Shown: one piece after another, positions 1 through 64,000 of the stretch
Position numbering within the stretch: position 1 is the stretch's first letter
Layout: each line of letters opens with the position of its first letter
Source: a virus
Length of the DNA: 64,000 bases
Direction: 5' to 3' (one strand)
Virus record (IMG/VR): IMGVR_UViG_3300045988_161192
Coordinates: 1 to 64,000 of that record
Position numbers and translations under genes: made by a program
Notes under the pieces: generated by a model
What the model was told of the DNA's origin: nothing
Database searches by the model: none
The model's input: only the letters and a program-made list of their open reading frames with translations

Positions 1-111
1 CTAATCATATTACGACCATCATAGACGGGGTGATTTATGACACTTTTGACTGTCGAAATCGACCACTCTGGAATGTTTGGAAGGTTGAATAAAAAAAAGT
101 TAGAATAACTA

Positions 112-140
112 TTTACATTTAAGACATTCTATCTTATAAT
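112..140 (+). promoter_or_regulatory. sigma70-like promoter TTTACA-17-TATAAT upstream of capsid gene
   Basis: TTTACA at 112-117, 17-nt spacer, TATAAT at 135-140; variant of the CTGTTTAC promoter family seen elsewhere in the window. Confidence 0.4.
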
Positions 141-366
141 AAAAGTATAAAAAGAATAGTAGAGATAGATATGTCTTGGGGACTATGAAATTCTATTTCT
201 TATAAATTAGATACTGGTAAACATGCTAATTTGTGAGTTGGATTTGATAGTAAATGAGATGGGTAATATTTCTACATAAGAATAGTGAGAAATCACTAGG
301 AGTATGTAGTAGCCCTTCTCGTTACTACAAATCCAACTTTTATTTTGTTAAAATTTTTATAAGGAG

Positions 367-1266
367 GTGCCTATTATGGCAGTAGTAAATTACGCAGAAG
401 CTTATGAAAGAGCATTAGCTCAAGCTTACCCAAACGTTCTAAACTTTGGTGAATTATACAATACACCAAACAACAGAATTTACACATTTTTAAATGCTAA
501 AACTATTCACATTCCTTCTATCTCAGTTAGTGGTAGAACAAATGTAAATAGAGATAGCATCGATGGAGTATTCCAAAGAAACGTAGACAATGACTACGAA
601 GACAAAACTATGCAATTCTACAGAGAATGGTCAACATCTATTGACCCAGCAGACGTAGATGAAACAAACATGGTTTTAACAATTCAAAATGCAACTAAGG
701 TTTTCAATGAAACACAAAAATTCCCAGAGAAAGATGCTTACCTAGTTAGTAAAGTATATGCTGACTGGACAGCACAAGGTGGTGTAGTTAACACTACAGC
801 ATTAGATGTTGATACAGTTCTTTCAGTATTTGATAAAATGATGGAAGACATGGATGAAGCATTAGTTCCTTTCAATGGAAGAATTTGCTATGTAACACCA
901 GCTGTTAAAACATTATTGAAAAATGCTTCACAAATTGGACTTTCTAAAGATGTTACAAAACAAGGAAACATCAATAGAATAGTTAACAGATTAGATGAAG
1001 TTAAGTTAGTAACTGTTCCATCTGTTTTAATGAAAACAGCTTACACATTCTCTAAAGGATTTGCTGAAGCAGACGGAGCTGGACAAATCAATATGTTCTT
1101 AGTTCATCCATCAGCAATCTTAACTCCTTCAAAATATTCTTTCGTTGGAGTTCAAGCACCAGCTGCTGGTACAAAAGGTGACTACATCTATTATGAAAAA
1201 GAATACTCTGATGTATTTATTTTAAATAATAGAACAGCTGCTATAGCTTTCAACGTTTCACCCTAG
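367..1266 (+). CDS. major capsid protein (HK97-fold type, inferred)
   Basis: 299 aa; strong RBS AAGGAGGTG 8 nt upstream; first gene of the structural block ahead of connector, tail and TMP genes; no catalytic motif, so the call rests on position and composition. Confidence 0.55.
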   Translation: MPIMAVVNYAEAYERALAQAYPNVLNFGELYNTPNNRIYTFLNAKTIHIPSISVSGRTNVNRDSIDGVFQRNVDNDYEDKTMQFYREWSTSIDPADVDETNMVLTIQNATKVFNETQKFPEKDAYLVSKVYADWTAQGGVVNTTALDVDTVLSVFDKMMEDMDEALVPFNGRICYVTPAVKTLLKNASQIGLSKDVTKQGNINRIVNRLDEVKLVTVPSVLMKTAYTFSKGFAEADGAGQINMFLVHPSAILTPSKYSFVGVQAPAAGTKGDYIYYEKEYSDVFILNNRTAAIAFNVSP

Positions 1267-1654
1267 TCCAGCTCCTACTAAGGAGCTAACTGTTGATACT
1301 AGCATTTCAGCTAGTGAAGACTTATTTGGAAAGACAATCGAAGATTTACAAGAAAACGTTGAAATTGGAACAGACAGTATAACTGGTACATTAAAATATG
1401 TCGATGACTATACTGGATTTAGTTCTGACCCAGAAATGCAATCTGGAAATTACTTAGTATTACATTGTACTACAAATGATAGTGACCCAATTACAGTTGA
1501 AGTAGTTGGTGGAATTTCTGGTCCAAGACAATTGGATGCTGATGGTATAATCGTACTAAGAATTGCTGATAAAGACACACAAACTATTCAAGTAGTTAGT
1601 GGAAGTCTAACAAAGAATTATTCTTTAACAGAATTAGTTCTTGAGACTGAATAA
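1262..1654 (+). CDS. C-terminal extension of the capsid protein reached by a putative +1 frameshift (Ig-like decoration domain?)
   Basis: the +1 frame is open from 1247 to 1654 with no ATG/GTG/TTG start in frame until the Met codon at 1436 (which itself has no RBS); the capsid ORF ends CCC_UAG at 1261-1266, a Pro-codon-plus-stop +1 slippage context. Confidence 0.4.
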   Translation, partial: PSPAPTKELTVDTSISASEDLFGKTIEDLQENVEIGTDSITGTLKYVDDYTGFSSDPEMQSGNYLVLHCTTNDSDPITVEVVGGISGPRQLDADGIIVLRIADKDTQTIQVVSGSLTKNYSLTELVLETE

Positions 1655-1671
1655 TTTGGGAGGTATAAACT

Positions 1672-1989
1672 ATGTCAAGAAGTGATTTAGTTAACCTAGC
1701 CAAAGATAAATTGGGTGAAATACTTAGAGCTCAAGATGAAGAGGTCCTAAATGAAATTGGTGAAACCGTCATCGACGAGGCTCTAAGTATAGCCAATACT
1801 TCTGAAAGTGAAACCTCACTAAAAGATTTGAAGGCCCCAATTGTTGAGGCTATAGTCATAGCATACCAAAATAGAGGTAGCGAAGGTTTGAAGTCACAAT
1901 CTGAGTTGGGTCAATCTAATTCATTTGTTGACTGGATGGAATACCTTCGAACAGCTATAATCAATGGAGGAAAGAGGTATTTGTTTTGA
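1672..1989 (+). CDS. putative head-tail connector / head completion protein
   Basis: 105 aa; RBS GGGAGG; lies between capsid and tail genes. Confidence 0.35.
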   Translation: MSRSDLVNLAKDKLGEILRAQDEEVLNEIGETVIDEALSIANTSESETSLKDLKAPIVEAIVIAYQNRGSEGLKSQSELGQSNSFVDWMEYLRTAIINGGKRYLF

Positions 1990-2315
1990 GAATAATTGAT
2001 TTGGAGAATGTTACTCTTTATGAAGTAACGAAAGGTAGAAAGCCAGATGGCGACCCAACCGAAAATTACAATGAAATTGACACCTACGAAGCAGGAGTCC
2101 AATATTTGGACGACAGTGTAGCAGCTTCAATTTATGGAGCTAATGTCAACAAGACATACAGAGTCTCTTCACTTCATTTTGCATTAGAAGAATATCTTCT
2201 TCCAAAAATTAACAATAAACCCGACAATCTGACTAACTATCTAATTGGTTATTCGGGAAACAAGTTCAAACTTGAAAGGGTTACTCCAAAGTACATTGAT
2301 ATGAGTTGGAGGTAG
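1986..2315 (+). CDS. putative head-tail adaptor protein
   Basis: 109 aa; overlaps the neighbouring genes at stop/start (translational coupling) inside the connector block. Confidence 0.3.
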   Translation: MRIIDLENVTLYEVTKGRKPDGDPTENYNEIDTYEAGVQYLDDSVAASIYGANVNKTYRVSSLHFALEEYLLPKINNKPDNLTNYLIGYSGNKFKLERVTPKYIDMSWR

Positions 2316-2320
2316 TACTT

Positions 2321-2767
2321 ATGGCAAATATCAATGCGAATGTAAAGTTTTTTGCTAAGTTAGATGATTTAGCTTCTGGAAAAAGATTAGAAGAATTTGT
2401 ACAACGTCAAGCTGAAGAATGCTGGGAACAAATTGTGACTACCACTCCACCTCAAGTACAGACTGGTCAATATATTGCTTCCATTCAAGTACGAGATGTG
2501 CAAAGGTCTGGAAATGAAATATTTGCAGAAGTCTTTACTGATTTGAGATTGGATTGGCACAATGTCTTTCTAGCTGAGTTATTGGAACACGGAACTGGTA
2601 TTTATCGTGAGGATGGTACTGGTAGACAAACTCCTTGGACTTATTATAATGATAGGTGGAAGAGATTTGTTTTTACTCGTGGTATTAAGCCAATGCCTCA
2701 TTGGACTCCAGCTTATCAGATGCAAACAGTTAAAATGAAGGAGGGTCTACGTCATGTCTTTAATTAA
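2321..2767 (+). CDS. putative head closure / tail completion protein
   Basis: ATG at 2321 preceded by GGAGGT; the ORF-track start at 2306 is a TTG lying inside the previous gene's stop. Confidence 0.35.
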   Translation: MANINANVKFFAKLDDLASGKRLEEFVQRQAEECWEQIVTTTPPQVQTGQYIASIQVRDVQRSGNEIFAEVFTDLRLDWHNVFLAELLEHGTGIYREDGTGRQTPWTYYNDRWKRFVFTRGIKPMPHWTPAYQMQTVKMKEGLRHVFN

Positions 2768-3131
2768 CAAATTTAGAATTATGATACAAACTGAGCTTGA
2801 TAAAATAGAAGGTTTAGATGCTGGCAAAATCGTTTCTGATGACGCTATTGTCGAAGACCAATATCACTATGGCTATGAAGTTAGCAGCTCAGTTATTTCT
2901 AAGAATATTGGTTACGACAATGATAATTTGGTTCTCCAAGTAACTGGTTATCTGACCACAAAAGGTGGAGACTTAGAAACATTTGACAGATATACCGATT
3001 CGATTTGTGAAGCTTTATCGACACTTAATATAAAATATACAACCAAAGATATTACAACGTATGATACTACAAAGAAGACTTTGATTAGTGGAAATGTAGT
3101 TTTGAACACTTTGGACAAGACTCTTCGTTAA
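2754..3131 (+). CDS. putative tail completion / tail terminator protein
   Basis: 125 aa; RBS GAAGGAGG; immediately upstream of the major tail protein. Confidence 0.3.
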   Translation: MSLINKFRIMIQTELDKIEGLDAGKIVSDDAIVEDQYHYGYEVSSSVISKNIGYDNDNLVLQVTGYLTTKGGDLETFDRYTDSICEALSTLNIKYTTKDITTYDTTKKTLISGNVVLNTLDKTLR

Positions 3132-3144
3132 AACGGAGAACGAG

Positions 3145-3166
3145 GTTCAATTTTAAGGAACTTTTA
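3145..3166 (+). terminator. hairpin GGTTC-AATTTTAAG-GAAC plus T-run (member of the conserved-loop terminator family)
   Basis: inverted repeat with the shared AATCAATTTTAAGG-like loop motif, followed by CTTTT. Confidence 0.35.
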
Positions 3167-3211
3167 TAAAGTTAGTAATATAAAATCATTATTGTAAAAG
3201 GAGGTAATATT

Positions 3212-3646
3212 ATGGACCCAGATGCAGTAGTTCAAGTTGCAACACTTGGTACTAAATTAGAAGTTCAAGTTAGCAACGCTTGGAAAAGAATTCACGGATT
3301 GGCTTCAACTCCAGATTTTGGTGGACAACCTAATACTATAGATAGTACAACTTTGGACAATACAAAATATGAAACATCAGTACAAGGTCTACAACCAGCT
3401 GTAGAGATAAGTTATGAAATCAATGTAGAATTACTTTCTAACACCGATGCCAACTTGAGAGTAGTAAAAGCATTAGCAGATGCCGGTTCAACTAACAAAT
3501 GGAGGCTTACAAAAGCTTCTGGAGTTGTATTTGAATACGACGCTAAAACTAGTATTTCTTACAATGCAGATGACCAAGCTGCTATTGAGAAATTTACAAT
3601 CTATCACGATTTACAAGGAGAAATTTCTGTTACATTACCTACTTAG
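3212..3646 (+). CDS. major tail protein (TP901-1 / phi13-like)
   Basis: 144 aa; strong RBS AAAGGAGGT; position before the chaperone pair and TMP; composition typical of siphovirus major tail proteins. Confidence 0.55.
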   Translation: MDPDAVVQVATLGTKLEVQVSNAWKRIHGLASTPDFGGQPNTIDSTTLDNTKYETSVQGLQPAVEISYEINVELLSNTDANLRVVKALADAGSTNKWRLTKASGVVFEYDAKTSISYNADDQAAIEKFTIYHDLQGEISVTLPT

Positions 3647-3687
3647 TTTTAGTGATGGAGAGTAACAGAATAATCAATAAACTTTTT

Positions 3688-3733
3688 GGCCAACTAGTTT
3701 TCTCAGACTTTCTCCCTGAGTTTTTGGGTTGGC
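3688..3733 (+). terminator. rho-independent terminator after the major tail gene
   Basis: inner stem CTCAG(3702-3706)/CTGAG(3716-3720) followed by TTTTT; outer GGCCAAC/GTTGGC inverted repeat. Confidence 0.45.
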
Positions 3734-3765
3734 TATATTTGTAATTATAAAGGAGAAAGATAATT

Positions 3766-4098
3766 ATGGACAATGAAGAAGTTTTAGTAATTGACGGAGA
3801 AGAATTCCGTTTCAAACTTCCAAGTAGAGAAGTTGTTAGATTAGAAAAATTATATGGAAAAAATATTTTTGAAATATTCGAAAGTTTATCATTCGGAACC
3901 ATAGCTGACATTTTGGAAGCTGCTTTAGTTGAACCTAAAGGAATGGACAAATTCGACATGATGGACAAACTATTGACAAAATACACTATTATTGAATTAG
4001 GCCAAGATTTTCTACAAAAGGTTGCAGTAAAATCTGGACTATTAAGAGTTAAAGACTTGGAAAACAATGATGGAGAAGCTGAAGCAAAAAACGTCTAA
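3766..4098 (+). CDS. tail assembly chaperone (gpG-like)
   Basis: 110 aa acidic protein directly before the tape measure gene; RBS AAGGAG. Confidence 0.5.
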   Translation: MDNEEVLVIDGEEFRFKLPSREVVRLEKLYGKNIFEIFESLSFGTIADILEAALVEPKGMDKFDMMDKLLTKYTIIELGQDFLQKVAVKSGLLRVKDLENNDGEAEAKNV

Positions 4099-4439
4099 AG
4101 GAGTATGTTAGTGACCCTTTGGCTGGTTTCCATTTGGTTCACACAATTTATATCGAGTTAACTAAACTAGGATGTGAGCTCAGAGAATTATATGATTACT
4201 CTGTCAAGGAGTTACTATTCATGCTCAAGTATAAAAGAGAAGGTTTAGCTGAAACGACTTGGAAACAGGGGCTAATCGTTAGAGCTGCATATTCTAGAAA
4301 TTCTTTCCCGAAAAATCCCCGAGAAATATTTTTAGATATGTATGAAGAAACTTACAAAAAGAAGAAAGTCCCAATTCCTGACTGGTTGAGAGAAGACTAT
4401 GAAAAGAGGCTAAACGAAAGAGTTCGAAAATCTGATTAG
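4083..4439 (+). CDS. tail assembly chaperone frameshift extension (gpT-like), expressed as a G-T fusion
   Basis: -1 frame relative to 3766..4098, open from 4083 to 4439; its only independent start is a weak TTG at 4119; conserved G/GT arrangement before the TMP. Confidence 0.45.
   Translation, partial: SKKRLKEYVSDPLAGFHLVHTIYIELTKLGCELRELYDYSVKELLFMLKYKREGLAETTWKQGLIVRAAYSRNSFPKNPREIFLDMYEETYKKKKVPIPDWLREDYEKRLNERVRKSD
4086..4092 (+). other. -1 programmed frameshift slippery heptamer A_AAA_AAC
   Basis: canonical X_XXY_YYZ heptamer in the zero frame of the G-like ORF, 6 nt before its stop; the -1 frame is open from 4083. Confidence 0.5.
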
Positions 4440-4453
4440 AAAGGAGTGAGATT

Positions 4454-7366
4454 ATGGACGAAGAATTCAAAGTCAGATTTGTCGTTGACATGGGCGACAC
4501 TGAAAAACGTGTAAAGCGTTTGAAAAATGACTTTGTCTCAATAGAAAATAACGAAATCCACTTCAAGTCTAATATTGGAGACATCGATAAAAATGCAAAT
4601 TCAGTTTTTAAGAATTTGCGTTCAATGATGGAAGGCGTCAACAAAAATCCAATTTGGTCCAATGCCAAAAAGCAAGAGTATTTGAAATTCTTTAAAGGTA
4701 TGGAACAAGTTGCCAATAGAGCATTCCACAGCATGGAAGCAAAATATTCTCGATTTGCTCAAGAGATTTCAACTTGGGACGCTCAAAAGAATGCTTTACA
4801 AGTTGAACTTAATCTAAAAGATGGTCAAGCTGAAGAAATCAGACATCAGATAGACGAGGAAATGTCAAAACCAAGCCGTGTTGGTACATACGAAGATTTG
4901 GTCAAAATGCAAGCAGAATATAACAAACTAACCAATATGAAACTTCCTTACGAGAAAGCAGCTCAAGCTGCTAAGGAACGTGGAGATATGCCTGACTACG
5001 AGTCTTGGATAAGAGATTTGAAAAAGATTGACGAATACCAAAAGAAACTGATGGATGACATGGAGCATTTTCAGATTGGAAAATCTATTGGTGGTCCAGA
5101 CTATGATAAAATCGCTAGCCTTCGAGAAAAATATGATGAAATCCAAAAAGAGGCTGAAGAACTTGACAAAGAAATAACTAAAATGGGAAATAACCCGGCA
5201 ATGGAAAAGAAACGTCAAGAACTAGAAGCAATTAGAGTTGAATACGGTAGACTGATGGTTGACTTACAAGGAAATCCTTTGGATGACCAATTTAGGTCAC
5301 AATCACTACAATCTTTGAACCCACAAGTAGAGAATTTGAATAATGGACTAGATAGGTCTGGTCAAAAAATCAAGTGGAACACAAAGTTGACTGAAGCTTG
5401 GGGTAAAATGATGGGTCGTTTGAAGTCAAGGGTTATGTTTAGTATTGTTTCAATGCTTAACCCAATTCGACTAATTCGTCAAGCCTGGAGTGGCTTTTTA
5501 GAGCAAAACACTAAAACTAAAAATACTTTGAAAATGATAGGTCTAAACTTACAAAAAGTAATAGCTCCAGTTCTTCAGAAGATTGCTAATTTCATTTTCA
5601 AAATGGCTCAGTATGCAAACGTTTTAACCAAAGCTTGGTTCAATGTAGACCTATTTGACAAATCTGTTTTAAGTGCTGAGAAAACAGAAAAGAAAATCAA
5701 GAAACTTAATCAATTAACAGCCGGCTTTGATGAACTAAATGTTTTTAAAGAAGACGAAGATGACAGTGACAGTGGCAATGAAACACTGGACACAATGGAA
5801 TTACCTAAAGTTGATACCTCTGGACTTGAGAAATGGGCAACAGAAGGATTTGGAAAGAAAGTGGGAGACATCCTGAAATGGTCATTAGAACATCCACTTG
5901 AAACTGCTGGAATTCTTCTTGGAGCTAAGTTCTTGGGTGGACTTCTTGGAAAAGGAGTCGGAGCATTAGTCAAGAAAGGTATTTCGAAACTATTTGGAGG
6001 TAGCGCAGCTGCAGAAGGTGCTGCCGCTGGTGGAGGACTTCTTGGAAAAATCTTTGGAAAAACACTATATACTGGTATGAACGGAAAAGCTGTTACAGTT
6101 GGAAAATTACTTGGTGGTATAGCATTAACGGCTGGTGGAACAGCATTAGCTATTTCACAAGCAGCAGATGCTGGAAAGAACTGGCAAGATTTGACAACTG
6201 GAGCTAAACTTGGAAAAACCGCATTAGTTGGACTTGGTTCTGCAGCAGCTGGAGTTGGAGCTGTAATGCTTGGAGCATCTGGACCAGTTGGTTGGGCCGT
6301 TGCTGGTGGTGTGGCTCTTGCCTCATTTGCAGTAGGTATGTGGCAAGTCCAAGATGGAATAGACTCGGTCAAGAAAGAAACTGAAAAATTAACAGAAGCT
6401 AATCAGAATGCCGAAGTTGCTAATCAGAATTACATGATTTCAGTCCAGAATGCAGCTTCAACATTATCAGCTTTGGAACAAGCCGAACAAGCAACTGGTT
6501 TATCTGGAGCAGCATTAGACGAACAAGTTAGAAACGGTACATTGAATGTTGAAAACATGACATCTGCTCAGTTAGCTGTCTATAGTGCTTATTTACAAAA
6601 CGAAGAAGCTGTTAAGAAATTGAAAGAAGCAACTGAAGCCAAAAAAGAAGCTGACCATCAAGCAGTTCTTCAGTCATTGAAAGTTGAAGCAGCAAATGCT
6701 ATTGAGTCTAAGTCTTATGATACATTAAGAGAAAAAGTTGTGAAAGCTTGGGAAGAAGGTTCAATTAGTGCTCAAGAAGCGGGAGACATTCTTTCGAGAA
6801 CTTTAGCACATGCTGATGATGAAACACAAAGAACTTTTGGTCAGAGCATCCCTAAAGAAATGCAAGATGCTTTCAATCCCGACAAATATGAGTCTGGTTG
6901 GAGAAAATTCGGTACAAACTTTAAAAATGCAATGGAAGGAATTGGCAATTGGTTCAAAAAGAAATGGGATGGAATTAAGAGTTGGTGGAATGGTTTATGG
7001 GGTAAAAATCAAACTCCAGAACCTAATGCTCCATCTGGTCCAAACGGTGAAAGCTGGTCTGGAGCATCCTATGCAGTTGGTACAAATTATGTACCGAATG
7101 ACCAATTAGCTTTAGTTCACAAAGGAGAAGCAATTATTCCAGCGAAATATAACAACGATAAGACTTTTGGAAGCCACGATGCTTATTTAAGAAGTACATT
7201 AGATGCTATGAATTCTGAAATCGCTAGCCTTAGAAACCTAATCAACCAAGGTATTCCAGTGAGAGGAGAATTCGTACAAAGAGGTTCAGACCTTTATGCT
7301 ACAGTGGAGAAAGCTAAAAGCAAAAAAGGAAATCAACCTTTAAGCAATCCAGCTTATGCTAGATAG
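4454..7366 (+). CDS. tail tape measure protein
   Basis: 970 aa; coiled-coil N-terminal half and a Gly/Ala-rich hydrophobic central segment; follows the G/T chaperones. Confidence 0.8.
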   Translation: MDEEFKVRFVVDMGDTEKRVKRLKNDFVSIENNEIHFKSNIGDIDKNANSVFKNLRSMMEGVNKNPIWSNAKKQEYLKFFKGMEQVANRAFHSMEAKYSRFAQEISTWDAQKNALQVELNLKDGQAEEIRHQIDEEMSKPSRVGTYEDLVKMQAEYNKLTNMKLPYEKAAQAAKERGDMPDYESWIRDLKKIDEYQKKLMDDMEHFQIGKSIGGPDYDKIASLREKYDEIQKEAEELDKEITKMGNNPAMEKKRQELEAIRVEYGRLMVDLQGNPLDDQFRSQSLQSLNPQVENLNNGLDRSGQKIKWNTKLTEAWGKMMGRLKSRVMFSIVSMLNPIRLIRQAWSGFLEQNTKTKNTLKMIGLNLQKVIAPVLQKIANFIFKMAQYANVLTKAWFNVDLFDKSVLSAEKTEKKIKKLNQLTAGFDELNVFKEDEDDSDSGNETLDTMELPKVDTSGLEKWATEGFGKKVGDILKWSLEHPLETAGILLGAKFLGGLLGKGVGALVKKGISKLFGGSAAAEGAAAGGGLLGKIFGKTLYTGMNGKAVTVGKLLGGIALTAGGTALAISQAADAGKNWQDLTTGAKLGKTALVGLGSAAAGVGAVMLGASGPVGWAVAGGVALASFAVGMWQVQDGIDSVKKETEKLTEANQNAEVANQNYMISVQNAASTLSALEQAEQATGLSGAALDEQVRNGTLNVENMTSAQLAVYSAYLQNEEAVKKLKEATEAKKEADHQAVLQSLKVEAANAIESKSYDTLREKVVKAWEEGSISAQEAGDILSRTLAHADDETQRTFGQSIPKEMQDAFNPDKYESGWRKFGTNFKNAMEGIGNWFKKKWDGIKSWWNGLWGKNQTPEPNAPSGPNGESWSGASYAVGTNYVPNDQLALVHKGEAIIPAKYNNDKTFGSHDAYLRSTLDAMNSEIASLRNLINQGIPVRGEFVQRGSDLYATVEKAKSKKGNQPLSNPAYAR

Positions 7367-7378
7367 GAGGTAATTAAG

Positions 7379-7771
7379 ATGGCAAAACCCTTATTCTTAT
7401 TTGATGGAGCTGCTATTCCGGGTAACCCAGCAAGAGGTTATTTGGAACAGTCAGAACAATTGGTTGATAGTGCAAGAAATGCCAATGGCCAAGTTGTTGC
7501 TCAGAAAATCAATCGAAGACTTAGAAAATTTGATAGCTTAAGATGGCCAGTTCTAACTACCGCTCAAGTCCACTGGTTAAAACAAAAAGTCGCTAATTTC
7601 ACAGTTATGCTAACTTATTATGATAGCCAAGACGGTGGGATTGTGACAAGAAGGTTTTATTTTGGAGACATGAGTGCTGAACCTTTCGAATGGGACACAA
7701 AGAACTATCGAGTAGCAGTCCCTACAAGATATAAAGATGTTTCTGTTAACATTATTGATATGGGCTACTAA
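7379..7771 (+). CDS. tail protein (post-TMP), function unknown
   Basis: 130 aa; RBS AGGAGG; between the TMP and tail-tip genes. Confidence 0.35.
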   Translation: MAKPLFLFDGAAIPGNPARGYLEQSEQLVDSARNANGQVVAQKINRRLRKFDSLRWPVLTTAQVHWLKQKVANFTVMLTYYDSQDGGIVTRRFYFGDMSAEPFEWDTKNYRVAVPTRYKDVSVNIIDMGY

Positions 7772-7819
7772 TTCTGATATAATAAATGTGTAAAATCTAT
7801 TAGAAAGGAGTTATGGACT

Positions 7820-9670
7820 ATGGCCTTAGAACAAAAATATCTGAATGTTACAACAAGAGCAGAAGGTTATTTAGACATCTTAATGTATATTCCAGACGAA
7901 GGAATTACAATTAGTTCAGTGAGTTGTGATGATGTTCTAAGCTATTCCAATATTAACTCTATAACTAACATCAAAAATTACAGTACTCAGACTTTAGCAA
8001 CTTTGGAAGAGAATCTTTGGGTACTAGATGGTTCATTTATCAACCCTACACAGGGAAGAACATATAACGGTTATGTTAGTAATTCGATGTCTGACGAAAA
8101 CGGTGATTTCGAGACTAATCCGAAAATTAGACTTGAATTAACGTCTAGTTCAGACGTCGAATATTTTTCTGTAACCTTGAACCCATCAGTTAGAACAGCT
8201 TATCCTAAGAATCTCAAAGTTACTTTTTACGATACTAACAGAACAGTTGTTAAAACAATGACCAAAAACCTTGAAGAGACAGATGGTGTTGACAATCCAG
8301 ACAGAGCTAATCTGCCTAATGTCATCTATGATGTTGATGCTAGTGGAGTAAAATATGTGGAAATAGAATTCATTGGAACGTTAGTCGGTCACAGAAGAGC
8401 TAGACTTTCGACAATAATGTTTGGTCGAATTTTAACTCTAACCCAAGATGAAATCTTGAGCTCAGACTATTTGGACACATGCTCATACGTTCCAGACAGT
8501 ATACCTTCACGTACATTCAGTTTTGATTTGGAAAATTATGATGGAAGATACAACATAGACAATCCTGAAAATGCATTGCTCACTTTGGATAGCACAACTA
8601 GAGTTTTGATTAGAAATGGTTATAACGTTTATGGTTATACCGAGGACCAGAATGAACACTATATCGACAACCCAGACGAAGTCGTTCAGATAGAGTGGGA
8701 TGACTGGAAAGAACTTCGATTGTTAGATGTTTCAACAAGTTCCGAAAATACATGCACCATGCAATGTGGTTCAATTTTGGATGCAATGACAGATGTTTAT
8801 ACTCAAGAAAGATTTGAACCTAATCGTTTAGTTGGAACAATAGTTGGGAAATTATTGGATTTTTTAGGAATGGATAGAAATATTGTAGTCTTTAGTTCAG
8901 ATGACAATGGGGTTGGTTATGACCAATACACAATCAATACTCCATTACCAGAACTTCCGGTTAGAGAACTTCTTCAACTTTTAGCTTTCTCAGTCGGAGC
9001 AACATTACTAATCAAAGACGATGGAACTATAAAATTTGCTAACTTGAATATTTTAGACGGTTCGACCTTTACGAACCATCACAGTTTTAGTTATAAAGAT
9101 TTTGCTTCAGTTCCAGCAGCTGAACAGTTAGAAGCAACTTCGAAGGTCTCTCTTCCAAAATACAATGCTACAGTTGAAAGTGCTGAGACTGATATTTCAA
9201 CCGTTGCTGTTTCAACGTATGAAGTGGAAGTTAGTTACCCAGAATGTGTTCCAACAACTGCTGTCGATAAAGAAACCGGTTTAGACACGGGAATAGATGG
9301 TGAATTATTCTGCCGTAAAGGTTATTTGGATGTAACACTGGGAAGTCAGATTTCAAGAGAAATCGTTATCAAGGGTCACAAGATAGATGTTCTTCAGACC
9401 CAAGACAGAACAGTTACAAAAGACACATTGATTATTGATACCCAACTGATGGCATCAGACCCAAACAATGTTATTAAGAACAAATATAAACAGTGGTACT
9501 CGAAGAAATTTAAGTACACAATGAATACCAGAGGAGAACCATTAGTAGATGCTGGTGATTGGGCAGTTATTCAATCGCCTTTCAGTGAAAGACTGAATTG
9601 CTATGTCCTTAAAAACCACATCAAGTTTGATGGAGCTTGGTCTGGAGATATGGAGGTGATAGCATTATGA
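7820..9670 (+). CDS. distal tail / baseplate hub protein (Dit-like, enlarged)
   Basis: 616 aa; the position TMP -> this gene -> large tip protein matches the siphovirus Dit-Tal order. Confidence 0.4.
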   Translation: MALEQKYLNVTTRAEGYLDILMYIPDEGITISSVSCDDVLSYSNINSITNIKNYSTQTLATLEENLWVLDGSFINPTQGRTYNGYVSNSMSDENGDFETNPKIRLELTSSSDVEYFSVTLNPSVRTAYPKNLKVTFYDTNRTVVKTMTKNLEETDGVDNPDRANLPNVIYDVDASGVKYVEIEFIGTLVGHRRARLSTIMFGRILTLTQDEILSSDYLDTCSYVPDSIPSRTFSFDLENYDGRYNIDNPENALLTLDSTTRVLIRNGYNVYGYTEDQNEHYIDNPDEVVQIEWDDWKELRLLDVSTSSENTCTMQCGSILDAMTDVYTQERFEPNRLVGTIVGKLLDFLGMDRNIVVFSSDDNGVGYDQYTINTPLPELPVRELLQLLAFSVGATLLIKDDGTIKFANLNILDGSTFTNHHSFSYKDFASVPAAEQLEATSKVSLPKYNATVESAETDISTVAVSTYEVEVSYPECVPTTAVDKETGLDTGIDGELFCRKGYLDVTLGSQISREIVIKGHKIDVLQTQDRTVTKDTLIIDTQLMASDPNNVIKNKYKQWYSKKFKYTMNTRGEPLVDAGDWAVIQSPFSERLNCYVLKNHIKFDGAWSGDMEVIAL

Positions 9671-12600
9671 GTTATACAGTTGAGTGGATTGAACCAATTT
9701 ACAATAGAAGTTATGGTGACATTCAAGCAGTTACAGATGACCCATATTTGGAAAATGCCATTGGTGCTTATAATGCTGTCGACATCAACCGTATTGAGAA
9801 TGACACCCAATATGTGATGGAATATATGTTAGACAGAAGAATTATCAGAAGTGTACCAGAAGGGTTTTCAACTTCTCGTGGATGGGAACATGATGACATT
9901 GTCACCAAAACAGATGTCAGTCGAATTATTGGAAATGTTATAATTCTGATGGAACTTTCAAACCCTGAAATCCAAGGAGATTTGGAACCTCTCTCACCTT
10001 CGGCACAAATCACATATCGTGTGGCAAACGCTATTGAAAAAAATCTAGAAATTATGAAAAATCAACCAGACTTACCTGTCCAAAGGTTTTGGTTGGAATT
10101 AGAACATGGTATAATACAAGAATATAACACTAATGCTGGCTGGATTGCTGAAAATGAAGTAGTCACAATTCGTGGAGTACCTTATGGAGAATACGCCCAA
10201 TTTATGAACTTTACTGGTTGGTCTGGTTCTGCTGAAGATTTACTTTGTTTAGCTAATCCATTAGCTCAGACAACTACTTTGACAATGCCATTTAGAAACG
10301 TCAGCCTAACAGCAACTTTTGAAACTCGAATACCCAGAACCTTGATTTTGAATTCTGGACACATTTGTGAAAGTGGAATTGTTGGTCCAACTGGTCCAAG
10401 CCAGATAACTTGTTATGCTGGAGACAGACTATTGATTGTTGCTGAAGTCGCTGCTTCTGGAAAGGCATTTTGGAATTGGACTGGAACCCAAGAGGCTATA
10501 GACAATCTGACTGGTGGAGAAGAACCTTCTTCTTCTTGGTTAGTTATGCCAGATTGTGATGTTGAACTAACAGCCCATTACATTAACGCTGGAGAACATA
10601 GTGTTACAATCTATCAACCAACTGGAAATGAAGTTAACTGGTACGACTATGATGAGTATGTTTCGATTTATCCTGCTAGTAGAGGAAACAAATGGGTATT
10701 TGATTATTGGAGTGGAAGTACCCAATATTTGGAGGACATACATGACAGTGGGGCTAGCTTTAAAATGCCAGATGTCAATTTGACATTTACTCCACATTAC
10801 AGATACAACTATTCGTATAACACCGTTAGAGTAACTAATGGTACAGTTGATGGACAAACTGAAATCACTGGAGCAATGGAAACTTCTAATCACACCATTA
10901 CAGCTGGTCCAGCACCAGAAGGACAAGGATTTTATAATTGGACTCTAGAAGGAGTTGGTTCTTTTGCTAATCAAGGAGATTCTCCAACAACTTTCACTGT
11001 TGGTGATGGAAATGCTATTTTGACAGCAACCTATAAAAATCTTCACAGACTAACCGTTACAAATTTGGATAATAGTGGAAGTCCAACAATTTATGATGTT
11101 GTAGAAGGAAAAACTAAAACACTTTCTACTAATTCAAGAGTTGGAGATTATAAGTTCAATGGATGGTACGAAGGAGAAACTCGTCTTTCAACTCTAACCA
11201 GTTATACAATAACGATGGGAACTGGAGATAGAACGATAGAGGCCAGATATGATTACACTCCAACTTATACTGTGACTTTGGTTAACCGAAATAACGGTGG
11301 AGCAACTACAACATATTCTGTTTTCTCTGGTGATTATTGGAATTCTTCAACCACAGAAGAAGTCGGAGATTACTTATTCGTTAGATGGTTGAAAGATAAT
11401 TCTCAAGTTAGCACATCACTTTCTTATGGCTTTTATGTTTATGGAGACACTACTATTACAGTTGAATATAGACCAAAAGAAACCTATCATCTGACTGTCA
11501 ACAATGGTTCTGGCTCGGGAGATTATAAAGAAAGACAATCTGTTACGATTACTGCTGATGAGGGAGATTTTTCTGACTGGTCATATTCTGGACTATACAA
11601 CATTGGTTCAACAACAAGTCGAACAACAACTGTAAAATTGGGAAGAGGAGATGGAACTGTTACAGCAAATTATAATTTGAGAAGCATCCAAGTCATAACG
11701 AATTCTGGTACAAACAATTATAGCATTAGACAAGGTAATACCCAAAACATTAACGCCAACCCAGCACCAAGTACTTATGAATTCGACCAATGGGAAGTCG
11801 TTTCTGGAGATGCCACATTTGGAAATTATCTATCAGCTTCAACATACGTTAGGGCTGGTTCAGAAAACTCAGTAGTTAGAGCAACATATAAACCAATCCC
11901 ATATTTTACTATCACGGTCCAAAATGGTTATGTCCAAGATGGTCAGAATTGGGTAACATCTGGAACGTTCCTTAGAAATTCGAATGTCCCAATAAAGATG
12001 ATAGAAGCTCCAGAAGGTTATCAATTCTTGCAATGGGAAATTTTACAAGGAAATCAAAATGCTGTCTACCAACCAAGAGCTGAAACAACTTATGTCCAAA
12101 ATTTATTGGAAAATGTTATTGTTAGAGCAACATATTATATTCCAGACCCAGAAATTCAATACACTTTGACTATCACTCGAAAAGATGGCTCAGTCGAAAC
12201 TAGTCAACATTCAGTTGGTGAGAGAGTAACGATTTATGCTGATTTCCCAGACGAAGGTTATGAATTTAGGAGATGGACTGGAGATACACAATATGTCAAC
12301 GACAGATACAGTGAAACGGCCATTGTCAATATGCCAGCAAGAAATATCGAATTAGCTATGCAATATAAGCAAGAGGGAGCTACTGAAAAATTCCACGTTG
12401 TTTTGAGAAATGGAGAATTATTAGTTAGTAGTGAGGAAGACCCAGAGACACATGAAACCATCGAGACTTGGTCAGACAATGGTGAATTCGAAGAAGGTTC
12501 AGTTGTTCCAATCAGAGCAATCAATATTCCACACGGTTATTCTTTCTATCGATGGTGGAACCCTGATGACGATGGAAAATCGATGAGCACAGTCACTGAA

Positions 12601-13386
12601 TTAGAAAATCCTAACACTACATTAACAGTAGAGGATTTTGACATCACCTTGGAAAGAGCAATTTCTGAGAATGACAAATACACTTTGACATTGAGGGATG
12701 GACAACGTGGTGGAACATACTATGAAAACGACGAAGTTCCTCTATATTTCTCAAAAACTGACACAGACACAATTCATTATAATTGGAAAAGATGGATGGG
12801 TCCAGATATTAACTGGGCAATTGCCAATCTGAGAGTTAAAACTCAATCTGGAACTAAAGCTTTTGACCCATTTGACGATGGAGACTATGGAGACGATGCT
12901 CAGATAATTTTAATGCCAACTAGACATTTGGAATTGTGGGCGACTTATGATGAAGCTTATAGATTAAGACTAATCAATGGTACTGCTGATGGAAGTTCAG
13001 AAGTTTTCAATCCCGAAGACACTGAAATCACAATCGTTGCTAACCCAGCACCACAAGGAAAGGTCTTTTGGAAGTGGTCTGGTGATACAGACTATGTCGA
13101 AGCCATCTTTGATAGCACAACTAAAGTTTATATGCCAGCAACACCAATTAACCTAACTGCTCTTTATGAGGATGCTTCAGACCCAAGTGACATTGGTTAC
13201 ACTTCAGAAGATTTATATGGTGAAACACAAGTCGATACTTCTGACATAACCGTAATTTCTGGAACTATTGGATTTGGATTTATCTTAACAGATGTCAAAG
13301 GTCACATGTATATGGTCAGTGAGTTGGTTGACCAAACAGCAACTATTGTTAGACTAACTCAAAAACAATCTGGAGGTGATGTATAA
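9667..13386 (+). CDS. tail-associated / receptor-binding protein with about 11 Listeria-Bacteroides (Flg_new-like) repeats
   Basis: ATG at 9667 after GGAGGTG; 1239 aa; reiterated ~85-aa modules each carrying a GYxFxxW-type motif (YKFNGWYEG, YEFDQWEV, YQFLQWEI, YEFRRWTG, YSFYRWWN, VFWKWSG). Confidence 0.55.
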   Translation: MSYTVEWIEPIYNRSYGDIQAVTDDPYLENAIGAYNAVDINRIENDTQYVMEYMLDRRIIRSVPEGFSTSRGWEHDDIVTKTDVSRIIGNVIILMELSNPEIQGDLEPLSPSAQITYRVANAIEKNLEIMKNQPDLPVQRFWLELEHGIIQEYNTNAGWIAENEVVTIRGVPYGEYAQFMNFTGWSGSAEDLLCLANPLAQTTTLTMPFRNVSLTATFETRIPRTLILNSGHICESGIVGPTGPSQITCYAGDRLLIVAEVAASGKAFWNWTGTQEAIDNLTGGEEPSSSWLVMPDCDVELTAHYINAGEHSVTIYQPTGNEVNWYDYDEYVSIYPASRGNKWVFDYWSGSTQYLEDIHDSGASFKMPDVNLTFTPHYRYNYSYNTVRVTNGTVDGQTEITGAMETSNHTITAGPAPEGQGFYNWTLEGVGSFANQGDSPTTFTVGDGNAILTATYKNLHRLTVTNLDNSGSPTIYDVVEGKTKTLSTNSRVGDYKFNGWYEGETRLSTLTSYTITMGTGDRTIEARYDYTPTYTVTLVNRNNGGATTTYSVFSGDYWNSSTTEEVGDYLFVRWLKDNSQVSTSLSYGFYVYGDTTITVEYRPKETYHLTVNNGSGSGDYKERQSVTITADEGDFSDWSYSGLYNIGSTTSRTTTVKLGRGDGTVTANYNLRSIQVITNSGTNNYSIRQGNTQNINANPAPSTYEFDQWEVVSGDATFGNYLSASTYVRAGSENSVVRATYKPIPYFTITVQNGYVQDGQNWVTSGTFLRNSNVPIKMIEAPEGYQFLQWEILQGNQNAVYQPRAETTYVQNLLENVIVRATYYIPDPEIQYTLTITRKDGSVETSQHSVGERVTIYADFPDEGYEFRRWTGDTQYVNDRYSETAIVNMPARNIELAMQYKQEGATEKFHVVLRNGELLVSSEEDPETHETIETWSDNGEFEEGSVVPIRAINIPHGYSFYRWWNPDDDGKSMSTVTELENPNTTLTVEDFDITLERAISENDKYTLTLRDGQRGGTYYENDEVPLYFSKTDTDTIHYNWKRWMGPDINWAIANLRVKTQSGTKAFDPFDDGDYGDDAQIILMPTRHLELWATYDEAYRLRLINGTADGSSEVFNPEDTEITIVANPAPQGKVFWKWSGDTDYVEAIFDSTTKVYMPATPINLTALYEDASDPSDIGYTSEDLYGETQVDTSDITVISGTIGFGFILTDVKGHMYMVSELVDQTATIVRLTQKQSGGDV

Positions 13387-13652
13387 TGGCAAATAATGTC
13401 GGAGTAACAACCCAAACTTTTAACAGAACTATTGGAGGTACAACTTCTATCACAGACCCACTTAATCAAGGTCTTATAACGATGATGGCCGGACAATTGG
13501 GAGTGGGAGCAATGATATTTGATGGAAATGGAACAATGGGAATATGTACTGCATTTGCTTTAGACGAAAATCAGAGATACTCTTACTCGTTTAGAACATC
13601 AAGTCTAAACACAGAAATTGATATACAAACACTTTTAGGTCGAAGCTATTAA
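13386..13652 (+). CDS. small Gly/Thr-rich protein, possibly tail-associated
   Basis: 88 aa; ATG overlaps the stop of the receptor-binding protein gene. Confidence 0.3.
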   Translation: MANNVGVTTQTFNRTIGGTTSITDPLNQGLITMMAGQLGVGAMIFDGNGTMGICTAFALDENQRYSYSFRTSSLNTEIDIQTLLGRSY

Positions 13653-13678
13653 GCTTTGGCCTAATCTCTCACATTCTG

Positions 13679-13707
13679 TTTACATTTCACAGAAAATGTG
13701 ATATAAT
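13679..13707 (+). promoter_or_regulatory. promoter CTGTTTACA-17-TGtgaTATAAT (family copy)
   Basis: TTTACA at 13679-13684, 17-nt spacer, extended -10 TGTGATATAAT ending at 13707. Confidence 0.5.
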
Positions 13708-13731
13708 ATTATTATGAAAGGAGACCTAATT

Positions 13732-15351
13732 ATGGCAAAGGAAGACGAAGATGGAGTTTGGAGAACCGTTAGTGGTCGTAGAATTTTCATAAGTAATGGC
13801 GAAAGCTTAATCGAAGCAATGAAAAAATCGGGAAAATTCAAAAAGAAAATGCATGGACCTAATGACCCAAAAATCAAAAAAGCAAATAAGCCTTATGAAA
13901 AAGAAGATGCCAAAAGAGCAAAACAATATGAAAGAGACCAAGAATTAAGAAAAACTATTCAGAATAAAAAAGAACTAAGAAAAAGACTAGAGCAAATGAA
14001 AAAGAGTGGAAAATTCAAAGATGTTCTTGGTGAACCAAGAGATACGAAATTTGGTGACAAAAAAATTAGAAACGACAAAGAATTTGAAACAACCAGAGAT
14101 GCTATGAATGCTATCGCTAAACAACTCAATGAGACTAAGGACCCAAAACAAAAAGCCACATTGGAAAGAGTTTTAAAGAATTATACTAAAAATCTAAAAG
14201 AATATCAACAGAAGTCAAAGGAAGCTTTCAAAAAGAAATACAGTGAAAGTTTTGACAATTGGAAAAAAGCTAACCCTCAAGCTACAGACGATGAGATTAT
14301 TGGAATTCTTAAAGCTAAACAATATAATGGAGAATTGGGTGGGAACACCAAAAATACTATTCCGAACCGTTTCAAGGATGGCTTCAAAATCCAAAACAGC
14401 AAATACTCTGACGAAAACAAAATGACTTTAGTTGAAGATGGTTCTGGAGTTAGACTAATCTATGATGGAAAAGACACTGGAACAGTTTTGAGAAATGATT
14501 TGTCAGACAGTGAAATCAGTTCACTTAGAAATGCTGGAAAGATACAAAATATGTCTGAGTATTTGGGTGAAAAATATTCTCTAAACGACAAGCAATTGAG
14601 AACATTACACAACCATTTGGAAGCCAACATCAAAACTTGGAGAGAACAAGGAATGAGTAATCAACAAATTTTAGACATGGTCAGTGATAGACAAGAAATC
14701 GCTGGAGACGATGGTCTTTATAATTTGAAAGGAATTGACATGAACAGCAAAAAGACTGAGGTCCTTAACGAATATCAGAGTTACATCCAAAACAAAATCA
14801 GCACTAAGACCAAGAAGGACTATGACGCTGGTCTTGAGAAAATCAACAAAATCTCAACCGATGGAACTTATGATTTAGAAACTGGTTCTAGCAAAGACTA
14901 TTCTGATGGCTACCAAGTTACTTTCTCGATGACAGATATGGATTTTGACGATAAGACTTATCAAGACTTAGTCGAAAAATTCAAAACACATGACCACGGT
15001 ACAGTAGATGCTGGGAAATATGAAGGCTATCCTGAGATTAGTTTTAACGTTACAGATTTAAAGACAGCTGCTAAGTTAGCAACAAAATATAATCAGATTA
15101 GTATTTGGGATTGGAAGAATGGAAAGATTATTCCAACCAAAGGAACTGGAGCTTATGCTGATTATAAACCAGTTACAACTCAAGATATTTCAAAATCAGT
15201 AGCAAGAACTCGAGGTCTTCAAAACCGAATTCTAAACTATGAAGACGAAATCAAAACTCTCAAGAGAAAGAGTAGCCTGACCTTTATGGATAAACAAAAA
15301 CTTATGAAACTCCAAAGGGAAAAAGAGAAGTTGGAAAATCAACTAAAATAG
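13732..15351 (+). CDS. lysine-rich protein sharing an N-terminal ~35-aa module with the ADP-ribosyltransferase protein (candidate virion internal/ejected protein)
   Basis: RBS AAAGGAG then ATG at 13732; N-terminus EDGVWRTVSGRRIFISNGESLIEAMKKSGKF matches the 50505 ORF (EDGVWRTVKGRRIFIRNGEDLETAMRNSGKF); the rest is highly charged. Confidence 0.5.
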   Translation: MAKEDEDGVWRTVSGRRIFISNGESLIEAMKKSGKFKKKMHGPNDPKIKKANKPYEKEDAKRAKQYERDQELRKTIQNKKELRKRLEQMKKSGKFKDVLGEPRDTKFGDKKIRNDKEFETTRDAMNAIAKQLNETKDPKQKATLERVLKNYTKNLKEYQQKSKEAFKKKYSESFDNWKKANPQATDDEIIGILKAKQYNGELGGNTKNTIPNRFKDGFKIQNSKYSDENKMTLVEDGSGVRLIYDGKDTGTVLRNDLSDSEISSLRNAGKIQNMSEYLGEKYSLNDKQLRTLHNHLEANIKTWREQGMSNQQILDMVSDRQEIAGDDGLYNLKGIDMNSKKTEVLNEYQSYIQNKISTKTKKDYDAGLEKINKISTDGTYDLETGSSKDYSDGYQVTFSMTDMDFDDKTYQDLVEKFKTHDHGTVDAGKYEGYPEISFNVTDLKTAAKLATKYNQISIWDWKNGKIIPTKGTGAYADYKPVTTQDISKSVARTRGLQNRILNYEDEIKTLKRKSSLTFMDKQKLMKLQREKEKLENQLK

Positions 15352-15366
15352 AAAGGAGAAAGTAAA

Positions 15367-15564
15367 ATGGGAAAAGTTATAATGGACGATGTCGATATTA
15401 TCAACATAGCTCAATTATGGGCAACAGTTGCAACAGATGACCCAGACCAAAAGAAAATAATGGCTCGTATGAGTGATAGGGCTGTAGATTGGTATATTCA
15501 CAACTTGGTTCCAACTGTGGGTCGACCAAAAGTGAAAGCTCAGTTTGAAGAACTTAGAAAATAA
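15367..15564 (+). CDS. hypothetical protein
   Basis: 65 aa; RBS AAAGGAGAAAG. Confidence 0.35.
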   Translation: MGKVIMDDVDIINIAQLWATVATDDPDQKKIMARMSDRAVDWYIHNLVPTVGRPKVKAQFEELRK

Positions 15565-15577
15565 TTTCAAAATAATT

Positions 15578-15602
15578 GGAAGTAATTCATTTACTTCCTT
15601 TT
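15578..15602 (+). terminator. rho-independent terminator
   Basis: perfect hairpin GGAAGTAA-ttca-TTTACTTCC followed by TTTT. Confidence 0.5.
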
Positions 15603-15618
15603 AATTTAGTGATATAAT
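15590..15618 (+). promoter_or_regulatory. promoter TTTACT-17-TATAAT overlapping the 3' arm of the terminator
   Basis: TTTACT 15590-15595, 17-nt spacer ending in TGA, TATAAT 15613-15618. Confidence 0.45.
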
Positions 15619-15675
15619 GAAATTGTAAAATAAAATCTAAGGAGAAAGAGATTTGTAGAAAGGAGACTTTGGACT

Positions 15676-15966
15676 ATGGAGAATTGGATTAGTTCTTTAT
15701 TCACTGTAATCGGCAGTGGAGCAATTGGAGCTATCATCACAGCAATCGCCACCAAGAGAAAGTCAGATGCAGAAGCACAACATACTAATGTTCAGTCCCT
15801 ATTGGACGTAGATACAAGGCTCAATGAACGAATCTCCAAGTTGGAAGAGAGAGTTGCAATTTTAGAGGCCGAGAACATAAAGTTGAAAGAAGAAAATATT
15901 GTGTTGAAACATCAGCTGGGACAACTTGAGGAAAACGAGATTAGAAAAAAACCAGCGTTAAAATAG
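15676..15966 (+). CDS. small membrane protein with N-terminal TM helix and leucine-zipper-like coiled coil
   Basis: 96 aa; hydrophobic residues 5-25 then a heptad-repeat segment; RBS AAAGGAG. Confidence 0.4.
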   Translation: MENWISSLFTVIGSGAIGAIITAIATKRKSDAEAQHTNVQSLLDVDTRLNERISKLEERVAILEAENIKLKEENIVLKHQLGQLEENEIRKKPALK

Positions 15967-16237
15967 AATTCCATTTATTGCTCCTCCAGAATTTCGAGAA
16001 TTTGGTCAACGTGTTGGCTGAATTCTCATTTTTAAGGAAATTTTGAAGAGTTTTGAAAAATTCGAGGCCTCAGAATCAATTTTAAGGCATTTTTATTTTG
16101 CCTCCCTTATAATTTATCATTTGTAACATAAAAATTAAAATAGGGAGCAAATCAGATGAATTAGGAACATGTGGCCATATTTTGCTAATTTATTGACCTA
16201 AAATATTATAAAATTTGAACAAAATGTCTAGAAACTG

Positions 16238-16266
16238 TTTACTTTTTTCTCAAAATGTGGTATAAT
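16238..16266 (+). promoter_or_regulatory. promoter aaaCTGTTTACT-17-TGgTATAAT (family copy)
   Basis: TTTACT 16238-16243, 17-nt spacer, TATAAT 16261-16266 with upstream TG. Confidence 0.5.
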
Positions 16267-16285
16267 GATAAAAATAGGATAGGAA

Positions 16286-16639
16286 GTGATGGAGATGGAA
16301 AAATATAGAGAAAGAATTGAAGACATCAAGAGAAAAGCTGAGTATGAGGCTATAAGAGAAATTGCATATAAAAACATCGTTAGTGATACCAAAAAACATT
16401 TGGAAGCTGTCAAACAAAATGAAATCATAATTGCTCAAAACCAAAAAGTCCAAAAAATTAGAATTTCTCTAATCATTGGTTCAATCTTGGGAATTATTTT
16501 ACTAAACATTCTAATTCCAGACTTGATTGCAAAAAGTTTAGCTTTTGGACTAATTCTTGCAATGGTTTTCTTTCTACCTCTAACAATCTGTATTCTCTTC
16601 AAAGTCGATGACCTATTTTGGAAAATATTTATTGATTAG
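16286..16639 (+). CDS. membrane protein (two C-terminal TM helices)
   Basis: 117 aa; charged N-terminus and hydrophobic C-terminal half. Confidence 0.4.
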   Translation: MMEMEKYRERIEDIKRKAEYEAIREIAYKNIVSDTKKHLEAVKQNEIIIAQNQKVQKIRISLIIGSILGIILLNILIPDLIAKSLAFGLILAMVFFLPLTICILFKVDDLFWKIFID

Positions 16640-16655
16640 AAAGGAGAAATCTAAA

Positions 16656-16907
16656 ATGCAAGTTACTTTAGCAAATGGAAAAAAGTATGAAGTCTACAAA
16701 GTACAAAGGGCACTGTTCAGTTCAGATGGGACAACTCCATATTTGATGTACAATGAAGCTCGAGACGAACATTTAGAGACAGCCGACCCAAGACTATGTC
16801 AAGAGCTTTATAAATTGTGCAAAAAACCAAAATTCTTTGTAGCAGGAAAATTAGAGAAAGGCTTAATTCGAATAGAGCAAGTCTTGAAAGGAGAGGACTG
16901 GTTTTAA
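16656..16907 (+). CDS. hypothetical protein
   Basis: ATG at 16656 after AAAGGAGAAA; its stop overlaps the helicase start (TAATG). Confidence 0.35.
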   Translation: MQVTLANGKKYEVYKVQRALFSSDGTTPYLMYNEARDEHLETADPRLCQELYKLCKKPKFFVAGKLEKGLIRIEQVLKGEDWF

Positions 16908-18205
16908 TGACAAATACACCTTATGATTACCAAGAACAGATTGCTCAGAAAATTGTTACTTCTGGAGACATTTCAGTTGCTCTGTTTATGGACATGGGAA
17001 CTGGAAAAACGATTACAAGTTTAAGAGTTTTCGAATTATTGCATGAGCAAGATAAAGCCAACAAAATTTTAGTGGTATGTCTAAAGAACAAGATTGAGGA
17101 CTGGCAAAAAGAGATTGACATGGAATTCGAGAATAAGGACTTTGACTATGAAGTTATAAACTTCGAAAGTATTTGGAGACCAAAAAGAGCTGACTTTTAT
17201 AAAAACTATGTTGATGAGAAAACTCTAATCATTGTTGACGAAAGTCATAAGATAAAATCACACAAGACAAAAATTACAAAATTTATGTTAAGCTTGTACC
17301 ATCAGACAAAATTGAAATTGATACTTACAGGTACCCCACAATCTGAGGAGTACATTGATTATTACCCACAAATGAAATTTATCAATGCTCCAGACTATGA
17401 TTTGACTTACAAAAAATTTGACCAGACTTACTTAATCAAAAGTTTAGAGATGCAAGGTGGTCATTATTATTTTACAATTTTGGACTATCGACACAAGGAT
17501 GTTCTCAGAAAAGGAATTATGGACAAGGCATACTATCACAAATACTCAAGTGAGTATGACAAACCAATAGAAATCTTTGTTGACATCGAACATTCTCGTG
17601 AAGCCAAGAAATTCCAAAAAGACAGAGTTTGGAAAGACCCAGACACAGACCGAGGCAATGATGTTATCGCTGACAACCAATTAGGTCTTAGAACTTATAT
17701 GAGACAAAGTTGTTCTGGATTTATCAGAGACTTTGACATTGAAAGTCCTAAGGAAGATTGGCTAGAAGATTTTCTTGAAATCACTCCTTATAGGATTGTT
17801 ATATTTGCTAACTTCATAAGAGAAATTGAAAAAATTAAAACCATTTGTAGAAAAATGAACCGACCGGTTGGAGTATATTATGGAGCTGAAAAAGATTTAG
17901 CACCTTTCAAAGAAAATGAAAATGGTATAGCTATAGTAAATTACAAATCTGGAGCAGTTGGAATAAATGACTTATGTATTGCTAATATTGGAATATTTTA
18001 TAGCCCTCCCGATGGAGACTTCATATTATATGCACAAGCCAAAGCCAGATTGGACCGAATTGGTCAAACAAAACAACCAGTGTTTTATTTTCTTAATACT
18101 AAGGGTTCAGTCGAAAAACCAATTTACGACAATCTTAAAAAGGGTCAGGATTTCGACGATAAGATGTTTGCTGAGTGGTTGTTAACTCAGTCAAAAAAAG
18201 TTTAA
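16907..18205 (+). CDS. SNF2/DEAD-like superfamily-2 helicase
   Basis: Q-motif YDYQEQ, Walker A MGTGKT, DESH box (VDESHKIK), helicase C-terminal motifs; ATG at 16907 after GGAGAGGA. Confidence 0.6.
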   Translation: MTNTPYDYQEQIAQKIVTSGDISVALFMDMGTGKTITSLRVFELLHEQDKANKILVVCLKNKIEDWQKEIDMEFENKDFDYEVINFESIWRPKRADFYKNYVDEKTLIIVDESHKIKSHKTKITKFMLSLYHQTKLKLILTGTPQSEEYIDYYPQMKFINAPDYDLTYKKFDQTYLIKSLEMQGGHYYFTILDYRHKDVLRKGIMDKAYYHKYSSEYDKPIEIFVDIEHSREAKKFQKDRVWKDPDTDRGNDVIADNQLGLRTYMRQSCSGFIRDFDIESPKEDWLEDFLEITPYRIVIFANFIREIEKIKTICRKMNRPVGVYYGAEKDLAPFKENENGIAIVNYKSGAVGINDLCIANIGIFYSPPDGDFILYAQAKARLDRIGQTKQPVFYFLNTKGSVEKPIYDNLKKGQDFDDKMFAEWLLTQSKKV

Positions 18206-18223
18206 AATTACTCTTACAAACTG

Positions 18224-18252
18224 TTTACATTTATAAGCAGTTGTGATATTAT
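18224..18252 (+). promoter_or_regulatory. promoter aaaCTGTTTACA-17-TGtgaTATTAT (family copy)
   Basis: TTTACA 18224-18229, 17-nt spacer, TATTAT 18247-18252 with upstream TGTG. Confidence 0.45.
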
Positions 18253-18426
18253 AATAGCATAAATGAGTAATCATTCTAAACTACCTCGAAGAAGGAGAAA
18301 TGTAATGATAGTAGAAAATCAAAAATCAAGAAAAACAAAATTGAATAGTCGAAAATTAAAGCTAAACCATCTCGAGAGATAGCGAGTAAGTTTAGCTTTT
18401 CTCGACAGTGAAAGGGGCTGGTATAT

Positions 18427-18657
18427 TTGAAAAGACCGGTTGAACCACCAGAATTACCAGAAGGTATAACTTATAAAATCGAAAGAGTATTATTCCACGA
18501 TGCTGGAACCTATTGGGAAGAATGCTATGTCTGGGTGATAGACCATAAAGTATATTGCCGAAAAACTGGACTGGGTCGCATTTCAATGGAAGGTTGGGAG
18601 AATGATAAAATTACAGCAGATAAAAGATTTAGACCTAAAAAGAAAATTGTTAGATAG
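18427..18657 (+). CDS. hypothetical protein (TTG start)
   Basis: 76 aa; weak RBS GAAAGGGG. Confidence 0.3.
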   Translation: MKRPVEPPELPEGITYKIERVLFHDAGTYWEECYVWVIDHKVYCRKTGLGRISMEGWENDKITADKRFRPKKKIVR

Positions 18658-18668
18658 GAGATGGAAAC

Positions 18669-19946
18669 ATGGAACCAGAAATTACAGAATTTAGTCAAAC
18701 AAAAGCTTTAGACACATTACTTGAAATTGAGAACACTTCTGGAAGTAAAGCTAAGTTAGAACTTTTAGAAGCTCAAAAAGAAAATCGATTACTCAAAGAC
18801 ATTTTGGAATTCACACTAAACCCATACGTTAGAACGGGAATTGGAAAATCCAAAATTGACAAGATTACAAATCTTACGTGGGATGGGAGTTATTGTCCAT
18901 CGGTAGAAGGAATGTTTCAATATTTGGAGAAGAATAATACCGGCAAAGATTATGACATTGTACAAGTTCAACAGTTTATCGCTCATCAAAGCGAAAAATA
19001 TAAAGACTTATGGACTATGATATTTACAAAATCTTTGAATATTGGAATCTCTGAAAAAACAGTGAACAAAGTTTGGCCAGATTTGATACCCTCTTTTGGA
19101 ATTCAATTAGCTCACCGTCTGGAAGATTACATAGATGTTCTCGATGGAAGACTTATTTCTATTACTGAAAAATTGGACGGAAACAGATGCTTTGCTCAAG
19201 TCAAAGACCACCATTGTACATTTTATGCTAGGTCTGGGAGAATAATCGAAGGGCTTGACGAAGTTGACGATGAATTGTCAAGACTAATCGATGGTTGGTA
19301 TGATGGAGAATTGATTGCAAATAGTTTTCAAGAAACACAAAGTCAGACCAGAAGGAAAGGAAAAAAGAAAGACTTAGTTTTCAATATTTTTGACTATTTG
19401 TTAGAAGGAGAGGTTAAAGAGCAAAAATGTTCTCACACTTATAGACAGAGAAGAGTTTTTCTAAACCAGATATTCCAAGGTATAGAAAAATGGAAACATG
19501 TAAAACTTGTTCCAATTATAGCAGAAGGTACTTATGACTATAACTGGGTGATGAAGATTTTAGACAATTATACCTCAAAAGGTTCAGAAGGAATTATGAT
19601 AAACTTAGACGAACCATACGAATTCAAAAGAACTGAAAATCTAATCAAAGTCAAGAAAATGTACACCCAAGATTTGAGAGTTTTGGACATTGAGGAAGGA
19701 CAAGGTCAAAATCAAGGGAGATTGGGAAATGTCATCGTCGACTATAAAGGTTACAAAGTTGGAGTAGGCTCAGGATTTAAGAAAGAAGAACGTGAATATT
19801 ATTGGAAGCATCCAGAAGAAATCATTGGAAAAATCGTCGAAGTTAAAGCTTTTGAAGAAACAACAAACCAAGAGGGTGAACTATCATTGAGGTTCCCAGT
19901 TTTCATCAGAATTAGAAATGACAAAGACGATGTTAGTTATGATTAG
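18669..19946 (+). CDS. ATP-dependent DNA (or RNA) ligase
   Basis: nucleotidyltransferase motif I KLDGNR, motif III WYDGELI, motif IV EGIMIN, motif V LIKVKK; RBS AGGAGAT. Confidence 0.6.
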   Translation: MEPEITEFSQTKALDTLLEIENTSGSKAKLELLEAQKENRLLKDILEFTLNPYVRTGIGKSKIDKITNLTWDGSYCPSVEGMFQYLEKNNTGKDYDIVQVQQFIAHQSEKYKDLWTMIFTKSLNIGISEKTVNKVWPDLIPSFGIQLAHRLEDYIDVLDGRLISITEKLDGNRCFAQVKDHHCTFYARSGRIIEGLDEVDDELSRLIDGWYDGELIANSFQETQSQTRRKGKKKDLVFNIFDYLLEGEVKEQKCSHTYRQRRVFLNQIFQGIEKWKHVKLVPIIAEGTYDYNWVMKILDNYTSKGSEGIMINLDEPYEFKRTENLIKVKKMYTQDLRVLDIEEGQGQNQGRLGNVIVDYKGYKVGVGSGFKKEEREYYWKHPEEIIGKIVEVKAFEETTNQEGELSLRFPVFIRIRNDKDDVSYD

Positions 19947-19961
19947 AAAGGAAGTGAGAAA

Positions 19962-20420
19962 ATGAAAACATTTAGACTATGTTATATTGACCAGAATGAC
20001 GAATATTCTGAAAGCTTAATGCTATACTTTACAGAGAAGGACCCAAAAGAACAGTGGGGTGACGATTGGGACGATGCTCCTTATGAACATAATGCTGGAA
20101 CTCCATATACCGATGACTATCGTCAACCAGAACAAGGAGTAGAAAATGGGAGAGGTATATACCCAAAAATTGAAATCAAGAAAATCTATATCGAACCATC
20201 AGATTGGAAAACTCACTTCTTTACACCTAGGACTGGAACAATCAATTCTCCATACTCGGTTGAAGACATAAACAAAGGAGCTACACCTTGGTTAGTCGTT
20301 AAAGTTGACAAAACAATTAAGGCCATCTTCGATGCTAGAACTACTTATGAAGAATTTTTGGAAAAAGTTAGAAAATTACCAATAGACATATATGTCAGAG
20401 AGGAGAAGAATTATGAATAA
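19962..20420 (+). CDS. hypothetical protein
   Basis: 152 aa; RBS GGAAGTGAG. Confidence 0.4.
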   Translation: MKTFRLCYIDQNDEYSESLMLYFTEKDPKEQWGDDWDDAPYEHNAGTPYTDDYRQPEQGVENGRGIYPKIEIKKIYIEPSDWKTHFFTPRTGTINSPYSVEDINKGATPWLVVKVDKTIKAIFDARTTYEEFLEKVRKLPIDIYVREEKNYE

Positions 20421-20577
20421 GTCAAAAATTCAACAACAAACTAGACAATTAAAATCATACATAGACGACATCGAATTAGAGGTCAGTAGACCAAACCCTA
20501 ACTATATGTACGTGCAATCAAAAGTCAACGTCTTACCGATGTTGATTAAAGAATTGCAAAAGGAGTTGGAAAAATGA
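20413..20577 (+). CDS. hypothetical small protein
   Basis: ATG at 20413 after GAGAGGAGAAG, overlapping the previous stop. Confidence 0.3.
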   Translation: MNKSKIQQQTRQLKSYIDDIELEVSRPNPNYMYVQSKVNVLPMLIKELQKELEK

Positions 20578-20759
20578 ACATCTATCTATGTAGACCATTA
20601 GTTGAATATGTACCAAAGATGGAGAATGGTGAAATTACAAAATGCCCAATCTGTGGGAGAGAATGTTGGAAGAGACCAGACCTTGAGGCTGATGTCAAGA
20701 AAACTTATGACCAAGTAATCGATTCTTGTACAGAATGTGCTATAAAATTTAGGAGGTAA
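20574..20759 (+). CDS. zinc-ribbon protein
   Basis: CPICGREC ... CTEC four-cysteine pattern; 61 aa. Confidence 0.4.
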   Translation: MNIYLCRPLVEYVPKMENGEITKCPICGRECWKRPDLEADVKKTYDQVIDSCTECAIKFRR

Positions 20760-20761
20760 AA

Positions 20762-20968
20762 ATGGAACACCGATTTAGATGTTGTATTTGCAAAAAGACT
20801 TTCACTGGTTATGGAAACAATCCTTGGCCTTTGAAAGATAAAGGTAAATGCTGCAATTCTTGTAATGATGATGTAACGATGGCAAGATTGGCTTTAATGA
20901 TAGGAGGTAGAGAAAAAGATGAAGAATTACTTAGAAAACGAAAATCTCAGAAGAGCCAAAATGTGTGA
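20762..20968 (+). CDS. Cys-rich zinc-binding small protein
   Basis: CCIC ... CCNSC cysteine cluster; 68 aa; RBS AGGAGG. Confidence 0.4.
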   Translation: MEHRFRCCICKKTFTGYGNNPWPLKDKGKCCNSCNDDVTMARLALMIGGREKDEELLRKRKSQKSQNV

Positions 20969-21134
20969 CAATAATATTCGAGACAAAATGAGAGCCATCA
21001 CAAAAGAGATTTGGGAGGTTGAAAAACCCAATAAGAAATACCTATTGGAAAAATTAGACTCCGTAGCATGGGACATCAATGTTTTAATTAGAATGTGTAA
21101 AGGAGAAGATGAAGATGAGGAACATGTTGAATAG
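20919..21134 (+). CDS. hypothetical small protein (true start may be the ATG at 20961)
   Basis: ORF in the same-strand array, overlapping the previous gene. Confidence 0.25.
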   Translation: MKNYLENENLRRAKMCDNNIRDKMRAITKEIWEVEKPNKKYLLEKLDSVAWDINVLIRMCKGEDEDEEHVE

Positions 21135-21600
21135 AGACGAATTACGAAGATTGGAAAAGGCTGCCAGAGAAAAAGACAAACGACATCTCAAAGAATGGGC
21201 AATGAGTTATGAAGATATGCTCAGAAGAGAATATGAAAAAGCTTACGAGGATGAAATCCAAAATGCTATTAACAGTTTTCTCGTAGCCATAGCTTATACT
21301 TTACACTTCAGTGAGACCACACATTTTGGACCCAAAAAATTACCAGATTTTATGGAAGATTTGATGGTGACAGTTGACATGTATCGAACCGGTGAATACA
21401 AACCCGATGAATATTTGGAAGAACTAAAAAAGTGTGGAATTTATTTCGAGAAGCATGACTGGAACAAAATCTACAGAGAAAAAGAAGGACTATACCAAAG
21501 AGCAGTTCTCAGAGCCAGAGAGTATTTACAGACCAACGATGACCTTGTTGGTCTTCAGAAAATTTTGATGGAGGTGGACGATGGAAATTCCAAAGAGTAA
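21109..21600 (+). CDS. hypothetical protein
   Basis: 163 aa, charged/helical. Confidence 0.35.
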   Translation: MKMRNMLNRDELRRLEKAAREKDKRHLKEWAMSYEDMLRREYEKAYEDEIQNAINSFLVAIAYTLHFSETTHFGPKKLPDFMEDLMVTVDMYRTGEYKPDEYLEELKKCGIYFEKHDWNKIYREKEGLYQRAVLRAREYLQTNDDLVGLQKILMEVDDGNSKE

Positions 21601-21988
21601 TTTCAAAATGCCAAGATATAATCTCGAAGCAGACTTGACAAAAGATGAGGACCAGTCAATTTACTCTATCACTCAAACCGTGGTTACTCAGATTGTCAAA
21701 GAACAGGATGAATATACCATAGCACAAATTGAAAAATATGTCAAAGAAAAACAACAAGCTGGAGAAATCATCTCTTCGAATATTATTGGAGAAGGTAAAC
21801 TTAGACACATTATCAATTTGGGAATAACAATTTACTGTAAACAACAAGGTCTTCCAATTTCACCAGAGGACTTATTTACACAAGAAGATTACATTGAATA
21901 TCTAAACCACAGACTAGACAAAGCAGAAGAGAGAATTCTTGAACTGCAAAGAGAGTTGGAAAATCAGAAAGGAGAAGAAAATGAGTAA
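21581..21988 (+). CDS. hypothetical protein
   Basis: 135 aa; overlaps its neighbours (coupled). Confidence 0.35.
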   Translation: MEIPKSNFKMPRYNLEADLTKDEDQSIYSITQTVVTQIVKEQDEYTIAQIEKYVKEKQQAGEIISSNIIGEGKLRHIINLGITIYCKQQGLPISPEDLFTQEDYIEYLNHRLDKAEERILELQRELENQKGEENE

Positions 21989-22538
21989 ACCATTCGAGGA
22001 GATTGTTCAAGACAGAAGAATTTTGAAAGTTTACAAATCAATAAAAACTGACAAAGTTGCAAAATTAAAAGTTGAGGTTAGGTCTAATAAAGCAAGTGAC
22101 AAATGCCTTGTTTCATTGACCATTTGTAAAGGTTGGGAACATTTGGGTGTTTCTCACAAAAACAAAATTCCGTCTTGGATGACAATGCAAGAAATGAAGG
22201 AACTGTTCTTCTATGATGATGAAGAATGCTTCCAATTACACCCTAAGGCAGATGATTATGTCAACAACAATGAATATACTCTCCACATTTGGAGACCATT
22301 GGAAGAAAAATTACCAATTCCTCCAAGTATATTGGTTGGCTTTAGACCTAATCACATTGAAGAAGATATGGAAGCAGCTAAGAAACTTCACGAAGACATT
22401 GATATGCCTTTAACAGAAGAAGAGATTAGGTGGTTGTATCTGTCATCGACACCAGAAGGACAAAAGAAACTAAGTAAAGAAATTGAGACAAACCCAGAAA
22501 CTCTGATGAAACTAGCACTCAAGATGGGTATAATCTAG
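21981..22538 (+). CDS. hypothetical protein
   Basis: ATG at 21981 after AAAGGAGAAG; 185 aa. Confidence 0.4.
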   Translation: MSKPFEEIVQDRRILKVYKSIKTDKVAKLKVEVRSNKASDKCLVSLTICKGWEHLGVSHKNKIPSWMTMQEMKELFFYDDEECFQLHPKADDYVNNNEYTLHIWRPLEEKLPIPPSILVGFRPNHIEEDMEAAKKLHEDIDMPLTEEEIRWLYLSSTPEGQKKLSKEIETNPETLMKLALKMGII

Positions 22539-22550
22539 AAAGGAGATGCA

Positions 22551-22985
22551 ATGTACAATTTATGTGAAACTAACAAAAAGGTGCCATCTTATTACACCAT
22601 CAGAGGATTGTACAGAAGGTCTTCTAACAAAAGACTAAACTTGCAATTCAAAATCTATGACAATTTACAACAAGAATATTTTGAAAAAGTTGTGAGTGGA
22701 AACAAGTCAATTGTTTATGATAATGTCCACATCATTTTGGAAGAATTCCAATTACAGAATTTATCTGATGAACAACTTTGGGAAATCACAGTCATAACTT
22801 GGGAAGCACTAAAGAAGAAATACAATACTTATATGTACATCGGACTAAATGAAACTTTTAAAGAAGTAGAAAAATATTTGAAAAAGGAGAAAATCAATTA
22901 TGGAAGACTTAGAAAATATGGTAGACCTAGTGACAGCCAGTCTGAAATCACAAACCTCGGTTTTGGTCAACGTACAAATTCCTGA
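22551..22985 (+). CDS. hypothetical protein
   Basis: 144 aa; RBS AAAGGAG. Confidence 0.35.
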   Translation: MYNLCETNKKVPSYYTIRGLYRRSSNKRLNLQFKIYDNLQQEYFEKVVSGNKSIVYDNVHIILEEFQLQNLSDEQLWEITVITWEALKKKYNTYMYIGLNETFKEVEKYLKKEKINYGRLRKYGRPSDSQSEITNLGFGQRTNS

Positions 22986-23223
22986 CGAAGGTAGCCAATA
23001 TGATGTTCTGTTCGCTTATAACTTCAACAATTTTGGCTATCACCAAAGAGGAATTGTTCCATCAGATTTGCTCATTGGAGTTATTGGATTAGGATGCTTT
23101 GGATTTAGAACTGACATCTCAGAAAGTGCAGAGGGATATTATTATGAAAAATTGCATGTACAAAGTCCAGCCTTAACATTATTCTTCAATGAAGTCAGAA
23201 GGAGGTTAAGTGATGACGTATAA
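22900..23223 (+). CDS. hypothetical protein
   Basis: 107 aa ORF overlapping its neighbour. Confidence 0.3.
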   Translation: MEDLENMVDLVTASLKSQTSVLVNVQIPDEGSQYDVLFAYNFNNFGYHQRGIVPSDLLIGVIGLGCFGFRTDISESAEGYYYEKLHVQSPALTLFFNEVRRRLSDDV

Positions 23224-23692
23224 CCCAGATAAGGTCGAATATTACTTGAATATCGCAGAAGCAGTTGGAAAGAAAGGAACTTGTTTGAAAAAGAAATGGG
23301 GTTGTATTATTGTAAAAGACAATGTCATTGTTTCAACAGGTTATAATGGAGCACCTAGAAAAATACTTGATTGTCAAACCAAAGGTCATTGCAGTCGTGA
23401 GAATTCTGAACGAGGCACAGATTATGCTTTTTGTCCAGCAGTACATTCTGAACAAAATGCTATAATTTTTGGAAATCGTGCAGACATGAAAGATGCAGAC
23501 ATGTATTTGGTTGGAATTGAAATGTGTCATCCCGGTTGGAGATATGTTCGAAAGCCAGCTCCATGTTCATTATGCAAACGTATGATAATTAACGCAGGCA
23601 TCAAAAGAGTATTTGTTAAAACAGAAGAGAAACAATTCGAATGTTTCGATGTTACTCTTTGGGATGAGAATGATATAACGGGAGGTTATTAG
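23210..23692 (+). CDS. dCMP deaminase
   Basis: cytidine/deoxycytidylate deaminase zinc motifs HSEQNAI and PCSLC...C; 160 aa. Confidence 0.65.
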   Translation: MMTYNPDKVEYYLNIAEAVGKKGTCLKKKWGCIIVKDNVIVSTGYNGAPRKILDCQTKGHCSRENSERGTDYAFCPAVHSEQNAIIFGNRADMKDADMYLVGIEMCHPGWRYVRKPAPCSLCKRMIINAGIKRVFVKTEEKQFECFDVTLWDENDITGGY

Positions 23693-23694
23693 AA

Positions 23695-23873
23695 TGTTAG
23701 AAATTAACGGAATTTGGTACGATGCCAAAAATATTCGTAAAATGAAATTCGAAAACGAACGTGTATATGTTTACTTTTACCAAGAAGAAGAACCCTTGGA
23801 AATGTTAGCAAACCAAAATCAGTTCAACTATTTAGTAGCTAGGGTCACATCAGCCAAAGCTATGAACAAATAG
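23695..23873 (+). CDS. hypothetical small protein (59 aa, below the ORF-track cutoff)
   Basis: ATG right after the dCMP deaminase stop; fills the gap to the next gene. Confidence 0.25.
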
Positions 23874-23902
23874 AAGAAAATCCATTGAGAGGAGGTGAGA
23901 AA

Positions 23903-24151
23903 ATGACAGAAGACCAAGAATACATCAAAGAGCATTTGGGTGAAATTGCTAAGCAAGTGGAAAGTATGCTCCCAGAAGGAAGTGGATTTATTTTGTTTGC
24001 TTTTGACTTTGGAGAAGATAATTCACGAAGAATGCAGTATATTAGCAATGCCAACCGAGAAGATGCTTTCAAAGCCTTAGAGGAATTTATGACTAAGATA
24101 ACAGAAGAAAAATATGGAAAACATTTGGACACAGAAGGAGGTGATAGCTAA
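23903..24151 (+). CDS. hypothetical protein
   Basis: ATG at 23903 after GAGGAGGTGAG. Confidence 0.35.
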   Translation: MTEDQEYIKEHLGEIAKQVESMLPEGSGFILFAFDFGEDNSRRMQYISNANREDAFKALEEFMTKITEEKYGKHLDTEGGDS

Positions 24152-24360
24152 TGTGGTTAGTTTTTCTGATACTTTTAGACCTTTATCTAATTGTCAAAAT
24201 CATTAGAACTTTTCTAGATATTTTAGACTTCTTTGAAATGAAAAAGTCTGCCAGAAAAATGGCTGAAATTTGGAAGGAGAGCATCGATGATAGATGTCAA
24301 TGTTGTGAAGAAGATAAAGCAAAAACTCGACCAACCAGTTACGGGAAGCATGCTCTTTAA
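24151..24360 (+). CDS. small membrane protein (N-terminal TM)
   Basis: MWLVFLILLDLYLIVKII hydrophobic N-terminus; 69 aa. Confidence 0.35.
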   Translation: MWLVFLILLDLYLIVKIIRTFLDILDFFEMKKSARKMAEIWKESIDDRCQCCEEDKAKTRPTSYGKHAL

Positions 24361-24538
24361 ATTTCTAATTTGTTTGAATATTGTAGTATTAGCTTTCTGT
24401 ATAAGAATTGCCAATGTCAGAACCACACAGGATGAGGAAACATTGGAATACATAAACTATTTAGAAGAAATTGTCGAAAAAGACAATGAATATCGTAAAG
24501 TCCTTTGGGACTACATAAATTATTTGAAAGAACATTGA
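24350..24538 (+). CDS. small membrane protein
   Basis: MLFKFLICLNIVVLAFCI TM segment; start uncertain (track start 24287). Confidence 0.3.
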   Translation: MLFKFLICLNIVVLAFCIRIANVRTTQDEETLEYINYLEEIVEKDNEYRKVLWDYINYLKEH

Positions 24539-24560
24539 AAATTTGAAGGGAGAAAGAAAT

Positions 24561-25976
24561 ATGATAACTTTAATTGTAGCAGGAGTAGTTTTATTACTTC
24601 TAATCATATTTGTAGCATTAAGCTACATCAAATGTCCACCAGATATGGTATACTTAATTTCGGGTCTAAAGAAAGAACCCCGAGTTTTAATTGGAAAAGC
24701 TGGAATAAGAATTCCATTCTTTGAAAGAGTAGACAAATTAACTTTGGAACTAATACAAATTGACGTTAAGACTTCAAAAGTTCCAACTGCTGATTTCATA
24801 AATGTTGATGTCGATGCCGTAGCAAATGTCAGAATTCCAAAAGACAACGAGTTGATACAAGTTGCAGCTAGACACTTTCTAAACCAAGACTCTCGTTATA
24901 TTTCAGTCAATGTACAACAAGTATTAGAAGGAAACATGAGAGAAATTATTGGACAATTGGATTTAAAATCACTTGTGAATGACAAACAAAAATTTAGTCA
25001 GAAAATACAAGAAAATGCTAAAGACGACATCAATGCTATTGGACTTGAAATTGTAAACCTAAATGTACAATCTTGTACTGATGAAAACAATGCAATCAAT
25101 GACTTAGGAATTGACAATTTAGCACAAATCCAAAAATCAGCTAAGATTGCAAAAGCCCAAGCTGAAAAAGAAATCAAGATTGCCGAAGCACAAGCTGATG
25201 AAGAGGGTGCAAAAGCTAGAGCAGATGCCGATGCAAAAATAGCTGAACAACAAAAAGAATTGGAAATTAAGAGAGCTGAGTTCAAGATTGAACAAGACAG
25301 AAAGAAAGCCGAAGCAGACACAGTCTATGAAATCCAAAAAGCTCAACAACAAAAATTAGTAAATGAAAACGAAGTAGCAGCTGAAGTAGCTAAAGCAGAA
25401 AAAACTACTGAACTTAAAGAAAAAGAAGTAGCATTGAAAGAAAGAGAATTGGATGCATTGGTTAGAAAACAAGCTGACGCAGACAGATATAAAATGGTCC
25501 AAGAAGCTGAAGCCCAAAAAGAAGCCAGAATCGCTAGAGCTCAAGCTGAAAAAGAGGCTGCAACACTTGAAGCCGAAGCAATCAAAGCAAAAGCTATCGC
25601 TGAAGCTGATGGAATAAAAGCTAAATTGGAAGCAGAAGCAGATGGTATAAAAGCCAAAGGATTGGCCGAAGCTGCTGGTATTGAAAAGAAAGCAGAAGCT
25701 CAAGCTAAAATGAAACAGGCTTCTATTGTGGAAATGATTTGTAAAGTCTTACCAGATATTGCAAAGGAAGTCTCTACTCCACTTGCAAATGTTGATACTA
25801 TCACAATGTATGGTGACCAATCAACCAAGTTAGTAGAAGAAAATACTCAGAAAATAGACAAAGTCTTGAAGGTGGCCCAAGACAGTTTAGGAATAGACTT
25901 GAAATCATTAGTTGCTGGATTTGCTGCTAAGACATTAGTTGACAAATCAGAAAAACCAAAGAAAGCCGATGAATAG
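24561..25976 (+). CDS. SPFH / band-7 (flotillin-like) membrane protein with long Ala/Glu/Lys coiled coil
   Basis: N-terminal TM helix, SPFH-like core (IDVKTSKVPTADFINVDVDAVANVRI...), then ~200 aa of AEAQA/KAEAE heptads as in FloT/YqiK; ATG at 24561 after GAAGGGAGAAAG. Confidence 0.6.
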   Translation: MITLIVAGVVLLLLIIFVALSYIKCPPDMVYLISGLKKEPRVLIGKAGIRIPFFERVDKLTLELIQIDVKTSKVPTADFINVDVDAVANVRIPKDNELIQVAARHFLNQDSRYISVNVQQVLEGNMREIIGQLDLKSLVNDKQKFSQKIQENAKDDINAIGLEIVNLNVQSCTDENNAINDLGIDNLAQIQKSAKIAKAQAEKEIKIAEAQADEEGAKARADADAKIAEQQKELEIKRAEFKIEQDRKKAEADTVYEIQKAQQQKLVNENEVAAEVAKAEKTTELKEKEVALKERELDALVRKQADADRYKMVQEAEAQKEARIARAQAEKEAATLEAEAIKAKAIAEADGIKAKLEAEADGIKAKGLAEAAGIEKKAEAQAKMKQASIVEMICKVLPDIAKEVSTPLANVDTITMYGDQSTKLVEENTQKIDKVLKVAQDSLGIDLKSLVAGFAAKTLVDKSEKPKKADE

Positions 25977-26181
25977 ACACTTTGAGGAATGGTTATTGGA
26001 AGAAGGTTGGTTACAATGTGAAACCTTAAGTGGAGACTGGTGGTATGAAAACACTAGAACTGGTGAAAAACTACCACCTTTCACCCAACCAATTCCAAAA
26101 TACAAAGAACCCGAAAATTGTGGCCACATCAAAATACCTAAGATAGACATCGACCAAGTAAATAAGTATAAAGGAGTGTAA
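25969..26181 (+). CDS. hypothetical protein
   Basis: ATG overlapping the flotillin stop; Trp-rich 70 aa. Confidence 0.3.
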   Translation: MNRHFEEWLLEEGWLQCETLSGDWWYENTRTGEKLPPFTQPIPKYKEPENCGHIKIPKIDIDQVNKYKGV

Positions 26182-26184
26182 TAT

Positions 26185-26838
26185 ATGAAGACATATACGG
26201 ACGAAGAATTTTTCAAATGTAGATTGAGAGGAGCAAACAATGTAATCAGAGCTGTATTTGGCACAGACCCTAAGTTTGAAAAAATTCCACCTTCTGTTCT
26301 TAAGAATGCTGCTAATCGAGGAACAGCAGTTCACCAATATATCGAGACTTATTTGAACAATTTTAAAGAAGGAAAGGACGAAACTCCAGAGATAGATTTG
26401 GAGTATGACATTTATGCTTACTATTTTGGAAAATGGAAAGAAGAACGAGCAACTATAATGGAGGTATATGAAACCGAACGCAAGATAATGTCAGAAGAAT
26501 TAGGATGCAAAGGAATTATTGACTGTATAGCTAAAATCAAGACAGACACAGATGATGAAGCCAAGATTTGTATGATAGACTGGAAGACATCAAGTAATTT
26601 GGACCATTTTAGAACCCAATGTCAACTACAAATTTATTATGAAATGATGGACCAAGAATACCCAGAATTAGCAAAACAAATTGACGAGCTAAGAGTACTT
26701 TCATTGACAAAATATGAGTATAGGTGGTTCAAGTTCCCAATAAACAGAGAACTTGGAAAAAGCATTCTATACTTATACAATAACTTTTTCAGAGAAGAAG
26801 CTGAAAAAGAAAAAGAAAAGAAAATTGAACTTGATTAG
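26185..26838 (+). CDS. PD-(D/E)XK family nuclease (YqaJ/Cas4-like exonuclease fold)
   Basis: motifs GIIDCIAKI and MIDWKTS (D...D-x-K), then QCQLQIYY (QxxxY). Confidence 0.5.
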   Translation: MKTYTDEEFFKCRLRGANNVIRAVFGTDPKFEKIPPSVLKNAANRGTAVHQYIETYLNNFKEGKDETPEIDLEYDIYAYYFGKWKEERATIMEVYETERKIMSEELGCKGIIDCIAKIKTDTDDEAKICMIDWKTSSNLDHFRTQCQLQIYYEMMDQEYPELAKQIDELRVLSLTKYEYRWFKFPINRELGKSILYLYNNFFREEAEKEKEKKIELD

Positions 26839-26850
26839 AAAGGAGTTAGC

Positions 26851-27453
26851 ATGTTTACCAAGTATGCAAGAGGAATGGTGTATTGGGCAGACATTCCAAG
26901 ATATGAAAACAACCCCAATGTCCAATCTGGTATGAGACCATGCATAATTGTCTCAAACGATATTGGAAATCAATTTAGTAAAGTTGTAACAGTAGTCCCA
27001 TGTACAACTAATACTGACCGAAACCCAGAACAAGTTACTCACATGATACTTAAATTGGGAAGAGACGAAGACAGTTTAGTTCTTTGTGAAAATATAATGA
27101 CTATAAACAAGGATTTACTTAAAGGATTTATGGGTATGTTAGGTGAAGACTTAATCGATGAACTTAACAAAGCATTGTCAGCTACTTTAGGATTAGTTAA
27201 AGTAGCCGAACCAAAGATAAAAATCATCGAAAAGACGAAAGAAGAGAAATTAGAAGAAAAGAAGAAAATGAACCGAGGTCGTAAAGTCTCTGGTCCAACA
27301 GAAATGCAAAAATTTCTGAATTATGCAAAAACACATACTCGAAAAGAAGTGATGGCAGAATATGGAATACCAAGTGAAATGGCTGTCACTCAAAGAACAA
27401 GTTATTATCGAAAAAAGTTGAAAATAAACGATAAAATGGAGGCTGGTCGCTAA
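26851..27453 (+). CDS. MazF/PemK-family endoribonuclease-domain protein with an 80-aa C-terminal extension
   Basis: matches E. coli MazF across the fold: GMVYWADI (cf. GDLIWVDF), RPCIIVSN (cf. RPAVVLSP), VPCTT identical, CENIMTI (cf. ADQVKSI); extra Lys-rich plus HTH-like C-terminus. Confidence 0.7.
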   Translation: MFTKYARGMVYWADIPRYENNPNVQSGMRPCIIVSNDIGNQFSKVVTVVPCTTNTDRNPEQVTHMILKLGRDEDSLVLCENIMTINKDLLKGFMGMLGEDLIDELNKALSATLGLVKVAEPKIKIIEKTKEEKLEEKKKMNRGRKVSGPTEMQKFLNYAKTHTRKEVMAEYGIPSEMAVTQRTSYYRKKLKINDKMEAGR

Positions 27454-28034
27454 TGAGTAAAATCTATATACATTATGGTTCTAACGAATTCAAACCGGAA
27501 CTCTTCAAACCAGTTAAGAACGAAATGATGTTCACAAAACCTAAAGGTGGTCTTTGGGCATCTCCAATTAACGCTAAAGAGAGTTGGAAAGAATGGTGTG
27601 AAAGAAATGACTTCCACTTAGAACTTTTAGAAAAATCATTTGTCTTTGTTCTAAAACCAGATACCAAAGTATTATTTATTGACGATGTCAAACAATTGGA
27701 GAATTTACCAAAAGTCCAAAACCCAGCGATTTTCGATAATTTCAAGTTATGGACTTGCTTAGATTTTGAAAAGCTATCCCAAGAATACGACGCTGTTGAA
27801 ATCACATTGTCTGAGGAAAAATCACACCGAGGTGAATTCTGGGGCGGTCTATATGACAAACTATATGGATGGGATTGTGATAGTATTTGTATAATGAACC
27901 CAGAATGCATTAACACAAATCCAGAAATTACTATTACTCCTATTATAGAACAAAAACCAGAGGAACCTGGTGATACATATAAGCAATATGTTGTCAAAGG
28001 TTATAAAATCAGCCAAAATGGAGAAGCTCTGTAA
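27453..28034 (+). CDS. hypothetical protein translationally coupled to the MazF-like gene
   Basis: TAATG overlap with the upstream gene; 193 aa. Confidence 0.4.
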   Translation: MSKIYIHYGSNEFKPELFKPVKNEMMFTKPKGGLWASPINAKESWKEWCERNDFHLELLEKSFVFVLKPDTKVLFIDDVKQLENLPKVQNPAIFDNFKLWTCLDFEKLSQEYDAVEITLSEEKSHRGEFWGGLYDKLYGWDCDSICIMNPECINTNPEITITPIIEQKPEEPGDTYKQYVVKGYKISQNGEAL

Positions 28035-28062
28035 AAACCGGAGCTTCAAAATCAATTTTAAG
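28023..28062 (+). terminator. hairpin GAAGCTC/GAGCTTC followed by the conserved AAAATCAATTTTAAG motif
   Basis: 7-bp inverted repeat straddling the stop codon, then the family motif at 28048-28062 and a T-run. Confidence 0.35.
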
Positions 28063-28113
28063 ACAGTTTTAAATATCAAGCCATATAATTACCTTAGCTA
28101 AAATGGAGGTGAA

Positions 28114-28443
28114 ATGATGAACTATTACGAATGCAGGAACTTTGGAATAAAGTATAAAGTTTTTCTTTATATCGATACAAAAGAATATCTGGCAGACAGA
28201 ATATTTTTGGACCATAAGGTCCGTGTGAAATGGACCAGACAATTTTCTCACAAAAACTCACCTTATTTGGTCATATTTTGTAAAGTTCCAAAGAAAGAGG
28301 TCGCAAGATTTAAAATGGCAATGAGTGATTTGGAAAAGAAAATGCTAATCTATGGTTACACAGACTACATGGACCTTAGTAAAAGCATTATAGATGAAAT
28401 TACAGAGGAGGTAGAATTCAGTGGAAGAAAGAAGAGAAATTGA
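28114..28443 (+). CDS. hypothetical protein
   Basis: 109 aa; RBS GGAGGTG. Confidence 0.35.
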   Translation: MMNYYECRNFGIKYKVFLYIDTKEYLADRIFLDHKVRVKWTRQFSHKNSPYLVIFCKVPKKEVARFKMAMSDLEKKMLIYGYTDYMDLSKSIIDEITEEVEFSGRKKRN

Positions 28444-28882
28444 CAAAATTCTGGAAAAGGAATATAATGTACCTGAAGAAATCGAAGAACTCGCTAATGA
28501 TTTAGGTGGAGGTTGGTGGAATTACCGACTAATCGAAAAGGAAAGTCATTGGACCAATAAAGCTGGCAAAGAATATTTCGAAAAATATTTTGAGATACAC
28601 GAAGTTTATTATAAAGGCGATGGAGAAATTTGGGGTTGGTCTGAAAACCCGATGAGTATTTACTTCGAAAACTTCAAAGAAGTAGGTTATCTTGTAAAAC
28701 AAATTAGAGCTGCTACTCGAAAACCTGTTCTGAAACTTGTGGAAGGTGAAGACGGAGAGGAAGAGTTGGTTCCAACGATGAAAACTCTAAAGGAATATAA
28801 AAAAGTTGACCTTTCAAACTGGTGCTCAGAAGATTTTTGGAAAGAAATTGAGGAGACAGAAAATGAAACAAGACGAAAATAA
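28421..28882 (+). CDS. hypothetical protein
   Basis: 153 aa acidic. Confidence 0.35.
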   Translation: MEERREIDKILEKEYNVPEEIEELANDLGGGWWNYRLIEKESHWTNKAGKEYFEKYFEIHEVYYKGDGEIWGWSENPMSIYFENFKEVGYLVKQIRAATRKPVLKLVEGEDGEEELVPTMKTLKEYKKVDLSNWCSEDFWKEIEETENETRRK

Positions 28883-29156
28883 AGTCAAAAAGTCAGTTCA
28901 AGAATATCTCGACTCCTTAGGTGCTTACCATTTTAAAGTACACGGGTCAATTTATATGAGGGCTGGAATTCCAGACATTGTTTGTTGTTACAAAGGAAAA
29001 TTCATTGGAATAGAAACTAAAGATGGAAATAATAAAGCCAGTGAATTGCAATTAGCTCACGGTCGAAAAATAGAACGAAATGATGGCATCTTTATCATAG
29101 CGTACTCTGTCGATGACGTGAAGGAGGTATTTGTAAAATGTGGGTTAGTAGAATGA
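28863..29156 (+). CDS. VRR-NUC domain nuclease
   Basis: GIPDIVCCYKGKFIGIETKDG matches the VRR-NUC (PD-(D/E)XK) core G-x-PD...IE-x-K; ATG at 28863 after AGGAGACAG. Confidence 0.5.
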   Translation: MKQDENKVKKSVQEYLDSLGAYHFKVHGSIYMRAGIPDIVCCYKGKFIGIETKDGNNKASELQLAHGRKIERNDGIFIIAYSVDDVKEVFVKCGLVE

Positions 29157-29347
29157 AAGACAAACACTGCACAGGATGCAAATGGCACATGCAATTTGGA
29201 GGACTAGACTGTTGTGATAGACCAGAAAATAATATTAGAGTAATAAAACCAAAACAACTTATTTGTTTTCATAAAAAAGAAGGCAAATGGTATAAACCTG
29301 GAGAAGAACCAATAGAAAAGGAGGAAAAGTATGGATGGTATGATTAA
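29138..29347 (+). CDS. Cys-rich zinc-binding small protein
   Basis: CTGCKWH...CCDR; 69 aa. Confidence 0.3.
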   Translation: MWVSRMKDKHCTGCKWHMQFGGLDCCDRPENNIRVIKPKQLICFHKKEGKWYKPGEEPIEKEEKYGWYD

Positions 29348-29690
29348 AGGTGGGGCTCAACACTTTTTAGATTATAAGGAAGTCGTTGAAATCAAAAATC
29401 CCCAATCAGAATTAGCTCAGACTTTGGTTGACAACATCAAGCAAACTTTACTTGAGCAAATTCGAGTTGAAACACCTAACACGATAAATTATGACAAAGC
29501 TTTCAGAATTCAAGTCAGACTTCTAGACGATATGAATTTAGTCGGAAAACTAGAAGAAATTCCAATTTTGGAAATTCCTCTTCGAATTCCTGGAATGGAT
29601 TTAGAAAGAGAAAGTCGAATATACCTTGACGAAAAACCTCTAAAGTTTAGAGACAGATTAAAAATATTATTGAAAGGAAGATTAGATTAG
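29331..29690 (+). CDS. hypothetical protein
   Basis: 119 aa; RBS AAGGAGGAAAAG. Confidence 0.35.
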   Translation: MDGMIKGGAQHFLDYKEVVEIKNPQSELAQTLVDNIKQTLLEQIRVETPNTINYDKAFRIQVRLLDDMNLVGKLEEIPILEIPLRIPGMDLERESRIYLDEKPLKFRDRLKILLKGRLD

Positions 29691-29691
29691 C

Positions 29692-30411
29692 ATGTTACCA
29701 ACAATTAAAATTTACAAAATGGATTGGAATTTTCTAATCCAAAACTATTTGGACAAAAGATTATGGAGTAAAGATTGGACCTTGTTTGAGTATAAAGGAT
29801 TTAAGGTTAGTATTAGTTTGTATAACATTTATACGAAGAACGAGAAAATCTATTTTGAAATTTCTCTATCACACAAAGAACCAGAAGAAAATTATATTGT
29901 AACCAAGACAAAACAAATCGACTATTCACTAAAGATTGACGATGTGAAATTTTTAAAGAAGAAAATCAATTCTGCAATCTGGGAGTTATTTGTTTCTGGA
30001 GAATGTGACTGGTACATTCGATATGAGGACCATTACTCTGAACTCGTTGAACTCAGAGAAGAAGAAAAGGAAAGACTGGAGAAAATTGCTGAAGAATTCT
30101 TAGATGAGCATGACATCGACAATGAACACATCAGAGAAGCTTATGTTGAAGCTTATGTCGATGAGTATGAAAAGACTTGGGACATGATGAGAGACTATGA
30201 GGCTCACAGAATGTACAATGCTTTGCCAGATTTGTTTTTGGTTTGGTTAGACTCTTTGGAAGAAGATGACCCAATCAAACGTGAAACTTTAAAAGAAAGA
30301 GTTGGTTCAGACACAATCAATAAAATTATGAAAGAAATTGAGGAATACCAAAGATACATCGAAACTGAAGAATGGGAAGAAGAAATGAAATCAAACCTAG
30401 AGGAGGTATAG
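29692..30411 (+). CDS. hypothetical acidic protein
   Basis: 239 aa, Glu-rich C-terminus. Confidence 0.4.
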   Translation: MLPTIKIYKMDWNFLIQNYLDKRLWSKDWTLFEYKGFKVSISLYNIYTKNEKIYFEISLSHKEPEENYIVTKTKQIDYSLKIDDVKFLKKKINSAIWELFVSGECDWYIRYEDHYSELVELREEEKERLEKIAEEFLDEHDIDNEHIREAYVEAYVDEYEKTWDMMRDYEAHRMYNALPDLFLVWLDSLEEDDPIKRETLKERVGSDTINKIMKEIEEYQRYIETEEWEEEMKSNLEEV

Positions 30412-30413
30412 TT

Positions 30414-30647
30414 ATGAGCTCAATAAATGAGAGATGCAGTTTATGCTTCAGAAAAGAAAAACCAGAAGATTTAGTTAGCAAAGATTCTTTACAACTTTGT
30501 CCAAAATGTTACAAGAAGTATGAAGAATCTCCATACAATCAAAGAGTAATGCTTTTGAATTCTGTAAAATGCTATAGAAAACTCATAGCTCGTTATGAAG
30601 ATACATCTGGAATTAAGATAGACACCGATTTTGGAGGAATTTCATAG
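30414..30647 (+). CDS. zinc-ribbon protein
   Basis: CSLC ... CPKC; ATG at 30414 after GGAGGTATAG. Confidence 0.35.
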   Translation: MSSINERCSLCFRKEKPEDLVSKDSLQLCPKCYKKYEESPYNQRVMLLNSVKCYRKLIARYEDTSGIKIDTDFGGIS

Positions 30648-30673
30648 CCAATTATGGAAAGTTGAAGAAAAAC

Positions 30674-30705
30674 GAGGTCCTAAAATCAATTTTAAGGGCC
30701 TTTTT
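30674..30705 (+). terminator. conserved-loop terminator GAGGTCC-taAAATCAATTTTAA-GGGCCT-TTTTT
   Basis: stem with a G-U wobble, family loop motif, and T-run. Confidence 0.45.
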
Positions 30706-30860
30706 ATTTGTCCGATGATAAATTACCTTAGTAACCTAGGGTCAGTCAATCTAGGGCTAACCTGAGGTCACTCACTGCCTTTTGATGATTTTACCTCATT
30801 TATAAAACCACTATTTTGAAAGAAAAAACCTAAAAACCTTAACAAATTTCAAGAAAACTG

Positions 30861-30889
30861 TTTACTTTTCTCGAAAAGTATGGTATAAT
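30861..30889 (+). promoter_or_regulatory. promoter aaaCTGTTTACT-17-TGgTATAAT (family copy)
   Basis: TTTACT 30861-30866, 17-nt spacer, TATAAT 30884-30889. Confidence 0.5.
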
Positions 30890-30923
30890 GATAATGAGAA
30901 CTATGGGGAAAGGAGAAACCAAT

Positions 30924-31358
30924 ATGGATTTTGTAAAATCACTAGGAGGCAGAGAAAAATATTATCAGAGAACAAACGTCAAGGATTGTGTGATTAGAGC
31001 CATCTGTAATGCCACAGGAAATGATTATAAGAAAACGTATGACGAAGTAAAAACAGAACTCATCATATATAATAGGAAACTTTACAGAAGTTCGACGAAA
31101 CATAATTCACCTCGAAACGGAGTTCCTCACAATGTCACCAAAAAATACATTGAAAAAGTTTTAGGATGGACTTATCATAAAATAGAACCGGGCTCAATTC
31201 TTGGAGAATACGAATTTGGAAAAGGAATCTTTCTTGTGAACTTGAACAGACATGTTACATGCATTAAAGACGATGTACTATATGACAGTTGGGATTGTTC
31301 ACAAGGAAAAGGTCGAAAAAGAAACCCAATGATATTAGGGTATTGGTCAAAAGAATAA
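30924..31358 (+). CDS. hypothetical protein (conserved Cys...His...Asp arrangement, possible papain-like fold)
   Basis: ATG at 30924 after GGGGAAAGGAGAAACC; DCVIRAICN ... NRHVTCIKDD pattern. Confidence 0.35.
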   Translation: MDFVKSLGGREKYYQRTNVKDCVIRAICNATGNDYKKTYDEVKTELIIYNRKLYRSSTKHNSPRNGVPHNVTKKYIEKVLGWTYHKIEPGSILGEYEFGKGIFLVNLNRHVTCIKDDVLYDSWDCSQGKGRKRNPMILGYWSKE

Positions 31359-31372
31359 GGAGGTAGATTTGA

Positions 31373-31603
31373 ATGGAAGTCAAAATTAAAATATCAGCAA
31401 ATAAGGTTTGGGATTTGAATAACTTTGGGGATATAAAATCAGACATTCTAACAGAGTTATTCAAAGACCCAGAAATCACCAAAAGAAATTCTAACGTAGT
31501 TGAAAGCATAGAGAACATGTTATATGATGGACACCAAGTAACAGCAATTCAATATGACGCATTGACATCTCGAGCAATATTACATGTAAATTTGGAAAGG
31601 TAG
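31373..31603 (+). CDS. hypothetical small protein
   Basis: 76 aa; RBS AGGAGG. Confidence 0.3.
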   Translation: MEVKIKISANKVWDLNNFGDIKSDILTELFKDPEITKRNSNVVESIENMLYDGHQVTAIQYDALTSRAILHVNLER

Positions 31604-31611
31604 GAAACAAT

Positions 31612-31914
31612 ATGAGAAAAGGAATTGAATTTACAATGGACGTTGAAACTATAACTGACTTTGACGAATTCAACAGTCATACTGAACTCATCACTGAGTT
31701 ACAAGAATTGGTTAACAAAGTTGATTATGGAGCACAGATTGGCTTCAATGATAGAAACATACTAATGTTCCACGGTAATATAATGAGTTTTACTAAAAAA
31801 GAATGTGAAGCAAAATACACATTACTCAAAAGTGAATATACTAGAATTCTAAGTAAATACTATGGAAAAGTAAAAGTTATTGACAGAATGAAGCTGTATT
31901 TTACACACTTATAA
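31612..31914 (+). CDS. hypothetical protein
   Basis: 100 aa ORF in the array. Confidence 0.3.
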   Translation: MRKGIEFTMDVETITDFDEFNSHTELITELQELVNKVDYGAQIGFNDRNILMFHGNIMSFTKKECEAKYTLLKSEYTRILSKYYGKVKVIDRMKLYFTHL

Positions 31915-31950
31915 TATGAAGAGAAATCTCGACAACTTTTCTAAAACCTG

Positions 31951-31979
31951 TTTACTTTTTTCGCAAAATGTGGTATAAT
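31951..31979 (+). promoter_or_regulatory. promoter aaCCTGTTTACT-17-TGgTATAAT (family copy)
   Basis: TTTACT 31951-31956, 17-nt spacer, TATAAT 31974-31979. Confidence 0.5.
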
Positions 31980-31998
31980 AAAATAAAAAGAGGGGGGT

Positions 31999-32226
31999 TT
32001 GATGGAAATGGCTAAATTAGTAGAAAAAATGGAATTGGACAAATTATCACTACAACAACTAAAATCAAAACTCGAAGATTTAGAAAATCAAGAATTTATG
32101 TTAGAAATGATAGACACATGGACATCTGAAGATTACAAATATTCAGATGAGATACACGAACAAATAATGGCAGTAAAGAAAGAAATCATTGAACATGAAG
32201 ATGCAGTCTATGGTCTTGGAATATGA
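31999..32226 (+). CDS. hypothetical small acidic protein
   Basis: 75 aa; RBS AGAGGGGGG. Confidence 0.3.
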   Translation: MMEMAKLVEKMELDKLSLQQLKSKLEDLENQEFMLEMIDTWTSEDYKYSDEIHEQIMAVKKEIIEHEDAVYGLGI

Positions 32227-32237
32227 TTTGAAAGGAG

Positions 32238-32468
32238 TTGGTTAGAATGAGATACAGTAGAACTGAAATCAAACACTATTTAAAGGATGACCCATACACA
32301 ACACCAGAACTACTTAACAAATGGGCATGCCAAGTATTTATTCATCCATTAGACCCAGAATATGCTCAAAGAATAGAAAATGGCCAAAGTGATTTCGTCA
32401 CTCTACTAATTGGAAATAGCTGGGAAGAAGTAAACAACCAATTCAAACAAATGGAAGGAGATGATTAG
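32238..32468 (+). CDS. hypothetical small protein
   Basis: 76 aa; RBS AAAGGAG. Confidence 0.3.
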   Translation: MVRMRYSRTEIKHYLKDDPYTTPELLNKWACQVFIHPLDPEYAQRIENGQSDFVTLLIGNSWEEVNNQFKQMEGDD

Positions 32469-32469
32469 A

Positions 32470-32637
32470 ATGGACAAAACCAAAATTTTAGAACTAATCA
32501 AAGGTTTAGCAAAATCACAAGGCTTCTATGGTAGACTACTTGAAAGCATAAACGAAAATCCTGAAATTTTAGACCATTTGGAACAACAAAATTTTCAAGA
32601 AGATTTGGACTTAATTTTATATCTTGAATGTTAAAGG
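32470..32637 (+). CDS. hypothetical small protein (55 aa, below the track cutoff)
   Basis: ATG after GGAAGGAGATG; fills the gap. Confidence 0.25.
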
Positions 32638-32649
32638 AGGTAGATTATT

Positions 32650-32949
32650 ATGACCAACTATGAACTAATCAGAAAATTTAAAGATGGAGCAACAAAAGGA
32701 ATAGCTGGACACTTATACATCAAAGGTGATGAACTAATCAATTATTCAACTGTAATTGCATATAGAGATGAGAATGGAAAATTCCACTTAAATACTCAAT
32801 ACTACTCAAGAACAACTAGCAAAATCCAAAATTATTGCAAGACCTTACTTGACACTGACATCGTCGAAGAGTATGAAGGTTCAAGAACTTATCTTTGGAA
32901 TGCTGGTTATATGGGAGCACCAACCATCAGAGCAAAGGATGTATACTAA
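32650..32949 (+). CDS. hypothetical protein
   Basis: 99 aa; RBS AAAGGAGGTAG. Confidence 0.35.
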   Translation: MTNYELIRKFKDGATKGIAGHLYIKGDELINYSTVIAYRDENGKFHLNTQYYSRTTSKIQNYCKTLLDTDIVEEYEGSRTYLWNAGYMGAPTIRAKDVY

Positions 32950-32950
32950 A

Positions 32951-33229
32951 ATGGGTCAAAGGACAATTGATATAAGTGGAAACAAATACAATAAATTGAC
33001 AGTTCTTGGTCTTGACCATATTTTCAAAAAGAATGGCAAGACCAGAACTTACTGGAAATGTCAATGTGACTGTGGAAAGATAGTGATAAAACGCAAAGAC
33101 GAATTCATCTATCCATACAGTAAAACAAAATCCTGTGGTTGTTGGCATCGTCAAGAAAGTAGCATGAGACCAAAAGACCATCAGACTGGAAAATATATCA
33201 GAAGGAGAGAAGATTATGAACATTTGTGA
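32951..33229 (+). CDS. Cys-rich zinc-binding protein
   Basis: CQCDCGK ... CGCWH; ATG at 32951 just after the previous stop. Confidence 0.3.
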   Translation: MGQRTIDISGNKYNKLTVLGLDHIFKKNGKTRTYWKCQCDCGKIVIKRKDEFIYPYSKTKSCGCWHRQESSMRPKDHQTGKYIRRREDYEHL

Positions 33230-33644
33230 TAGTTACCGTGGTGGATACACAATTCAACATTGGAAGGGAGGTGAAAGACCAATGACCAATGAATATGTAG
33301 ACGAAAGCAGAGATAGGGATGTACACTTTCTCTTTGACAAAGAAAAATGGTGTGACAGAAAAATTGGAGACATGACAAGTTCTCATATTATCAACACTTT
33401 GCTAATGTTAAGGAGAAGAGCTAACGAATTCAAACTAAACTATGAGCTATTTGTAATTGATAACATGAACAATGACTTGTTAGTTCCAAAGGATGACATC
33501 AAAAAATTAGCACCAAGACCAGCTAACGACTGGGTAATTGAAACCCCAATCTATTTGGCTCTGATGGAAGAACTAGAAAAACGTGGATTGGCTGATTATT
33601 TCGACTTAGTTATTGAAAGAACAAAAAGAGAGGAGGAGAAATGA
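33216..33644 (+). CDS. hypothetical protein
   Basis: 142 aa ORF (internal Met at 33282 also possible). Confidence 0.3.
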   Translation: MNICDSYRGGYTIQHWKGGERPMTNEYVDESRDRDVHFLFDKEKWCDRKIGDMTSSHIINTLLMLRRRANEFKLNYELFVIDNMNNDLLVPKDDIKKLAPRPANDWVIETPIYLALMEELEKRGLADYFDLVIERTKREEEK

Positions 33645-33982
33645 TGGAAGAAAATGAAGTAGTAGAACAATCATTAGACACAATCGCTCAAGGATTGGCT
33701 CCAAAGGATTTTGCCAAAAGGTACAAAAAGATGTTAGCATTGAAAGCTGAACTTGAAAAAGAAGAAAAAGAATTCAAAGACAAGTTAGCTGAGATGTGGG
33801 GCAGTTTAACAGATGCACCAAACTCAATTGTATTGGATGGACTAAAATTCACTTATGTTCGACCAAGCAAAAGAAAATCATTTGACAGCAAGAAATTTCA
33901 AGAAGACCATCCAGAAATCTATGACAAATATGTCAAAGAGTCTGAGGTTAAAGCAAGCATTAGAACATCCGTAGAATACTAA
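33641..33982 (+). CDS. hypothetical coiled-coil protein (Gam-like?)
   Basis: 113 aa; N-terminal coiled coil; lies in the recombination region. Confidence 0.3.
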   Translation: MMEENEVVEQSLDTIAQGLAPKDFAKRYKKMLALKAELEKEEKEFKDKLAEMWGSLTDAPNSIVLDGLKFTYVRPSKRKSFDSKKFQEDHPEIYDKYVKESEVKASIRTSVEY

Positions 33983-34113
33983 TTGGAATCGGATGGAAAA
34001 AGTAGTAAAACATTGAGATTATGCTCTGGATGTGGTATAATAATACTATAAACATCTCGAGAAAACTGACATAATCGAATGTAAAAATCCATATAGTAAA
34101 GGAGGAGAAAGAT

Positions 34114-34347
34114 ATGGAAGAAATAAAATTCAAAGTTCCAAAATCTCAACTAAGAAAGGTAGCAAAAGCTGAAAGCAAAGAGGGAGAAGCAAAAATCACT
34201 CTTAAAGCTGGTTATTTTACACCAGACAACAAATCAGAAATAGTTGCTAAAACAGAAAAAGAAGCAATCAGAACTTTAAGACTTTCAAGAAAAGAAAAAG
34301 TTGAGAAAGCTGCTAAAGCTGAGAAAAAAGAAACAGCAAAAAAATAA
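34114..34347 (+). CDS. lysine-rich small basic protein (possible DNA-binding)
   Basis: 77 aa; KAEKKETAKK-type tail; RBS AAAGGAGGAG. Confidence 0.35.
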   Translation: MEEIKFKVPKSQLRKVAKAESKEGEAKITLKAGYFTPDNKSEIVAKTEKEAIRTLRLSRKEKVEKAAKAEKKETAKK

Positions 34348-34370
34348 TTTAAAAAGTTACTAATAAACTG

Positions 34371-34399
34371 TTTACATTTTAATGGGAGTGTGATATTAT
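34371..34399 (+). promoter_or_regulatory. promoter aaaCTGTTTACA-17-TGtgaTATTAT (family copy)
   Basis: TTTACA 34371-34376, 17-nt spacer, TATTAT 34394-34399. Confidence 0.45.
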
Positions 34400-34508
34400 A
34401 ATAAGGTCATACTCCTATTATTTTTGTCTAAAGTGATAGAGTAATGATGGACCAACTATTTAAGTCCTAAAACTGAATAAGACTCTAAAAGGAAAGGAGG
34501 ACTAAAGG

Positions 34509-35147
34509 ATGCGTATCTGGTTATATGGAGCACCGTTTAGTGGAAAAACAACATTTGCTAGCCAATTTCCTGGAGCAAAAATAATTTCAACAGATGGAAA
34601 TGCAGAAGGTTTATTCAAGAAAGAAGACATCATTAGAGTTAGAAATTATAAAGACCTTGAAAATGCAATTTCTGAGTTGAAAAAGAATTCTCCAGAGTGG
34701 TTAGTCATTGATGTTATTGACTACCTTTATGACATTTGTAGAACTTACGTCCTTGACAAAAACAATGTTGAAGACGAAGGAGATATTCCATACAGAGGTT
34801 ATAAGATGGTACGTCAATTTTTCTGGGGTGTAATCACAAAAATCTCTAACTTATGTGACAACATCATATTTATTAGCCACGAAGATGTTACAACTGAGAA
34901 AAATAAATTTGGTAGAGAAATCACAAATTATGTACCAAAATTTGAAAGCAAAATGCTAACACAAATGACTGGTATTATGACAGTAGTTGGAAGATGTTTG
35001 AAAGAAACCTCTGAAAAGAACGACTCAGCTTATGTTCTAAGAATAGGACATAATGATAATGAGGTGGGTGGAACACGTTTCAAACTAAAAGAAACACAAA
35101 TTCCACAAGGGTATGACAATTTTATGAACAATATTGTCAAAGAATAA
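34509..35147 (+). CDS. AAA_24-type P-loop ATPase (Sak4-like single-strand annealing/recombination protein)
   Basis: MRIWLYGAPFSGKTTFASQF Walker A at the extreme N-terminus followed by ISTDGNAEG, as in Sak4/AAA_24. Confidence 0.55.
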   Translation: MRIWLYGAPFSGKTTFASQFPGAKIISTDGNAEGLFKKEDIIRVRNYKDLENAISELKKNSPEWLVIDVIDYLYDICRTYVLDKNNVEDEGDIPYRGYKMVRQFFWGVITKISNLCDNIIFISHEDVTTEKNKFGREITNYVPKFESKMLTQMTGIMTVVGRCLKETSEKNDSAYVLRIGHNDNEVGGTRFKLKETQIPQGYDNFMNNIVKE

Positions 35148-35201
35148 TCACGTGAGACTTGACCGCAGGAAGGCAAGCAGTGAATAGAAAGGAAATTCAA
35201 A

Positions 35202-35615
35202 ATGGACGAATTGAACGATTTAGATGAAATCTTTAACGACATTGAGAAAAATGAAGGAGTAGAAGAAGCAGCTGGTGGCTTCAAAGAAATCGAAGATGGA
35301 GAATATGAAGCAGAAGTAATTGGAGCTGAATTCGGAAACTCTAAAAAGACAAACGCTAGAATGGTTACAATAGAATATGGTCTAGAAGACAGTAGACACA
35401 AATGGCAATATCTAATGCTAGATGGAAAAGATGATGAACAAACAAGAAGAAACATTGCAACATTTGTTACAACTATGAAGAAATTTGGATTAGAAGCTAA
35501 GGATGTTAAAGGTTATGTTAGTCAATTAGAAAAACTTGAAGGAAGAGGATGTACTCTAGTTTTGACAACTGGAAAAACAGGCTTCCAAAGAGTTAGTGTA
35601 ACACCACATGACTAA
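35202..35615 (+). CDS. hypothetical acidic protein (DUF669-like partner of Sak4, possible SSB-like)
   Basis: position directly after the AAA_24 gene; 137 aa. Confidence 0.35.
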   Translation: MDELNDLDEIFNDIEKNEGVEEAAGGFKEIEDGEYEAEVIGAEFGNSKKTNARMVTIEYGLEDSRHKWQYLMLDGKDDEQTRRNIATFVTTMKKFGLEAKDVKGYVSQLEKLEGRGCTLVLTTGKTGFQRVSVTPHD

Positions 35616-35679
35616 GACTCCTTGAGGGGCTAGTGAAAACTGGCTCCTTATTTATTATAAATAGGAAGGAGAAATCAGA

Positions 35680-37578
35680 ATGGCAACATTAGTATATGAC
35701 TTCGAAGTATTTAAGTTTGATTGGACTGTTACTTTCAGGGAAGGAGATAAATATTACCAATTCCATAACGATGTTCCAGGATTTCAGAAATTCTATGAAC
35801 AACACAAAGACGATTTATGGGTGGGACATAACAACACTCACTATGACACTGTTATCGCTAGACTATTAGTTCGTGGAATAGATGGTCTCGAACTAAAACT
35901 TGCTTCAGATGATTTAGTTAACGATAAAAAGAACATTGTGATGAGAAAATACAATTTGTACAAAGTTCCAATAAATGACTTGGACCTTATGCAAGACCAG
36001 ATGTTCGTCTCATTGAAAGAAGTAGAAGGATTTTTAGGACTTGAAATTCACGAGTCTGAGATTGACTTCACTTTAGATAGACCATTGACCAAAGAAGAAG
36101 TAGAATTGGTTTTGAAATATAACAAAGACGATGTCGATGCAACCTATGAAGAACTAAAAATCAAGTACGACCAAGTTCTTTCAAAAGTCAACTTAGTCAA
36201 GATGTACAATTTACCAAAGACATATATAGCCAAAACCAATGGACAACTTTCAGGAGAAATTTTGGAAGCAGAGTTCAGAGACTTCAAAGATGGAAAAACA
36301 CCTTTTGACCCAAAAATCATTCCTTTGACTATTGAAAAATACACAGAGGCTATTGATTATTACAGCAAATGTGATGTTATTCCAGACACCGGTTCAAAAC
36401 CAATTATGGTGGCAGGAGTTGAACACAATTTGGGTATTGGAGGACTACACGGTGCTATACCAAACTTTATGTATGAAGGAGAATTATGGTTAGTCGATGT
36501 AGCTTCATACTATCCAAACCTAATGCTAAAGATGGGATTTGTTTCAAGAGGAATTACTCATCCAGAAAAATTCGAACAACTAGTTACTAGAAGATTGACC
36601 AATAAAGCAAGAACCGGTGAACTTAAGAAGTTATTGGAAAAAGACCCAGACAATGCCGAATATAAAGCAGAATTGAAAAGATGTAAAGGTGAAACTGGTT
36701 CTCTAAAATTAACTATCAATTCTATTTCTGGATGTATGAAGTCAAGATTTAGCAAATTATTTGATGAGAAAAACAACAACAATATGTGTATTTCTGGTCA
36801 ATTATTACTAATCAATCTCATTGAAAAATTGGAACCATACTGCAGATTAGTACAATCTAACACAGATGGTATTATCATAATTCCTGACGACAAAGAAAAA
36901 TGTGATGAGGTAATACAAGAATGGATGGACAGAACTCACTTAGTTCTTGAAAAAGACACAGCCCATGCTATCTTCCAAAAAGATGTTAACAACTACATTT
37001 TGGTTGAAGACTCTGGGTCTATTCATACTAAGGGAAGAGACGTTGCTCAATATTCATCGAGAAAGGTTCAACACTTAATTCGAAATCACTTAAAAATCTT
37101 AGACAAAATGATAGTAGAATTTTTAGTTTATAACAAACCACTTGAAATTGCTTTAGACACACCCCTTTCTGATTTACAAAACATCAAGAAAGTTGGTTCA
37201 ACCTATGAAGCTGTCTATTGGGAAAAACCAGAAGGACTAGTCAAATGTGCTAATACAGTCAATCGAATTTACCCAACCAAAGACACAAGTTATGGAAAGC
37301 TAAAGAAGAAACACAGAGCCAAAGAAAATTTGGACAACCTACCAGACATACCGGAACACTGCATGGTTATCAATGAAAACATTAGAGGTAAAACTTTAGC
37401 AGATGTAATAGAATGGATAGATTTAGACTGGTATACAATAGCTGCTAAAAATGCTATTATCAATTATGTTCTAGAGCCATCAGAAAAAACCAAAGGTAAA
37501 AAGAAAGACATGAATGTTGACTGGGAGAATGTCCTAAGAAAACTTGGAAGGTTAGAAGGAGGTACACAAAATGTCTAG
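35680..37578 (+). CDS. family-B DNA polymerase with N-terminal 3'-5' exonuclease
   Basis: Exo I YDFEVF, Exo II GHNNTHYDTVI, Pol motif A DVASYYPNLM, motif B KLTINSISG, motif C-like NTDGIIII. Confidence 0.6.
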   Translation: MATLVYDFEVFKFDWTVTFREGDKYYQFHNDVPGFQKFYEQHKDDLWVGHNNTHYDTVIARLLVRGIDGLELKLASDDLVNDKKNIVMRKYNLYKVPINDLDLMQDQMFVSLKEVEGFLGLEIHESEIDFTLDRPLTKEEVELVLKYNKDDVDATYEELKIKYDQVLSKVNLVKMYNLPKTYIAKTNGQLSGEILEAEFRDFKDGKTPFDPKIIPLTIEKYTEAIDYYSKCDVIPDTGSKPIMVAGVEHNLGIGGLHGAIPNFMYEGELWLVDVASYYPNLMLKMGFVSRGITHPEKFEQLVTRRLTNKARTGELKKLLEKDPDNAEYKAELKRCKGETGSLKLTINSISGCMKSRFSKLFDEKNNNNMCISGQLLLINLIEKLEPYCRLVQSNTDGIIIIPDDKEKCDEVIQEWMDRTHLVLEKDTAHAIFQKDVNNYILVEDSGSIHTKGRDVAQYSSRKVQHLIRNHLKILDKMIVEFLVYNKPLEIALDTPLSDLQNIKKVGSTYEAVYWEKPEGLVKCANTVNRIYPTKDTSYGKLKKKHRAKENLDNLPDIPEHCMVINENIRGKTLADVIEWIDLDWYTIAAKNAIINYVLEPSEKTKGKKKDMNVDWENVLRKLGRLEGGTQNV

Positions 37579-38137
37579 AATTATCATCGAAGGAGTAGAC
37601 AAATCTGGAAAGTCTACAATCATTGAGAAAATGAAAAATCAGTTTGAATACGGACTAGCAATTAAAAATATGATAAAACCTAAAGATGCTTCAGAAGAAG
37701 AGACTGGAAGAATTATTGATATGTACGACCAGATTCTCAGAATTTCAAGTCAAAGTGATTTGAAAAACCCAAGCAATCGCAACTTCACGTATATCTTAGA
37801 CCGTTTCTACCAAAGTGAAATAGTATACTCTATACTCAGAGGTAATGACAGGTTTGAGGAAGAAGGGTTTATGGCAGTAGTTGATTTATGGGAAAATAAA
37901 ATAGCTAAAGACACATTGTTGGTATTGCTTGAAACTGACCCAGCAATAGTAGCTGAAAGATTTAAGACTTGTGGAGAAGATTATGTTAAAGAAGAACAAA
38001 TCAAAATGTTACAAGAAAGATACAACAGGTGTTTTGAAATGAGCAAACTACCAAAAATCAAACTTGACACCACTCAGCTTGGAATAGAAAAATCATTGGA
38101 ATTGATTAAGCAAGAAATTGCAAAACTAAATGTTTAG
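37571..38137 (+). CDS. dNMP / thymidylate-kinase-like P-loop kinase
   Basis: EGVDKSGKST Walker A in the thymidylate-kinase arrangement. Confidence 0.5.
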   Translation: MSRIIIEGVDKSGKSTIIEKMKNQFEYGLAIKNMIKPKDASEEETGRIIDMYDQILRISSQSDLKNPSNRNFTYILDRFYQSEIVYSILRGNDRFEEEGFMAVVDLWENKIAKDTLLVLLETDPAIVAERFKTCGEDYVKEEQIKMLQERYNRCFEMSKLPKIKLDTTQLGIEKSLELIKQEIAKLNV

Positions 38138-38150
38138 AAAGGAGAAAGAT

Positions 38151-38822
38151 ATGAACATTTTAGATTACAAAGGTGACGAATTCCATTATGACACATGGCT
38201 TAGAGACATGTATGATAGACAACACAATGTTTATTTAAAATACAAAGAAATTGAAAAGATGCCAGAAAATTTTGGAAGCATTCAAACCAGAGAAACTCAA
38301 AAATGGGTTAAGGATTTCATAAACAGAGTTAACGAAGAAGTAGCAGAAAGTTATGAAAGCATCAGAGACCCAAACATGCAAGTATTAGTTGAAAAAGAAG
38401 TAAAGAAAGAGAATGGAAGTACTGAAGTTATTAAGTATGACATACATCGTTCTGAGGAATTAGCAGATGCTTTACACTTCTATTTGGAAATGCTAATCAT
38501 AATTGGAAAAACTCCAGAGTGGTTGATTAGAGCATTCGAAGAATATACTCAAAGAGGAAGAAAAGTTTATGTTGACGACATCATCCTAAACTATTGGGAA
38601 GTTAGTTATCAACTTGGTATGCTTGGAAATTGTTTGAAATTAAAACCTTGGAAACAAGATGAGGTTCTAACTGATTTAGATAAAGTAGACCATCAACTTA
38701 AAGAAGTATTTTTTGCTTTACTTGATGTCTTTGCTGCCAATGGAAATGACTACAACGACATTTATGATTTATACACTAGAAAAAATCAAGTAAACCAATT
38801 TAGACAAAAGTCAGGTTATTAG
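38151..38822 (+). CDS. MazG-like all-alpha nucleoside triphosphate pyrophosphohydrolase
   Basis: EEVAESYE and EELADALHFYLEML match the MazG EExxE...ExxDxLxYxL signature; ATG at 38151 after GAAAGGAGAAAG. Confidence 0.45.
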   Translation: MNILDYKGDEFHYDTWLRDMYDRQHNVYLKYKEIEKMPENFGSIQTRETQKWVKDFINRVNEEVAESYESIRDPNMQVLVEKEVKKENGSTEVIKYDIHRSEELADALHFYLEMLIIIGKTPEWLIRAFEEYTQRGRKVYVDDIILNYWEVSYQLGMLGNCLKLKPWKQDEVLTDLDKVDHQLKEVFFALLDVFAANGNDYNDIYDLYTRKNQVNQFRQKSGY

Positions 38823-38836
38823 AAAGGAGCAAAGTT

Positions 38837-39121
38837 ATGGATGAGGAAGTAAAATTCAAAAGAACAATTTTTGAAAAATGTCCTTGGCTTAATTTAGTAA
38901 TGACCATTATGGTTATGCTATTACAGGTTGTAGTAGCTATCGTTGATGCCATAAGGGGAAGATATCTCTGGACAGTATTCTTTATTCTATTGGCTCTAAC
39001 TTATCTTTTCTTAATGATACCGATGTCTTATAAACTGATGAAACGTACAATGCAAAATAATAAAGAAATGAGAGACTTAGAAAAACGAATAAATGAAGCA
39101 AGAAAGGGATGGAAGCTATGA
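38837..39121 (+). CDS. small membrane protein (two TM helices)
   Basis: hydrophobic stretches LNLVMTIMVMLLQVVVAIV and VFFILLALTYLFLMI. Confidence 0.35.
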   Translation: MDEEVKFKRTIFEKCPWLNLVMTIMVMLLQVVVAIVDAIRGRYLWTVFFILLALTYLFLMIPMSYKLMKRTMQNNKEMRDLEKRINEARKGWKL

Positions 39122-39807
39122 GAATTTACCAAAATTGTAGAGAAATGATGTCTGAGGTTCATCGTGATTTGCAAGAGATGGGAGTAATCAAACACAACAA
39201 GACAGTCCAAGACAAAAACATCGAAGGATTAGACGAATATACAATGAAAGAATTAGTTGGTTATTCATACGCAATCTTAGATTTTAGTGACATGGACCAG
39301 ATGATAACTGAAAACGGCTTAAGCCTTGAATGGTGTAAAGCTGACTTTGCTGAGAGAATAAGCCCAGAATATATCAACCCAGGAGAGGCTTATAAATTAA
39401 GACCAGTTTGGGATGAGTTCTTACATGATGGAACTTTCAGCTATACTTATAATGAAAGAATTAGAACACAATTAGCAAAAACTATAGATGTAATTAAAAA
39501 CGATGTAAACACAAGACAAGGAATTATTGAAATCTACAACTCAGACAAAGATAGTGAAAACAGAGGTGGAGCAAAAAGAATTCCATGCTCAATGTACTAT
39601 CAATTTATAACAGACCAAAATGGAAAGTTGGACATAATCTATAACATCAGAAGTAATGACTTTGGTGAGCATTATCCTTACGATATTTGGATGGCTATCT
39701 CATTACTAAAATATGTAGCCAATCAATGTGGTCTTGAAGTTGGAAAGCTAATTTATTTTGCTGGTTCGCTTCATGCATTCAAAAAGGATTTGCCTACTAC
39801 TTTTTAG
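39109..39807 (+). CDS. thymidylate synthase / dNMP hydroxymethylase family enzyme
   Basis: RIPCSMYYQF (active-site Pro-Cys), RSNDFGEHYPYDIW, GSLHAF align to ThyA motifs PCH..FQFY, RS.D..G.P.N, GD.H.Y; short at 232 aa. Confidence 0.5.
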   Translation: MEAMRIYQNCREMMSEVHRDLQEMGVIKHNKTVQDKNIEGLDEYTMKELVGYSYAILDFSDMDQMITENGLSLEWCKADFAERISPEYINPGEAYKLRPVWDEFLHDGTFSYTYNERIRTQLAKTIDVIKNDVNTRQGIIEIYNSDKDSENRGGAKRIPCSMYYQFITDQNGKLDIIYNIRSNDFGEHYPYDIWMAISLLKYVANQCGLEVGKLIYFAGSLHAFKKDLPTTF

Positions 39808-39851
39808 TTGGTCATTATTCTATTAGCTCAGGGCTCATTGATTGGTGATTT

Positions 39852-39874
39852 TAGCTAAGGTAATTATATGGGTC
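39852..39874 (+). repeat. TAGCTAAGGTAATTATATGGGTC intergenic motif, + orientation
   Basis: near-identical copy at 45368-45384 (+); reverse-complement copies at 28080-28100 and 30718-30736. Confidence 0.5.
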
Positions 39875-40126
39875 AAAATATAAAAGGACCTTAAAATCAA
39901 TTCTGAGCCCTCGCTTTTTATAAAATATCAATGAAAATTAACAAAATAAAGGGATTGGAGGTATTTTATGAAAGAAATGTATTTGCATTGTTTGAAATAT
40001 AACAAGTGGAAAAAGAAAGAAGAATTTGCTAAAACTACAACCATAACTGAAAAGTGTGAAGAGCCAAAGAAAGTCAACTGTGGTCTATGCGAATTCAATA
40101 AAATTGAATGGGTGGAGGCTGATTAG

Positions 40127-40447
40127 ATGACAGTTAAAGATTTGAAAAATCAACTTGACAAAATGGAAGATGACCAAGAAGTCATCATAAAATTTGCAGT
40201 TAGTCCAACAGATTTGACAGGTTACTATTTAGATATTATGAGAGTAGAAAAAGAATGGGGTGAAAACCCAAGAGCTTTTATTTATGCTAGTTTTGATACT
40301 GATAAAGAAACTCTGTCAATGTTTGGACAACCAGATTTAAAAGAATTATACGAAAGAGATGTGATGGGTCTATGGTCGAAAGACACTATCATAGATGAAA
40401 CTTGGAAAGATGTTCTGGGAATTAGCACTGATGGCCACAGACGATAA
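40127..40447 (+). CDS. hypothetical protein
   Basis: 106 aa; RBS GGAGG. Confidence 0.35.
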   Translation: MTVKDLKNQLDKMEDDQEVIIKFAVSPTDLTGYYLDIMRVEKEWGENPRAFIYASFDTDKETLSMFGQPDLKELYERDVMGLWSKDTIIDETWKDVLGISTDGHRR

Positions 40448-41003
40448 AGAATTACCAAAAGAACATCGAATAGGAGAAGTACTTTGCTCGGCCTGTAAAT
40501 GGTACGAAGGACCTAACTGGAAACCCAACTGGGGTGAAAGATATTGTCACCATCCCAAAATCTTTAGAACAGGATTAGTCAATACGACTTGGGGATGTGA
40601 AAGATGGGAGGCAAACATGAAAGATGAGGAAAGACCAAAATGTCTCAAAGCTTTGGAAAATGTAGTTGAAAATGGAAAAGCTATAAGTAATGACTGGTTG
40701 GTGGCTAACATCAAAGAGACTTTGGTTTATATTCAAAAGTTACAATCTGATTTGTATGCTGCTAATAACATCGTGAGTGATTATGTGGACACAAGTTCAA
40801 CAGATAAAGCCAAAATAGCTGAACAAAAGAAGAGGATTAGAAATTTACTAGAGAATGCCAACATTATGATAGAAGAATACGATGAACTTGAAAAGGAAAG
40901 AGATTACTGGAAGGAACAATTGGTTCTATTTGGACATCATAATTTGGAAGAATTAGAAAAACAGTGGGAAGAAAGGAGTCAAGTCAATGGGTCCAAAGTA
41001 TGA
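40434..41003 (+). CDS. hypothetical Cys/Trp-rich protein with C-terminal coiled coil
   Basis: ATG at 40434; CSACKWYEG...CHHPK...WGCERW. Confidence 0.3.
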   Translation, partial: ATDDKELPKEHRIGEVLCSACKWYEGPNWKPNWGERYCHHPKIFRTGLVNTTWGCERWEANMKDEERPKCLKALENVVENGKAISNDWLVANIKETLVYIQKLQSDLYAANNIVSDYVDTSSTDKAKIAEQKKRIRNLLENANIMIEEYDELEKERDYWKEQLVLFGHHNLEELEKQWEERSQVNGSKV

Positions 41004-41904
41004 TAATATTTACACATTGAACGATATGGACAAAATTCCCAACGTGTTTCATTTTAGAAATTACAGGGATTGTCTATATGGACTAAGTGACGTGGTTATA
41101 TCACTTAGAAAAGGAATGTTTGCCAAGGAAAATATTTCACTTTATATTCAGTTCGACGATTTGGATGGATTGGACAAACTAAATTTTCGAAGACCTAGAA
41201 AGCATGAGTTATTACGTAAAAGATATGTCAATGAAGACAATTGGAATTTAGCTTTATTGCAATTCAATGAAGAAGACAGAGTTTATTATGAATTCGAAGA
41301 ACAAACCAAGTCGAGAGGAAATCACTCAGCTGGCAAATGTTTGATAGATTTTGAAATCTCCAGCACCAATGAGATGGGAGCTAGAATTTGCACTGTCAAT
41401 ATGAGAGCATCTATCGTTCCTTATAACCTATACTATGACTTAATACTCATACACAATCTAATTACTGAGGCAAAGCAAAAATGTGGCTTTATGGGTGTTA
41501 GTCTTATAATAATTAACATTGGGCTGCTTACTATAAAGAAGGGAGTTAGTTTTGGAGGTTTAGTTTGTATGGGCTATCACTGGAAAGACTTTGAATTAAG
41601 CAAGTTTTTTACCTCCGACATTGATTATATGTTCGACAATATCGAGCATCCTTCAACATTTAAAGGAGCCAGAACAGCATGGGACAATGCTTACTACGAG
41701 ATGGTTGATAGAATTAACGCTGGTGAGTCCAAAGAGATTTGGCGTTGGAAACCATCAAAGAAAATCATACATCGAAAGAAAGAAGTTATAGAAGGAACAA
41801 AAGACAAATGGGGTAATGGAGGAATAAACGAAGACCTCGTAAAATTAGCAAAAGAGCTCACTGACTGGAATTTATACAATGACCAGGAAAGCGAAAATAA
41901 TTAG
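40987..41904 (+). CDS. hypothetical protein
   Basis: 305 aa ORF in the array. Confidence 0.35.
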   Translation: MGPKYDNIYTLNDMDKIPNVFHFRNYRDCLYGLSDVVISLRKGMFAKENISLYIQFDDLDGLDKLNFRRPRKHELLRKRYVNEDNWNLALLQFNEEDRVYYEFEEQTKSRGNHSAGKCLIDFEISSTNEMGARICTVNMRASIVPYNLYYDLILIHNLITEAKQKCGFMGVSLIIINIGLLTIKKGVSFGGLVCMGYHWKDFELSKFFTSDIDYMFDNIEHPSTFKGARTAWDNAYYEMVDRINAGESKEIWRWKPSKKIIHRKKEVIEGTKDKWGNGGINEDLVKLAKELTDWNLYNDQESENN

Positions 41905-41915
41905 AAAGGAAGGAA

Positions 41916-42311
41916 TTGATTATGGAAAACAAATTCTTAGAATGTGATTTGATTTGGTTCGATGTTTTAGCATTAGATAAAAGGTTAAAAGACAGACTAC
42001 ACTTAAATACTGAGGAAATAGAACTAACTCAGGAAGACATTGAACTAATCAACACAGGAGTGAAAGTAGACTTAGAAAAACTAAAAGAGATGGTTGACAA
42101 ATGTGGGTTCAACACAAACTCTATTGAAAATGAAATTGGAATAAGTAGAGCACACTGGTCAATGGTATTTGGAAGCAGTGAAAGAAAGAACAAACGTGGA
42201 ATTCGTATGAGAATGGTAGTAGCAATTATGAATGCTATTAGAAGGAGGAAAGTAACGGACAGCTTTAGACCAATATTCATCACGAAGGAAGACGCAAAAA
42301 GTAATAACTAG
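41916..42311 (+). CDS. hypothetical protein with possible HTH
   Basis: 131 aa; IGISRAHWSMVF segment; basic C-terminus. Confidence 0.3.
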   Translation: MIMENKFLECDLIWFDVLALDKRLKDRLHLNTEEIELTQEDIELINTGVKVDLEKLKEMVDKCGFNTNSIENEIGISRAHWSMVFGSSERKNKRGIRMRMVVAIMNAIRRRKVTDSFRPIFITKEDAKSNN

Positions 42312-42334
42312 GAAAGGGCGGTGTATTTTAGATT

Positions 42335-44605
42335 ATGTCAGAAAAGGAGAAAGAAACAAACCAATACTGGTATTCACCGCTTCCTGCAACAGGGTCAGTT
42401 GATAAGGATGGCAAGTCAATAGAAAAGCAACCTAACCTTAGCAAGAAGTTTACTTTAGAAGAAATCAAAGAATTGGGATGTAATTATGTTAGAAGAGTAA
42501 ACCCAGGATTTGTCTTTTTCGATTTTGATAGTGAAGAGTTAGCCTCTAAAGCTGAAGAAATCATTAGGGCATTGGGTTATAAATGCAAAAAACTAAAGAC
42601 AACACGTGGAGCACATTTTATGTTTAAAACTTCACTAGAAAAAATTTCGGATGGCTCAGGTCCTAACTGGCTGGGGTTAGATTGTGATTTGAAGGGATGT
42701 GGAATATCACAAACCAGAAAAATTAACTGCCAGATAATGAGACTACACGATGAGGATAGACCCGAGACTTACATTGGTTTTGATAAGTCGTTAGGAATGG
42801 GTCTTAAAATCACTGATGAGGACTTAGACGAAGCTCCCTACTTTTTATATCATGCACCTAAAGCAGCAAGGGAGACTTTAGAGCAAGCATTCGGAATGTC
42901 GTCAGGGGATGGTGGTGGCAGAAATAACTGGATGCACCACGAGTATGCAAAATTTTGTAAAAAGGCCAGATGGACTTGGGAGCAATACCACGAAGCTGCT
43001 AGCATTATCAACACTTATGTTTTTGGTGAAAGCTTAGGAGACACTGAGTTCACCACAGCAACAAGACAGGAGGAATATGAAAACTTACAGGTAGGCTCTT
43101 CAGATGAAAAGACTTTGCTATCAACTCAAGCACAAGATGTTATTGATACTTGGTCTTGCAAATCTTATAATGGTGAAATACTTTTCTTCGATGAACAAAA
43201 AGGGCACTATGATAACTATATCGAGACCATCAAGAACTATTTGATACAAAAATATAAGGACTTAAATATCACAACACAAAAAATAGAAGAAATTTTAAGG
43301 CAGGTGACAATTATGATTTTAACGAACTCAGAATATAAAGCAACCAGGAATGAAAATTATGTAGTATGTAACAATAAACTTATCAATGTAGTAGCTAACG
43401 AGCCACCGAGAGAAATGACCAGAACTATTGTTACAGATATAGTTTATCCCTACGAAATTATGAGTGAGTCGGAGCTAAAAGCTTATGAAACCAAAGGAGA
43501 AGAGCTCATCAAAAGATATGAGAAGTCAAAAGCTGATGGAACCTTGAATGTTGACAAAGCTCCAAAAATTGGTGAGAATGGCAAAATACTGGGTGAAGAA
43601 GGTATGGCTTATAAGTTTATGAGAGACATTAGTTGTAAAGATGAAATGGTAGAAAAAGTCATCTGGGAAATGGTTGGATGTATGCTTGCACCAGTCAAAA
43701 AAATCAATAAAATCTTTATACTTTATGGCTCTGGAGCTAATGGAAAATCAGTATTACTAAAGTTAGTCAAAGAAATTATGGGAAGACTAATGACATCAGC
43801 AAACATTCTTAATATCAACGATAGCTTTGCTCTCCAAAATGTTTATAAGGGTATATGTAATGTCACTGACGATGTTGGAATTACCACTTTAAGAGAAACT
43901 GGTTTACTAAAATCTTTGATAGATGGCTCAGATATTGAAGTAAACATCAAACACAAAGACCCAATCCAATGGAAACCCAATAGCCAATTTATAATGTGCT
44001 GCAATGAAATTCCTCGAATAGCTGATAGCACAAAGGGTATGATTAGAAGACTTTCATTTATTCCTTTTGAATTGGAACTAGAGCCAGGAGAGATGGACAT
44101 ATTTTTGAAAGACAAAATACTTGGGGAGCCAGGAAATAATGGTCTACGCTATATTATGACTAAGGCAATATTAGCACACAGGGAAGCAGTCATCAGAGGT
44201 GATTTGACAATTCTACCAAAACAAAAAGAATTAGAGGAAGACTTCATCGATGAGAATAAAGATAGAATATCACAGTTCTTGGAATATATGATAGAAGAAC
44301 ATTCAGCTGAAGGATTTTGGAATTGGTTGGATGGCCAATTTAGTGAACAAGTCTACCACGATTACTATGAATGGTGTGTAGGCCAATATTACAACAACAT
44401 TGAAAATCAAAAAACTTTCAACACAAGGTTTAAAAAGAAACTGCCTCAAAATTGGATGCTAGGACAACAAAGATTTGAAGGAAAGAACTACAGAATTTAT
44501 CAACGTGGAACTGTTGGTCAGGCAGAAAAAGAAAGAAGACTAAAAAAAGAAAGAGCTGAAGCAAGAAAAGCTAAGGCAGAAAATGAAGAAAATATAGAGA
44601 ATTAG
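42335..44605 (+). CDS. primase-helicase (PrimPol domain + D5/SF3 helicase)
   Basis: N-terminal DxD (VFFDFDSEE) and RGxHxxF (TRGAHFMF) PrimPol motifs; C-terminal Walker A ILYGSGANGKSVLLK typical of P4/D5 SF3 helicases. Confidence 0.65.
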   Translation: MSEKEKETNQYWYSPLPATGSVDKDGKSIEKQPNLSKKFTLEEIKELGCNYVRRVNPGFVFFDFDSEELASKAEEIIRALGYKCKKLKTTRGAHFMFKTSLEKISDGSGPNWLGLDCDLKGCGISQTRKINCQIMRLHDEDRPETYIGFDKSLGMGLKITDEDLDEAPYFLYHAPKAARETLEQAFGMSSGDGGGRNNWMHHEYAKFCKKARWTWEQYHEAASIINTYVFGESLGDTEFTTATRQEEYENLQVGSSDEKTLLSTQAQDVIDTWSCKSYNGEILFFDEQKGHYDNYIETIKNYLIQKYKDLNITTQKIEEILRQVTIMILTNSEYKATRNENYVVCNNKLINVVANEPPREMTRTIVTDIVYPYEIMSESELKAYETKGEELIKRYEKSKADGTLNVDKAPKIGENGKILGEEGMAYKFMRDISCKDEMVEKVIWEMVGCMLAPVKKINKIFILYGSGANGKSVLLKLVKEIMGRLMTSANILNINDSFALQNVYKGICNVTDDVGITTLRETGLLKSLIDGSDIEVNIKHKDPIQWKPNSQFIMCCNEIPRIADSTKGMIRRLSFIPFELELEPGEMDIFLKDKILGEPGNNGLRYIMTKAILAHREAVIRGDLTILPKQKELEEDFIDENKDRISQFLEYMIEEHSAEGFWNWLDGQFSEQVYHDYYEWCVGQYYNNIENQKTFNTRFKKKLPQNWMLGQQRFEGKNYRIYQRGTVGQAEKERRLKKERAEARKAKAENEENIEN

Positions 44606-44987
44606 GGGAAAATTTTGGGTTTGTAACTATGTTTGATTTCTGGTTACAAGGGGCCAAACCCTATTGGTTGACACATTCGGACTAGTAATCATGTAACCAA
44701 AACAGGGCGCCCCCTATTTCATATATTTTTCATTTTCACTACGACATTGTTATTGTCTTATATAAAATATACCATAAGTTATAAAAATTTGGTTACATAA
44801 TTACAAATAAAATAAAATATGATAAAATCAAGGGGTACAGAGAAAACCAAAACCATAACCAGAGCGAAACCATAAATGAAATCAAAATTTGGTTATGGTT
44901 ATCTGATGAAATCAAAGAGAAAGCTATTTAGATTTTGGAGAGAATGTGATAAAATAAAATTGAATAAAAGCTAAGGAGGTAAAGCTG
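44606..44987. repeat. 382-bp AT-rich non-coding region with multiple inverted/direct repeats (candidate cos/pac or origin)
   Basis: GTTACAA/TTGTAAC at 44621, 44644, 44693; perfect IR ACCATAACC (44851-59) / GGTTATGGT (44890-98); lies between primase-helicase and packaging genes. Confidence 0.4.
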
Positions 44988-45311
44988 ATGGCAAAAGTAA
45001 CATTTGAATTCGACGAAAACGAAGACAGAAGTGATATTAACGAAATCGTGAACAGACATAAGCTTCTTACAGCTTTATACGAAATACAAAACTTGAGACG
45101 TAATCTTTACAAAGGTTATTATAACGAGAACGACTACGTTTCAATATTGACTGAAAAGTATAAGCCAGTTCGTATGATAACTCAAGAAGAACTTAAAGAA
45201 GCCAGCATGACAGGTAAAAGTATTGAAAACACCGTTGGCTACGTCAGAGAAGAATATGTCATCGACGAAATCGATAGAGCTTTGTCAGATGTTTATGATT
45301 TATTGGGCTAA
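44988..45311 (+). CDS. hypothetical protein (first gene of the packaging block)
   Basis: 107 aa; strong RBS AAGGAGGTAAAG. Confidence 0.4.
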   Translation: MAKVTFEFDENEDRSDINEIVNRHKLLTALYEIQNLRRNLYKGYYNENDYVSILTEKYKPVRMITQEELKEASMTGKSIENTVGYVREEYVIDEIDRALSDVYDLLG

Positions 45312-45367
45312 TTATTTAGTCCTTGTTTTTTATTCTCCTAAGCAAGTTATTTTAAAAACAGAGTATA

Positions 45368-45384
45368 TAGCTAAGGTAATTTAT
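45368..45384 (+). repeat. TAGCTAAGGTAATTTAT intergenic motif copy
   Basis: see 39852; followed by the hairpin GGGGC-ttaaaattgaaatatg-GCCC. Confidence 0.45.
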
Positions 45385-45466
45385 CATTGGGCTATATAAA
45401 AGGGGCTTAAAATTGAAATATGGCCCTCGTCTTAATGCTAAAACCTAAAGAAAGGAGGCAAAATTC

Positions 45467-46024
45467 ATGTCAAAGGCAAGAAAAGCTCCTAAGAAGGAAG
45501 TTAGCAATGATACCAGTACTACTGATGAGAAAATCCCTAAGACTCCATCAGCAATGACTACTCTCGAGAAAGTCAAGTACTATTTTGAAGAACTGGGCTT
45601 TACTAATGAGAACCCACATGATTTGGAATTAGTAGCTGAGCTGCATGAGAGATGGCTAAGAAAAGACAACTCTGAATTATCTAAAGAACTCTTTGTATTA
45701 TCACAAGACCCCGATGTTATTGCGGTACTAAAGCGATGTCGTGATACAAATGAGCCACAACGCCGTATGACTAAAGTAGACCTCCAGATATTATTGGAGA
45801 AAATTGCCAGAGGTGAAGTAGAGAGAAAAGACTATGTTGGCAAGGATGCTGATTTAGTTTATCTTACTCCCAATTTTAGTGAAAGACTTAATGCAATCAA
45901 GATGCTAATGGTTGAAGCTGAGAACGAAGGAGATGAGAGAATTTACTTCATAGATGACATTGAGGCCAAGTATGTTGAAATGATGGAGAAAGAGGGTGGA
46001 GCAAATGATACTGAAGAGACTTAG
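45467..46024 (+). CDS. putative terminase small subunit
   Basis: 185 aa, basic N-terminus, immediately upstream of and overlapping TerL; positional call only. Confidence 0.35.
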   Translation: MSKARKAPKKEVSNDTSTTDEKIPKTPSAMTTLEKVKYYFEELGFTNENPHDLELVAELHERWLRKDNSELSKELFVLSQDPDVIAVLKRCRDTNEPQRRMTKVDLQILLEKIARGEVERKDYVGKDADLVYLTPNFSERLNAIKMLMVEAENEGDERIYFIDDIEAKYVEMMEKEGGANDTEET

Positions 46025-47267
46025 TGAAATTCACCTACCAGTATATTGGAAAATGCATTTGCCCAGTTTTAAATGCTCTCGTCGTTATCTCCGTGGTGGA
46101 AGATATTCTGGAAAATCTACTGAAGTTGCAAGGTCACATATTGAGGGAATGCTCAAAGATGAAACTAAAACAAAGTCATGCATAGCTTTTAGAAAATTTG
46201 GTAATACTTTACAAGGTTCAGTCTTCAACGAGTATGTCAATGCTATCTATGATTTAGGAGTAGAAAATGAGTTTGAGATGGTTTATTCACCATTACAAAT
46301 CAGAAGAAAAAATTCTCATCAAGTTATAATGTTCTCTATGCTTAACCAGCCAGATGATTTCAGAAAAATAAAATCCATCAAGTTAGTTAAGTCTTATTTT
46401 GCCTATATTTGGTTCGAAGAGGCTGATGAGTTCACTGACCCAAAAGCTATTCGTCAAGTTTTACTTTCATTATTCAGAAATGGTAGTGAGTTCGAAGTTA
46501 CTTATACTTTCAATACTCCATTTAGCCCAGAGCATCCATTGAACGTTGAGTGGGGAACCAGAGACAAATACTATTATCAACACACAACTGTTTATGATTT
46601 ACCTAAAAATATCATACCGGCTGAGATATGGGAAGAGATTGAGGACATGAAAAAATATCGTCCTAAAGAGTATGAGCATACCATACTTGGAAAACCCGGT
46701 GACCCAGATGCTATCATTTACCCTAATGTTAGTAGATATACTTATGACCCAGATTATGTCAAAGCATTTGATTTGATACTAAGAGGAATAGACTTTGGAT
46801 TTGCACCGGACCCAACAGCTTACATTGATATGTACTACGATAGCACTCACAGGGATTTGTATATTTTGAACGAGGTATATGAACAAAGACTTACATCACC
46901 AGAAATTGCTGAGAGGGTTAGACAAAAATGGCATAGCTATGGACCAATTACTTGTGAAATTGACAAACGTGTTATTGAGGAATTGAACAACGCCGGTCTA
47001 TATTGTTTGGAGGCTAAGAAGGGTCCGAATTCACGTGAGCTTGGTACTAAGTGGTTGCAAGAACTTAATCACATTTACATTGACCCAGCCAGAACACCTA
47101 ATGCTTGGAGAGAATTCACAACTGCTGAATATGCAAGAGACAAATATGGAAATGTTACAACTAAAATACCAGATGGCAATGACCACTTGAGAGATGCTGC
47201 TAGATATGCTACAGAAGATTATTGGAACACTTCTCAATTAACTGTTGGAGATAGGAGGCTATTTTAA
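45996..47267 (+). CDS. terminase large subunit
   Basis: Walker A GGRYSGKST near the N-terminus; 423 aa; followed by the portal gene. Confidence 0.75.
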   Translation: MEQMILKRLSEIHLPVYWKMHLPSFKCSRRYLRGGRYSGKSTEVARSHIEGMLKDETKTKSCIAFRKFGNTLQGSVFNEYVNAIYDLGVENEFEMVYSPLQIRRKNSHQVIMFSMLNQPDDFRKIKSIKLVKSYFAYIWFEEADEFTDPKAIRQVLLSLFRNGSEFEVTYTFNTPFSPEHPLNVEWGTRDKYYYQHTTVYDLPKNIIPAEIWEEIEDMKKYRPKEYEHTILGKPGDPDAIIYPNVSRYTYDPDYVKAFDLILRGIDFGFAPDPTAYIDMYYDSTHRDLYILNEVYEQRLTSPEIAERVRQKWHSYGPITCEIDKRVIEELNNAGLYCLEAKKGPNSRELGTKWLQELNHIYIDPARTPNAWREFTTAEYARDKYGNVTTKIPDGNDHLRDAARYATEDYWNTSQLTVGDRRLF

Positions 47268-47500
47268 TGTATGGACTTTGTTTGACATTAGTTCTTTATT
47301 TTGGAATTGGAATATGCTTTTACATTGGAATATGTATGGGAGTATTTGATTTAAGCATACAGTCTAAAGCGACTGGAGAATTTTTAGATAAAAATAGTAG
47401 AGAATATGAAATCCTAAAATTCGTATTTTCTATTGCTTGGATTGTTATGGCTTTTCAAGCAATCAGAAGAGGTGGTGATACTAATGGGAACAATCACTGA
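47267..47500 (+). CDS. small membrane protein
   Basis: two hydrophobic helices; ATG overlaps the TerL stop. Confidence 0.3.
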   Translation: MYGLCLTLVLYFGIGICFYIGICMGVFDLSIQSKATGEFLDKNSREYEILKFVFSIAWIVMAFQAIRRGGDTNGNNH

Positions 47501-47792
47501 CATTGATGCCTATGAGCCTCATTTGACAGGAGAGTTGATTTGTGTAAAATGTGGCTATCGCTATGTTGGCTGTTGGAATTCAAAAGTCTGGCTCAAAGAT
47601 TTATATTGTCCTAACTGTCAGACACAAGGCTTCAATATAGCAACAGGTCAGATTTTGGAGAGTGGTGATTTATCTGAGTTCGATAAAGAGCATCCTAAGA
47701 AAATGAACAAGCCAGGTTTGGTGATACAATTTCCTAGCAAGGGAGGTGGCTTGAATGGCGACATCAATGAGTCTGGACACTACGACATTTAG
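47484..47792 (+). CDS. zinc-ribbon protein
   Basis: CVKCGYRY ... CPNCQ; ATG at 47484 after GGTGGTGATACTA. Confidence 0.3.
   Translation: MGTITDIDAYEPHLTGELICVKCGYRYVGCWNSKVWLKDLYCPNCQTQGFNIATGQILESGDLSEFDKEHPKKMNKPGLVIQFPSKGGGLNGDINESGHYDI

Positions 47793-64000: not shown

Follow-up and report, generated by a model that had tools for sequence, protein, structure and literature searches.

In a 64,000-nucleotide stretch of phage DNA (positions 1–64,000 of IMG/VR record IMGVR_UViG_3300045988_161192, here called the window), the major capsid protein gene ends in what is very probably a "shifty stop," at which a programmed +1 ribosomal frameshift would give rise to a longer isoform of the capsid protein. 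This reading had been put forward in a first-pass annotation of the same DNA and is now supported by the conservation of the site in 10 of 10 assemblies of the phage's clade, by coding constraint on the extension, and by its predicted fold. We document the frame layout, the conservation of the site, a coding constraint that spans the whole domain, the fold, and the attachment of the domain elsewhere by fusion or frameshift.

The capsid gene and its putative shift site

The capsid gene (376–1266, plus strand, 296 codons plus TAG) encodes a protein that matches the profile of phrog_422, a major head protein family, with an E value of 1.8e-93 over residues 1–295 of 296 (i.e., full length) and shares 54% identity with its counterparts in the C. 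difficile phages phiC2 and CDMH1; judged by sequence, it is a member of this major capsid family (phiC2/CDMH1/IEBH type). Translation most likely starts at ATG 376, 6 nt downstream of the ribosome-binding site AAGGAGGTG (361–369, plus strand), giving a capsid protein of 296 aa (not 299 aa, as previously annotated) and a fused form that would be 425 aa long. The GTG at 367, which is the listed start of the open reading frame, falls within this ribosome-binding site. A megablast search with positions 300–1700 against 50,697 phage records gave zero matches, which points to a phage without a close cultured relative. The phage is known from metagenomes alone.

The 3′ end of the gene reads ...AAC GTT TCA CCC TAG, in agreement with the GTT TCA CCC TAG ending first reported for it, with CCC at 1261–1263 and TAG at 1264–1266. 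The putative shift site CCC_UAG_U (1261–1267, plus strand) thus contains two overlapping proline codons, CCC_U, with the frame-0 stop directly 3′ of CCC. CCC is seldom used in the window (38 of 569 Pro codons, or 6.7%; 2.05 per 1000 codons); it occurs once in the capsid gene, at the shift site, and the capsid gene is the only gene in the window with a CCC-stop ending.

The site is shared by a clade of ten independent assemblies (the window, L004, L005, L164, L165, L167–L170, and L171), which were obtained from separate samples and studies (IMG/VR, ENA, Logan). All ten have the pattern xCN CCC TAR T, within which CCC_TAR_T is invariant, with the domain of the window encoded behind it in the +1 frame, and the extensions of the relatives are 70%–95% identical to that of the window. 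The capsid stop is UAA in three members, and the shift site reads ACA CCC in six. The base after the stop is U in all ten; in E. coli, U after a stop codon is a context for efficient termination rather than for slippage, which makes its presence in every clade member a point against slippage. Among the more than 100 capsid relatives retrieved (25%–89% identity), none outside the clade has a CCC-stop ending; most of them are devoid of the extension domain and typically end in ...AFNxx-stop, with the ribosome-binding site of the next gene directly 3′.

In the +1 frame (positions equal to 2 modulo 3), a TAG at 1244–1246 is followed by an open stretch from 1247 to the TAA at 1652–1654, as had been annotated; the frame opens 17 nt 5′ of the capsid stop. 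The extension itself (1265–1654, plus strand, 129 codons plus TAA), recognized by reading of the frame and by a match to phrog_31690, has no start codon of its own. Inspection likewise upheld the earlier statements that the first start codon in this frame is the Met codon at 1436, 1247–1435 being free of ATG, GTG, and TTG, and that this codon has no ribosome-binding site, no Shine-Dalgarno sequence being present in the preceding 20 nt (GATTTAGTTCTGACCCAGAA). Given the stop frequency expected from the base composition of the window (0.080 per codon), the chance of a stop-free run of 135 codons is 1.4e-5, and that of 63 stop-free codons before Met 1436 is 5e-3. The GC content by codon position agrees between 1265–1435 (0.47/0.42/0.19) and the capsid gene (0.45/0.36/0.21). 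Between the two reading frames, no terminator-like site was found on the plus strand, and promoter-like matches are no commoner than in shuffled sequence. Read-through of the UAG codon was considered as a further route and rejected: frame 0 meets another stop four codons on, so that the domain is out of reach.

In the mechanism that we propose, most ribosomes on the capsid mRNA would stop at the UAG codon at 1264, yielding the 296-aa capsid protein. On some ribosomes the peptidyl-tRNA-Pro would slip by +1, from the rare CCC (1261–1263) to CCU (1262–1264), while the A site, holding the stop codon, awaits a release factor; the occurrence of this step is inferred. Decoding would restart at AGU 1265 and end at UAA 1652, giving a 425-aa isoform (...AFNVSP-SPAPTKELTVD...) in which a 7-residue linker joins the capsid protein to an Ig-like β-sandwich of 120 residues. 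The long and short isoforms would co-assemble, so that a fixed minority of subunits expose the domain at the outer surface of the head, where it would probably provide weak adhesion to glycans on the host surface or in the environment.

A predicted RNA hairpin (AGCUCCU-ACUA-AGGAGCU, 1270–1287, plus strand; 6–7 bp, −12.2 kcal/mol, z = −2.6) begins 6 nt past the CCC codon and, judging from the sequence, is a candidate stimulator: at its full 7 bp it may delay the ribosome and make slippage more frequent. Each of the nine sequences folded has a predicted hairpin at this place, with an invariant core (GCUCC/GGAGC), a loop of 4 to 10 nt, and one pair that covaries from U-A to C-G. The covariation is not significant (67 of 500 in the shuffle control; four of the seven pairs are invariant), z is above −1 in three relatives, and L167 retains just 4–6 pairs. 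The arms double as codons for Ala-Pro and Glu-Leu, so that conservation of the hairpin could reflect constraint on the protein. A second, weak hairpin (UACUAGC-AUUUCA-GCUAGUG, 1297–1316, plus strand), predicted when 1255–1340 is folded, is not conserved and was not recovered in the clade consensus fold (RNAalifold), where a long-range helix around the first hairpin is also poorly supported. A search 3′ of the shift site for a conserved pseudoknot partner found none, leaving just the simple 6–7-bp hairpin.

The extension domain

The extension opens with a Pro/Ala/Thr-rich linker, SPAPTKE (1265–1285, plus strand), which varies in length among relatives and for which (residues 1–7) no secondary structure is predicted. 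The domain proper, of about 120 residues (1286–1651, plus strand), starts at residue 8 of an AF2 model with a pLDDT of 94. An Ig-like C-terminal domain had been surmised in the first-pass annotation, and the fold prediction run here returned such a β-sandwich: according to the model, the extension is a two-sheet Ig-like β-sandwich that can be superposed on Ig, FN3, filamin, or PKD domains, an assignment at the level of the fold. Pfam contains no family that matches the extension at E ≤ 0.1 (Big_2, I-set, and fn3 included); the sole family match is phrog_31690, of unknown function (E = 5.5e-30, aligned from residue 28 on), and the BFVD matches are uncharacterized virome proteins. In all, 321 homologues of the extension were found.

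The region 5′ of Met 1436 is coding, is under purifying selection, and forms part of the folded domain. Over the 48 codons preceding this Met, dN/dS is 0.06–0.36, the same as downstream of it, at a synonymous divergence among clade members of up to pS = 0.5–0.7, and no clade member has an internal stop codon anywhere in the extension. In a 16-sequence alignment, residues D19, L20, G22, K23, Y49, T50, G51, F52, and S53 are invariant, and all of these lie upstream of Met58, the residue encoded at 1436–1438 (plus strand). We regard this codon as an internal Met codon rather than a start; it lies between the invariant YTGFS and QSGNY motifs, has no Shine-Dalgarno sequence, and is replaced by a Glu codon in L169.

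Other possible routes to the extension

It is improbable, in our assessment, that the domain is instead a free protein, made by independent initiation at ATG 1436 (72 aa) or at a non-canonical start around 1286–1304 and bound to the capsid thereafter as a decoration. Gene callers have indeed given near-identical sequences a 72-aa open reading frame (P0079) and relatives ones of 133–141 aa, and stand-alone forms of the domain exist elsewhere (128–130 aa, and 221 aa with an extra N-terminal domain, ATG, and ribosome-binding site). The window's version, however, has no capsid-binding N-terminal domain like that of the 221-aa free forms, and a protein started at 1436 would lose at least 45 conserved residues and about four predicted strands. 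With these residues missing, no ribosome-binding site, and a Met that is not conserved, the separate protein from 1436 that had been named as a counter-case is disfavored. A strong Shine-Dalgarno-like AAGGAG at 1280–1285 could serve a start further upstream, but the in-frame codons that follow it are CTA ACT GTT GAT ACT AGC ATT, in which the sole rare start, ATT 1304, follows at a distance of 18 nt, and the element itself varies (ACGGAG in L165, CGAGAG in L167). In seven of the ten clade genomes, the 3′ end of the capsid gene contains a TTG, GTG, or ATG codon that is in the +1 frame; gene callers use these as starts, so independent initiation is formally possible there, but no upstream Shine-Dalgarno sequence is evident for them, and the window and L004 have no such codon, the window being start-free throughout 1247–1435.

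A different route to the fused protein, through RNA polymerase slippage, a −2 shift, or re-initiation after termination at UAG, we hold to be very improbable. A −2 shift leads to the same frame as a +1 shift, and the two cannot be separated by sequence, but it would require re-pairing on ACC or CAC, which is impossible for tRNA-Pro. Transcriptional slippage could restore the frame, though only via a changed mRNA; known cases need runs of about 6–9 A or T, whereas the longest homopolymer at the junction is CCC. For re-initiation, a start codon would have to lie close to the stop; neither the window nor L004 has one. What is conserved is exactly the overlapping pair of Pro codons, CCC_U. Least probable of all, and highly so, is that the +1 frame is a non-functional remnant or an assembly or sequencing artifact. 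Homologous capsid proteins that carry this domain, or other domains, in frame do exist (L046, L013), so that a 1-nt indel could yield the present layout, but an indel artifact, an outcome that the first-pass annotation had kept in view, is excluded by the ten assemblies from different studies, all of which keep the frame relation and CCC_TAR_T; a pS of 0.5–0.7 combined with the dN/dS values above is incompatible with a pseudogene, and the extensions are free of stops in all members.

Known frameshift systems and other carriers of the domain

The first-pass annotation had likened the site to those of prfB and of the Listeria phage PSA cps gene. The prfB comparison does not hold: the RF2 gene shifts at CUU_UGA, with an internal Shine-Dalgarno sequence 3 nt upstream, not at a CCC-stop, and inspection of the 24 nt 5′ of the present site (GCTATAGCTTTCAACGTTTCACCC) revealed no such element, the shift codon here being CCC. 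The PSA comparison holds in part, in that PSA does have a CCC-stop site, but in tsh rather than in cps: tsh shifts at CCC_UGA and cps at ACA_CCC_UCC beside a pseudoknot (Zimmer et al., 2003, as summarized in PMC5009743). PSA tsh thus follows the same shifty-stop logic, and PSA cps is a precedent for a +1-frameshifted C-terminal extension on a major capsid protein; moreover, ACA CCC, the form found in six of the ten clade members, is present at both PSA sites, as read in the PSA sequence. The PSA cps site differs in having a sense codon and a downstream pseudoknot, in place of the stop after CCC and the small predicted hairpin seen here; its capsid protein, of ∼390 aa, is of the HK97 type, with an adjoining Clp protease gene, and belongs to another family than phrog_422; and the PSA extensions are shorter (∼45 and ∼25 residues).

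By analogy, better precedents are SPP1 gp17.1* (CCC.UAA) and the MTP-TpeX fusion of lactococcal 936-group phages (CCC.UAG). In SPP1, a +1 shift at CCCUAA, from a rare CCC to CCU, adds an FN3 extension at a 3:1 ratio (Auzat et al., 2008, as summarized in PMC6316719). As in the window, a rare CCC (8% of the Pro codons in SPP1, against 6.7% in the window) overlaps CCU and closes a major virion protein gene, directly before the stop; the extension lacks its own start codon and is an Ig-like β-sandwich (FN3 in SPP1) of ∼90–130 residues; and the host is presumably a low-GC Gram-positive bacterium. In SPP1, however, the carrier is the major tail (tube) protein and not the capsid protein, the FN3 domain is recognizable by sequence whereas the present domain matches no Pfam family, the stop is UAA rather than UAG (UAA in three clade members), and the two products are documented at the protein level (the 3:1 ratio), whereas the present ones are predicted from sequence. 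In the 936-group phage PhiC0139, a +1 shift at CCC.UAG joins MTP to TpeX, and the fusion was confirmed by Western blot (PMC4759559). The hexamer is identical, and there too a major virion protein is joined to a downstream open reading frame as an accessory trait that part of the group lacks; in PhiC0139, however, the tail tube protein serves as the carrier, and the 22.6-kDa carbohydrate-binding extension forms spiral tail decorations.

Within the family of the window's domain, the modes of attachment are diverse. Among 78 non-redundant loci with the domain, where the carriers are capsid, tail tube, decoration, and baseplate proteins, it is in frame in 10, in the −1 frame in 55, and in the +1 frame in 10. 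In-frame fusions include L046 (a capsid homologue with 57% identity), L161 (a capsid-sized open reading frame), HK97-type capsid proteins, and Baseplate_J. In the 55 −1 loci, the domain follows a capsid, protease-capsid, tail-tube, or head-decoration gene, and the slip sites are of the C_CCU-stop or U_UUU-stop type; most of these loci have no start before the domain, and in the remainder the first start (TTG, GTG, or ATG) is located within the upstream gene or at its end. The work of Fraser et al. (2006) is reportedly among the studies of Ig-like domains on phage structural proteins. Such proteins are known to gain Ig-like domains in frame or by −1 or +1 frameshift (reviewed in PMC5009743, its refs B148–B155), with capsid examples of the −1 type in T3 and Lactobacillus phage A2 (PMC5009743); the same evolutionary pattern is seen here within one domain family.

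As a tentative and rather unlikely proposal, the domain and a proline-stop slip site may move together as a portable recoding cassette, with a phage tRNA-Pro(UGG) perhaps setting the slip rate. Recombination would place the cassette 3′ of virion genes that are unrelated to one another (capsid, protease-capsid, tail tube, head decoration), and this would account for the many non-homologous carriers with the same ...N-P-stop end (A_AAC_CCU_UAA). A frame-changing indel at the junction would then convert a −1 site, C_CCU_UAA, to a +1 site, CCC_UAA/G. The window has a tRNA-Pro(UGG) gene at 52590–52665, the sole match in an Rfam scan being this tRNA. An exact-pattern scan for co-occurrence of this tRNA with the +1 site returned one 6-kb contig only. 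That the tRNA is a natural quadruplet decoder was rejected, its anticodon loop being a normal 7-nt loop (UUUGGGA) with G37.

The recoding trick itself is already known from other Gram-positive phages, and our view of its mechanism is unchanged; what the locus would bring to the CCC-stop +1 class is an example on a capsid protein, experimental demonstrations of this class having so far mainly concerned tail proteins. Public gene calls divide the locus into a capsid gene and a spurious open reading frame of 72 or 133–141 aa, whereas the true second product is probably the 425-aa capsid isoform, and the same correction is due in dozens of related contigs. The closest genome matches, contigs of 75–79 kb, are binned inconsistently (Clostridia, Bacilli, Lachnospiraceae, Tenericutes, Gastranaerophilales) and are probably whole phage genomes that have been mis-binned; the host can likely be narrowed at most to gut or rumen Bacillota. 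More generally, the analysis defines a widespread, hitherto unnamed Ig-like display domain that is joined to virion proteins in frame or by a −1 or +1 shift, and its loci form a natural series for comparing the efficiency of slip sites and the binding targets of gut and rumen phages. The family spans 1225 clusters at 50% identity, and the domain also occurs in 4–10 copies within proteins of 1,500–2,700 aa.

The capsid gene and the open frame behind it

The window represents a phage genome of 35% GC in which virtually every gene lies on the + strand, and its first gene encodes the major capsid protein (376-1266, + strand; RBS AAGGAGGTG upstream), a protein of 296 aa (rather than the 299 aa of the first-pass annotation) that matches phrog_422 (E 1.8e-93) and shares 54% identity with the capsid proteins encoded by the C. 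difficile phages phiC2 and CDMH1. At 112-140 a sigma-70-like promoter of near-consensus sequence (TTTACA, 17 nt, TATAAT; 11/12 matches) is seen, ∼235 nt 5' of the gene and within a 375-nt non-coding stretch; such promoter-like matches are no commoner across the region than in shuffled sequence.

The gene ends AAC GTT TCA CCC TAG. As read in the sequence, the +1 frame (+ strand) is open from 1247 to a TAA at 1652-1654, overlapping the gene by 17 nt, with no ATG, GTG, or TTG before the ATG at 1436 and no Shine-Dalgarno (SD) sequence before that ATG; on re-reading, the layout originally described proved accurate. At the base composition of the window, 135 stop-free codons have a probability of 1.4e-5, GC by codon position over 1265-1435 follows the pattern of the capsid gene, and a chance origin is unlikely. 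Read-through of the UAG was ruled out as a route to the extension, which it cannot reach because the 0 frame stops again four codons past TAG.

Translated, 1265-1651 gives 129 residues, which match phrog_31690 (a family of unknown function) from residue 28 on and have 321 homologues in a metagenomic protein collection. In alignments, the conserved domain starts at about residue 8-10 (..LTVD..S..DLFGK..), and nine residues upstream of Met58, the product of ATG 1436, are invariant among 16 aligned sequences (D19, L20, G22, K23, Y49, T50, G51, F52, and S53); Met58 itself is Glu in L169, one of nine metagenomic assemblies that form a clade with the window. The fold prediction that had been suggested as a check, carried out with AlphaFold2 on a 57-sequence alignment, yields a confident nine-strand beta-sandwich (pLDDT 94.1, pTM 0.88) in which residues 1-7 (SPAPTKE) are modeled as an unstructured linker. 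In comparisons with eight relatives (pS up to 0.7), dN/dS is 0.06-0.36 over the 48 codons upstream of Met58, and the downstream part behaves the same. Conservation and the predicted fold thus indicate that the +1 ORF is translated along its entire length into a folded domain and that Met-1436 is not where this begins; a 72-aa product begun at 1436 would be a fragment of it.

Proposed slippage at CCC_U and the competing explanations

The nine further clade members, drawn from IMG/VR, ENA, and Logan assemblies, have extensions 70-95% identical to that of the window, and in 10/10 members the capsid gene ends (T/A)C(A/G) CCC TA(G/A) T with the domain in the +1 frame. This CCC-stop ending is found in this clade only: it is absent outside the clade from more than 100 capsid relatives retrieved for comparison (25-89% identity), which mostly end ...AFN-x-x-stop with the RBS of the next gene immediately 3'. 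Since most of these relatives lack the extension, it is an accessory module. CCC accounts for 38 of the 569 proline codons in the window and is used once in the capsid gene, as its last codon; no other gene in the window ends CCC-stop.

Within the 17-nt overlap, only CCC_U allows a tRNA to re-pair in the +1 frame, and this motif has been shown to work by experiment in three systems; we therefore propose P-site slippage. The peptidyl-tRNA-Pro would slip from CCC to CCU while UAG awaits release factor, AGU would be read next, and the junction would be ...NVSP-SPAPTK. A hairpin (AGCUCCU-ACUA-AGGAGCU, 1270-1287, + strand; 7 bp, -12.2 kcal/mol) begins 6 nt past CCC, and an equivalent is predicted in 9/9 sequences folded (loops of 4-10 nt). 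It is a weak candidate stimulator, given that its core is invariant, that its arms also encode Ala-Pro and Glu-Leu, and that its covariation (one pair, U-A to C-G) is not significant against a shuffle control (67/500).

The domain could also be produced by translation that starts independently, either at 1436 or at a non-canonical codon past the AAGGAG in the hairpin's 3' arm, but this is disfavored: a start at 1436 would truncate the domain, start codons are wanting, and neither Met-1436 nor AAGGAG is conserved. In seven relatives, a TTG, GTG, or ATG lies in the +1 frame within the 3' end of the capsid gene, and ORFs of 133-141 aa have been called from these codons, with no SD evident upstream of them; the window and clade member L004 have no such codon. 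The strong SD-like AAGGAG (1280-1285) is itself followed 7 nt downstream by a -1-frame TTG that opens a 29-codon ORF (1293-1382), a combination that is probably due to chance, given that clade members L165 and L167 lack AAGGAG. A pseudogene or an assembly indel could mimic the layout, but the agreement of ten independent assemblies and the strong purifying selection exclude both. A fused product could otherwise arise by transcriptional slippage, but there is no homopolymer run, by a -2 shift, for which there is no re-pairing codon, or by re-initiation, for which there is no start codon.

The site is not prfB-like, as no SD-like element lies upstream of it; the prfB shift site is CUU_UGA rather than CCC, which corrects the analogy drawn initially. 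P-site slippage would operate here as in SPP1, PSA tsh, and the 936 phages, and every sequence-level hallmark of their CCC-stop +1 class is present. In lactococcal phage PhiC0139, the "shifty stop" CCC.UAG fuses MTP to TpeX, as confirmed by Western blot (PMC4759559), and tsh of Listeria phages PSA, A118, and A500 uses CCC_UGA (PMC5009743). PSA cps, first invoked as the CCC-stop precedent, likewise has a capsid protein as carrier but shifts at a sense codon with a pseudoknot (ACA_CCC_UCC), the stop-adjacent PSA site being that of tsh (PMC5009743); no conserved pseudoknot was found at the window site, which is thus unlike cps. The class is already known, and would here act on a capsid protein with an uncharacterized domain family. 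The rate of slippage, the uptake of the long form by capsids, and what the domain does are inferred; adhesion to surface glycans is suggested only by analogy and by the domain's occurrence in large repeat proteins.

The same domain on other virion proteins

A by-product from outside the window is of more interest than the finding itself: one domain family is attached in all modes. Among 78 non-redundant loci (from an IMG/VR profile search and other fetched loci), the domain lies in the +1 frame in ten, the present clade, in frame in ten (L161 among them), and in 55 (L084-L163, L186, L191, and others) it follows an ORF of 100 aa or more in the -1 frame. The -1 loci mostly lack a start ahead of the domain; the remainder have a TTG, GTG, or ATG that falls within the upstream gene or at its end. 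Carriers in these loci include HK97-type capsid proteins (PF05065), protease-capsid fusions (Peptidase_S78, phrog_3270), phrog_544 capsid proteins, phrog_2645 tail tube proteins, and phrog_49 head-decoration proteins. The carrier genes mostly end with A_AAC_CCT_TAA or something very similar (..N-P-stop; e.g., L110 1942-1965, L109 1984-2007, L128 1984-2007), with C_CCN adjoining the stop in 35 loci; nine end in T_TTT-stop, and others in T_TTA_AAA or G_GGG_GGT. Frameshift-prone tetramers in E. coli include C_CC.U and U_UU.U (PMC4066793). Two homologues of the window's capsid protein, L190 and L194 (∼2886-2940), end ACA AAC CCT TAA before sequence that does not match the domain, possibly other frameshifted modules.

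The in-frame class also takes in free proteins of 221 aa that have an additional N-terminal domain as well as an ATG and RBS of their own. A distant in-frame copy (26% identical; L046 3377-3793), too weak a match for the 78-locus count, sits on a capsid homologue 57% identical to that of the window, and a capsid relative 81% identical (L013 3386-3643) has, at that C-terminal position, an in-frame extension of another kind, ∼85 aa long and Ig-like in appearance. A profile search of 1.84 billion representatives placed the family in 1225 clusters, including some in which Phage_capsid and Baseplate_J proteins bear the domain in frame at the C-terminus. Proteins of 1,500-2,700 aa from this search (P0121-P0127) contain 4-10 tandem copies, one together with Listeria-Bacteroides repeats, which suggests that phages share the domain with large repeat proteins, taken as bacterial cell-surface proteins.

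Phage Ig-like domains have been reviewed as joined to their carriers in frame, by -1, or by +1, with no apparent preference (PMC5009743), and the present family follows the same pattern. That many non-homologous carriers share the A_AAC_CCU_UAA junction hints, speculatively, that slip site and domain travel together as a cassette; equally speculatively, an indel of a length not divisible by three would convert either of the -1 and +1 arrangements into the other.

tRNA genes and further recoding candidates

The window carries genes for tRNA-Pro(UGG) (52590-52665) and tRNA-Met(CAU) (52766-52842). The former has a normal 7-nt anticodon loop (UUUGGGA, G37), so that quadruplet decoding by it is ruled out; its role may simply be to read the abundant CCA codons, but it could also read the shift-site CCC. 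A 359-aa gene (58277-59356) shares 122 nt with the 744-aa ORF that follows it in the +1 frame (59235-61469); upstream, this ORF has a TTG without SD as its sole start, and no in-frame ATG, GTG, or TTG occurs for 51 codons past the stop of the 359-aa gene (TAC TGA), which may reflect a different true start or a second recoding event. At the end of a tail gene (phrog_2115) in the gene pair 3766-4098 and 4119-4439, 5' of the tape measure gene (4454-7366), lies A_AAA_AAC (4086-4092), a canonical slippery heptamer for -1 shifts, and the -1 frame continues from it into the next ORF (..KKRLKEYVSDPLAGFHLV..). By its sequence, this is a classic gpG/gpGT-type tail-chaperone frameshift site, so that the structural module of the phage probably relies on -1 as well as +1 recoding.

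Follow-up and report, generated by a model that had tools for sequence, protein, structure and literature searches.

The window, that is, the whole 64,000-nt stretch of DNA that was analysed, is a gut phage genome fragment with 35% GC in which all major ORFs lie on the + strand. Two of these ORFs, located apart from each other and encoding the proteins referred to below as A and B, start with the same short module:

13732..15351, + strand: protein A (539 aa), an ORF consisting of the module, a Lys-rich linker, a shuffled helical middle part, a conserved C-terminal domain and a coiled-coil tail.
13732..13848, + strand: module copy 1, residues 1-39 of protein A, MAKEDEDGVWRTVSGRRIFISNGESLIEAMKKSGKFKKK; profile match of 80 bits.
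50505..52301, + strand: protein B (598 aa), an ORF consisting of the module, a linker, two conserved regions without assigned function and a C-terminal ADP-ribosyltransferase (ART).
50505..50615, + strand: module copy 2, residues 1-37 of protein B, MEEEDGVWRTVKGRRIFIRNGEDLETAMRNSGKFNKS; profile match of 79 bits.

An AAAGGAG ribosome-binding site lies just ahead of the ATG at 13732, and a longer ORF for protein A, starting at 13714, was judged less likely than this start. In a BLASTP comparison of the 2 proteins, residues 4-68 of A aligned with residues 2-65 of B at 51% identity (E = 2e-14), and every other segment had an E value above 1. Counted from DGVW onward, 24 of the 33 aligned residues are identical between the 2 copies (73%). 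Our comparison thus confirms the homology described in the earlier note, namely, N-termini about 75% identical over some 35 residues followed by complete divergence, as well as the gene context given there, with protein A following the tail-fibre genes and protein B a gp7-like minor head gene. Synonymous codons differ at 14 of the 24 identical residues and the DNA identity of the 2 copies is only about 75%, indicating that the module is under purifying selection at the protein level and that the similarity is old; recent duplication or gene conversion between the copies is ruled out by the same synonymous divergence. A six-frame search of the 64-kb window with the module profile, performed with filters off, recovered exactly these 2 copies (80 and 79 bits), the next-best match scoring 7.7 bits (E = 0.15).

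Protein B is encoded downstream of a row of packaging and head genes:

45996-47267: terminase, upstream of the portal gene.
48085..49641, + strand: portal protein of the SPP1 gp6 type (Pfam PF05133, E = 6.7e-36).
49493..50497, + strand: MuF / SPP1 gp7-like minor head protein, a weak match (Phage_Mu_F, E = 8.9e-4, below the cut-off; PHROG 115, E = 7e-6).
51837..52208, + strand: predicted ART domain of the R-S-E type, residues ~445-568 of protein B (PF03496).
52285..52464, + strand: conserved 59-aa acidic ORF overlapping the stop of the ART gene; candidate immunity protein or chaperone.

The gene order is terminase, portal, MuF-like gene and then protein B, the ATG of which (50505) lies only 7 nt downstream of the stop codon of the MuF-like gene, with no promoter-like site in the gap. 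The true start of the MuF-like gene is uncertain, and the ORF as listed overlaps the portal gene. The synteny between the MuF-like gene and the module-ART gene is kept in a related locus (L108), where the counterpart of the 59-aa ORF is 62% identical and the ART homologue itself 42% identical. Full-length scans of proteins A and B against Pfam and PHROG gave no match, and the ART domain, missed at full length, was recovered only by a sub-segment Pfam scan, in which the C-terminal 156 residues of B alone matched PF03496 (ADPrib_exo_Tox) with E = 2.5e-9 and 37.2 bits against a cut-off of 23.4. Homologues score 31-33 bits against the same family; those of protein B are P0030-P0042, among which P0041 has additional segments. 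YRR (R471/R472), S491-T492-S493 and Q555-H-E557 are invariant or nearly so in 10 homologues, and, in line with other members of the ART family, we take the arginines, S-T-S and Q-x-E to be the catalytic motifs. By its score above the cut-off and these motifs, protein B is a predicted ADP-ribosyltransferase of the ADPrib_exo_Tox / R-S-E clade, which agrees with its initial description as an ART-domain protein. The ART family profile yielded only spurious matches among PDB sequences. Protein B has one recognised enzymatic domain and protein A has none.

Upstream of protein A lie the tape-measure gene (4454-7366), a gene for a 616-aa protein, a gene for a 1249-aa repeat-rich fibre-like protein (9637-13386) and an 88-aa ORF. 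Its own surroundings comprise the following features:

13679..13707, + strand: promoter-like site TTTACA-17-(TG)TATAAT upstream of protein A, a consensus match only.
14785..15183, + strand: conserved C-terminal cargo domain of protein A, residues 352-484, here called the WDW domain.
15367..15564, + strand: conserved ORF of 65 aa downstream of protein A, a candidate for a cognate partner or an immunity protein.
15578..15598, + strand: terminator-like hairpin with a T-run at the end of the two-gene unit.

The promoter-like site, the best + strand site of the region, matches the consensus at 11 of 12 positions and has an extended -10; one - strand site in the protein A region also reaches 11/12. 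With a sigma-70-like promoter and a terminator of its own, protein A is not necessarily confined to late expression and packaging and, given also its position at the boundary with the early region, it could be an early protein that is never packaged. The 65-aa ORF is 85% identical to an ORF at the same position in another locus (L110), the module protein of which is only 58% identical. A single shared partner of the module, represented by both the 59-aa and the 65-aa ORF, was considered and ruled out, because the 2 ORFs are unrelated to each other and hence do not represent a common partner.

The homologues of protein A (P0001-P0018) all begin with the module, and their middle segments differ by insertions and deletions. 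Protein A matched no Pfam or PHROG family, either whole or in sub-segments, and a Foldseek search of the full-length model against the PDB returned nothing (best E = 0.47). The WDW domain has a compact alpha/beta predicted structure (pLDDT 88.7) and 114 homologous clusters, mostly of stand-alone proteins of 115-230 aa; judging from these homologues, it is a separate mobile domain. In a 102-kb phage, one WDW homologue is encoded between the replication genes and the portal and scaffold genes. A tblastn search with the WDW protein gave no credible match in 50,697 cultured-phage genomes.

The module itself consists of an acidic N-terminus, a hairpin (GVWRTVxGRRIFI) and a helix (SLxxAMKKSGKF), followed by a disordered Lys-rich linker. 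In the AF2 model of protein A, the beta-hairpin (residues 8-13/16-21) and the helix (26-32) are predicted with a pLDDT of ~72 and the disordered linker spans residues 37-59. In 16 proteins whose cargo is unrelated, 18 positions of the module do not vary. The fold may resemble the SpoVT/AbrB looped-hinge hairpin (G-R-x-I-x-I, then a helix); the module alone matched no Pfam family at E ≤ 1, the MazE_antitoxin/AbrB models included, and no PHROG, and its profile had no match among PDB sequences.

A search for the motif in other phages, which the earlier note had suggested, revealed a large family. Among 1.84 billion representatives (clusters at 50% identity), the 38-position module profile matched at least 1234 clusters at E ≤ 1e-3, of which 947 reached E ≤ 1e-10, with the proteins beginning with the module, which almost always lies within residues 2-45. 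When the listed matches were combined with the homologues of both window proteins, the first module copy started no more than 30 residues from the N-terminus in 180 of 188 proteins. In IMG/VR, 181 module loci were found, and the module is N-terminal in all of the 80 loci examined, which encode 86 module proteins forming 55 clusters (80% identity) and 27 cargo families. As in the window, several phages encode more than one module protein, namely, 2 or 3 that differ in cargo, their genes being placed either in tandem (L069, L073 and L009) or apart (L033/L054/L060). The genome matches come from gut and rumen MAGs of Bacilli, Clostridia, Erysipelotrichaceae, Christensenellaceae and Butyricicoccaceae. 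The module is absent from the 50,697 cultured-phage genomes (INPHARED), in which tblastn with the module, two internal-copy variants and the WITVDGKHIPI variant gave no credible match and megablast of the locus gave none. Matches to ORF042 of Pseudomonas phage 73 (E~1), located in an early-gene region, were judged to be due to chance.

The cargo is extremely diverse, with 202 module proteins falling into 40 C-terminal families. Pfam recognised ADPrib_exo_Tox (65 bits), ART (30), ART-PolyVal (79), PBECR3 (44) and Zeta_toxin (48) among them, as well as PBECR1 at 24 bits, which is below its cut-off. The cargo recognised in this way consists of domains typical of injected effectors; in the majority of cargo families, no enzymatic domain is recognised. 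Giant proteins (750-2221 aa) contain 2-4 copies of the module at internal positions, alongside the Pfam domains MuF, Acb1, Zeta toxin, ART-PolyVal, ADPrib_exo_Tox and Hint. It is located about 50 residues C-terminal of the MuF domain in P0048, P0172 and P0047, and, in P0049 and P0172, immediately N-terminal of ART domains. Leading into 5 of the internal copies is the sequence EH|AEE(D/E)GVWRT, which resembles the N-terminus of the solo proteins, M-AEEDGVWRT. The presence of the module within MuF fusions suggests that the gene order in the window, a MuF gene followed by a module-ART gene, is the split form of the fused architecture.

Gene neighbourhoods were counted in 49 dereplicated IMG/VR loci. 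A family of ~165-aa proteins, which includes Pfam-confirmed scaffolds, is encoded within 4 genes downstream of the module gene in 35 of the 49 loci and by the very next gene in 25. Pfam matches among the downstream genes include Phage_scaffold (29), DUF4355 (6) and capsid families (about 30), and those among the upstream genes include SPP1 portal (7) and, from the MuF superfamily, Phage_min_cap2 (7) and Mu_F (3). Glycosyl- and methyltransferase genes, at least 18 in number, were an unexpected presence upstream. In 2 loci (L018 and L030), the module gene is adjacent to a fibre gene, as in the case of protein A. Even where the capsid or scaffold proteins of 2 phages cannot be aligned, their modules retain ~75% identity, which would be surprising for a tag co-evolving with a fast-evolving structural partner and fits a generic partner, such as DNA or a host factor, better.

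An N-terminal unit on polymorphic cargo, encoded in head operons, fused to MuF proteins and exchangeable with other leaders (see below), reads as a trafficking adaptor. By a modest preference over the alternatives taken together, we favor the possibility that the module is a trans-acting capsid-loading tag, functionally analogous to the capsid-targeting sequence (CTS) of T4 and representing a split form of MuF toxins or polyvalent proteins. The module would be a small autonomous domain that serves as a common N-terminal adaptor on polymorphic phage effectors and docks the cargo onto a component of the assembling procapsid; separately encoded effectors would thereby be encapsidated and enter the next host together with the DNA. 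As candidate docks, we consider the scaffold, whose gene is linked to that of the module more consistently than any other, and, as natural fusions would suggest, either the portal or the MuF minor head protein, MuF proteins being portal-associated head components. The ART and the C-terminal domain of protein A would then act in the newly infected cell. From the sequences and their genomic context, we infer each of these steps: docking to part of the head, encapsidation, ejection and activity in the new host. The multiple internal copies in MuF-containing proteins would be redundant for simple docking through MuF, which counts against a tag.

The earlier note had proposed that the 2 proteins are loaded into virions by a leader logic like that of T4. 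What stands of this parallel, with strong comparative support, is a conserved leader on unrelated effector cargo, now extended to at least 1234 clusters, embedded in MuF proteins and usually encoded directly upstream of scaffold and capsid genes; what does not is any evident sequence relation to the T4 CTS, the module being a folded unit of ~30 aa and not a 10-aa peptide. When the module was compared by eye with what we take to be the T4 CTS consensus, no similarity was evident. Both are short conserved N-terminal elements on diverse effectors, but the CTS is a peptide of ~10 aa whereas the module is a predicted hairpin-helix of ~30 aa whose role in packaging is our proposal. The phages differ as well, those with the module being siphovirus-like, with gut Bacillota as hosts. 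The T4 internal proteins IPI-III are diverse and have only the CTS in common, which targets them to the scaffolding core (PMC3012670); the module gene most often adjoins the scaffold gene.

MuF fusions and ARTs encoded in head operons have been predicted to be packaged (PMC5512222, PMC5576092, PMC9503650). The MuF polymorphic toxins of temperate Firmicutes phages (PMC5576092) share with protein B the frequent ART domain, the position directly after the portal and MuF genes and the small ORF downstream, and with the window in general the gut Firmicutes hosts and the polymorphic C-terminal domains. However, those toxins are fused to MuF, whereas the toxin in the window is a separate gene starting with the module, which is not described in that study. 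The position by the portal in the packaging module applies to protein B and not to protein A, which is encoded far from MuF, after the tail-fibre gene. As for the small downstream ORF of MuF toxins (<150 aa), its counterparts here would be the 59-aa and 65-aa ORFs, each conserved along with its partner and a candidate for an immunity role; in 25 of the 49 related loci, the next gene belongs to the scaffold-containing family instead. Neither window protein contains a MuF domain recognised by Pfam and, thus, neither belongs to the MuF-toxin family; MuF-fused forms of the module occur elsewhere (P0046-P0049 and P0172).

The polyvalent proteins (PMC5512222; PMC9503650) have a vocabulary in common with the module proteins, consisting of ART, ART-PolyVal, Zeta toxin, PBECR, 2H/Acb1 and MuF. 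Delivery together with the DNA has been predicted for them, they are encoded with packaging or late genes, as are the window genes, and genuine MuF polyvalent proteins are among those containing the module. Certain LPDs are also encoded on their own beside structural genes (PMC5512222; PMC9503650). None of the LPD families in Pfam matches the module, which may be one of the LPDs of Iyer et al. 2017 that never entered Pfam. The work on polyvalent proteins does not describe an overwhelmingly N-terminal use with a single cargo or the use of several paralogues by the same phage. We could not find the module in Pfam, PHROGs or the PDB, nor a description of it in the searchable literature, which was queried with motif strings and packaging tags; its proposed mode of action resembles that of the T4 CTS-targeted internal proteins, MuF toxins and polyvalent proteins.

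Other roles for the module were weighed against loading into the capsid. As a small basic hairpin-helix unit, it could dock different enzymes onto one conserved target, such as nucleic acid, the ribosome, RNA polymerase or another host factor, with the proteins being made during infection and left unpackaged. The module is far better conserved (75%) than the neighbouring, unalignable capsid and scaffold proteins, it contains conserved Arg and Lys residues, and the cassette at 13732 has a host-type promoter and its own terminator, all of which would suit cytoplasmic docking. We nevertheless consider it unlikely, given that most module genes lie within head operons, directly before the scaffold gene, that the module is fused into MuF proteins, and that there is no reason why cargoes as different as Zeta toxin, PBECR RNases, ARTs and Acb1 should all use one docking site in the host. 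The internal copies raise another prospect, that of a processing or boundary element, i.e., a mark for polyprotein cleavage, a protease or chaperone site, or, in the solo proteins, a pro-peptide removed on maturation: 5 of these copies are preceded by a sequence like the solo N-terminus, proteolytic processing has been predicted for polyvalent proteins (PMC5512222), and one leader of the WDW domain, the Prp motif, is a known site of proteolysis (PMC9405229). However, a cleavage site does not need a folded unit of 30 residues with 18 invariant positions, and no prohead protease was identified in the 64-kb window, which makes such an element quite unlikely. Processing is compatible with targeting and does not exclude it, considering that the T4 CTS is also cleaved.

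Minor capsid or tail proteins might, on the other hand, simply contain the module as an ordinary structural domain that plays no part in effector delivery, an outcome that the earlier note had named as fatal to its proposal. The location of the genes in morphogenesis modules and the lack of a recognised enzymatic domain in most cargo families are what such a domain would predict, but the cargo that is recognised consists of toxin or anti-defence domains, the module is fused with polyvalent effector proteins, and the cargo differs between close relatives, unlike in structural proteins; we regard this explanation as very unlikely. The extreme shuffling of cargo and the position of the segment at the border between conserved and variable parts, as in polymorphic toxin loci, would also be expected if the conserved 5' segment were a recombination handle for swapping effector cassettes, the encoded peptide itself being functionless. 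Yet, with different codons at 14 of 24 identical residues and DNA identity of about 75%, the 2 window copies are conserved at the protein level and offer little substrate for homologous exchange, leaving this explanation highly improbable.

If the module is a capsid-loading tag, a 30-residue motif would mark the injected effectors across a very large set of uncultured phages from gut and rumen, and the more than 1000 protein clusters carrying it, with cargo mostly without assigned function, would become ranked candidates for anti-defence and host-takeover proteins. Such a tag would also account for the entry into the capsid of effectors lacking a fusion to MuF or portal proteins and, similar to the T4 CTS, would be a compact means of directing foreign proteins into phage particles. 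Should it not be a tag, the module would still be a highly conserved, previously undescribed domain that connects toxin cargo with head modules.

The homologues of the WDW domain carry interchangeable N-terminal leaders, the GVWRT module being one of them. Another leader, (NLQFF)GGRGS, contains NLQFF'G, which is the leader of the scaffold and capsid proteins of phage 80alpha cleaved by the host Prp (PMC9405229). Like the module, the Prp leader is a short N-terminal leader, which in 80alpha is common to the head proteins; it differs from the module in sequence and in being a site for a host protease. Neither window protein has an NLQFF leader, and none of the Prp type is present in the 64-kb window. 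Together, the module and the alternative leaders might constitute a general 'leader code' marking the injected proteome of uncultured phages in their sequence, a tentative idea to which we give somewhat less than even credence: any protein bearing the module as a trans-acting capsid-loading tag would be recruited through the scaffold or the MuF-portal vertex and injected, and the other leaders would be lineage-specific equivalents. Besides the module and the Prp-type sequence, the leaders of the WDW domain comprise divergent hairpin-helix variants, IQWITVDGKHIPIGAGQSKDEAV and SWVTIKGRHVFIKDGE (WxTxxGxHIPI type), an NPxHDxxGRF leader with Gly/Ser linkers and a GNFGHKGRPGxxGGSG leader.

Many module proteins (those carrying the approximately 35-aa N-terminal GVWRT segment shared by proteins A and B) also have at their C-terminus a conserved tail from a small set, as in P0019, P0044, P0043, P0045, and P0020-P0029. 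These tails include YKGTxEYLxxTTNMSGxEILELLKKIxxDKK, AYxxYKKEHPxSKMTFxxF, and SRQQLATLLVENQIDRGIIKPESKQRQI; thus, variable cargo is bracketed by conserved ends. Homologues of the C-terminal WDW domain of protein A, in turn, bear at least 4 different short N-terminal leaders, as judged from the N-termini of P0202, P0211, P0206, P0277, P0266, P0197, and P0210. Among these leaders are NLQFF'G, the cleavage motif of the host protease Prp, as well as NPxHDxxGRF and GNFGHKGRPG, with a Gly/Ser- or Lys-rich linker after each.

Copies of the module also occur internally in polyvalent proteins (giant MuF-containing multi-domain proteins), namely, at residues 1302-1346 of P0047, 252-296 of P0048, 752-796 of P0049, and 1109-1153 of P0172. 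Often, just ahead of such copies is the motif EH|AEE(D/E), which is similar to the N-terminus of the solo module with the Met removed and may represent a processing site. Within protein A, the module tail recurs as an incomplete second copy, MKKSGKFKD, at residues 88-97 (window positions 13993-14022), and residues 231-270, for which strands and a helix with AGKIQN at the end are predicted, are possibly a degenerate module.

Each of the 2 module genes in the window is followed by a small ORF, encoding 65 aa (15367-15564) after protein A and 59 aa (52285-52464) after protein B. The former is 85% conserved versus 58% for its module protein, and the latter 62% versus 42%. The 2 small ORFs are mutually unrelated, and each may encode a cognate immunity protein or chaperone. 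The surroundings of the 2 loci comprise the following features:

Features near the 2 module genes
13679-13707, 15590-15618, 16238-16266, 52470-52498: promoter-like motif TTTAC(A/T)-17-TGnTATAAT
16817-18205: SNF2-type helicase, downstream of protein A
52590-52842: tRNA-Pro/tRNA-Met pair
53152-54093: DHH phosphoesterase gene (PHROG 4771, E=1.6e-30)

One copy of the recurrent promoter-like motif lies immediately 5' of ORF 13732 and another precedes the tRNA pair. This motif and a hairpin at 15578-15598 give the pair formed by ORF 13732 and the 65-aa ORF the appearance of a moron-like unit that is self-contained. The helicase has a 730-aa counterpart in the related phage L110 (10013-12205), which contains an intein and an HNH endonuclease. 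The phosphoesterase gene lies 3' of the ART cassette, shortly after the tRNA pair.

The portal (48085-49641) and MuF-like (49493-50497) ORFs, as listed, share a 149-nt overlap; the start given for the MuF-like ORF is provisional, and a frameshift or fusion may be involved. In at least 18 of approximately 50 related phages, a block of genes for glycosyltransferases, methyltransferases, and NTP-transferases is located within the head module, between the portal/MuF genes and the module gene (for example, L004 7478-9942 and L005 593-3107, among many IMG/VR loci), a possible sign that virion proteins or DNA are glycosylated.

What the first reader, a model, noticed from the sequence alone, without database searches (positions are those of the whole stretch)
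24151..25976. SPFH/flotillin-like protein with two small membrane partners inside a phage early region
The 24561 ORF has an N-terminal TM helix, an SPFH/band-7-like core and ~200 aa of AEAQAKA-type coiled coil, as in bacterial FloT/YqiK. Two tiny single-TM ORFs (24151, 24350) precede it, loosely recalling nfeD-floT operons. Flotillin homologs are unusual in phage genomes. The module could organise membrane microdomains for replication or assembly, or act in superinfection exclusion.
Basis: partly seen in the sequence, partly recalled or inferred. Interest (0 to 1): 0.55.

Follow-up and report, generated by a model that had tools for sequence, protein, structure and literature searches.

The report
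Phage-encoded flotillin, conserved across phages
This phage carries a complete, strongly conserved copy of flotillin, a membrane-scaffold protein normally made by cells; the same viral version occurs in several unrelated gut and rumen phages, so viruses appear to use it to reshape the host membrane, though nobody has tested how.

Summary
Window 24561-25976 (+) encodes a 471-aa true flotillin. It has an N-terminal TM helix, a Band_7/SPFH core (81 bits), about 225 aa of Ala/Glu/Lys-rich helix and a Flot C-terminal domain. It aligns with human flotillin-1 over its whole length (E 1e-53). The window is a ~68-kb phage, and the gene sits in its replication and nucleotide-metabolism block.

New here: every homolog of at least 66% identity that I examined lies on a phage contig, in at least five unrelated genome types (60-200 kb, including T4-like). 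These form one clade (NJ bootstrap 100). No bacterial flotillin sampled exceeds 52% identity. dN/dS is 0.04-0.2. The gene tree disagrees with the flanking genes, which points to phage-to-phage exchange. IMG/VR holds at least 129 flotillin-bearing viral contigs.

The two small TM ORFs are real genes but are not NfeD. ORF A is confined to this one phage lineage. ORF B comes and goes, and one homolog occurs without an adjacent flotillin.

The function is inferred: a membrane-anchored SPFH cage that remodels or maintains the host membrane during infection.

Verdict: a new, undescribed viral branch of a known family. Interest is moderate.

The parts
24561..25976 (+). Flotillin gene (471 aa; an alternative upstream TTG start lies at 24543).
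   Evidence: Pfam Band_7 81 bits and Flot 34 bits. Human flotillin-1 at E 1.2e-53 over the full length. Sister phages are 93% identical, and other phage types 66-80%. dN/dS 0.04-0.2.
24564..24626 (+). N-terminal transmembrane anchor of the flotillin (residues 2-22).
   Evidence: KD 19-residue mean 3.31. AF2 predicts a helix at 2-22. The sequence varies across the 31 phage homologs but is always hydrophobic.
24693..25169 (+). SPFH / Band_7 core (residues 45-203).
   Evidence: Pfam match coordinates. The region is almost invariant across the 31 phage homologs.
25092..25772 (+). Ala/Glu/Lys-rich coiled-coil wall (residues 178-404). It carries an 18-residue deletion specific to the window sublineage.
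   Evidence: 62% A+E+K+Q. AF2 helices at 178-290 and 305-404. The deletion is visible in alignment A2 at columns 326-343.
25632..25811 (+). Flot C-terminal domain match (residues 358-417). It includes the conserved PLANVDTITMYGD strand segment.
   Evidence: Pfam PF15975 at 33.9 bits. The segment aligns to the flotillin-1 C-terminal PLTSANKITLVS.
24151..24360 (+). ORF A: 69-aa protein with an N-terminal TM-like helix, immediately upstream of the flotillin.
   Evidence: RBS GGAGGTG. 65% identical in L001-3, with dN/dS 0.12. Small TM ORFs occupy the same position in L009, L050 and L138; the sequence link to L009/L050 is only a weak reciprocal HMM match, E 0.001-0.2 depending on the sequence. Absent from the other flotillin-bearing phage types. 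No Pfam, PHROG or PADLOC hit.
24287..24538 (+). ORF B: small single-TM protein, 83 aa from ATG 24287 or 62 aa from ATG 24350.
   Evidence: KD 2.42. It lies in a ~190-bp segment absent from L001-3. A homolog lies between the ORF A homolog and the flotillin in L050. Only 10 clusters were found in 5.8 billion proteins. The homolog in L139 is not next to a flotillin.
25969..26181 (+). 70-aa Trp-rich soluble ORF. Its ATG overlaps the flotillin stop (ATGAATAG).
   Evidence: Sequence. Homologs lie directly downstream of the flotillin in L009 and L050. It is absent in L001-3. A 48-aa relative lies elsewhere in L040.
23903..24151 (+). 82-aa conserved soluble protein upstream of ORF A (phrog_35296).
   Evidence: PHROG E 5e-6. 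76% identical in L001, with dN/dS 0.15. It is also present in relatives that lack flotillin, so it is context and not part of the module.

Best explanation
The gene encodes a functional, phage-maintained flotillin.

Shown:
- It has every sequence element of cellular flotillins: membrane anchor, SPFH core, long coiled-coil wall and C-terminal Flot segment.
- It belongs to a clade found only on phage contigs, in every case I examined.
- That clade is under strong purifying selection and occurs in several unrelated phage genome types.
- It always sits among early/middle replication and nucleotide-metabolism genes, never in the lysis or virion modules I saw.

Inferred mechanism:
- The protein is made in the infected cell together with the replication genes.
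- It inserts into the cytoplasmic membrane by its N-terminal helix, with the bulk of the protein in the cytoplasm.
- It self-assembles through its coiled coils into the dome- or cage-shaped SPFH oligomer seen for flotillin-1/2, HflK/C and QmcA.
- The cage encloses a membrane patch and so reorganises or stabilises the host membrane for the phage's benefit. That would keep membrane-dependent processes such as energy supply, secretion, wall synthesis and protease control running, or redirect them, until lysis.
- In this reading it is a specialised viral version of a host housekeeping scaffold. Cyanophage psbA is a comparable case of a phage carrying a host function.

The small TM ORFs A and B are lineage-specific neighbours, not NfeD-type partners.
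For: Identity:
- Pfam Band_7 and Flot both score above their cut-offs.
- The full-length alignment to flotillin-1/2 gives E 1e-53 and 1e-44.
- TM hydropathy is 3.31. The predicted secondary structure matches the flotillin layout.

Phage restriction:
- Every examined homolog of at least 66% identity lies in a phage context. These contexts carry Portal_T4, Gp23, gp13, prohead protease, a syntenic siphovirus-like module or an IMG/VR viral call.
- The three GTDB 'MAG' hits of at least 72% are 125-132-kb phage contigs. Identical protein, matching contig length and shared flanking genes link them to the phage locus.
- True bacterial contexts begin at about 50% identity or below.

Clade:
- In the NJ tree, 17 phage sequences are monophyletic with bootstrap 100. 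Identity is 65-100% within the clade and at most 52% to anything else.
- The clade is recovered again in an 80-sequence tree.

Selection:
- dN/dS is 0.04-0.2, with dS saturated between lineages.
- It is the best-conserved shared gene between the window and L009 (78% against 39-73%) and L039 (78% against 36-45%).

Spread:
- The flanking genes define at least five unrelated context groups.
- The gene tree cuts across those groups: L012 pairs with L013, L008 with L009, and L017 with groups G4/G5.

Position:
- In the window the order is dCMP deaminase, small ORFs, flotillin, PD-(D/E)XK exonuclease, MazF-like gene.
- In the T4-like phages the order is SpoVG, dUTPase, flotillin.

Cage-forming behaviour of the family comes from the literature: flotillin 44-mer dome (PMC11260169, PMC13000311), and the HflK/C and QmcA-YbbJ cages as summarised in PMC13086221.
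Against: - No experiment or expression data exist for any member, so timing, localisation and oligomer state are all inferred.
- The AF2 model is of low confidence (pLDDT 60), so the fold rests on sequence homology alone.
- The clade's deep divergence from all sampled bacterial flotillins (52% or less) argues against simple replacement of the host protein and for a phage-specific role that I cannot name.
- The hosts are unknown. An unsampled host lineage with a near-identical flotillin cannot be strictly excluded.
- 'Scaffold that reorganises the membrane' is generic and overlaps with the rival explanations.
Confidence: 0.55

Rival explanations
1. Superinfection exclusion or inter-phage competition. 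The phage flotillin, with or without ORF A/B, changes the distribution or activity of membrane receptors or DNA-entry channels so that later phages cannot inject.
For: - It is a membrane-anchored protein encoded in an early region next to small TM proteins.
- In the Vi01-like phage PhiSH19, an SPFH gene lies next to an annotated superinfection exclusion gene (PMC3220722).
- Exchange of the gene among co-occurring phages fits a conflict-related accessory gene.
Against: - Known Sie proteins are small and fast-evolving. This one is a 471-aa protein with a nearly invariant SPFH core and dN/dS below 0.1, which is unlike an arms-race gene.
- It has no PADLOC match.
- I know of no precedent for a flotillin acting in exclusion.
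Confidence: 0.15
2. Protease or quality-control modulator, HflK/C-like. The cage encloses or stabilises a host membrane protease such as FtsH, or shields unfolded membrane proteins. That would control the stability of phage or host proteins, or host division.
For: - Family knowledge: HflK/C cages enclose FtsH. Overproduced B. subtilis flotillin changes division and shape (Mielich-Suss 2013, cited, 35 reference lists). S. aureus FloA stabilises unfolded proteins (Ukleja 2024, as summarised in PMC13086221).
- The T4-like carriers place the flotillin beside a SpoVG homolog, which in Bacillus is a septation/sporulation regulator.
Against: - No protease, FtsH-like or NfeD gene is linked to it in any phage examined.
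- The association with SpoVG occurs in only one context group.
- All of the support is by analogy.
Confidence: 0.13
3. Counter-defence or membrane repair. The cage reinforces the membrane against host abortive-infection effectors that depolarise or perforate it, or against premature holin action.
For: - In the 201-kb T4-like phage the nearest called upstream gene is a Tad8-family anti-defence gene, about 600 bp away. Another carrier encodes a Tad2-like protein 1.6 kb upstream of the flotillin.
- The B. subtilis SPFH protein YdjI/SamI links PspA to the membrane in envelope stress (PMC8581546; bioRxiv 10.64898/2026.02.06.704340).
Against: - Adjacency to anti-defence genes is seen in one lineage only. 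In the window the neighbours are nucleotide-metabolism and recombination genes.
- No PspA/ESCRT-III partner was found among the genes scanned.
- The strong sequence conservation is atypical of counter-defence genes.
Confidence: 0.12
4. A three-part module. ORF A and ORF B are dedicated membrane partners that recruit or regulate the flotillin, analogous to NfeD-SPFH operons or to SamG/SamH recruiting the SPFH protein SamI.
For: - An ORF A-type small TM protein sits directly upstream of the flotillin in every phage of this genome type: window, L001-3, L009, L050 and L138.
- ORF B sits between ORF A and the flotillin in the window and in L050.
- Both are real genes. ORF A has dN/dS 0.12, and ORF B is conserved at 64-99%.
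Against: - Neither has NfeD homology.
- The flotillin has its own TM anchor, so it needs no recruiter.
- Four or more other phage types carry the same flotillin clade without any ORF A or ORF B homolog.
- ORF B is absent in L001-3 and L009. It occurs in L139 with no flotillin in the 1.2 kb of contig downstream.
- Conserved adjacency within one syntenic lineage is expected anyway.
Confidence: 0.1
5. Not a phage function at all: a host gene on mis-assembled or mis-binned DNA, or a decaying passenger.
For: Some carriers are labelled as bacterial MAG contigs in GTDB.
Against: - Identical protein, contig length and shared flanks link those contigs to a phage locus with Portal_T4, TAGT and a clamp loader.
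- The gene is syntenic in independent assemblies from many samples.
- The ORF is intact in all copies and dN/dS is 0.04-0.2.
Confidence: 0.02

Closest known systems
Bacterial flotillins of Bacillota (FloT/YuaG type; E. coli YqiK)
   Same: - Same domain order: N-terminal membrane anchor, SPFH/Band_7, long Ala/Glu-rich coiled coil and the Flot C-terminal domain.
- Similar length, 470-500 aa.
- The nearest bacterial-context relatives are 44-53% identical (Erysipelotrichaceae, Peptostreptococcaceae, Eubacterium yurii).
   Different: - It is encoded by phages and forms its own clade, at most 52% identical to any sampled cellular flotillin.
- It has no nfeD neighbour.
- It is embedded in a replication and nucleotide-metabolism gene block.
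- The window sublineage has an 18-residue shorter coiled coil.
Human flotillin-1/flotillin-2 44-mer dome (PDB 9bq2, 9l3g)
   Same: The sequences are colinear from the first SPFH strand to the C-terminal strand (E 1e-53 and 1e-44). The same cage-forming elements are therefore expected.
   Different: - The human proteins are anchored by acylation and hydrophobic loops and have no TM helix. They form a hetero-oligomer of two paralogs.
- The phage carries one gene with a TM helix.
- The oligomer state of the phage protein is unknown.
Short SPFH 'lipoproteins' annotated in cultured phages (PHROG 200; Kayvirus MbpS; Vi01-like gp200/PhiSH19; Schitoviridae GIB1; Xanthomonas phage X1)
   Same: - They are phage-encoded SPFH-domain membrane proteins of unknown function.
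- The window protein hits phrog_200 at E 2e-10 over its SPFH part.
   Different: - Those are stomatin-like proteins of about 260 aa that lack the flotillin coiled-coil and Flot region (PMC7150955, PMC3220722, PMC10892097, PMC13239085, PMC13384950).
- None is closely related by sequence. tblastn against 50,697 phage records gave only 8 hits, none above 51%.
NfeD-SPFH operons (YuaF-FloT, NfeD-FloA, QmcA-YbbJ) and SamG/SamH/SamI (YdjGHI)
   Same: Small membrane proteins are encoded directly upstream of an SPFH gene on the same strand.
   Different: - ORF A and ORF B have no NfeD domain and are 60-80 aa with one TM.
- They are not co-conserved with the flotillin outside one phage lineage.
- SamI is cytosolic and needs recruiters, whereas this flotillin has its own anchor.

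Membership tests
Flotillin family (Pfam Band_7 + Flot; FloT/YqiK/flotillin-1/2) | SPFH/Band_7 domain scoring above the curated threshold | tested here: met
   PF01145 scores 81.4 bits against a cut-off of 23.6, E 1.1e-22, residues 45-203.
Flotillin family (Pfam Band_7 + Flot; FloT/YqiK/flotillin-1/2) | Flotillin-specific C-terminal domain (PF15975) | tested here: met
   33.9 bits against a cut-off of 27, residues 358-417. All 120 listed homologs carry both domains.
Flotillin family (Pfam Band_7 + Flot; FloT/YqiK/flotillin-1/2) | Full-length colinearity with structurally solved flotillins | tested here: met
   phmmer gives flotillin-1 9bq2_B at E 1.2e-53 (query 22-421 against 2-385) and flotillin-2 at E 1e-44.
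Flotillin family (Pfam Band_7 + Flot; FloT/YqiK/flotillin-1/2) | Membrane anchor at the N-terminus | tested here: met
   KD 3.31 over residues 2-20. AF2 predicts a helix at 2-22. The segment is hydrophobic in all 31 aligned homologs. This is a prediction only.
Flotillin family (Pfam Band_7 + Flot; FloT/YqiK/flotillin-1/2) | Long Ala/Glu-rich coiled-coil region following the SPFH domain | tested here: met
   Predicted helices at 178-290 and 305-404, with 62% A+E+K+Q.
Flotillin family (Pfam Band_7 + Flot; FloT/YqiK/flotillin-1/2) | Assembly into a large ring or dome oligomer and localisation to membrane microdomains | not testable with these tools
   This needs cryo-EM, native PAGE or microscopy. 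The monomer model has only pLDDT 60.
NfeD-SPFH operon | Adjacent gene encodes an NfeD-domain membrane protein | tested here: not met
   ORF A, ORF B and the other neighbours have no Pfam match. No NfeD was found among 10 neighbours of other viral flotillins.
NfeD-SPFH operon | Partner gene co-conserved with the SPFH gene across lineages | tested here: not met
   ORF A is found only in the window-type lineage. ORF B is present in 2 of 4 sublineages and once without a flotillin.
Phage SPFH lipoproteins (PHROG 200) | Match to the PHROG profile over most of its length, and a lipoprotein signal | tested here: inconclusive
   E 2e-10, but only the SPFH part matches (protein 4-234 against profile 83-325 of 379). 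No lipobox is visible around Cys25 (LSYIKC; sequence). The protein has the extra flotillin half.
Known anti-phage defence systems (PADLOC-DB v2) | Match to any defence-system protein model | tested here: not met
   The flotillin, ORF A, ORF B and the adjacent small ORFs have no hit at E <= 0.01.

The most novel reading that the evidence does not exclude
Flotillin cages are a widespread, so far unrecognised tool of tailed phages of Bacillota. The viral protein builds its own membrane compartments in the infected cell. Alternatively it co-assembles with the host flotillin: at 45-50% identity the two are about as similar as I recall flotillin-1 and flotillin-2 being, and those do co-assemble. Either way it would capture or wall off specific host membrane machinery such as FtsH, secretion or wall-synthesis complexes, or membrane-acting defence effectors. 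That would make it a viral organiser of bacterial membrane microdomains.
Probability: 0.15. Interest if true: 0.75.

Novelty: new member of a known kind. Interest (0 to 1): 0.5.

Why it matters
What bacterial flotillins do is still debated, because deletion phenotypes are mild and pleiotropic.

A flotillin that several unrelated phages keep under strong purifying selection and pass among themselves implies a sharp, selectable function during a short infection cycle. That could give a cleaner experimental handle on SPFH cages than cellular mutants have.

It also adds a membrane-scaffold protein to the list of host-like genes that phages carry. Within the searchable literature, nobody appears to have described phage flotillins. 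Only short SPFH 'lipoproteins' have been mentioned in passing in genome papers.

As a practical point, three GTDB 'MAG' contigs carrying this gene, all from species-representative genomes, are in fact phage genomes.

Tried and rejected
- Megablast of the locus against 50,697 phage records found no match.
- PADLOC scan of the flotillin and its neighbours found nothing. The only output was a meaningless KwaB E 0.006 on the MazF-like protein.
- The promoter/terminator scan of 22.5-28.5 kb gave counts equal to shuffled expectation and no terminator on the + strand. I can say nothing about the transcription unit beyond co-directional tight packing.
- AlphaFold2 with a 31-sequence alignment of 73-93% identity to the query gave pLDDT 60 and pTM 0.30. 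I used it only for secondary structure and ran no fold search, because low-confidence models give meaningless matches and sequence homology to solved flotillins was already decisive.
- Biopython bootstrapping timed out. I replaced it with a numpy NJ bootstrap. Deep nodes of the 80-sequence tree are unresolved, so the number of independent acquisitions by phages cannot be stated.
- My first conclusion that ORF B was an orphan insertion was wrong. It was corrected when L050 and a database search showed homologs.
- BLASTP of ORF A against the L009 upstream ORF found no hit. The link rests on position plus weak reciprocal HMM hits, E 0.001-0.2 depending on the sequence.
- I searched for relatives of the window phage that lack flotillin, using the neighbouring exonuclease. 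Twelve phages with ~50%-identical exonucleases lack flotillin, ORF A and ORF B nearby. They are too diverged to show whether ORF A and the flotillin are gained or lost together.
- Six literature searches found no study of a phage-encoded flotillin.
Full report
**1. What is in the window**

The window is most of a ~68-kb phage genome. The source contig is 67,906 bp.
- All major genes are on the + strand and GC is about 35%.
- It encodes a major head protein, neck protein and tape measure.
- A long replication and nucleotide-metabolism block follows: helicase 16817, ATP-dependent DNA ligase 18669, dCMP deaminase 23210, PD-(D/E)XK exonuclease 26185, Sak4-like annealing protein 34509, DNA polymerase 35680, dTMP kinase, MazG-like pyrophosphohydrolase, ThyA-like protein and primase 42335.
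- After that come terminase, portal, two tRNAs and an amidase endolysin.
- No integrase turned up among the ORFs I scanned.
- The finding lies inside the replication block.

**2.

The ORF from ATG 24561 to stop 25976 has an RBS (GAAGGGAG) upstream. An upstream TTG at 24543 is also open. It encodes 471 aa.
- Pfam Band_7 scores 81.4 bits (cut-off 23.6, residues 45-203) and Pfam Flot 33.9 bits (cut-off 27, residues 358-417).
- Against all PDB sequences the best match is human flotillin-1, E 1.2e-53. Query residues 22-421 align colinearly with 2-385. Flotillin-2 follows at E 1e-44.
- Residues 2-20 have a Kyte-Doolittle mean of 3.31.
- Residues 178-404 are 62% Ala+Glu+Lys+Gln and are predicted as two long helices.

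It scores clearly, so that criterion is not met. This is a real flotillin of the FloT/YqiK type.

**3. The homologs are phage genes**

A search of 5.8 billion proteins returned 7,993 hits. The best 120 are all 70-93% identical and carry both domains.

I looked up the genomic context of representatives at each identity level. Every one is on a phage contig.
- The 93% group lies in 63-65-kb contigs syntenic with the window.
- A 78% homolog lies in a 68-kb contig with an SNF2 helicase and an RNA ligase.
- The protein NCBI names 'flotillin family protein [Bacilli bacterium]' (75%) lies on a 132-kb contig with Portal_T4, a clamp loader, a sigma factor, ThyA, dUTPase and two TAGT-family genes.
- 74-77% homologs lie on 88-, 127- and 201-kb T4-like contigs carrying Gp23, gp13, prohead protease S77 and Portal_T4.
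- IMG/VR holds further members at 66-80% on contigs of 25-179 kb.

In one-genome-per-species GTDB, the only hits of at least 72% are three 125-132-kb 'MAG' contigs from goat duodenum and rumen.
- Two of them encode the identical protein and share flanking genes with the phage locus.
- The third shares 4-7 flanking genes with that phage group.
- I therefore read all three as mis-binned phage genomes.

Genuine bacterial contexts appear only at about 50% identity or below.
- An Erysipelotrichaceae contig carries the gene next to FBP aldolase, SelO and PfkB (53% over the N-terminal half).
- The Eubacterium yurii chromosome carries it next to MoaC.
- One metagenome contig carries it next to a two-component system and an ABC transporter (49%).

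In the library clustered at 50% identity, the next full-length representatives are at most 49% identical.

**4. A distinct, constrained, mobile viral clade**

Tree:
- In an NJ tree with 200 bootstraps, the 17 phage sequences form one clade with support 100.
- Its sister is the bacterial-context sequence P0122, with support 86.
- Identity is 65-100% within the clade and at most 52% to anything outside it.
- The clade reappears with support 100 in an 80-sequence tree.

Selection:
- Pairwise Nei-Gojobori dN/dS is 0.04-0.2.
- dS is saturated (about 2) between lineages.
- The high protein identity therefore reflects constraint, not recent transfer.

Relative conservation: the flotillin is the best-conserved gene shared between the window and L009 (78% against 39-73% for eight other genes). 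The same holds for L039 (78% against 36-45%).

Spread:
- Shared flanking genes sort the carriers into at least five unrelated groups.
- The flotillin tree cuts across these groups. L012 (77 kb) pairs with L013 (179 kb), L008 with L009, and L017 with the Gp23-type group.
- This indicates exchange among phages.

Beyond this clade:
- A two-motif scan of IMG/VR found 129 viral contigs encoding flotillin relatives.
- About 60 of the 80 retained are 41-49% identical. They fall into at least eight further clusters on contigs of 50-424 kb.
- Their flanks are co-directional and rich in ORFans, with an RNA ligase, a CCA-adding enzyme and a GyrB-like topoisomerase.
- Deep nodes are unresolved, so I cannot count how many times phages acquired the gene.

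**5. The two small ORFs**

ORF A (24151-24360, 69 aa):
- It has a good RBS and an N-terminal hydrophobic helix (KD 2.15).
- It is 65% identical in the sister phages, with dN/dS 0.12. It is a real gene.
- A small N-terminal-TM ORF occupies the same slot in L009, L050 and L138.
- The L138 copy is clearly homologous by inspection of its translation.
- The link to the L009 and L050 ORFs is weak. BLASTP finds nothing, but HMMs built from either pair retrieve the other pair as the top non-self hits among 3,424 small ORFs, at E 0.001-0.2 depending on the sequence.

ORF B:
- I first took it for an orphan, because it lies in a ~190-bp segment missing from L001-3 and had no hit in the first 39 loci. That was wrong.
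- L050 has a clear homolog between its ORF A homolog and its flotillin.
- The large database holds 10 clusters at 64-99% identity.
- Its start is ambiguous: 24287 (83 aa, RBS GGAAGGAG, 74-nt overlap with ORF A) or 24350 (62 aa). Gene callers have used both.

Partnership with the flotillin:
- Neither ORF matches NfeD or any other Pfam, PHROG or PADLOC family. The only output was a sub-threshold PHROG hit.
- None of 10 neighbours of other viral flotillins is NfeD.
- The other four or more carrier phage types have no ORF A or ORF B homolog.
- ORF B is absent from the flotillin-bearing L001-3 and L009.
- An ORF B homolog in L139 is followed by a different TM ORF and dUTPase, with no flotillin in the 1.2 kb of contig downstream.

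The small ORFs are therefore lineage-specific membrane-protein neighbours. A functional link for ORF A inside this lineage cannot be excluded, but nothing beyond synteny supports it. The nfeD-floT analogy fails its defining test.

**6. How it most likely works**

Shown:
- It is an intact flotillin with every element that builds the SPFH cage in solved relatives.
- It has its own TM anchor.
- It is restricted to phages, as far as examined.
- It is under strong purifying selection.
- It is located among early/middle genes in all carrier types: next to dCMP deaminase and an exonuclease here, and in the order SpoVG, dUTPase, flotillin in T4-like carriers.

Inferred:
- It is made during infection, inserts into the cytoplasmic membrane and oligomerises into a dome that delimits a membrane patch.
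- This maintains or redirects membrane organisation to the phage's advantage.

The depth of divergence from cellular flotillins suggests a specialised viral role and not mere replacement of a host protein during host shut-off. I cannot say which client or process it targets.

The rivals are each supported only by analogy or by a single-lineage neighbourhood hint:
- superinfection exclusion;
- HflK/C-like control of FtsH or protein quality control;
- protection against membrane-acting abortive-infection effectors;
- a dedicated ORF A/B/flotillin module.

Examples of the neighbourhood hints are Tad8 upstream in one T4-like phage and a superinfection exclusion gene next to an SPFH gene in PhiSH19.

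A passenger or artefact explanation is contradicted by synteny across independent assemblies and by dN/dS.

**7. Comparison with what is known**

- Short stomatin-like SPFH 'lipoproteins' have been noted, uncharacterised, in Kayvirus (MbpS), Vi01-like phages, a Schitoviridae phage and a Xanthomonas jumbo phage. The window protein touches their PHROG (phrog_200) only through its SPFH half.
- Among 50,697 deposited phage records, only 8 match. The best is 51% over half the protein, in an unannotated faecal contig. The only annotated match is a crAss-like phage's 'flotillin family protein' at 29.5%.
- Six literature searches found no study of a phage-encoded flotillin. A detailed comparative review of jumbo phages does not mention SPFH proteins.

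**8. Verdict**

- The finding is real, and the identification is secure.
- The protein is a new, viral, member of a well-known family, not a new kind of system.
- What is new is the existence of a conserved flotillin clade that circulates among phages, and the wider presence of flotillins in large metagenomic phages.
- The 'two membrane partners' reading is largely not supported.
- Interest is moderate, at 0.5. The result is mildly surprising to a specialist, and useful because a phage-selected flotillin may expose the function of SPFH cages more sharply than cellular mutants have.

Noticed in passing
window 26851-27453 (+): A 200-aa protein has a PemK/MazF toxin domain (68 bits, residues 7-111) and a ~90-aa C-terminal extension. 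It sits two genes downstream of the flotillin and no antitoxin gene was identified nearby. It is conserved at 84% in the sister phages and matches PHROG 1936, 'MazF-like growth inhibitor'.
   Followed up: partly
window 25533-25534 (flotillin residues 325/326): The window and its 93%-identical relatives lack 18 residues of the second coiled-coil helix that all other members of the phage clade have (alignment A2, columns 326-343). This would shorten the predicted cage wall.
   Followed up: no
L016, L018 (JAFRAK010000039.1, JAFQXM010000001.1) and L017 (CACYRE010000001.1): Three contigs of 125-132 kb from GTDB species-representative genomes are labelled 'MAG: Bacilli bacterium' or 'Erysipelotrichaceae'. 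They appear to be complete T4-like phage genomes binned as bacteria.
   Followed up: partly
L004 2970-7033; L041 7114-8127; L040 8839-9585: The T4-like flotillin carriers encode TAGT-family genes, ThyA or ThyX, dUTPase, dTMP kinase and a GLF-like flavoenzyme. This suggests hypermodified thymidine in their DNA. The window phage has its own set of dCMP deaminase, ThyA-like protein, dTMP kinase and MazG-like protein.
   Followed up: no
L037 9150-9389; L041 8130-8387: Anti-Thoeris-type genes occur in flotillin-bearing phages. A Tad8-family gene lies about 600 bp upstream of the flotillin in the 201-kb phage, and a Tad2-like gene lies between TAGT and ThyA in the 88-kb contig.
   Followed up: no
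L004 7050-7304; L040 9587-9844; L041 9136-9381: A phage-encoded SpoVG homolog lies one or two genes upstream of the flotillin in the Portal_T4 group. In Bacillus, SpoVG is a septation/sporulation regulator.
   Followed up: no
window 25969-26181 (+): A 70-aa Trp-rich ORF has an ATG that overlaps the flotillin stop codon (ATGAATAG), which suggests translational coupling. Homologs follow the flotillin in L009 and L050, and it is missing in L001-3. A 48-aa relative sits elsewhere in a T4-like carrier.
   Followed up: partly
L003 1-175; L037 19813-21470: Relatives contain intein-containing genes. One is an SNF2/ResIII helicase with Intein_splicing and HNH_3 in a sister phage of the window. The other is a 1,436-aa protein with an intein and LAGLIDADG in the 201-kb phage.
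   Followed up: no
window 52590-52842 (+): Two tRNA genes, Pro(TGG) and Met(CAT), lie between the head-assembly genes and a DHH phosphoesterase gene.
   Followed up: no
L139 893-1120: In the one contig where an ORF B homolog is not next to a flotillin, it is followed by a different 75-aa protein with strongly hydrophobic segments (KD 2.64) and then dUTPase. Small membrane proteins seem to be swapped freely at this position.
   Followed up: no

Follow-up and report, generated by a model that had tools for sequence, protein, structure and literature searches.

A phage MazF/PemK-family protein with a helix-turn-helix tail and no recognisable MazE partner

From the viewpoint of phages, MazF usually figures as a bacterial toxin to be overcome, which raises the question what purpose a phage-borne copy may serve that comes with no antidote and, to judge from its residues, is apparently active. 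Such a copy, here termed MazF-HTH, is encoded in the window analysed here, a stretch of 64,000 nucleotides corresponding to positions 1 to 64,000 of the IMG/VR record IMGVR_UViG_3300045988_161192. The open reading frame (26851-27453, + strand) starts with ATG, encodes 200 aa and is preceded by a Shine-Dalgarno sequence, AAGGAG (26840..26845, +), read from the sequence 5 nt upstream of the start codon. A sequence-only reading of the locus had proposed three candidate roles: a host mRNA shut-off nuclease, a toxin-antitoxin addiction module, or an abortive-infection countermeasure with a fused or downstream neutraliser. Among these, a nuclease for the shut-off of host or other RNA appears the most plausible. 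With a confidence that stays a little short of even, we suppose that an antitoxin-less MazF endoribonuclease is used by a virulent phage in infection and that the fused helix-turn-helix (HTH) domain tethers, targets or autoregulates it.

The surroundings of the gene are those of a phage with its own replication functions. All long ORFs of the window are on the + strand, and PHROG matches identified genes for the major head protein (367), tape measure protein (4454), helicase (16817), ATP-dependent DNA ligase (18669), DNA polymerase (35680), primase-helicase (42335), large terminase (45996), portal (48085), a DHH phosphoesterase (53152) and endolysin (55906); two tRNAs are located at 52590-52842. 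A PHROG scan of 26 window ORFs detected no integrase. Relatives with the MazF-HTH fusion comprise more than 60 proteins, which are encoded almost only on phage-sized metagenomic contigs of 45-67 kb. Based on the gene content, these contig sizes and the absence of near-identical DNA among GenBank phages, the window probably covers nearly the complete genome of a novel siphovirus-like phage, which is probably virulent and of which about 2 kb may lie outside the window. The MazF-HTH locus is situated within the early DNA-metabolism gene block. For a phage that brings its own replication genes and in which no integrase was detected, an addiction module, as considered in the earlier reading, would be a poor match.

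The protein is a member of the MazF/PemK family. Residues 7-111 match positions 2-107 of the 109-position Pfam profile PemK_toxin (PF02452) with an E value of 7.3e-19 and 68.4 bits, the curated cut-off being 23.1, and the protein falls into PHROG 1936, 'MazF-like growth inhibitor' (5.5e-23), a family that PHROGs places in the category 'host takeover'. The alignment over the whole fold that had been noticed in the sequence, including the VPCTT segment, is thus borne out, and P50, C51 and T52 of this segment are invariant in the family. The domain (aa 1-117, 26851..27201, +) has the SH3-like barrel of the MazF/Kid/CcdB fold, and a profile built from 57 family members matches the solved structures of S. 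aureus and B. subtilis MazF at about 1e-22. Arg29 (codon 26935-26937, +) and Thr52 (codon 27004-27006, +) correspond in the alignments to the catalytic Arg/Thr pairs of E. coli MazF (R29/T52) and B. subtilis MazF (R25/T48) and to the equivalent residues of the S. aureus enzyme. Both are invariant in the 57 family sequences, down to 38% identity, and the same is true for Q25, H64, E80 and K87 in the RNA-binding groove, indicating that the nuclease site is under purifying selection. By these alignments, the endoribonuclease domain is complete with intact catalytic residues, and we infer that MazF-HTH has RNase activity. Since the residue at the position of B. subtilis Gln79 varies within the family (N, D or M), the cleavage specificity may differ from that of known MazF enzymes.

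The remainder of the protein is a tail of about 85 aa that is kept in the more than 60 relatives, in good agreement with the additional HTH-like tail of about 80 aa described earlier. It consists of a variable linker (aa 118-147, 27202..27291, +), a three-helix domain (aa 148-190, 27292..27420, +) and a clade-specific C-terminal end (aa 191-200 plus stop codon, 27421..27453, +), which is missing from more distant relatives. In alignments, the Lys/Glu-rich, basic linker (K+R 11 vs D+E 6) varies in both length and sequence; it has pLDDT values of 50-63 in the predicted structure and ends with a conserved arm, N-x-G-R-[KR]-V-S-G. The domain behind it is predicted with pLDDT values of 80-85 and has helices at 149-161, 164-171 and 176-189. 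Like the linker, the tail is basic (K+R 11-12 vs D+E 4-6), which would suit a domain that binds nucleic acid.

Pfam and PDB sequence searches with the C-terminal domain gave nothing significant. No Pfam HTH family exceeded the threshold for the window protein, for which HTH_49 alone appeared, below the cut-off (E 0.025-0.11), and weak HTH_28 matches were obtained for 4 of 25 family members (best E 0.005). When 1.84 billion representative proteins were searched with a profile, 73 clusters carrying the module emerged. In 23 of them, an N-terminal MazF domain is followed by one (19 clusters), two (3) or three (1) HTH copies, while 49 are MazF-free with 1-7 copies in tandem; for the one that is left, a domain-level recount gave zero HTH copies. 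Distant members of the module exceed the Pfam thresholds for HTH_28 (59 bits), HTH_23, HTH_Tnp_1 (51 bits) and BrkDBD, and the assignment of the window domain to a homeodomain-like module of the HTH_28 type is transitive, via intermediate sequences. This homology is accompanied by the tri-helical fold of HTH domains. Judged from the cluster counts and the Pfam matches of distant members, the tail is a mobile, repeat-forming HTH module of the homeodomain/transposase type, and the variable copy number, 1-3 with MazF and 1-7 without, points to a modular binding domain. Family membership and the net positive charge suggest that its ligand is DNA.

With such a tail, MazF-HTH might primarily be a transcription factor, in which the HTH occupies phage or host promoters, the MazF fold serves as dimerisation or partner-binding domain, and RNA cleavage is vestigial or secondary. 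The HTH stems from a DNA-binding family, a MazF dimer would display two HTHs in the manner of a classical repressor, and the gene for a relative with MazF and three HTHs is located directly behind two sigma-factor genes (L096). In some GenBank records, plain MazF-like proteins of Lactobacillus phages are named 'PemK family transcriptional regulator', and a combination of a MazF-like domain with sigma-factor control is known from CalpT, which carries a MazF-like domain and DUF2080 and is the anti-sigma factor of the CalpL-CalpT-CalpS CRISPR effector (bioRxiv 10.1101/2024.05.08.593097). However, the invariance of Arg29, Thr52, Q25, H64, E80 and K87 down to 38% identity is unexpected for a pure scaffold, and we regard a role solely or mainly in transcription as doubtful, albeit with a real minor chance of being correct.

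CapRel(SJ46) and EzeT combine a toxin with an extra domain in a single polypeptide and have no separate antitoxin. If MazF-HTH were a fused toxin-antitoxin system of this kind, the linker and the C-terminal domain would silence the nuclease until it is set free by a trigger, for instance a superinfecting phage or a host factor, resulting in superinfection exclusion or abortive infection. A separate antitoxin is absent, and the fusion itself is the sole family-wide feature; in the linker, moreover, a patch EE-x-L-x-EK is semi-conserved and a helix is weakly predicted at 130-139. On the other hand, the MazE tails that block the MazF groove are acidic, whereas the C-terminal domain of MazF-HTH is basic, and the module belongs to a DNA-binding HTH family and is MazF-free in 49 of its 73 clusters. 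The monomer model lacks a confident packing of the tail against MazF (pTM 0.55, linker pLDDT 50-63), and the phage appears to be virulent. The fused domain that the sequence-only reading had postulated does exist, but its proposed function as neutraliser is weakened by the basic charge and by the MazF-free occurrence in two thirds of the clusters, and we consider cis-inhibition to be unlikely, with less to be said for it than for a transcription factor.

A separate antitoxin was sought with several approaches. In a phmmer comparison with all window ORFs of at least 30 aa, MazE queries (the MazE-like N-terminus of the fused protein P0066 and MazE sequences from E. coli, B. subtilis and S. aureus) produced only noise (E>0.2), which is a weak test based on single sequences and is in line with the earlier observation of no recognisable MazE. 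Scans with Pfam, PADLOC and NCBIfam detected no antitoxin domain in the neighbouring genes. Tandem RNA repeats as in ToxI-like antitoxins of type III systems do not occur beside the toxin gene, and an Rfam scan found one tRNA only and no antitoxin RNA family. The adjacent MazE/PemI-type antitoxin of a type II MazEF system is lacking, and its place upstream of MazF-HTH is taken by a PD-(D/E)XK nuclease, as the earlier reading had recognised. This gene (26185..26838, +) encodes a Cas4/RecB-like exonuclease (Pfam PDDEXK_1, 2.6e-6; PHROG 298 'exonuclease', 4.9e-21; weak similarity to Cas4) and is a syntenic neighbour rather than an antitoxin.

No neighbouring gene was found to be conserved across the relatives in the loci compared. 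The order PD-(D/E)XK gene followed by MazF-HTH recurs in L001, L003, L010, L011, L092 and L094; in some cases an HNH or glycosyltransferase-like gene lies in the interval. In a clade with 40% identity (L002, L012), a different gene is located upstream. The downstream position is variable: an ADP-ribosyltransferase (ART)-like gene follows in the window and in the relative with 80% identity (L092), an unrelated small protein of 79-101 aa with the motif N-W-A-C-W-N-F ... G-Y-V-V-x-E-D-E-L-E in L001, L003/L004, L010, L011 and L094, and neither of the two in L002 and L012. The small protein is missing from the window, L002 and L012 and was rejected as a universal partner. Across the sequences compared, the MazF-HTH fusion alone is constant in the family.

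The gene that follows in the window (27453-28034, +; ATG start, 193 aa) shares one base with the MazF-HTH ORF in a TAATG junction, confirming the coupling described before, and has a ribosome-binding site of its own, GGAGG (27438-27442, +), inside the part encoding the C-terminal tail of MazF-HTH, 10 nt before the ATG. It is followed by a gap of 80 nt in which a consensus scan found a promoter-like site, AAGACA-18-TATAAT (28060..28089, +), from which the following transcription unit may start; the number of such sites in the region was not above chance, and the site is a lead only. The 193-aa protein had been described as being of unknown function. Its family (PHROG 8582, functionally unannotated) has more than 160 members, which share a core of about 150 aa, have no Pfam domain and occur on phage-sized and larger contigs. 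Weak but consistent signs in structure prediction point to an ART-like fold, with zero sequence similarity to solved ARTs. The invariant residues of the family are H7, G9, N23, P30, G32, G33, W35, W45, D104, D113, W140, D141, D143 and S144. H7 lies within Y-I-H-Y-G on strand 1, W35 within G-G-L-W-A-S on strand 2 and D141/D143 within W-D-C-D-S, and in the predicted structure they would occupy the positions expected for an H-Y-[EDQ] triad.

It might be assumed that the coupled downstream gene neutralises MazF as the second part of a toxin-antitoxin pair in reverse order, in the window by ART-like modification and in relatives through the 79-101-aa protein. The TAATG overlap with its separate GGAGG site, a gene located 0-13 nt downstream of MazF-HTH in two clades, and the predicted ART-like fold would be consistent with such a pair. 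The T4 protein Alt ADP-ribosylates E. coli MazF and thereby reduces its activity (review PMC5408214), which makes the juxtaposition of MazF and ART suggestive, but its conservation does not support a functional pair. HMM searches in 15 loci ruled out the ART-like gene as conserved partner: of 9 relative loci with MazF-HTH, 8 lack it beside that gene. In two sibling phages (L009, L093) that share the synteny of flotillin followed by PD-(D/E)XK, it overlaps or abuts a gene for an unrelated Zn-ribbon protein of 270-278 aa and is coupled as tightly as it is to MazF-HTH here. In L005-L008 it occurs without any MazF, among unrelated small genes and with integrases adjacent. The ART-like gene is thus an independent cassette and unlikely to be a dedicated neutraliser, because most MazF-HTH relatives lack it and elsewhere it follows unrelated genes. 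Given further that the partner differs between loci and that short or overlapping gene junctions are common across the region read, we consider the downstream neutraliser of the earlier reading improbable.

A phage that cleaves RNA with a sequence-specific nuclease might avoid the cleavage motif in its own transcripts. On its coding strand, the phage shows no depletion of ACA, UACAU or other MazF motifs from the literature. For UACAU, the canonical site of Bacillus and Staphylococcus MazF, 67 copies were observed and 82 expected on this strand, and self-protection by avoiding UACAU therefore gains no support. GTAAG has 0 copies in coding sequence against 31 expected from shuffling of synonymous codons, and a single copy (18386) on the whole + strand, where about 30 are expected, compared to 53 copies of the reverse complement. 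This depletion is not shared by MazF-HTH phages at 40-60% identity, and avoidance of type III restriction explains the strand bias equally well; for both reasons, we keep GTAAG as a lead only. A further proposal connects all of these elements to a self-contained phage weapon, in which MazF, tethered by the HTH to DNA or the transcription machinery, would cut nascent host transcripts, the ART-like enzyme would switch its activity covalently in a type VII-like manner, and the near-total avoidance of GUAAG on the mRNA strand would reflect self-immunity; we judge this combination to be still more improbable than the reverse-order pair. Least probable of all, with a very small chance, is that the phage MazF is a decoy that titrates or competes with components of host MazEF-type defence instead of cutting RNA for takeover: phages do interfere with host MazF, as with phi3T AimX/YosL (PMC10769878) and T4 Alt (PMC5408214), but sequestration of a host antitoxin would activate rather than block the host toxin, the conserved catalytic residues favour enzymatic use, and direct support in the data is nil.

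The use of an orphan MazF nuclease during lytic infection, our tentative first choice, can be envisaged as follows. To our knowledge, all MazF proteins dimerise via the MazF core, and MazF-HTH would do the same and thereby display two HTH arms for the binding of nucleic acid, with DNA as the most likely target. It would act in lytic infection as a sequence-specific endoribonuclease for single-stranded RNA without an antitoxin, which would be unnecessary because a virulent phage need not protect its host. The HTH could concentrate or direct the nuclease, for example onto transcribed DNA, or, alternatively, supply the DNA-binding and autoregulatory function that is the task of MazE in canonical systems. 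The outcome would be host-mRNA shut-off or a timed decay of transcripts, analogous to the action of T4 RegB. The ART-like gene would be a second, independently mobile early gene that in this lineage came to occupy the next slot by chance. If MazF-HTH is an active nuclease, it would represent the MazF-fold counterpart of T4 RegB and a compact example of phages turning TA toxins into takeover tools, and it would enrich the toolbox by a new sequence-specific RNase and by a family of repeat-forming HTH modules. With the neighbouring gene comes a further family, of more than 160 proteins, that has a predicted ART-like fold and neither Pfam family nor functional annotation. Current concepts are not overturned by these findings.

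Among 80 loci from IMG/VR, 3 contain the MazF-HTH fusion and the remainder plain MazF genes; in 185,579 prokaryotic species genomes, full-length relatives are present on three MAG contigs only (6-52 kb); and 91 GenBank phage records match with a query coverage of at most 57% in all cases. In the literature, we found neither a functional study of phage MazF-like proteins nor a description of the MazF-HTH fusion.

Compared with MazF/EndoA of S. aureus and B. subtilis, which are type II toxins with the same domain (PF02452), MazF-HTH differs in the absence of a MazE gene, in its probably virulent phage carrier and in the additional 85 aa of C-terminal linker and HTH. The closest counterparts are stand-alone phage MazF-like proteins (PHROG 1936/35650), such as gp065 of Lactobacillus phage Satyr and gp119 of Thomasclavelia phage TR-TP1, which share the PemK domain with 33-40% identity over residues 4-119 and likewise lack an annotated MazE, but are only about 117-120 aa long and have no HTH tail. 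MazF-like genes were also described in staphylococcal prophages (PMC6507118). While the extra domains of CapRel(SJ46) and EzeT are dedicated cis-inhibitors, MazF-HTH has as its second domain an HTH of a generic kind, basic and repeat-forming, which in most cases is found without MazF. CalpT resembles MazF-HTH as a two-domain protein with a MazF fold and is itself tied to the control of transcription, but it is a component of bacterial defence that is regulated by proteolysis and its second domain is not an HTH. T4 Alt belongs to the R-S-E clade of ARTs and targets the MazF of the host, whereas here an ART-like gene directly follows a phage MazF gene; the invariant H7, W35 and D141/D143 suggest that the encoded protein belongs to the H-Y-[EDQ] clade, and it is not consistently linked to MazF. 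T4 RegB is a sequence-specific endoribonuclease of a phage that has a toxin-like fold, is made early in the lytic cycle and has no antitoxin. Its fold is RelE/YoeB-like and it has no HTH, so that the analogy to MazF-HTH would be a mechanistic one only. While annotated MazF-like genes of phages were already known, an orphan MazF that is restricted to phages and carries a modular HTH tail, as delineated here by sequence comparison, appears to be new.

The 193-aa protein encoded at 27453-28034, whose gene is coupled through a TAATG overlap to the gene for MazF-HTH (26851-27453; a MazF/PemK domain followed by a linker and a three-helix HTH module), is one of over 160 members of a family that corresponds to PHROG 8582, has no Pfam family and is carried on phage-sized and larger contigs. 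Structure prediction gave a confident model, in which the protein would adopt an ADP-ribosyltransferase-like (ART-like) fold. Invariant residues of the family include H7, W35, D141 and D143, and a C-terminal β-hairpin extension of 40 aa is added in the clade of the window. In two sibling phages, the slot of MazF-HTH is filled by a protein of 270–278 aa (L009 3188-4000 and L093 2172-3008) with a CxxC...CxxC zinc ribbon at its N-terminus, the gene of which abuts or overlaps the ART-like gene; a Pfam scan of the L009 copy returned no match.

Relatives of MazF-HTH with 50–60% identity are invariably followed, at a distance of 0–13 nt, by a gene for a small protein of 79–101 aa (L001 5591-5875, L003 5595-5846, L010 7858-8160, L011 10578-10817 and L094 3326-3589). 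It has the conserved motifs N-W-A-C-W-N-F, Y-G-H and G-Y-V-V-x-E-D-E-L-E, and the two members scanned had no Pfam match. The window lacks this small protein, which is a candidate partner of MazF-HTH for the 50–60% identity clade only.

Four proteins (P0190, P0193, P0194 and P0200) consist solely of 4–7 tandem copies of the HTH module of MazF-HTH, which is about 50 aa long, with the pattern [ST]-x-E-E-K-x-x-h-h-x-D-Y-x-x-x-G-x-x-Y-x-x-x-K-Y-x-I, and belong to an HTH-array protein family that is uncharacterised. In the relative locus L096, the gene for a MazF protein of 479 aa that carries the HTH in three copies (3001-4440) comes directly after two genes with sigma-70 region 2 domains and before NrdD, an anaerobic ribonucleotide reductase; these surroundings hint at a link to transcription. 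Three further proteins of 202 aa each (P0066-P0068) have a MazE-like N-terminus (K-K-G-Y-I-E-M-A-E-I-N-L) joined directly to a canonical MazF; each is either a genuine MazE-MazF fusion or the result of merging gene calls.

Two genes upstream of MazF-HTH, with an 80-aa ORF and the PD-(D/E)XK gene in between, lies a gene for a flotillin-like SPFH/Band 7 protein of 477 aa (24543-25976), which contains a long coiled region rich in Ala, Lys and Glu. This cargo, unusual for a phage, is kept in the sibling phages L009, L092 and L093 (Pfam Band_7 and Flot matches). Downstream of the ART-like gene, a consensus scan detected a perfect (12/12) sigma-70 promoter sequence, TTGACA-17-TATAAT, at 28440-28468, where the ORFs 28114-28443 and 28421-28882 overlap; the overall count of promoter-like sites in this region was not above chance. 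The following 116-aa ORF (28806-29156) matches the endonuclease PHROG 93 (5e-20), also a Holliday-junction resolvase PHROG and, weakly, Pfam Hjc. Because it overlaps ORF 28421-28882 by 77 nt, its real start is probably further downstream than called.

Across the whole window, GATC is missing (0 observed, about 163 expected), as are ATTAAT and CATATG. GANTC is strongly depleted on both strands (GAATC 18 observed/90 expected, GATTC 7/55), and so are TTAA and CATG. GATC is likewise missing or almost missing in the relatives L001, L003, L009 and L010. This pattern looks like restriction-site avoidance. Other words differ between the strands: on the + strand, GTAAG occurs as a single, intergenic copy at 18386 versus about 30 expected, and its reverse complement CTTAC occurs 53 times, with similar asymmetries for CCAAAT (1 versus 90), TAAATC (0 versus 59) and TCAAAT (5 versus 66). 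Since all genes of the window are on the + strand, this asymmetry could reflect avoidance of endoribonuclease sites in mRNA or an orientation bias that counters a type III restriction system.

Follow-up and report, generated by a model that had tools for sequence, protein, structure and literature searches.

A candidate terminator/promoter cassette with a putative regulator site recurs in both orientations in an uncultured phage

Why should hairpins with related loops, several of them accompanied by the same short box, recur between the gene blocks of a phage that has all its genes on the + strand and transcribes them in a single direction? The preliminary description of this locus proposed a protein-binding or RNA-processing module at gene-block boundaries: antitermination sites, regulator operators or iterons. 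We analysed the whole 64-kb stretch of DNA (the window), which comes from an uncultured gut/rumen phage with a low-GC host, probably one of the Bacilli. The observation itself is real and every coordinate given for it checks out. The explanation we favour, at about an even chance and by analogy with known systems, is that the element is a terminator/promoter cassette resembling the PeSLs of T4-type phages, used in both orientations and carrying a box that is the putative site of a phage regulator.

The hairpin and its "partner box" form one module of about 70 nt and not two separate elements. It is built, in order, of an A-run, the hairpin, a T-run, a spacer of variable sequence and constant length, and the box (A/T)ATAATTACCTTAGC, of which 12-17 nt are conserved. 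A profile HMM built from the module detects six copies in the 64-kb window and no others, all intergenic, with E-values of 1e-16 to 2e-19 for copies A-D, 3e-11 for the match at 16049-16114 (copy E) and 2.5e-4 for that at 3124-3175 (copy F; Table 1). A, B, E and F are forward, while C and D are inversions of the whole module, and in each of the four full copies ATTTTAAG and AATTACCTTAG are 24 nt apart. In this window, then, the box is not the independent partner, free to take either orientation, that had been described, because it inverts together with the hairpin at fixed spacing. Recent common descent could partly account for the constancy of that spacing. The copy at 45399, once taken for a looser relative, is a full member of the family (D); those at 3145 and 16064 belong to it as well, but with degenerate boxes (TATAAAATCATTATTGTAA and TATAATTTATCATTTGTAA, respectively), and the supposed variant at 16025 resembles the 3' half of the hairpin alone and goes undetected by the HMM.

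The 14-mer TAGCTAAGGTAATT is found exactly at 39852-39865 (+), 45368-45381 (+) and 28087-28100 (-), and with two mismatches at 30721-30734 (-). The genome-wide motif search that had been suggested as a check bears out the repetition: with at most one mismatch, the 12-mer AATTACCTTAGC has four occurrences where 0.29 would be expected, a count that no shuffle out of 100 gave, and AATCAATTTTAAG has three where 0.66 would be expected (2 of 100 shuffles gave three). Neither motif is enriched when up to three mismatches are allowed, so the signal resides in near-exact copies. Good box sites number four per genome, and sites lie 2.6-24.9 kb apart with one box at each site here. The two longest inverted repeats of the window are A with C (73 nt, 77% complementary) and B with D (63 nt, 78%); these pairs are subfamilies that cut across genomic position.

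Table 1. Positions of the six module copies, their parts and their neighbours in the 64-kb window
Feature	Coordinates	Strand	Remarks
Module A	28032-28104	+	forward; HMM E 1.2e-16; inverted-repeat partner of C; orthologues L073 13291, L029 176; ribosome-binding site and ATG of gene 28114 10 nt past module
A hairpin (weak)	28040-28070	+	preceded by A-run; TTTT tail; then 21-nt spacer
A box	28082-28100	+	CATATAATTACCTTAGCTA
Module B	30669-30735	+	forward; HMM E 2e-19; 26 nt past stop of gene 30372-30647; early promoter 30859-30889 about 125 nt downstream
B hairpin (best of set)	30674-30702	+	GAGGTCCT...AGGGCCTT; T-run to 30705
B box	30716-30735	+	TGATAAATTACCTTAGTAAC
Module C	39848-39920	-	whole-module inversion; HMM E 3e-19; inverted-repeat partner of A; 45 nt past stop of thymidylate-synthase-like gene, 48 nt before primase operon start at 39968; orthologues likewise inverted (L060, L008, L064, L003)
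C box	39852-39870	read on +	followed by spacer
C 3'-arm motif	39889-39897	read on +	CCTTAAAAT
C hairpin	to 39913	read on +	then CGCTTTTTAT
Module D	45368-45433	-	whole-module inversion; HMM E 4e-19; inverted-repeat partner of B; between separate + strand terminator (45305-45333) and start of 185-aa gene at 45467; orthologues L008, L011, L037, L005/L049
D box	45368-45385	read on +	followed by spacer
D 3'-arm motif	45405-45413	read on +	GCTTAAAAT
D hairpin	to about 45430	read on +	
Module E	16049-16127	+	forward; HMM E 2.6e-11; orthologue L073 646
E hairpin	16061-16094	+	T-run present
E degenerate box	16104-16126	+	CCCTTATAATTTATCATTTGTAA; early promoter 16236-16266 downstream
Module F	3132-3200	+	forward, truncated; HMM E 2.5e-4; ribosome-binding site and start of tail-tube gene 3212 downstream
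F hairpin	3143-3165	+	5' arm and loop shortened; TTTT tail
F degenerate box	within 3132-3200	+	TAATATAAAATCATTATTGTAA

The forward copies come 9-26 nt after stop codons, and at A, B and F this is where the hairpin and its T-run begin. A GC-rich, stable stem with an adjacent T-tract is found at B, at E and in most forward copies of relatives; the hairpins of A, F and C (on the + strand) are weak. Folding energies on the forward and reverse strands are -1.5 and -4.5 kcal/mol for A and -11.6 and -5.2 kcal/mol for B. Copy C reaches -8.2 kcal/mol on the module-forward strand, which is the untranscribed - strand of the genome, against -2.8 kcal/mol on the other. On the module-forward strand, where G.U pairs are common, B-type hairpins and most of the C type gain 3-6 kcal/mol in stability. 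Folding better than that of shuffled sequence is seen at B alone, where an 81-nt stretch folds at -21.5 kcal/mol (z -2.8); z is near zero at the other copies. Over 19 copies, standard pairs fill 80% of the cells and the best hairpin reaches -15 kcal/mol. Covariation among these copies, which are related by descent, is modest, with three pairs showing compensatory changes and a score attained by 4 of 500 shuffles. The module hairpins are not listed by a consensus terminator scanner because their loops exceed 8 nt.

Two details of the earlier picture shift here. What was called a conserved loop is indeed conserved, but consists mostly of an A/T upper stem (AAAA/TTTT) around a loop of 4-5 nt, and the T-run said to end most hairpins is present on the + strand at A, B, E, F and C but absent at D, which reads CGTCTTAAT. 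Like bidirectional intrinsic terminators, the module has a GC-rich lower stem with flanking A- and T-runs and lies directly past stop codons (B, E, C). Unlike them, it has a 3' arm, ATTTTAAGG, conserved beyond the needs of base pairing, and a box linked at fixed spacing, and A, D and F are poor by energy or lack the T-run. The argument that plain terminators need no conserved loop loses force, as paralogy explains much of the conservation, but keeps some of it in the over-conserved ATTTTAAGG.

In metagenomic relatives (65-92% nucleotide identity) the modules occupy the same junctions in the same orientation, as the view of a reiterated regulatory module at gene-block boundaries would have it. 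Orthologous copies are 94% identical in the box, 90% in the hairpin and 66% in the spacer, against 83-92% for the surrounding genome. A profile of 19 copies, drawn from this window and from eight related loci, carries 1.5 bits per column in the upper stem and loop and 1.6 bits in the box core, compared with 0.33 bits in the spacer. AATT is invariant in all 19 copies, E and F included, and TATAAT is perfect in A, in C and in most copies of relatives. The copies are under purifying selection. The preliminary description had itself named a duplicated terminator-promoter cassette as the alternative to a binding module; a cassette of that kind comes close to the best explanation, but its copies, being under selection, are not dead remnants. 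The module is absent from more distant relatives and is carried by one narrow clade, which limits the phylogenetic depth of the comparison.

Which parts of the module decay depends on its orientation. Every readable inverted copy retains both TAAAAT and the box, even two that lack the hairpin partner (L064, L003), and the orthologues of D have lost the T-run. Among forward copies TAAAAT has changed, to TAAAAG in two L070 copies and to CAAAAT in B of L073; the box core is gone from E and F, which keep hairpin and T-run. L064 and L003 carry a tandem duplication of the box at site C. In A of L073 and in F of L178 (a flipped, palindromic AGGTAAT-TAT-ATTACCT) the box makes up an inverted repeat, and in L070 at 13620 it is flipped relative to the hairpin. 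These tandem, inverted and flipped arrangements suggest that the box behaves as an autonomous binding site, in line with the protein-binding role first envisaged.

The modules also adjoin gene gains and losses between relatives. Three distinct gene arrangements adjoin A on its right side, diverging where the module ends; L070 and L072 have a third forward copy that this window lacks; and the F site of the close relative L179 has no module. The 185-aa gene at 45467 is taken, from its position, to encode the small terminase subunit (terS). The D-type element upstream of it has moved in relatives to lie between terS and terL, where L064 and L003 have inverted elements made of the box and CCTTAAAAT. 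Gene 44988-45311, just upstream of terS, is dispensable in L008 and L011.

How might such a module work? We propose that it has two parts. The hairpin between its A-run and T-run would be an intrinsic, largely bidirectional terminator, with its G.U pairs favouring termination on the module-forward strand. At a fixed 24 nt from it, the asymmetric box AATTACCTTAGC, with a -10-like TATAAT or TAAATT before it, would be the binding site of a putative phage-encoded regulator. The module is quasi-palindromic, and two -10-like elements would face outwards: TATAAT of the box on the forward strand and TAAAAT of the 3' arm, invariant where the module is inverted, on the reverse strand. With TAAAAT as the -10 element, the box would fall at about -39 to -55. 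Forward copies may end early transcription units, after which the next gene or a strong early promoter takes over, whereas the inverted copies C and D would present box-N26-TAAAAT rightwards and could act as regulator-dependent promoters of the primase operon and of the terminase and head operons.

The placement of promoters is consistent with this proposal. Early promoters of the form TGTTTAC...TGnTATAAT, which are full promoters outside the module, are found 25-135 nt downstream of B, of E and of the additional copies of L070 and L072. Behind the inverted copies lie the blocks 39968-44605 (after C) and 45467-52464 (after D). No extended -10 promoter was found inside either block, and a consensus scan listed no + strand promoter-like site in the C and D intergenic gaps; D is, moreover, preceded by a good + strand terminator. 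At the position of D, distant relatives that lack the module have an ordinary GTTTAC...TATAAT promoter upstream of terS. Other features speak against it. Neither a -35 element nor TGn is conserved in the module, whose promoter-like features are the -10-like hexamers TATAAT or TAAATT in the box and TAAAAT in the 3' arm; such hexamers are frequent in AT-rich sequence. With all genes on one strand, some intact copies are antisense whichever strand holds the promoter, yet the box of the forward copies is intact in all relatives.

Phages of Gram-positive bacteria are known to have, just upstream of terS, late promoters that depend on an activator (PMC3152322, PMC3753634). Like the late promoters dependent on RinA, ArpU, Ltr and Alt, copy D and its counterparts in L064 and L003 lie immediately upstream of terminase genes; D is without a -35 element, and its conserved upstream box could be bound by an activator. 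Here, however, no RinA-, ArpU- or Ltr-like protein is detected, the gene just upstream of terS is dispensable in L008 and L011, and the same box recurs at the ends of early operons in the opposite orientation.

The closest precedent is the PeSL cassette, a terminator stem-loop plus promoter repeated between genes of T4-type phages (Arbiol et al. 2010, PMC2839356; Comeau et al. 2014, PMC4122927). Like PeSLs and PmSLs, our module is a short composite motif repeated in intergenic regions and next to small genes of unknown function; it has G.T pairs within its stems, and its stem-loop may lie upstream of a -10 box or overlap one. It shares with them, too, a position at insertion, deletion and replacement junctions of close relatives, seen here at the right end of A, with the third copy and F, and with the D-type element. 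An intergenic stem-loop past the stop codon is common to both, termination itself being a prediction here. PeSLs, however, contain a full sigma-70-like -35/-10 promoter, where this module has no -35; they number about 50 per genome, against six copies here; and they belong to myoviruses of Gram-negative hosts rather than to a phage of an uncultured low-GC host. The conserved 12-17-nt box at fixed distance is an addition, as is the inversion of two copies relative to all genes; we know of no report of inverted PeSLs.

It is possible, if doubtful, that the module is a PeSL-type cassette working on one strand only, with the hairpin terminating and TATAAT/TAAATT of the box re-initiating in the same direction, so that TTACCTTAGC would supply the discriminator and the start region in a class of promoters specific to the phage. 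The TATAAT and invariant AATT noted above fit this reading, as do the TGaTAAATT of B-type copies (an extended -10), the ribosome-binding site and start codon about 10-20 nt past the box in A-type copies and F, and the PeSL-like hairpin and T-run upstream. C and D would then fire leftwards, antisense to the thymidylate-synthase-like gene and gene 44988-45311, or alternatively towards the origin-like, repeat-rich region 44606-44987 (clustered GGTTAC/GTAACC and GAAATCAAA repeats), which D indeed faces. Yet there is no -35 element and TGn is usually missing, the flipped box at L070 13620 has no TATAAT, the box of L178 F is reversed, and tandem duplication of the box is unexpected for a -10 element. 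Two of the four promoters would lack a gene to transcribe, no promoter would remain for the primase and terminase operons, and the retention of CCTTAAAAT at fixed spacing after loss of the hairpin would go unexplained.

Alternatively, the box may be an operator or roadblock with no promoter activity, at which a phage protein stops or modulates RNA polymerase at operon junctions and so reinforces weak terminators or shuts off early units. We think this unlikely. The box is short, asymmetric, strictly intergenic and the best-conserved part of the module, its arrangement varies in relatives (single, tandem, inverted, flipped), and it accompanies weak hairpins such as that of A; the likeness to the stoperators of cluster A mycobacteriophages, short asymmetric motifs in gaps between co-transcribed blocks, extends to presumable binding by a phage protein. 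Stoperators, however, are repressor sites of temperate phages that number 20-30 per genome and are oriented with transcription (polar, in mycobacteriophage L5). Here there are four to six sites per genome, just four of them good, coupled to hairpins and mixed in orientation despite the single direction of transcription. A roadblock has no need for a conserved distance to ATTTTAAGG or for retention of TAAAAT, and searches of about 30 products against Pfam and PHROGs found no DNA-binding protein.

It is tempting to extend the two-orientation cassette into a reversible "terminator-embedded promoter", an orientation-driven early-to-late switch run by one factor on one ~70-nt cassette, speculative and rather improbable as this is. 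A phage protein on AATTACCTTAGC would recruit host RNA polymerase to the TAAAAT in the hairpin arm, and with the start site within the loop new transcripts would escape the terminator that stops incoming ones. One orientation would switch on the primase and packaging operons; the opposite one, at the ends of early operons, would let the same factor drive convergent antisense transcription that helps to turn early genes off.

We consider it quite improbable that the module is a selfish or neutral repeat, a duplicated terminator remnant or MITE-like element that spread between genes in either orientation and for which termination is incidental. Both orientations do occur, the third copy and F vary between relatives, the D-type element has moved, and the A/C and B/D subfamilies are not matched to position. 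Against this, position and orientation are held across genomes 10-35% apart in nucleotide sequence, and box and hairpin are conserved at least as well as flanking coding DNA while the intervening spacer is free to vary. Inspection found neither terminal inverted repeats nor target-site duplications at the module ends, and a scan of 185,579 representative bacterial and archaeal genomes from GTDB yielded no copy, its 104 pattern matches all being rejected by the module HMM as chance. On these grounds a MITE- or REP-like mobile repeat is not supported. Inversion by recombination between A and C or B and D was rejected, the intervening genes being inverted in no relative. With the origin-like region at about 44.8 kb, C and A/B/E would share a replichore in opposite orientations, so polarity relative to replication was rejected. 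Iterons do not fit single, dispersed sites in a genome with a separate origin-like repeat region.

An RNA-level module (an antitermination site of nut/put type with boxA plus hairpin, a site of RNase processing, or a gene for a small RNA) is very improbable: the hairpin with a linear box recalls the boxA/boxB layout, and on the sense strand of C and D, where long operons begin, the box comes before the hairpin, but the transcribed strand at A and B would carry the complement, leaving two of the four full copies antisense, there is no boxA consensus, no Rfam family matches, folding resembles that of shuffled sequence save at B, and the L064 and L003 copies retain the DNA motifs after losing the hairpin. 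Rfam at its gathering threshold, together with ARAGORN, gave tRNA-Pro and tRNA-Met at 52.6-52.8 kb and nothing else. A small RNA was rejected, with no independent flanking promoter/terminator pair found and no significant folds, and so was a small ORF in the box, since on inspection the ATG of AAGGTAATTATATGG opens frames of 2-8 codons that are not conserved.

Repeated terminator/promoter cassettes have so far been a matter mainly of T4-type phages, where they organise transcription and drive the modular shuffling of genes. A comparable system now appears in an unrelated, uncultured phage lineage of low-GC gut/rumen bacteria, with two added features: a conserved box resembling a regulator site and conserved use in two orientations. 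If our model is true, it gives easy access to the temporal programme of a group of phages that has no cultured member and hardly any recognisable regulators, with one motif as bait for the regulator and six sites for mapping. If terminator function alone is real, the finding is ordinary. The modules also mark recombination-prone junctions, which are useful for annotating related metagenomic contigs.

Which protein might bind the box? Megablast with the 27-46 kb region and tblastn with the 1249-aa product found nothing among known phages, and primase matches were all below 30% identity, which leaves no annotated relative as a guide. In the literature the box sequence matched nothing but unrelated pestivirus and primer entries. 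Consensus sites for SigH, SPO1 gp28 and gp33/34, CodY, Fur and IHF were rejected, none fitting across the copies. Among about 30 products, Pfam and PHROGs revealed no phage sigma factor, RNA polymerase, regulator or known late activator; the only matches were a MazF/PemK-like protein (26851-27453), nucleases and the thymidylate-synthase-like protein. Of the two candidates first suggested, the 41916 product (131 aa) is found in relatives without the module too. Presence/absence profiling, with partial locus coverage, did not detect the 34114 product (77 aa) in relatives without the module, whose loci may not span that region; in two of the module-bearing relatives with loci that cover it, the product is 73-85% identical.

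The preliminary description of this phage DNA reported hairpins that recur between genes together with a short box, and the motif counts exceed expectation. At one mismatch or fewer, AATTACCTTAGC occurs four times where 0.29 occurrences are expected (none of 100 shuffles reached four), and AATCAATTTTAAG three times against 0.66. The exact 14-mer TAGCTAAGGTAATT is found three times in the window, with a fourth copy carrying two mismatches. The box had been taken for a separate partner of the hairpin, free to stand in either orientation. Alignment of the sites shows instead that hairpin and box form a single unit of about 70 nt, AAAAA-CGAGGnCC-(T)AAAAT-CAA-ATTTTAAGGnCC-TTTT(T)AT-spacer-(C)ATATAATTACCTTAGC(T/C)AAAA, which is reverse-complemented entire at copies C and D. 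The longest two inverted repeats of the 64 kb are those that A forms with C and B with D, and each of these four copies has the same 24-nt distance between ATTTTAAG and AATTACCTTAG. A profile HMM detects exactly six modules, A to D at E values of 1e-16 to 2e-19, and all six lie in intergenic gaps (Table). A further variant had been placed at 16025; directly upstream of module E there is a partial tandem echo of the hairpin 3' half (TCATTTTTAAGGAAATTTTGAAG, 16019-16060), which the module HMM does not detect.

Table. Modules, members of the TGTTTAC(A/T)TT-N-TGnTATAAT promoter family and gene groups in the window.
Feature	Position	Strand or orientation	Remarks
Module A	28032-28104	forward
Module B	30669-30735	forward
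Module C	39848-39920	inverted	entire unit reverse-complemented
Module D	45368-45433	inverted	entire unit reverse-complemented
Module E	16049-16114	forward	HMM match; hairpin and T-run kept, box degenerate
Module F	3124-3175	forward	HMM match; hairpin and T-run kept, box degenerate
Promoter	13677-13707	+
Promoter	16236-16266	+
Promoter	18222-18255	+
Promoter	30859-30889	+
Promoter	31949-31979	+
Promoter	34369-34402	+
Promoter	52468-52498	+
Capsid, tail-tube, tape-measure and fibre genes	0.4-15 kb
Long early/replication region	16-45 kb		SNF2 helicase, ligase, dCMP deaminase, flotillin, DNA polymerase, thymidylate-synthase-like gene, primase
Terminase and portal genes	45.5-49.6 kb
Two tRNA genes	52.6-52.8 kb
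Endolysin	55.9 kb

Related metagenomic phage loci, recovered by pattern scans and protein-anchored look-ups, form a series graded by identity. Close relatives (L005/L049, L008, L011, L029, L037, L041, L060, L073 and L179) share 77-92% nucleotide identity with the window, and intermediate relatives about 65-79% (L072; SRR7457739_2379, comprising L064 and L070; and IMG/VR contig 3300010163_000020, comprising L003 and L178). In the distant relatives, L065-L069 and L071, the large terminase subunit TerL is 59-75% identical. The module proves to be conserved in related phages: at the A, B, C and E junctions it is kept in the same orientation wherever close and intermediate relatives cover them, the exception being L070, whose covered stretch contains no E-like copy. 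The distant relatives lack it, and no copies were found in 185,579 bacterial and archaeal species, each represented by one genome.

Per-column information marks two parts as conserved, one being the 3' half of the upper stem (ATTTTAAGG) and the other the box (TAATTACCTTAGC). The spacer between them is nearly unconserved at 0.33 bits per column, yet its length is constant. Over eight orthologous pairs the box is 94% identical (128/136), the hairpin 90% (208/232) and the spacer 66% (74/112), and the genome flanking orthologous modules is 83-92% identical. The hairpin varies far more in its 5' arm than in its 3' arm, as where CCATATTT faces ATTTTAAG in D, so that ATTTTAAGG is conserved beyond the needs of pairing.

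What had been called a conserved loop is mostly an A/T upper stem round a loop of 4-5 nt, atop a GC-rich lower stem. Folding is clearly better than that of shuffled sequence only at B (-21.5 kcal/mol over 81 nt, z -2.8), and the hairpins of A and F are weak. Standard pairs fill 80% of stem cells over 19 copies, with double compensatory changes at three pairs; only 4 of 500 shuffles reached the covariation score, which is modest support because the 19 copies share descent. Many G.U pairs occur on the module-forward strand (the genome + strand at A, B, E and F, the - strand at C and D). That strand is 3-6 kcal/mol more stable in B-type hairpins, and in C-type hairpins of two of three genomes, while D-type hairpins are about equally stable on both strands.

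Placement follows orientation. Among the forward copies, those with an unambiguous upstream stop codon (A, B and F) start 9-26 nt past it, and a ribosome-binding site and start codon follow within about 10 nt of A-type copies and about 20 nt of F. B, E and a third forward copy, present in L070 and L072 and absent from the window, lie 25-135 nt upstream of members of the TGTTTAC(A/T)TT-N-TGnTATAAT family. These are very strong sigma-70-type promoters, separate from the module and all on the + strand; none of the seven is expected by chance, and they are probably early promoters. From the box of B to the next of them runs a non-coding stretch of about 115 nt (30735-30850, CCTAGGGTCAGTCAATCTAGGGCTAACCTGAGGTCACTCAC...), conserved in L041 and L073 and replaced in L070 and L072.

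Each inverted copy precedes a gene block, C that of the primase (39968-44605) and D that of the terminase, portal and head genes (45467-52464). The stretch from 34041 to 52490 is free of TGnTATAAT, and a consensus scan found no + strand promoter-like site in the gaps that hold C and D. A good + strand terminator unrelated to the module stands ahead of D at 45305-45333, so some promoter is needed within 45334-45466. At D's position, upstream of terS (the putative small terminase subunit gene), distant relatives that lack the module carry an ordinary GTTTAC...TATAAT promoter, similar to the seven family members of the window. The 107-aa gene directly upstream of D (44988-45311) has a promoter and terminator of its own; L003 and L064 carry it and L008 and L011 have a deletion of 45019-45263, so it is dispensable. 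The 382 non-coding nt that separate it from the primase gene (44606-44987) are dense in direct and inverted repeats of GGTTAC/GTAACC, AACCATAA and GAAATCAAA. This is likely a replication origin; GGTTACAAA repeats of the same kind follow the primase of L064 (7926-8446).

The copies also decay according to orientation. Every full copy carries box-N26-TAAAAT on the module-reverse strand. Box and TAAAAT are kept in all inverted copies, namely the C and D types of the window, L008, L060, L037 and L005 and the D-like elements of L064 and L003. In the latter two the complementary hairpin arm is wholly lost and folding is no better than shuffled; the T-run is lost in D orthologues too. Among forward copies, TAAAAG stands in two of three L070 copies and CAAAAT in B of L073, and E and F have lost the box core. 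Such a pattern is expected if forward copies depend on their hairpin and T-run, and inverted ones on the box and TAAAAT.

Termination, binding and initiation are inferred from how the modules are built, where they lie and what is conserved in them. We give about even chances to the idea that the module is a composite transcription cassette working in both orientations, akin to the promoter-early stem-loop (PeSL) cassettes of T4-type phages, and hold its details less firmly. In such a cassette an intrinsic terminator active largely in both directions would be joined to a box bound by a regulator and to -10-like elements that face outwards. The role of forward copies would be to end early transcription units, and that of inverted copies to provide regulator-dependent promoters of the primase and packaging operons, with TAAAAT at -10 and the box at about -39 to -55. 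In position these would be analogous to the late promoters that lie ahead of terS in phages of Gram-positive bacteria and depend on an activator (PMC3152322, PMC3753634).

The main rival is the classical same-strand cassette, whose promoter would be the TATAAT within the box. It accounts well for A and F, but C and D would then fire antisense and two operons would be left without a promoter. The box, moreover, is not rigidly tied to the hairpin in intermediate relatives. The C junction of L064 has two boxes in tandem (AAGGTAATTATATGGCTAAGGTAAT), and that of L003 is similar; the box forms an inverted repeat at the F junction of L178 (AGGTAAT-TAT-ATTACCT) and at A of L073 (GGTAAT-ATA-ATTACC), and is flipped at 13620 of L070. 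These arrangements would suit a putative protein recognition site better than a -10 hexamer. Pfam and PHROGs searches of about 30 neighbouring products returned no regulator, sigma factor or polymerase. The module has no match in Rfam, and an RNA-level element is among the less likely readings, as are a pure roadblock and a neutral mobile repeat.

The modules also mark sites of genome change. Immediately right of A, the window, L073 and L029 each have a gene arrangement of their own, with the breakpoint at the module end. The close relative L179 lacks F. In the window clade the D-type element stands upstream of terS, and in L064 and L003 between terS and terL; it is inverted in both positions. 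These ties to gene gain and loss mirror the behaviour described for PeSL cassettes, in which the stem-loop can lie upstream of the -10 box or overlap it (PMC2839356, PMC4122927). The feature is real and conserved, of a broadly known kind, and unusual in its box and its use of both orientations.

The window (35% G+C, practically all credible genes on the + strand) seems to cover the greater part of a tailed-phage genome of about 66 kb, and no close relative is present among 50,697 deposited phage genomes. Its full-length flotillin gene (24543-25976, Band_7 and Flot) seems to have been captured from a host recently and offers a hint about the host. Its product shares 72-80% identity with flotillins from metagenome-assembled genomes of uncultured Bacilli, a likeness that would suggest a host among the Bacilli; rumen samples are among the sources of related contigs. 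A 200-aa protein (26851-27453) joins an N-terminal PemK/MazF-like endoribonuclease domain (Pfam E 7e-19) to a basic C-terminal extension; no obvious antitoxin adjoins its gene, which is missing from L070 and L072. The nucleotide-metabolism set at 23210-23692 and 37571-39807 (dCMP deaminase, dNMP kinase-like, dUTPase_2-like and thymidylate-synthase-like genes), together with TAGT-family genes and ThyX in distant relatives (L067 143-1676, L068 813-1613), suggests that this phage group carries modified thymidine in its DNA. In L073 the SNF2-type helicase (1546-3738) contains an intein carrying an HNH endonuclease, giving 730 aa against 462 aa in the window; free-standing NUMOD4/HNH genes occur in several relatives and are absent from the window. 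Proteins of 545 and 598 aa have nearly identical N-terminal stretches of about 30 residues, E(D/E)EDGVWRTV.GRRIFI.NGE.L (13714-13802 and 50505-50590), as if an N-terminal module had been duplicated; it may be a signal for head incorporation or targeting. Finally, a 54-nt coding repeat (CCAGACACTGGnTATGA...GTTAAC) at 58463-58630, 61672-61725 and 49309-49362 suggests a peptide module common to several tail/fibre-like genes.
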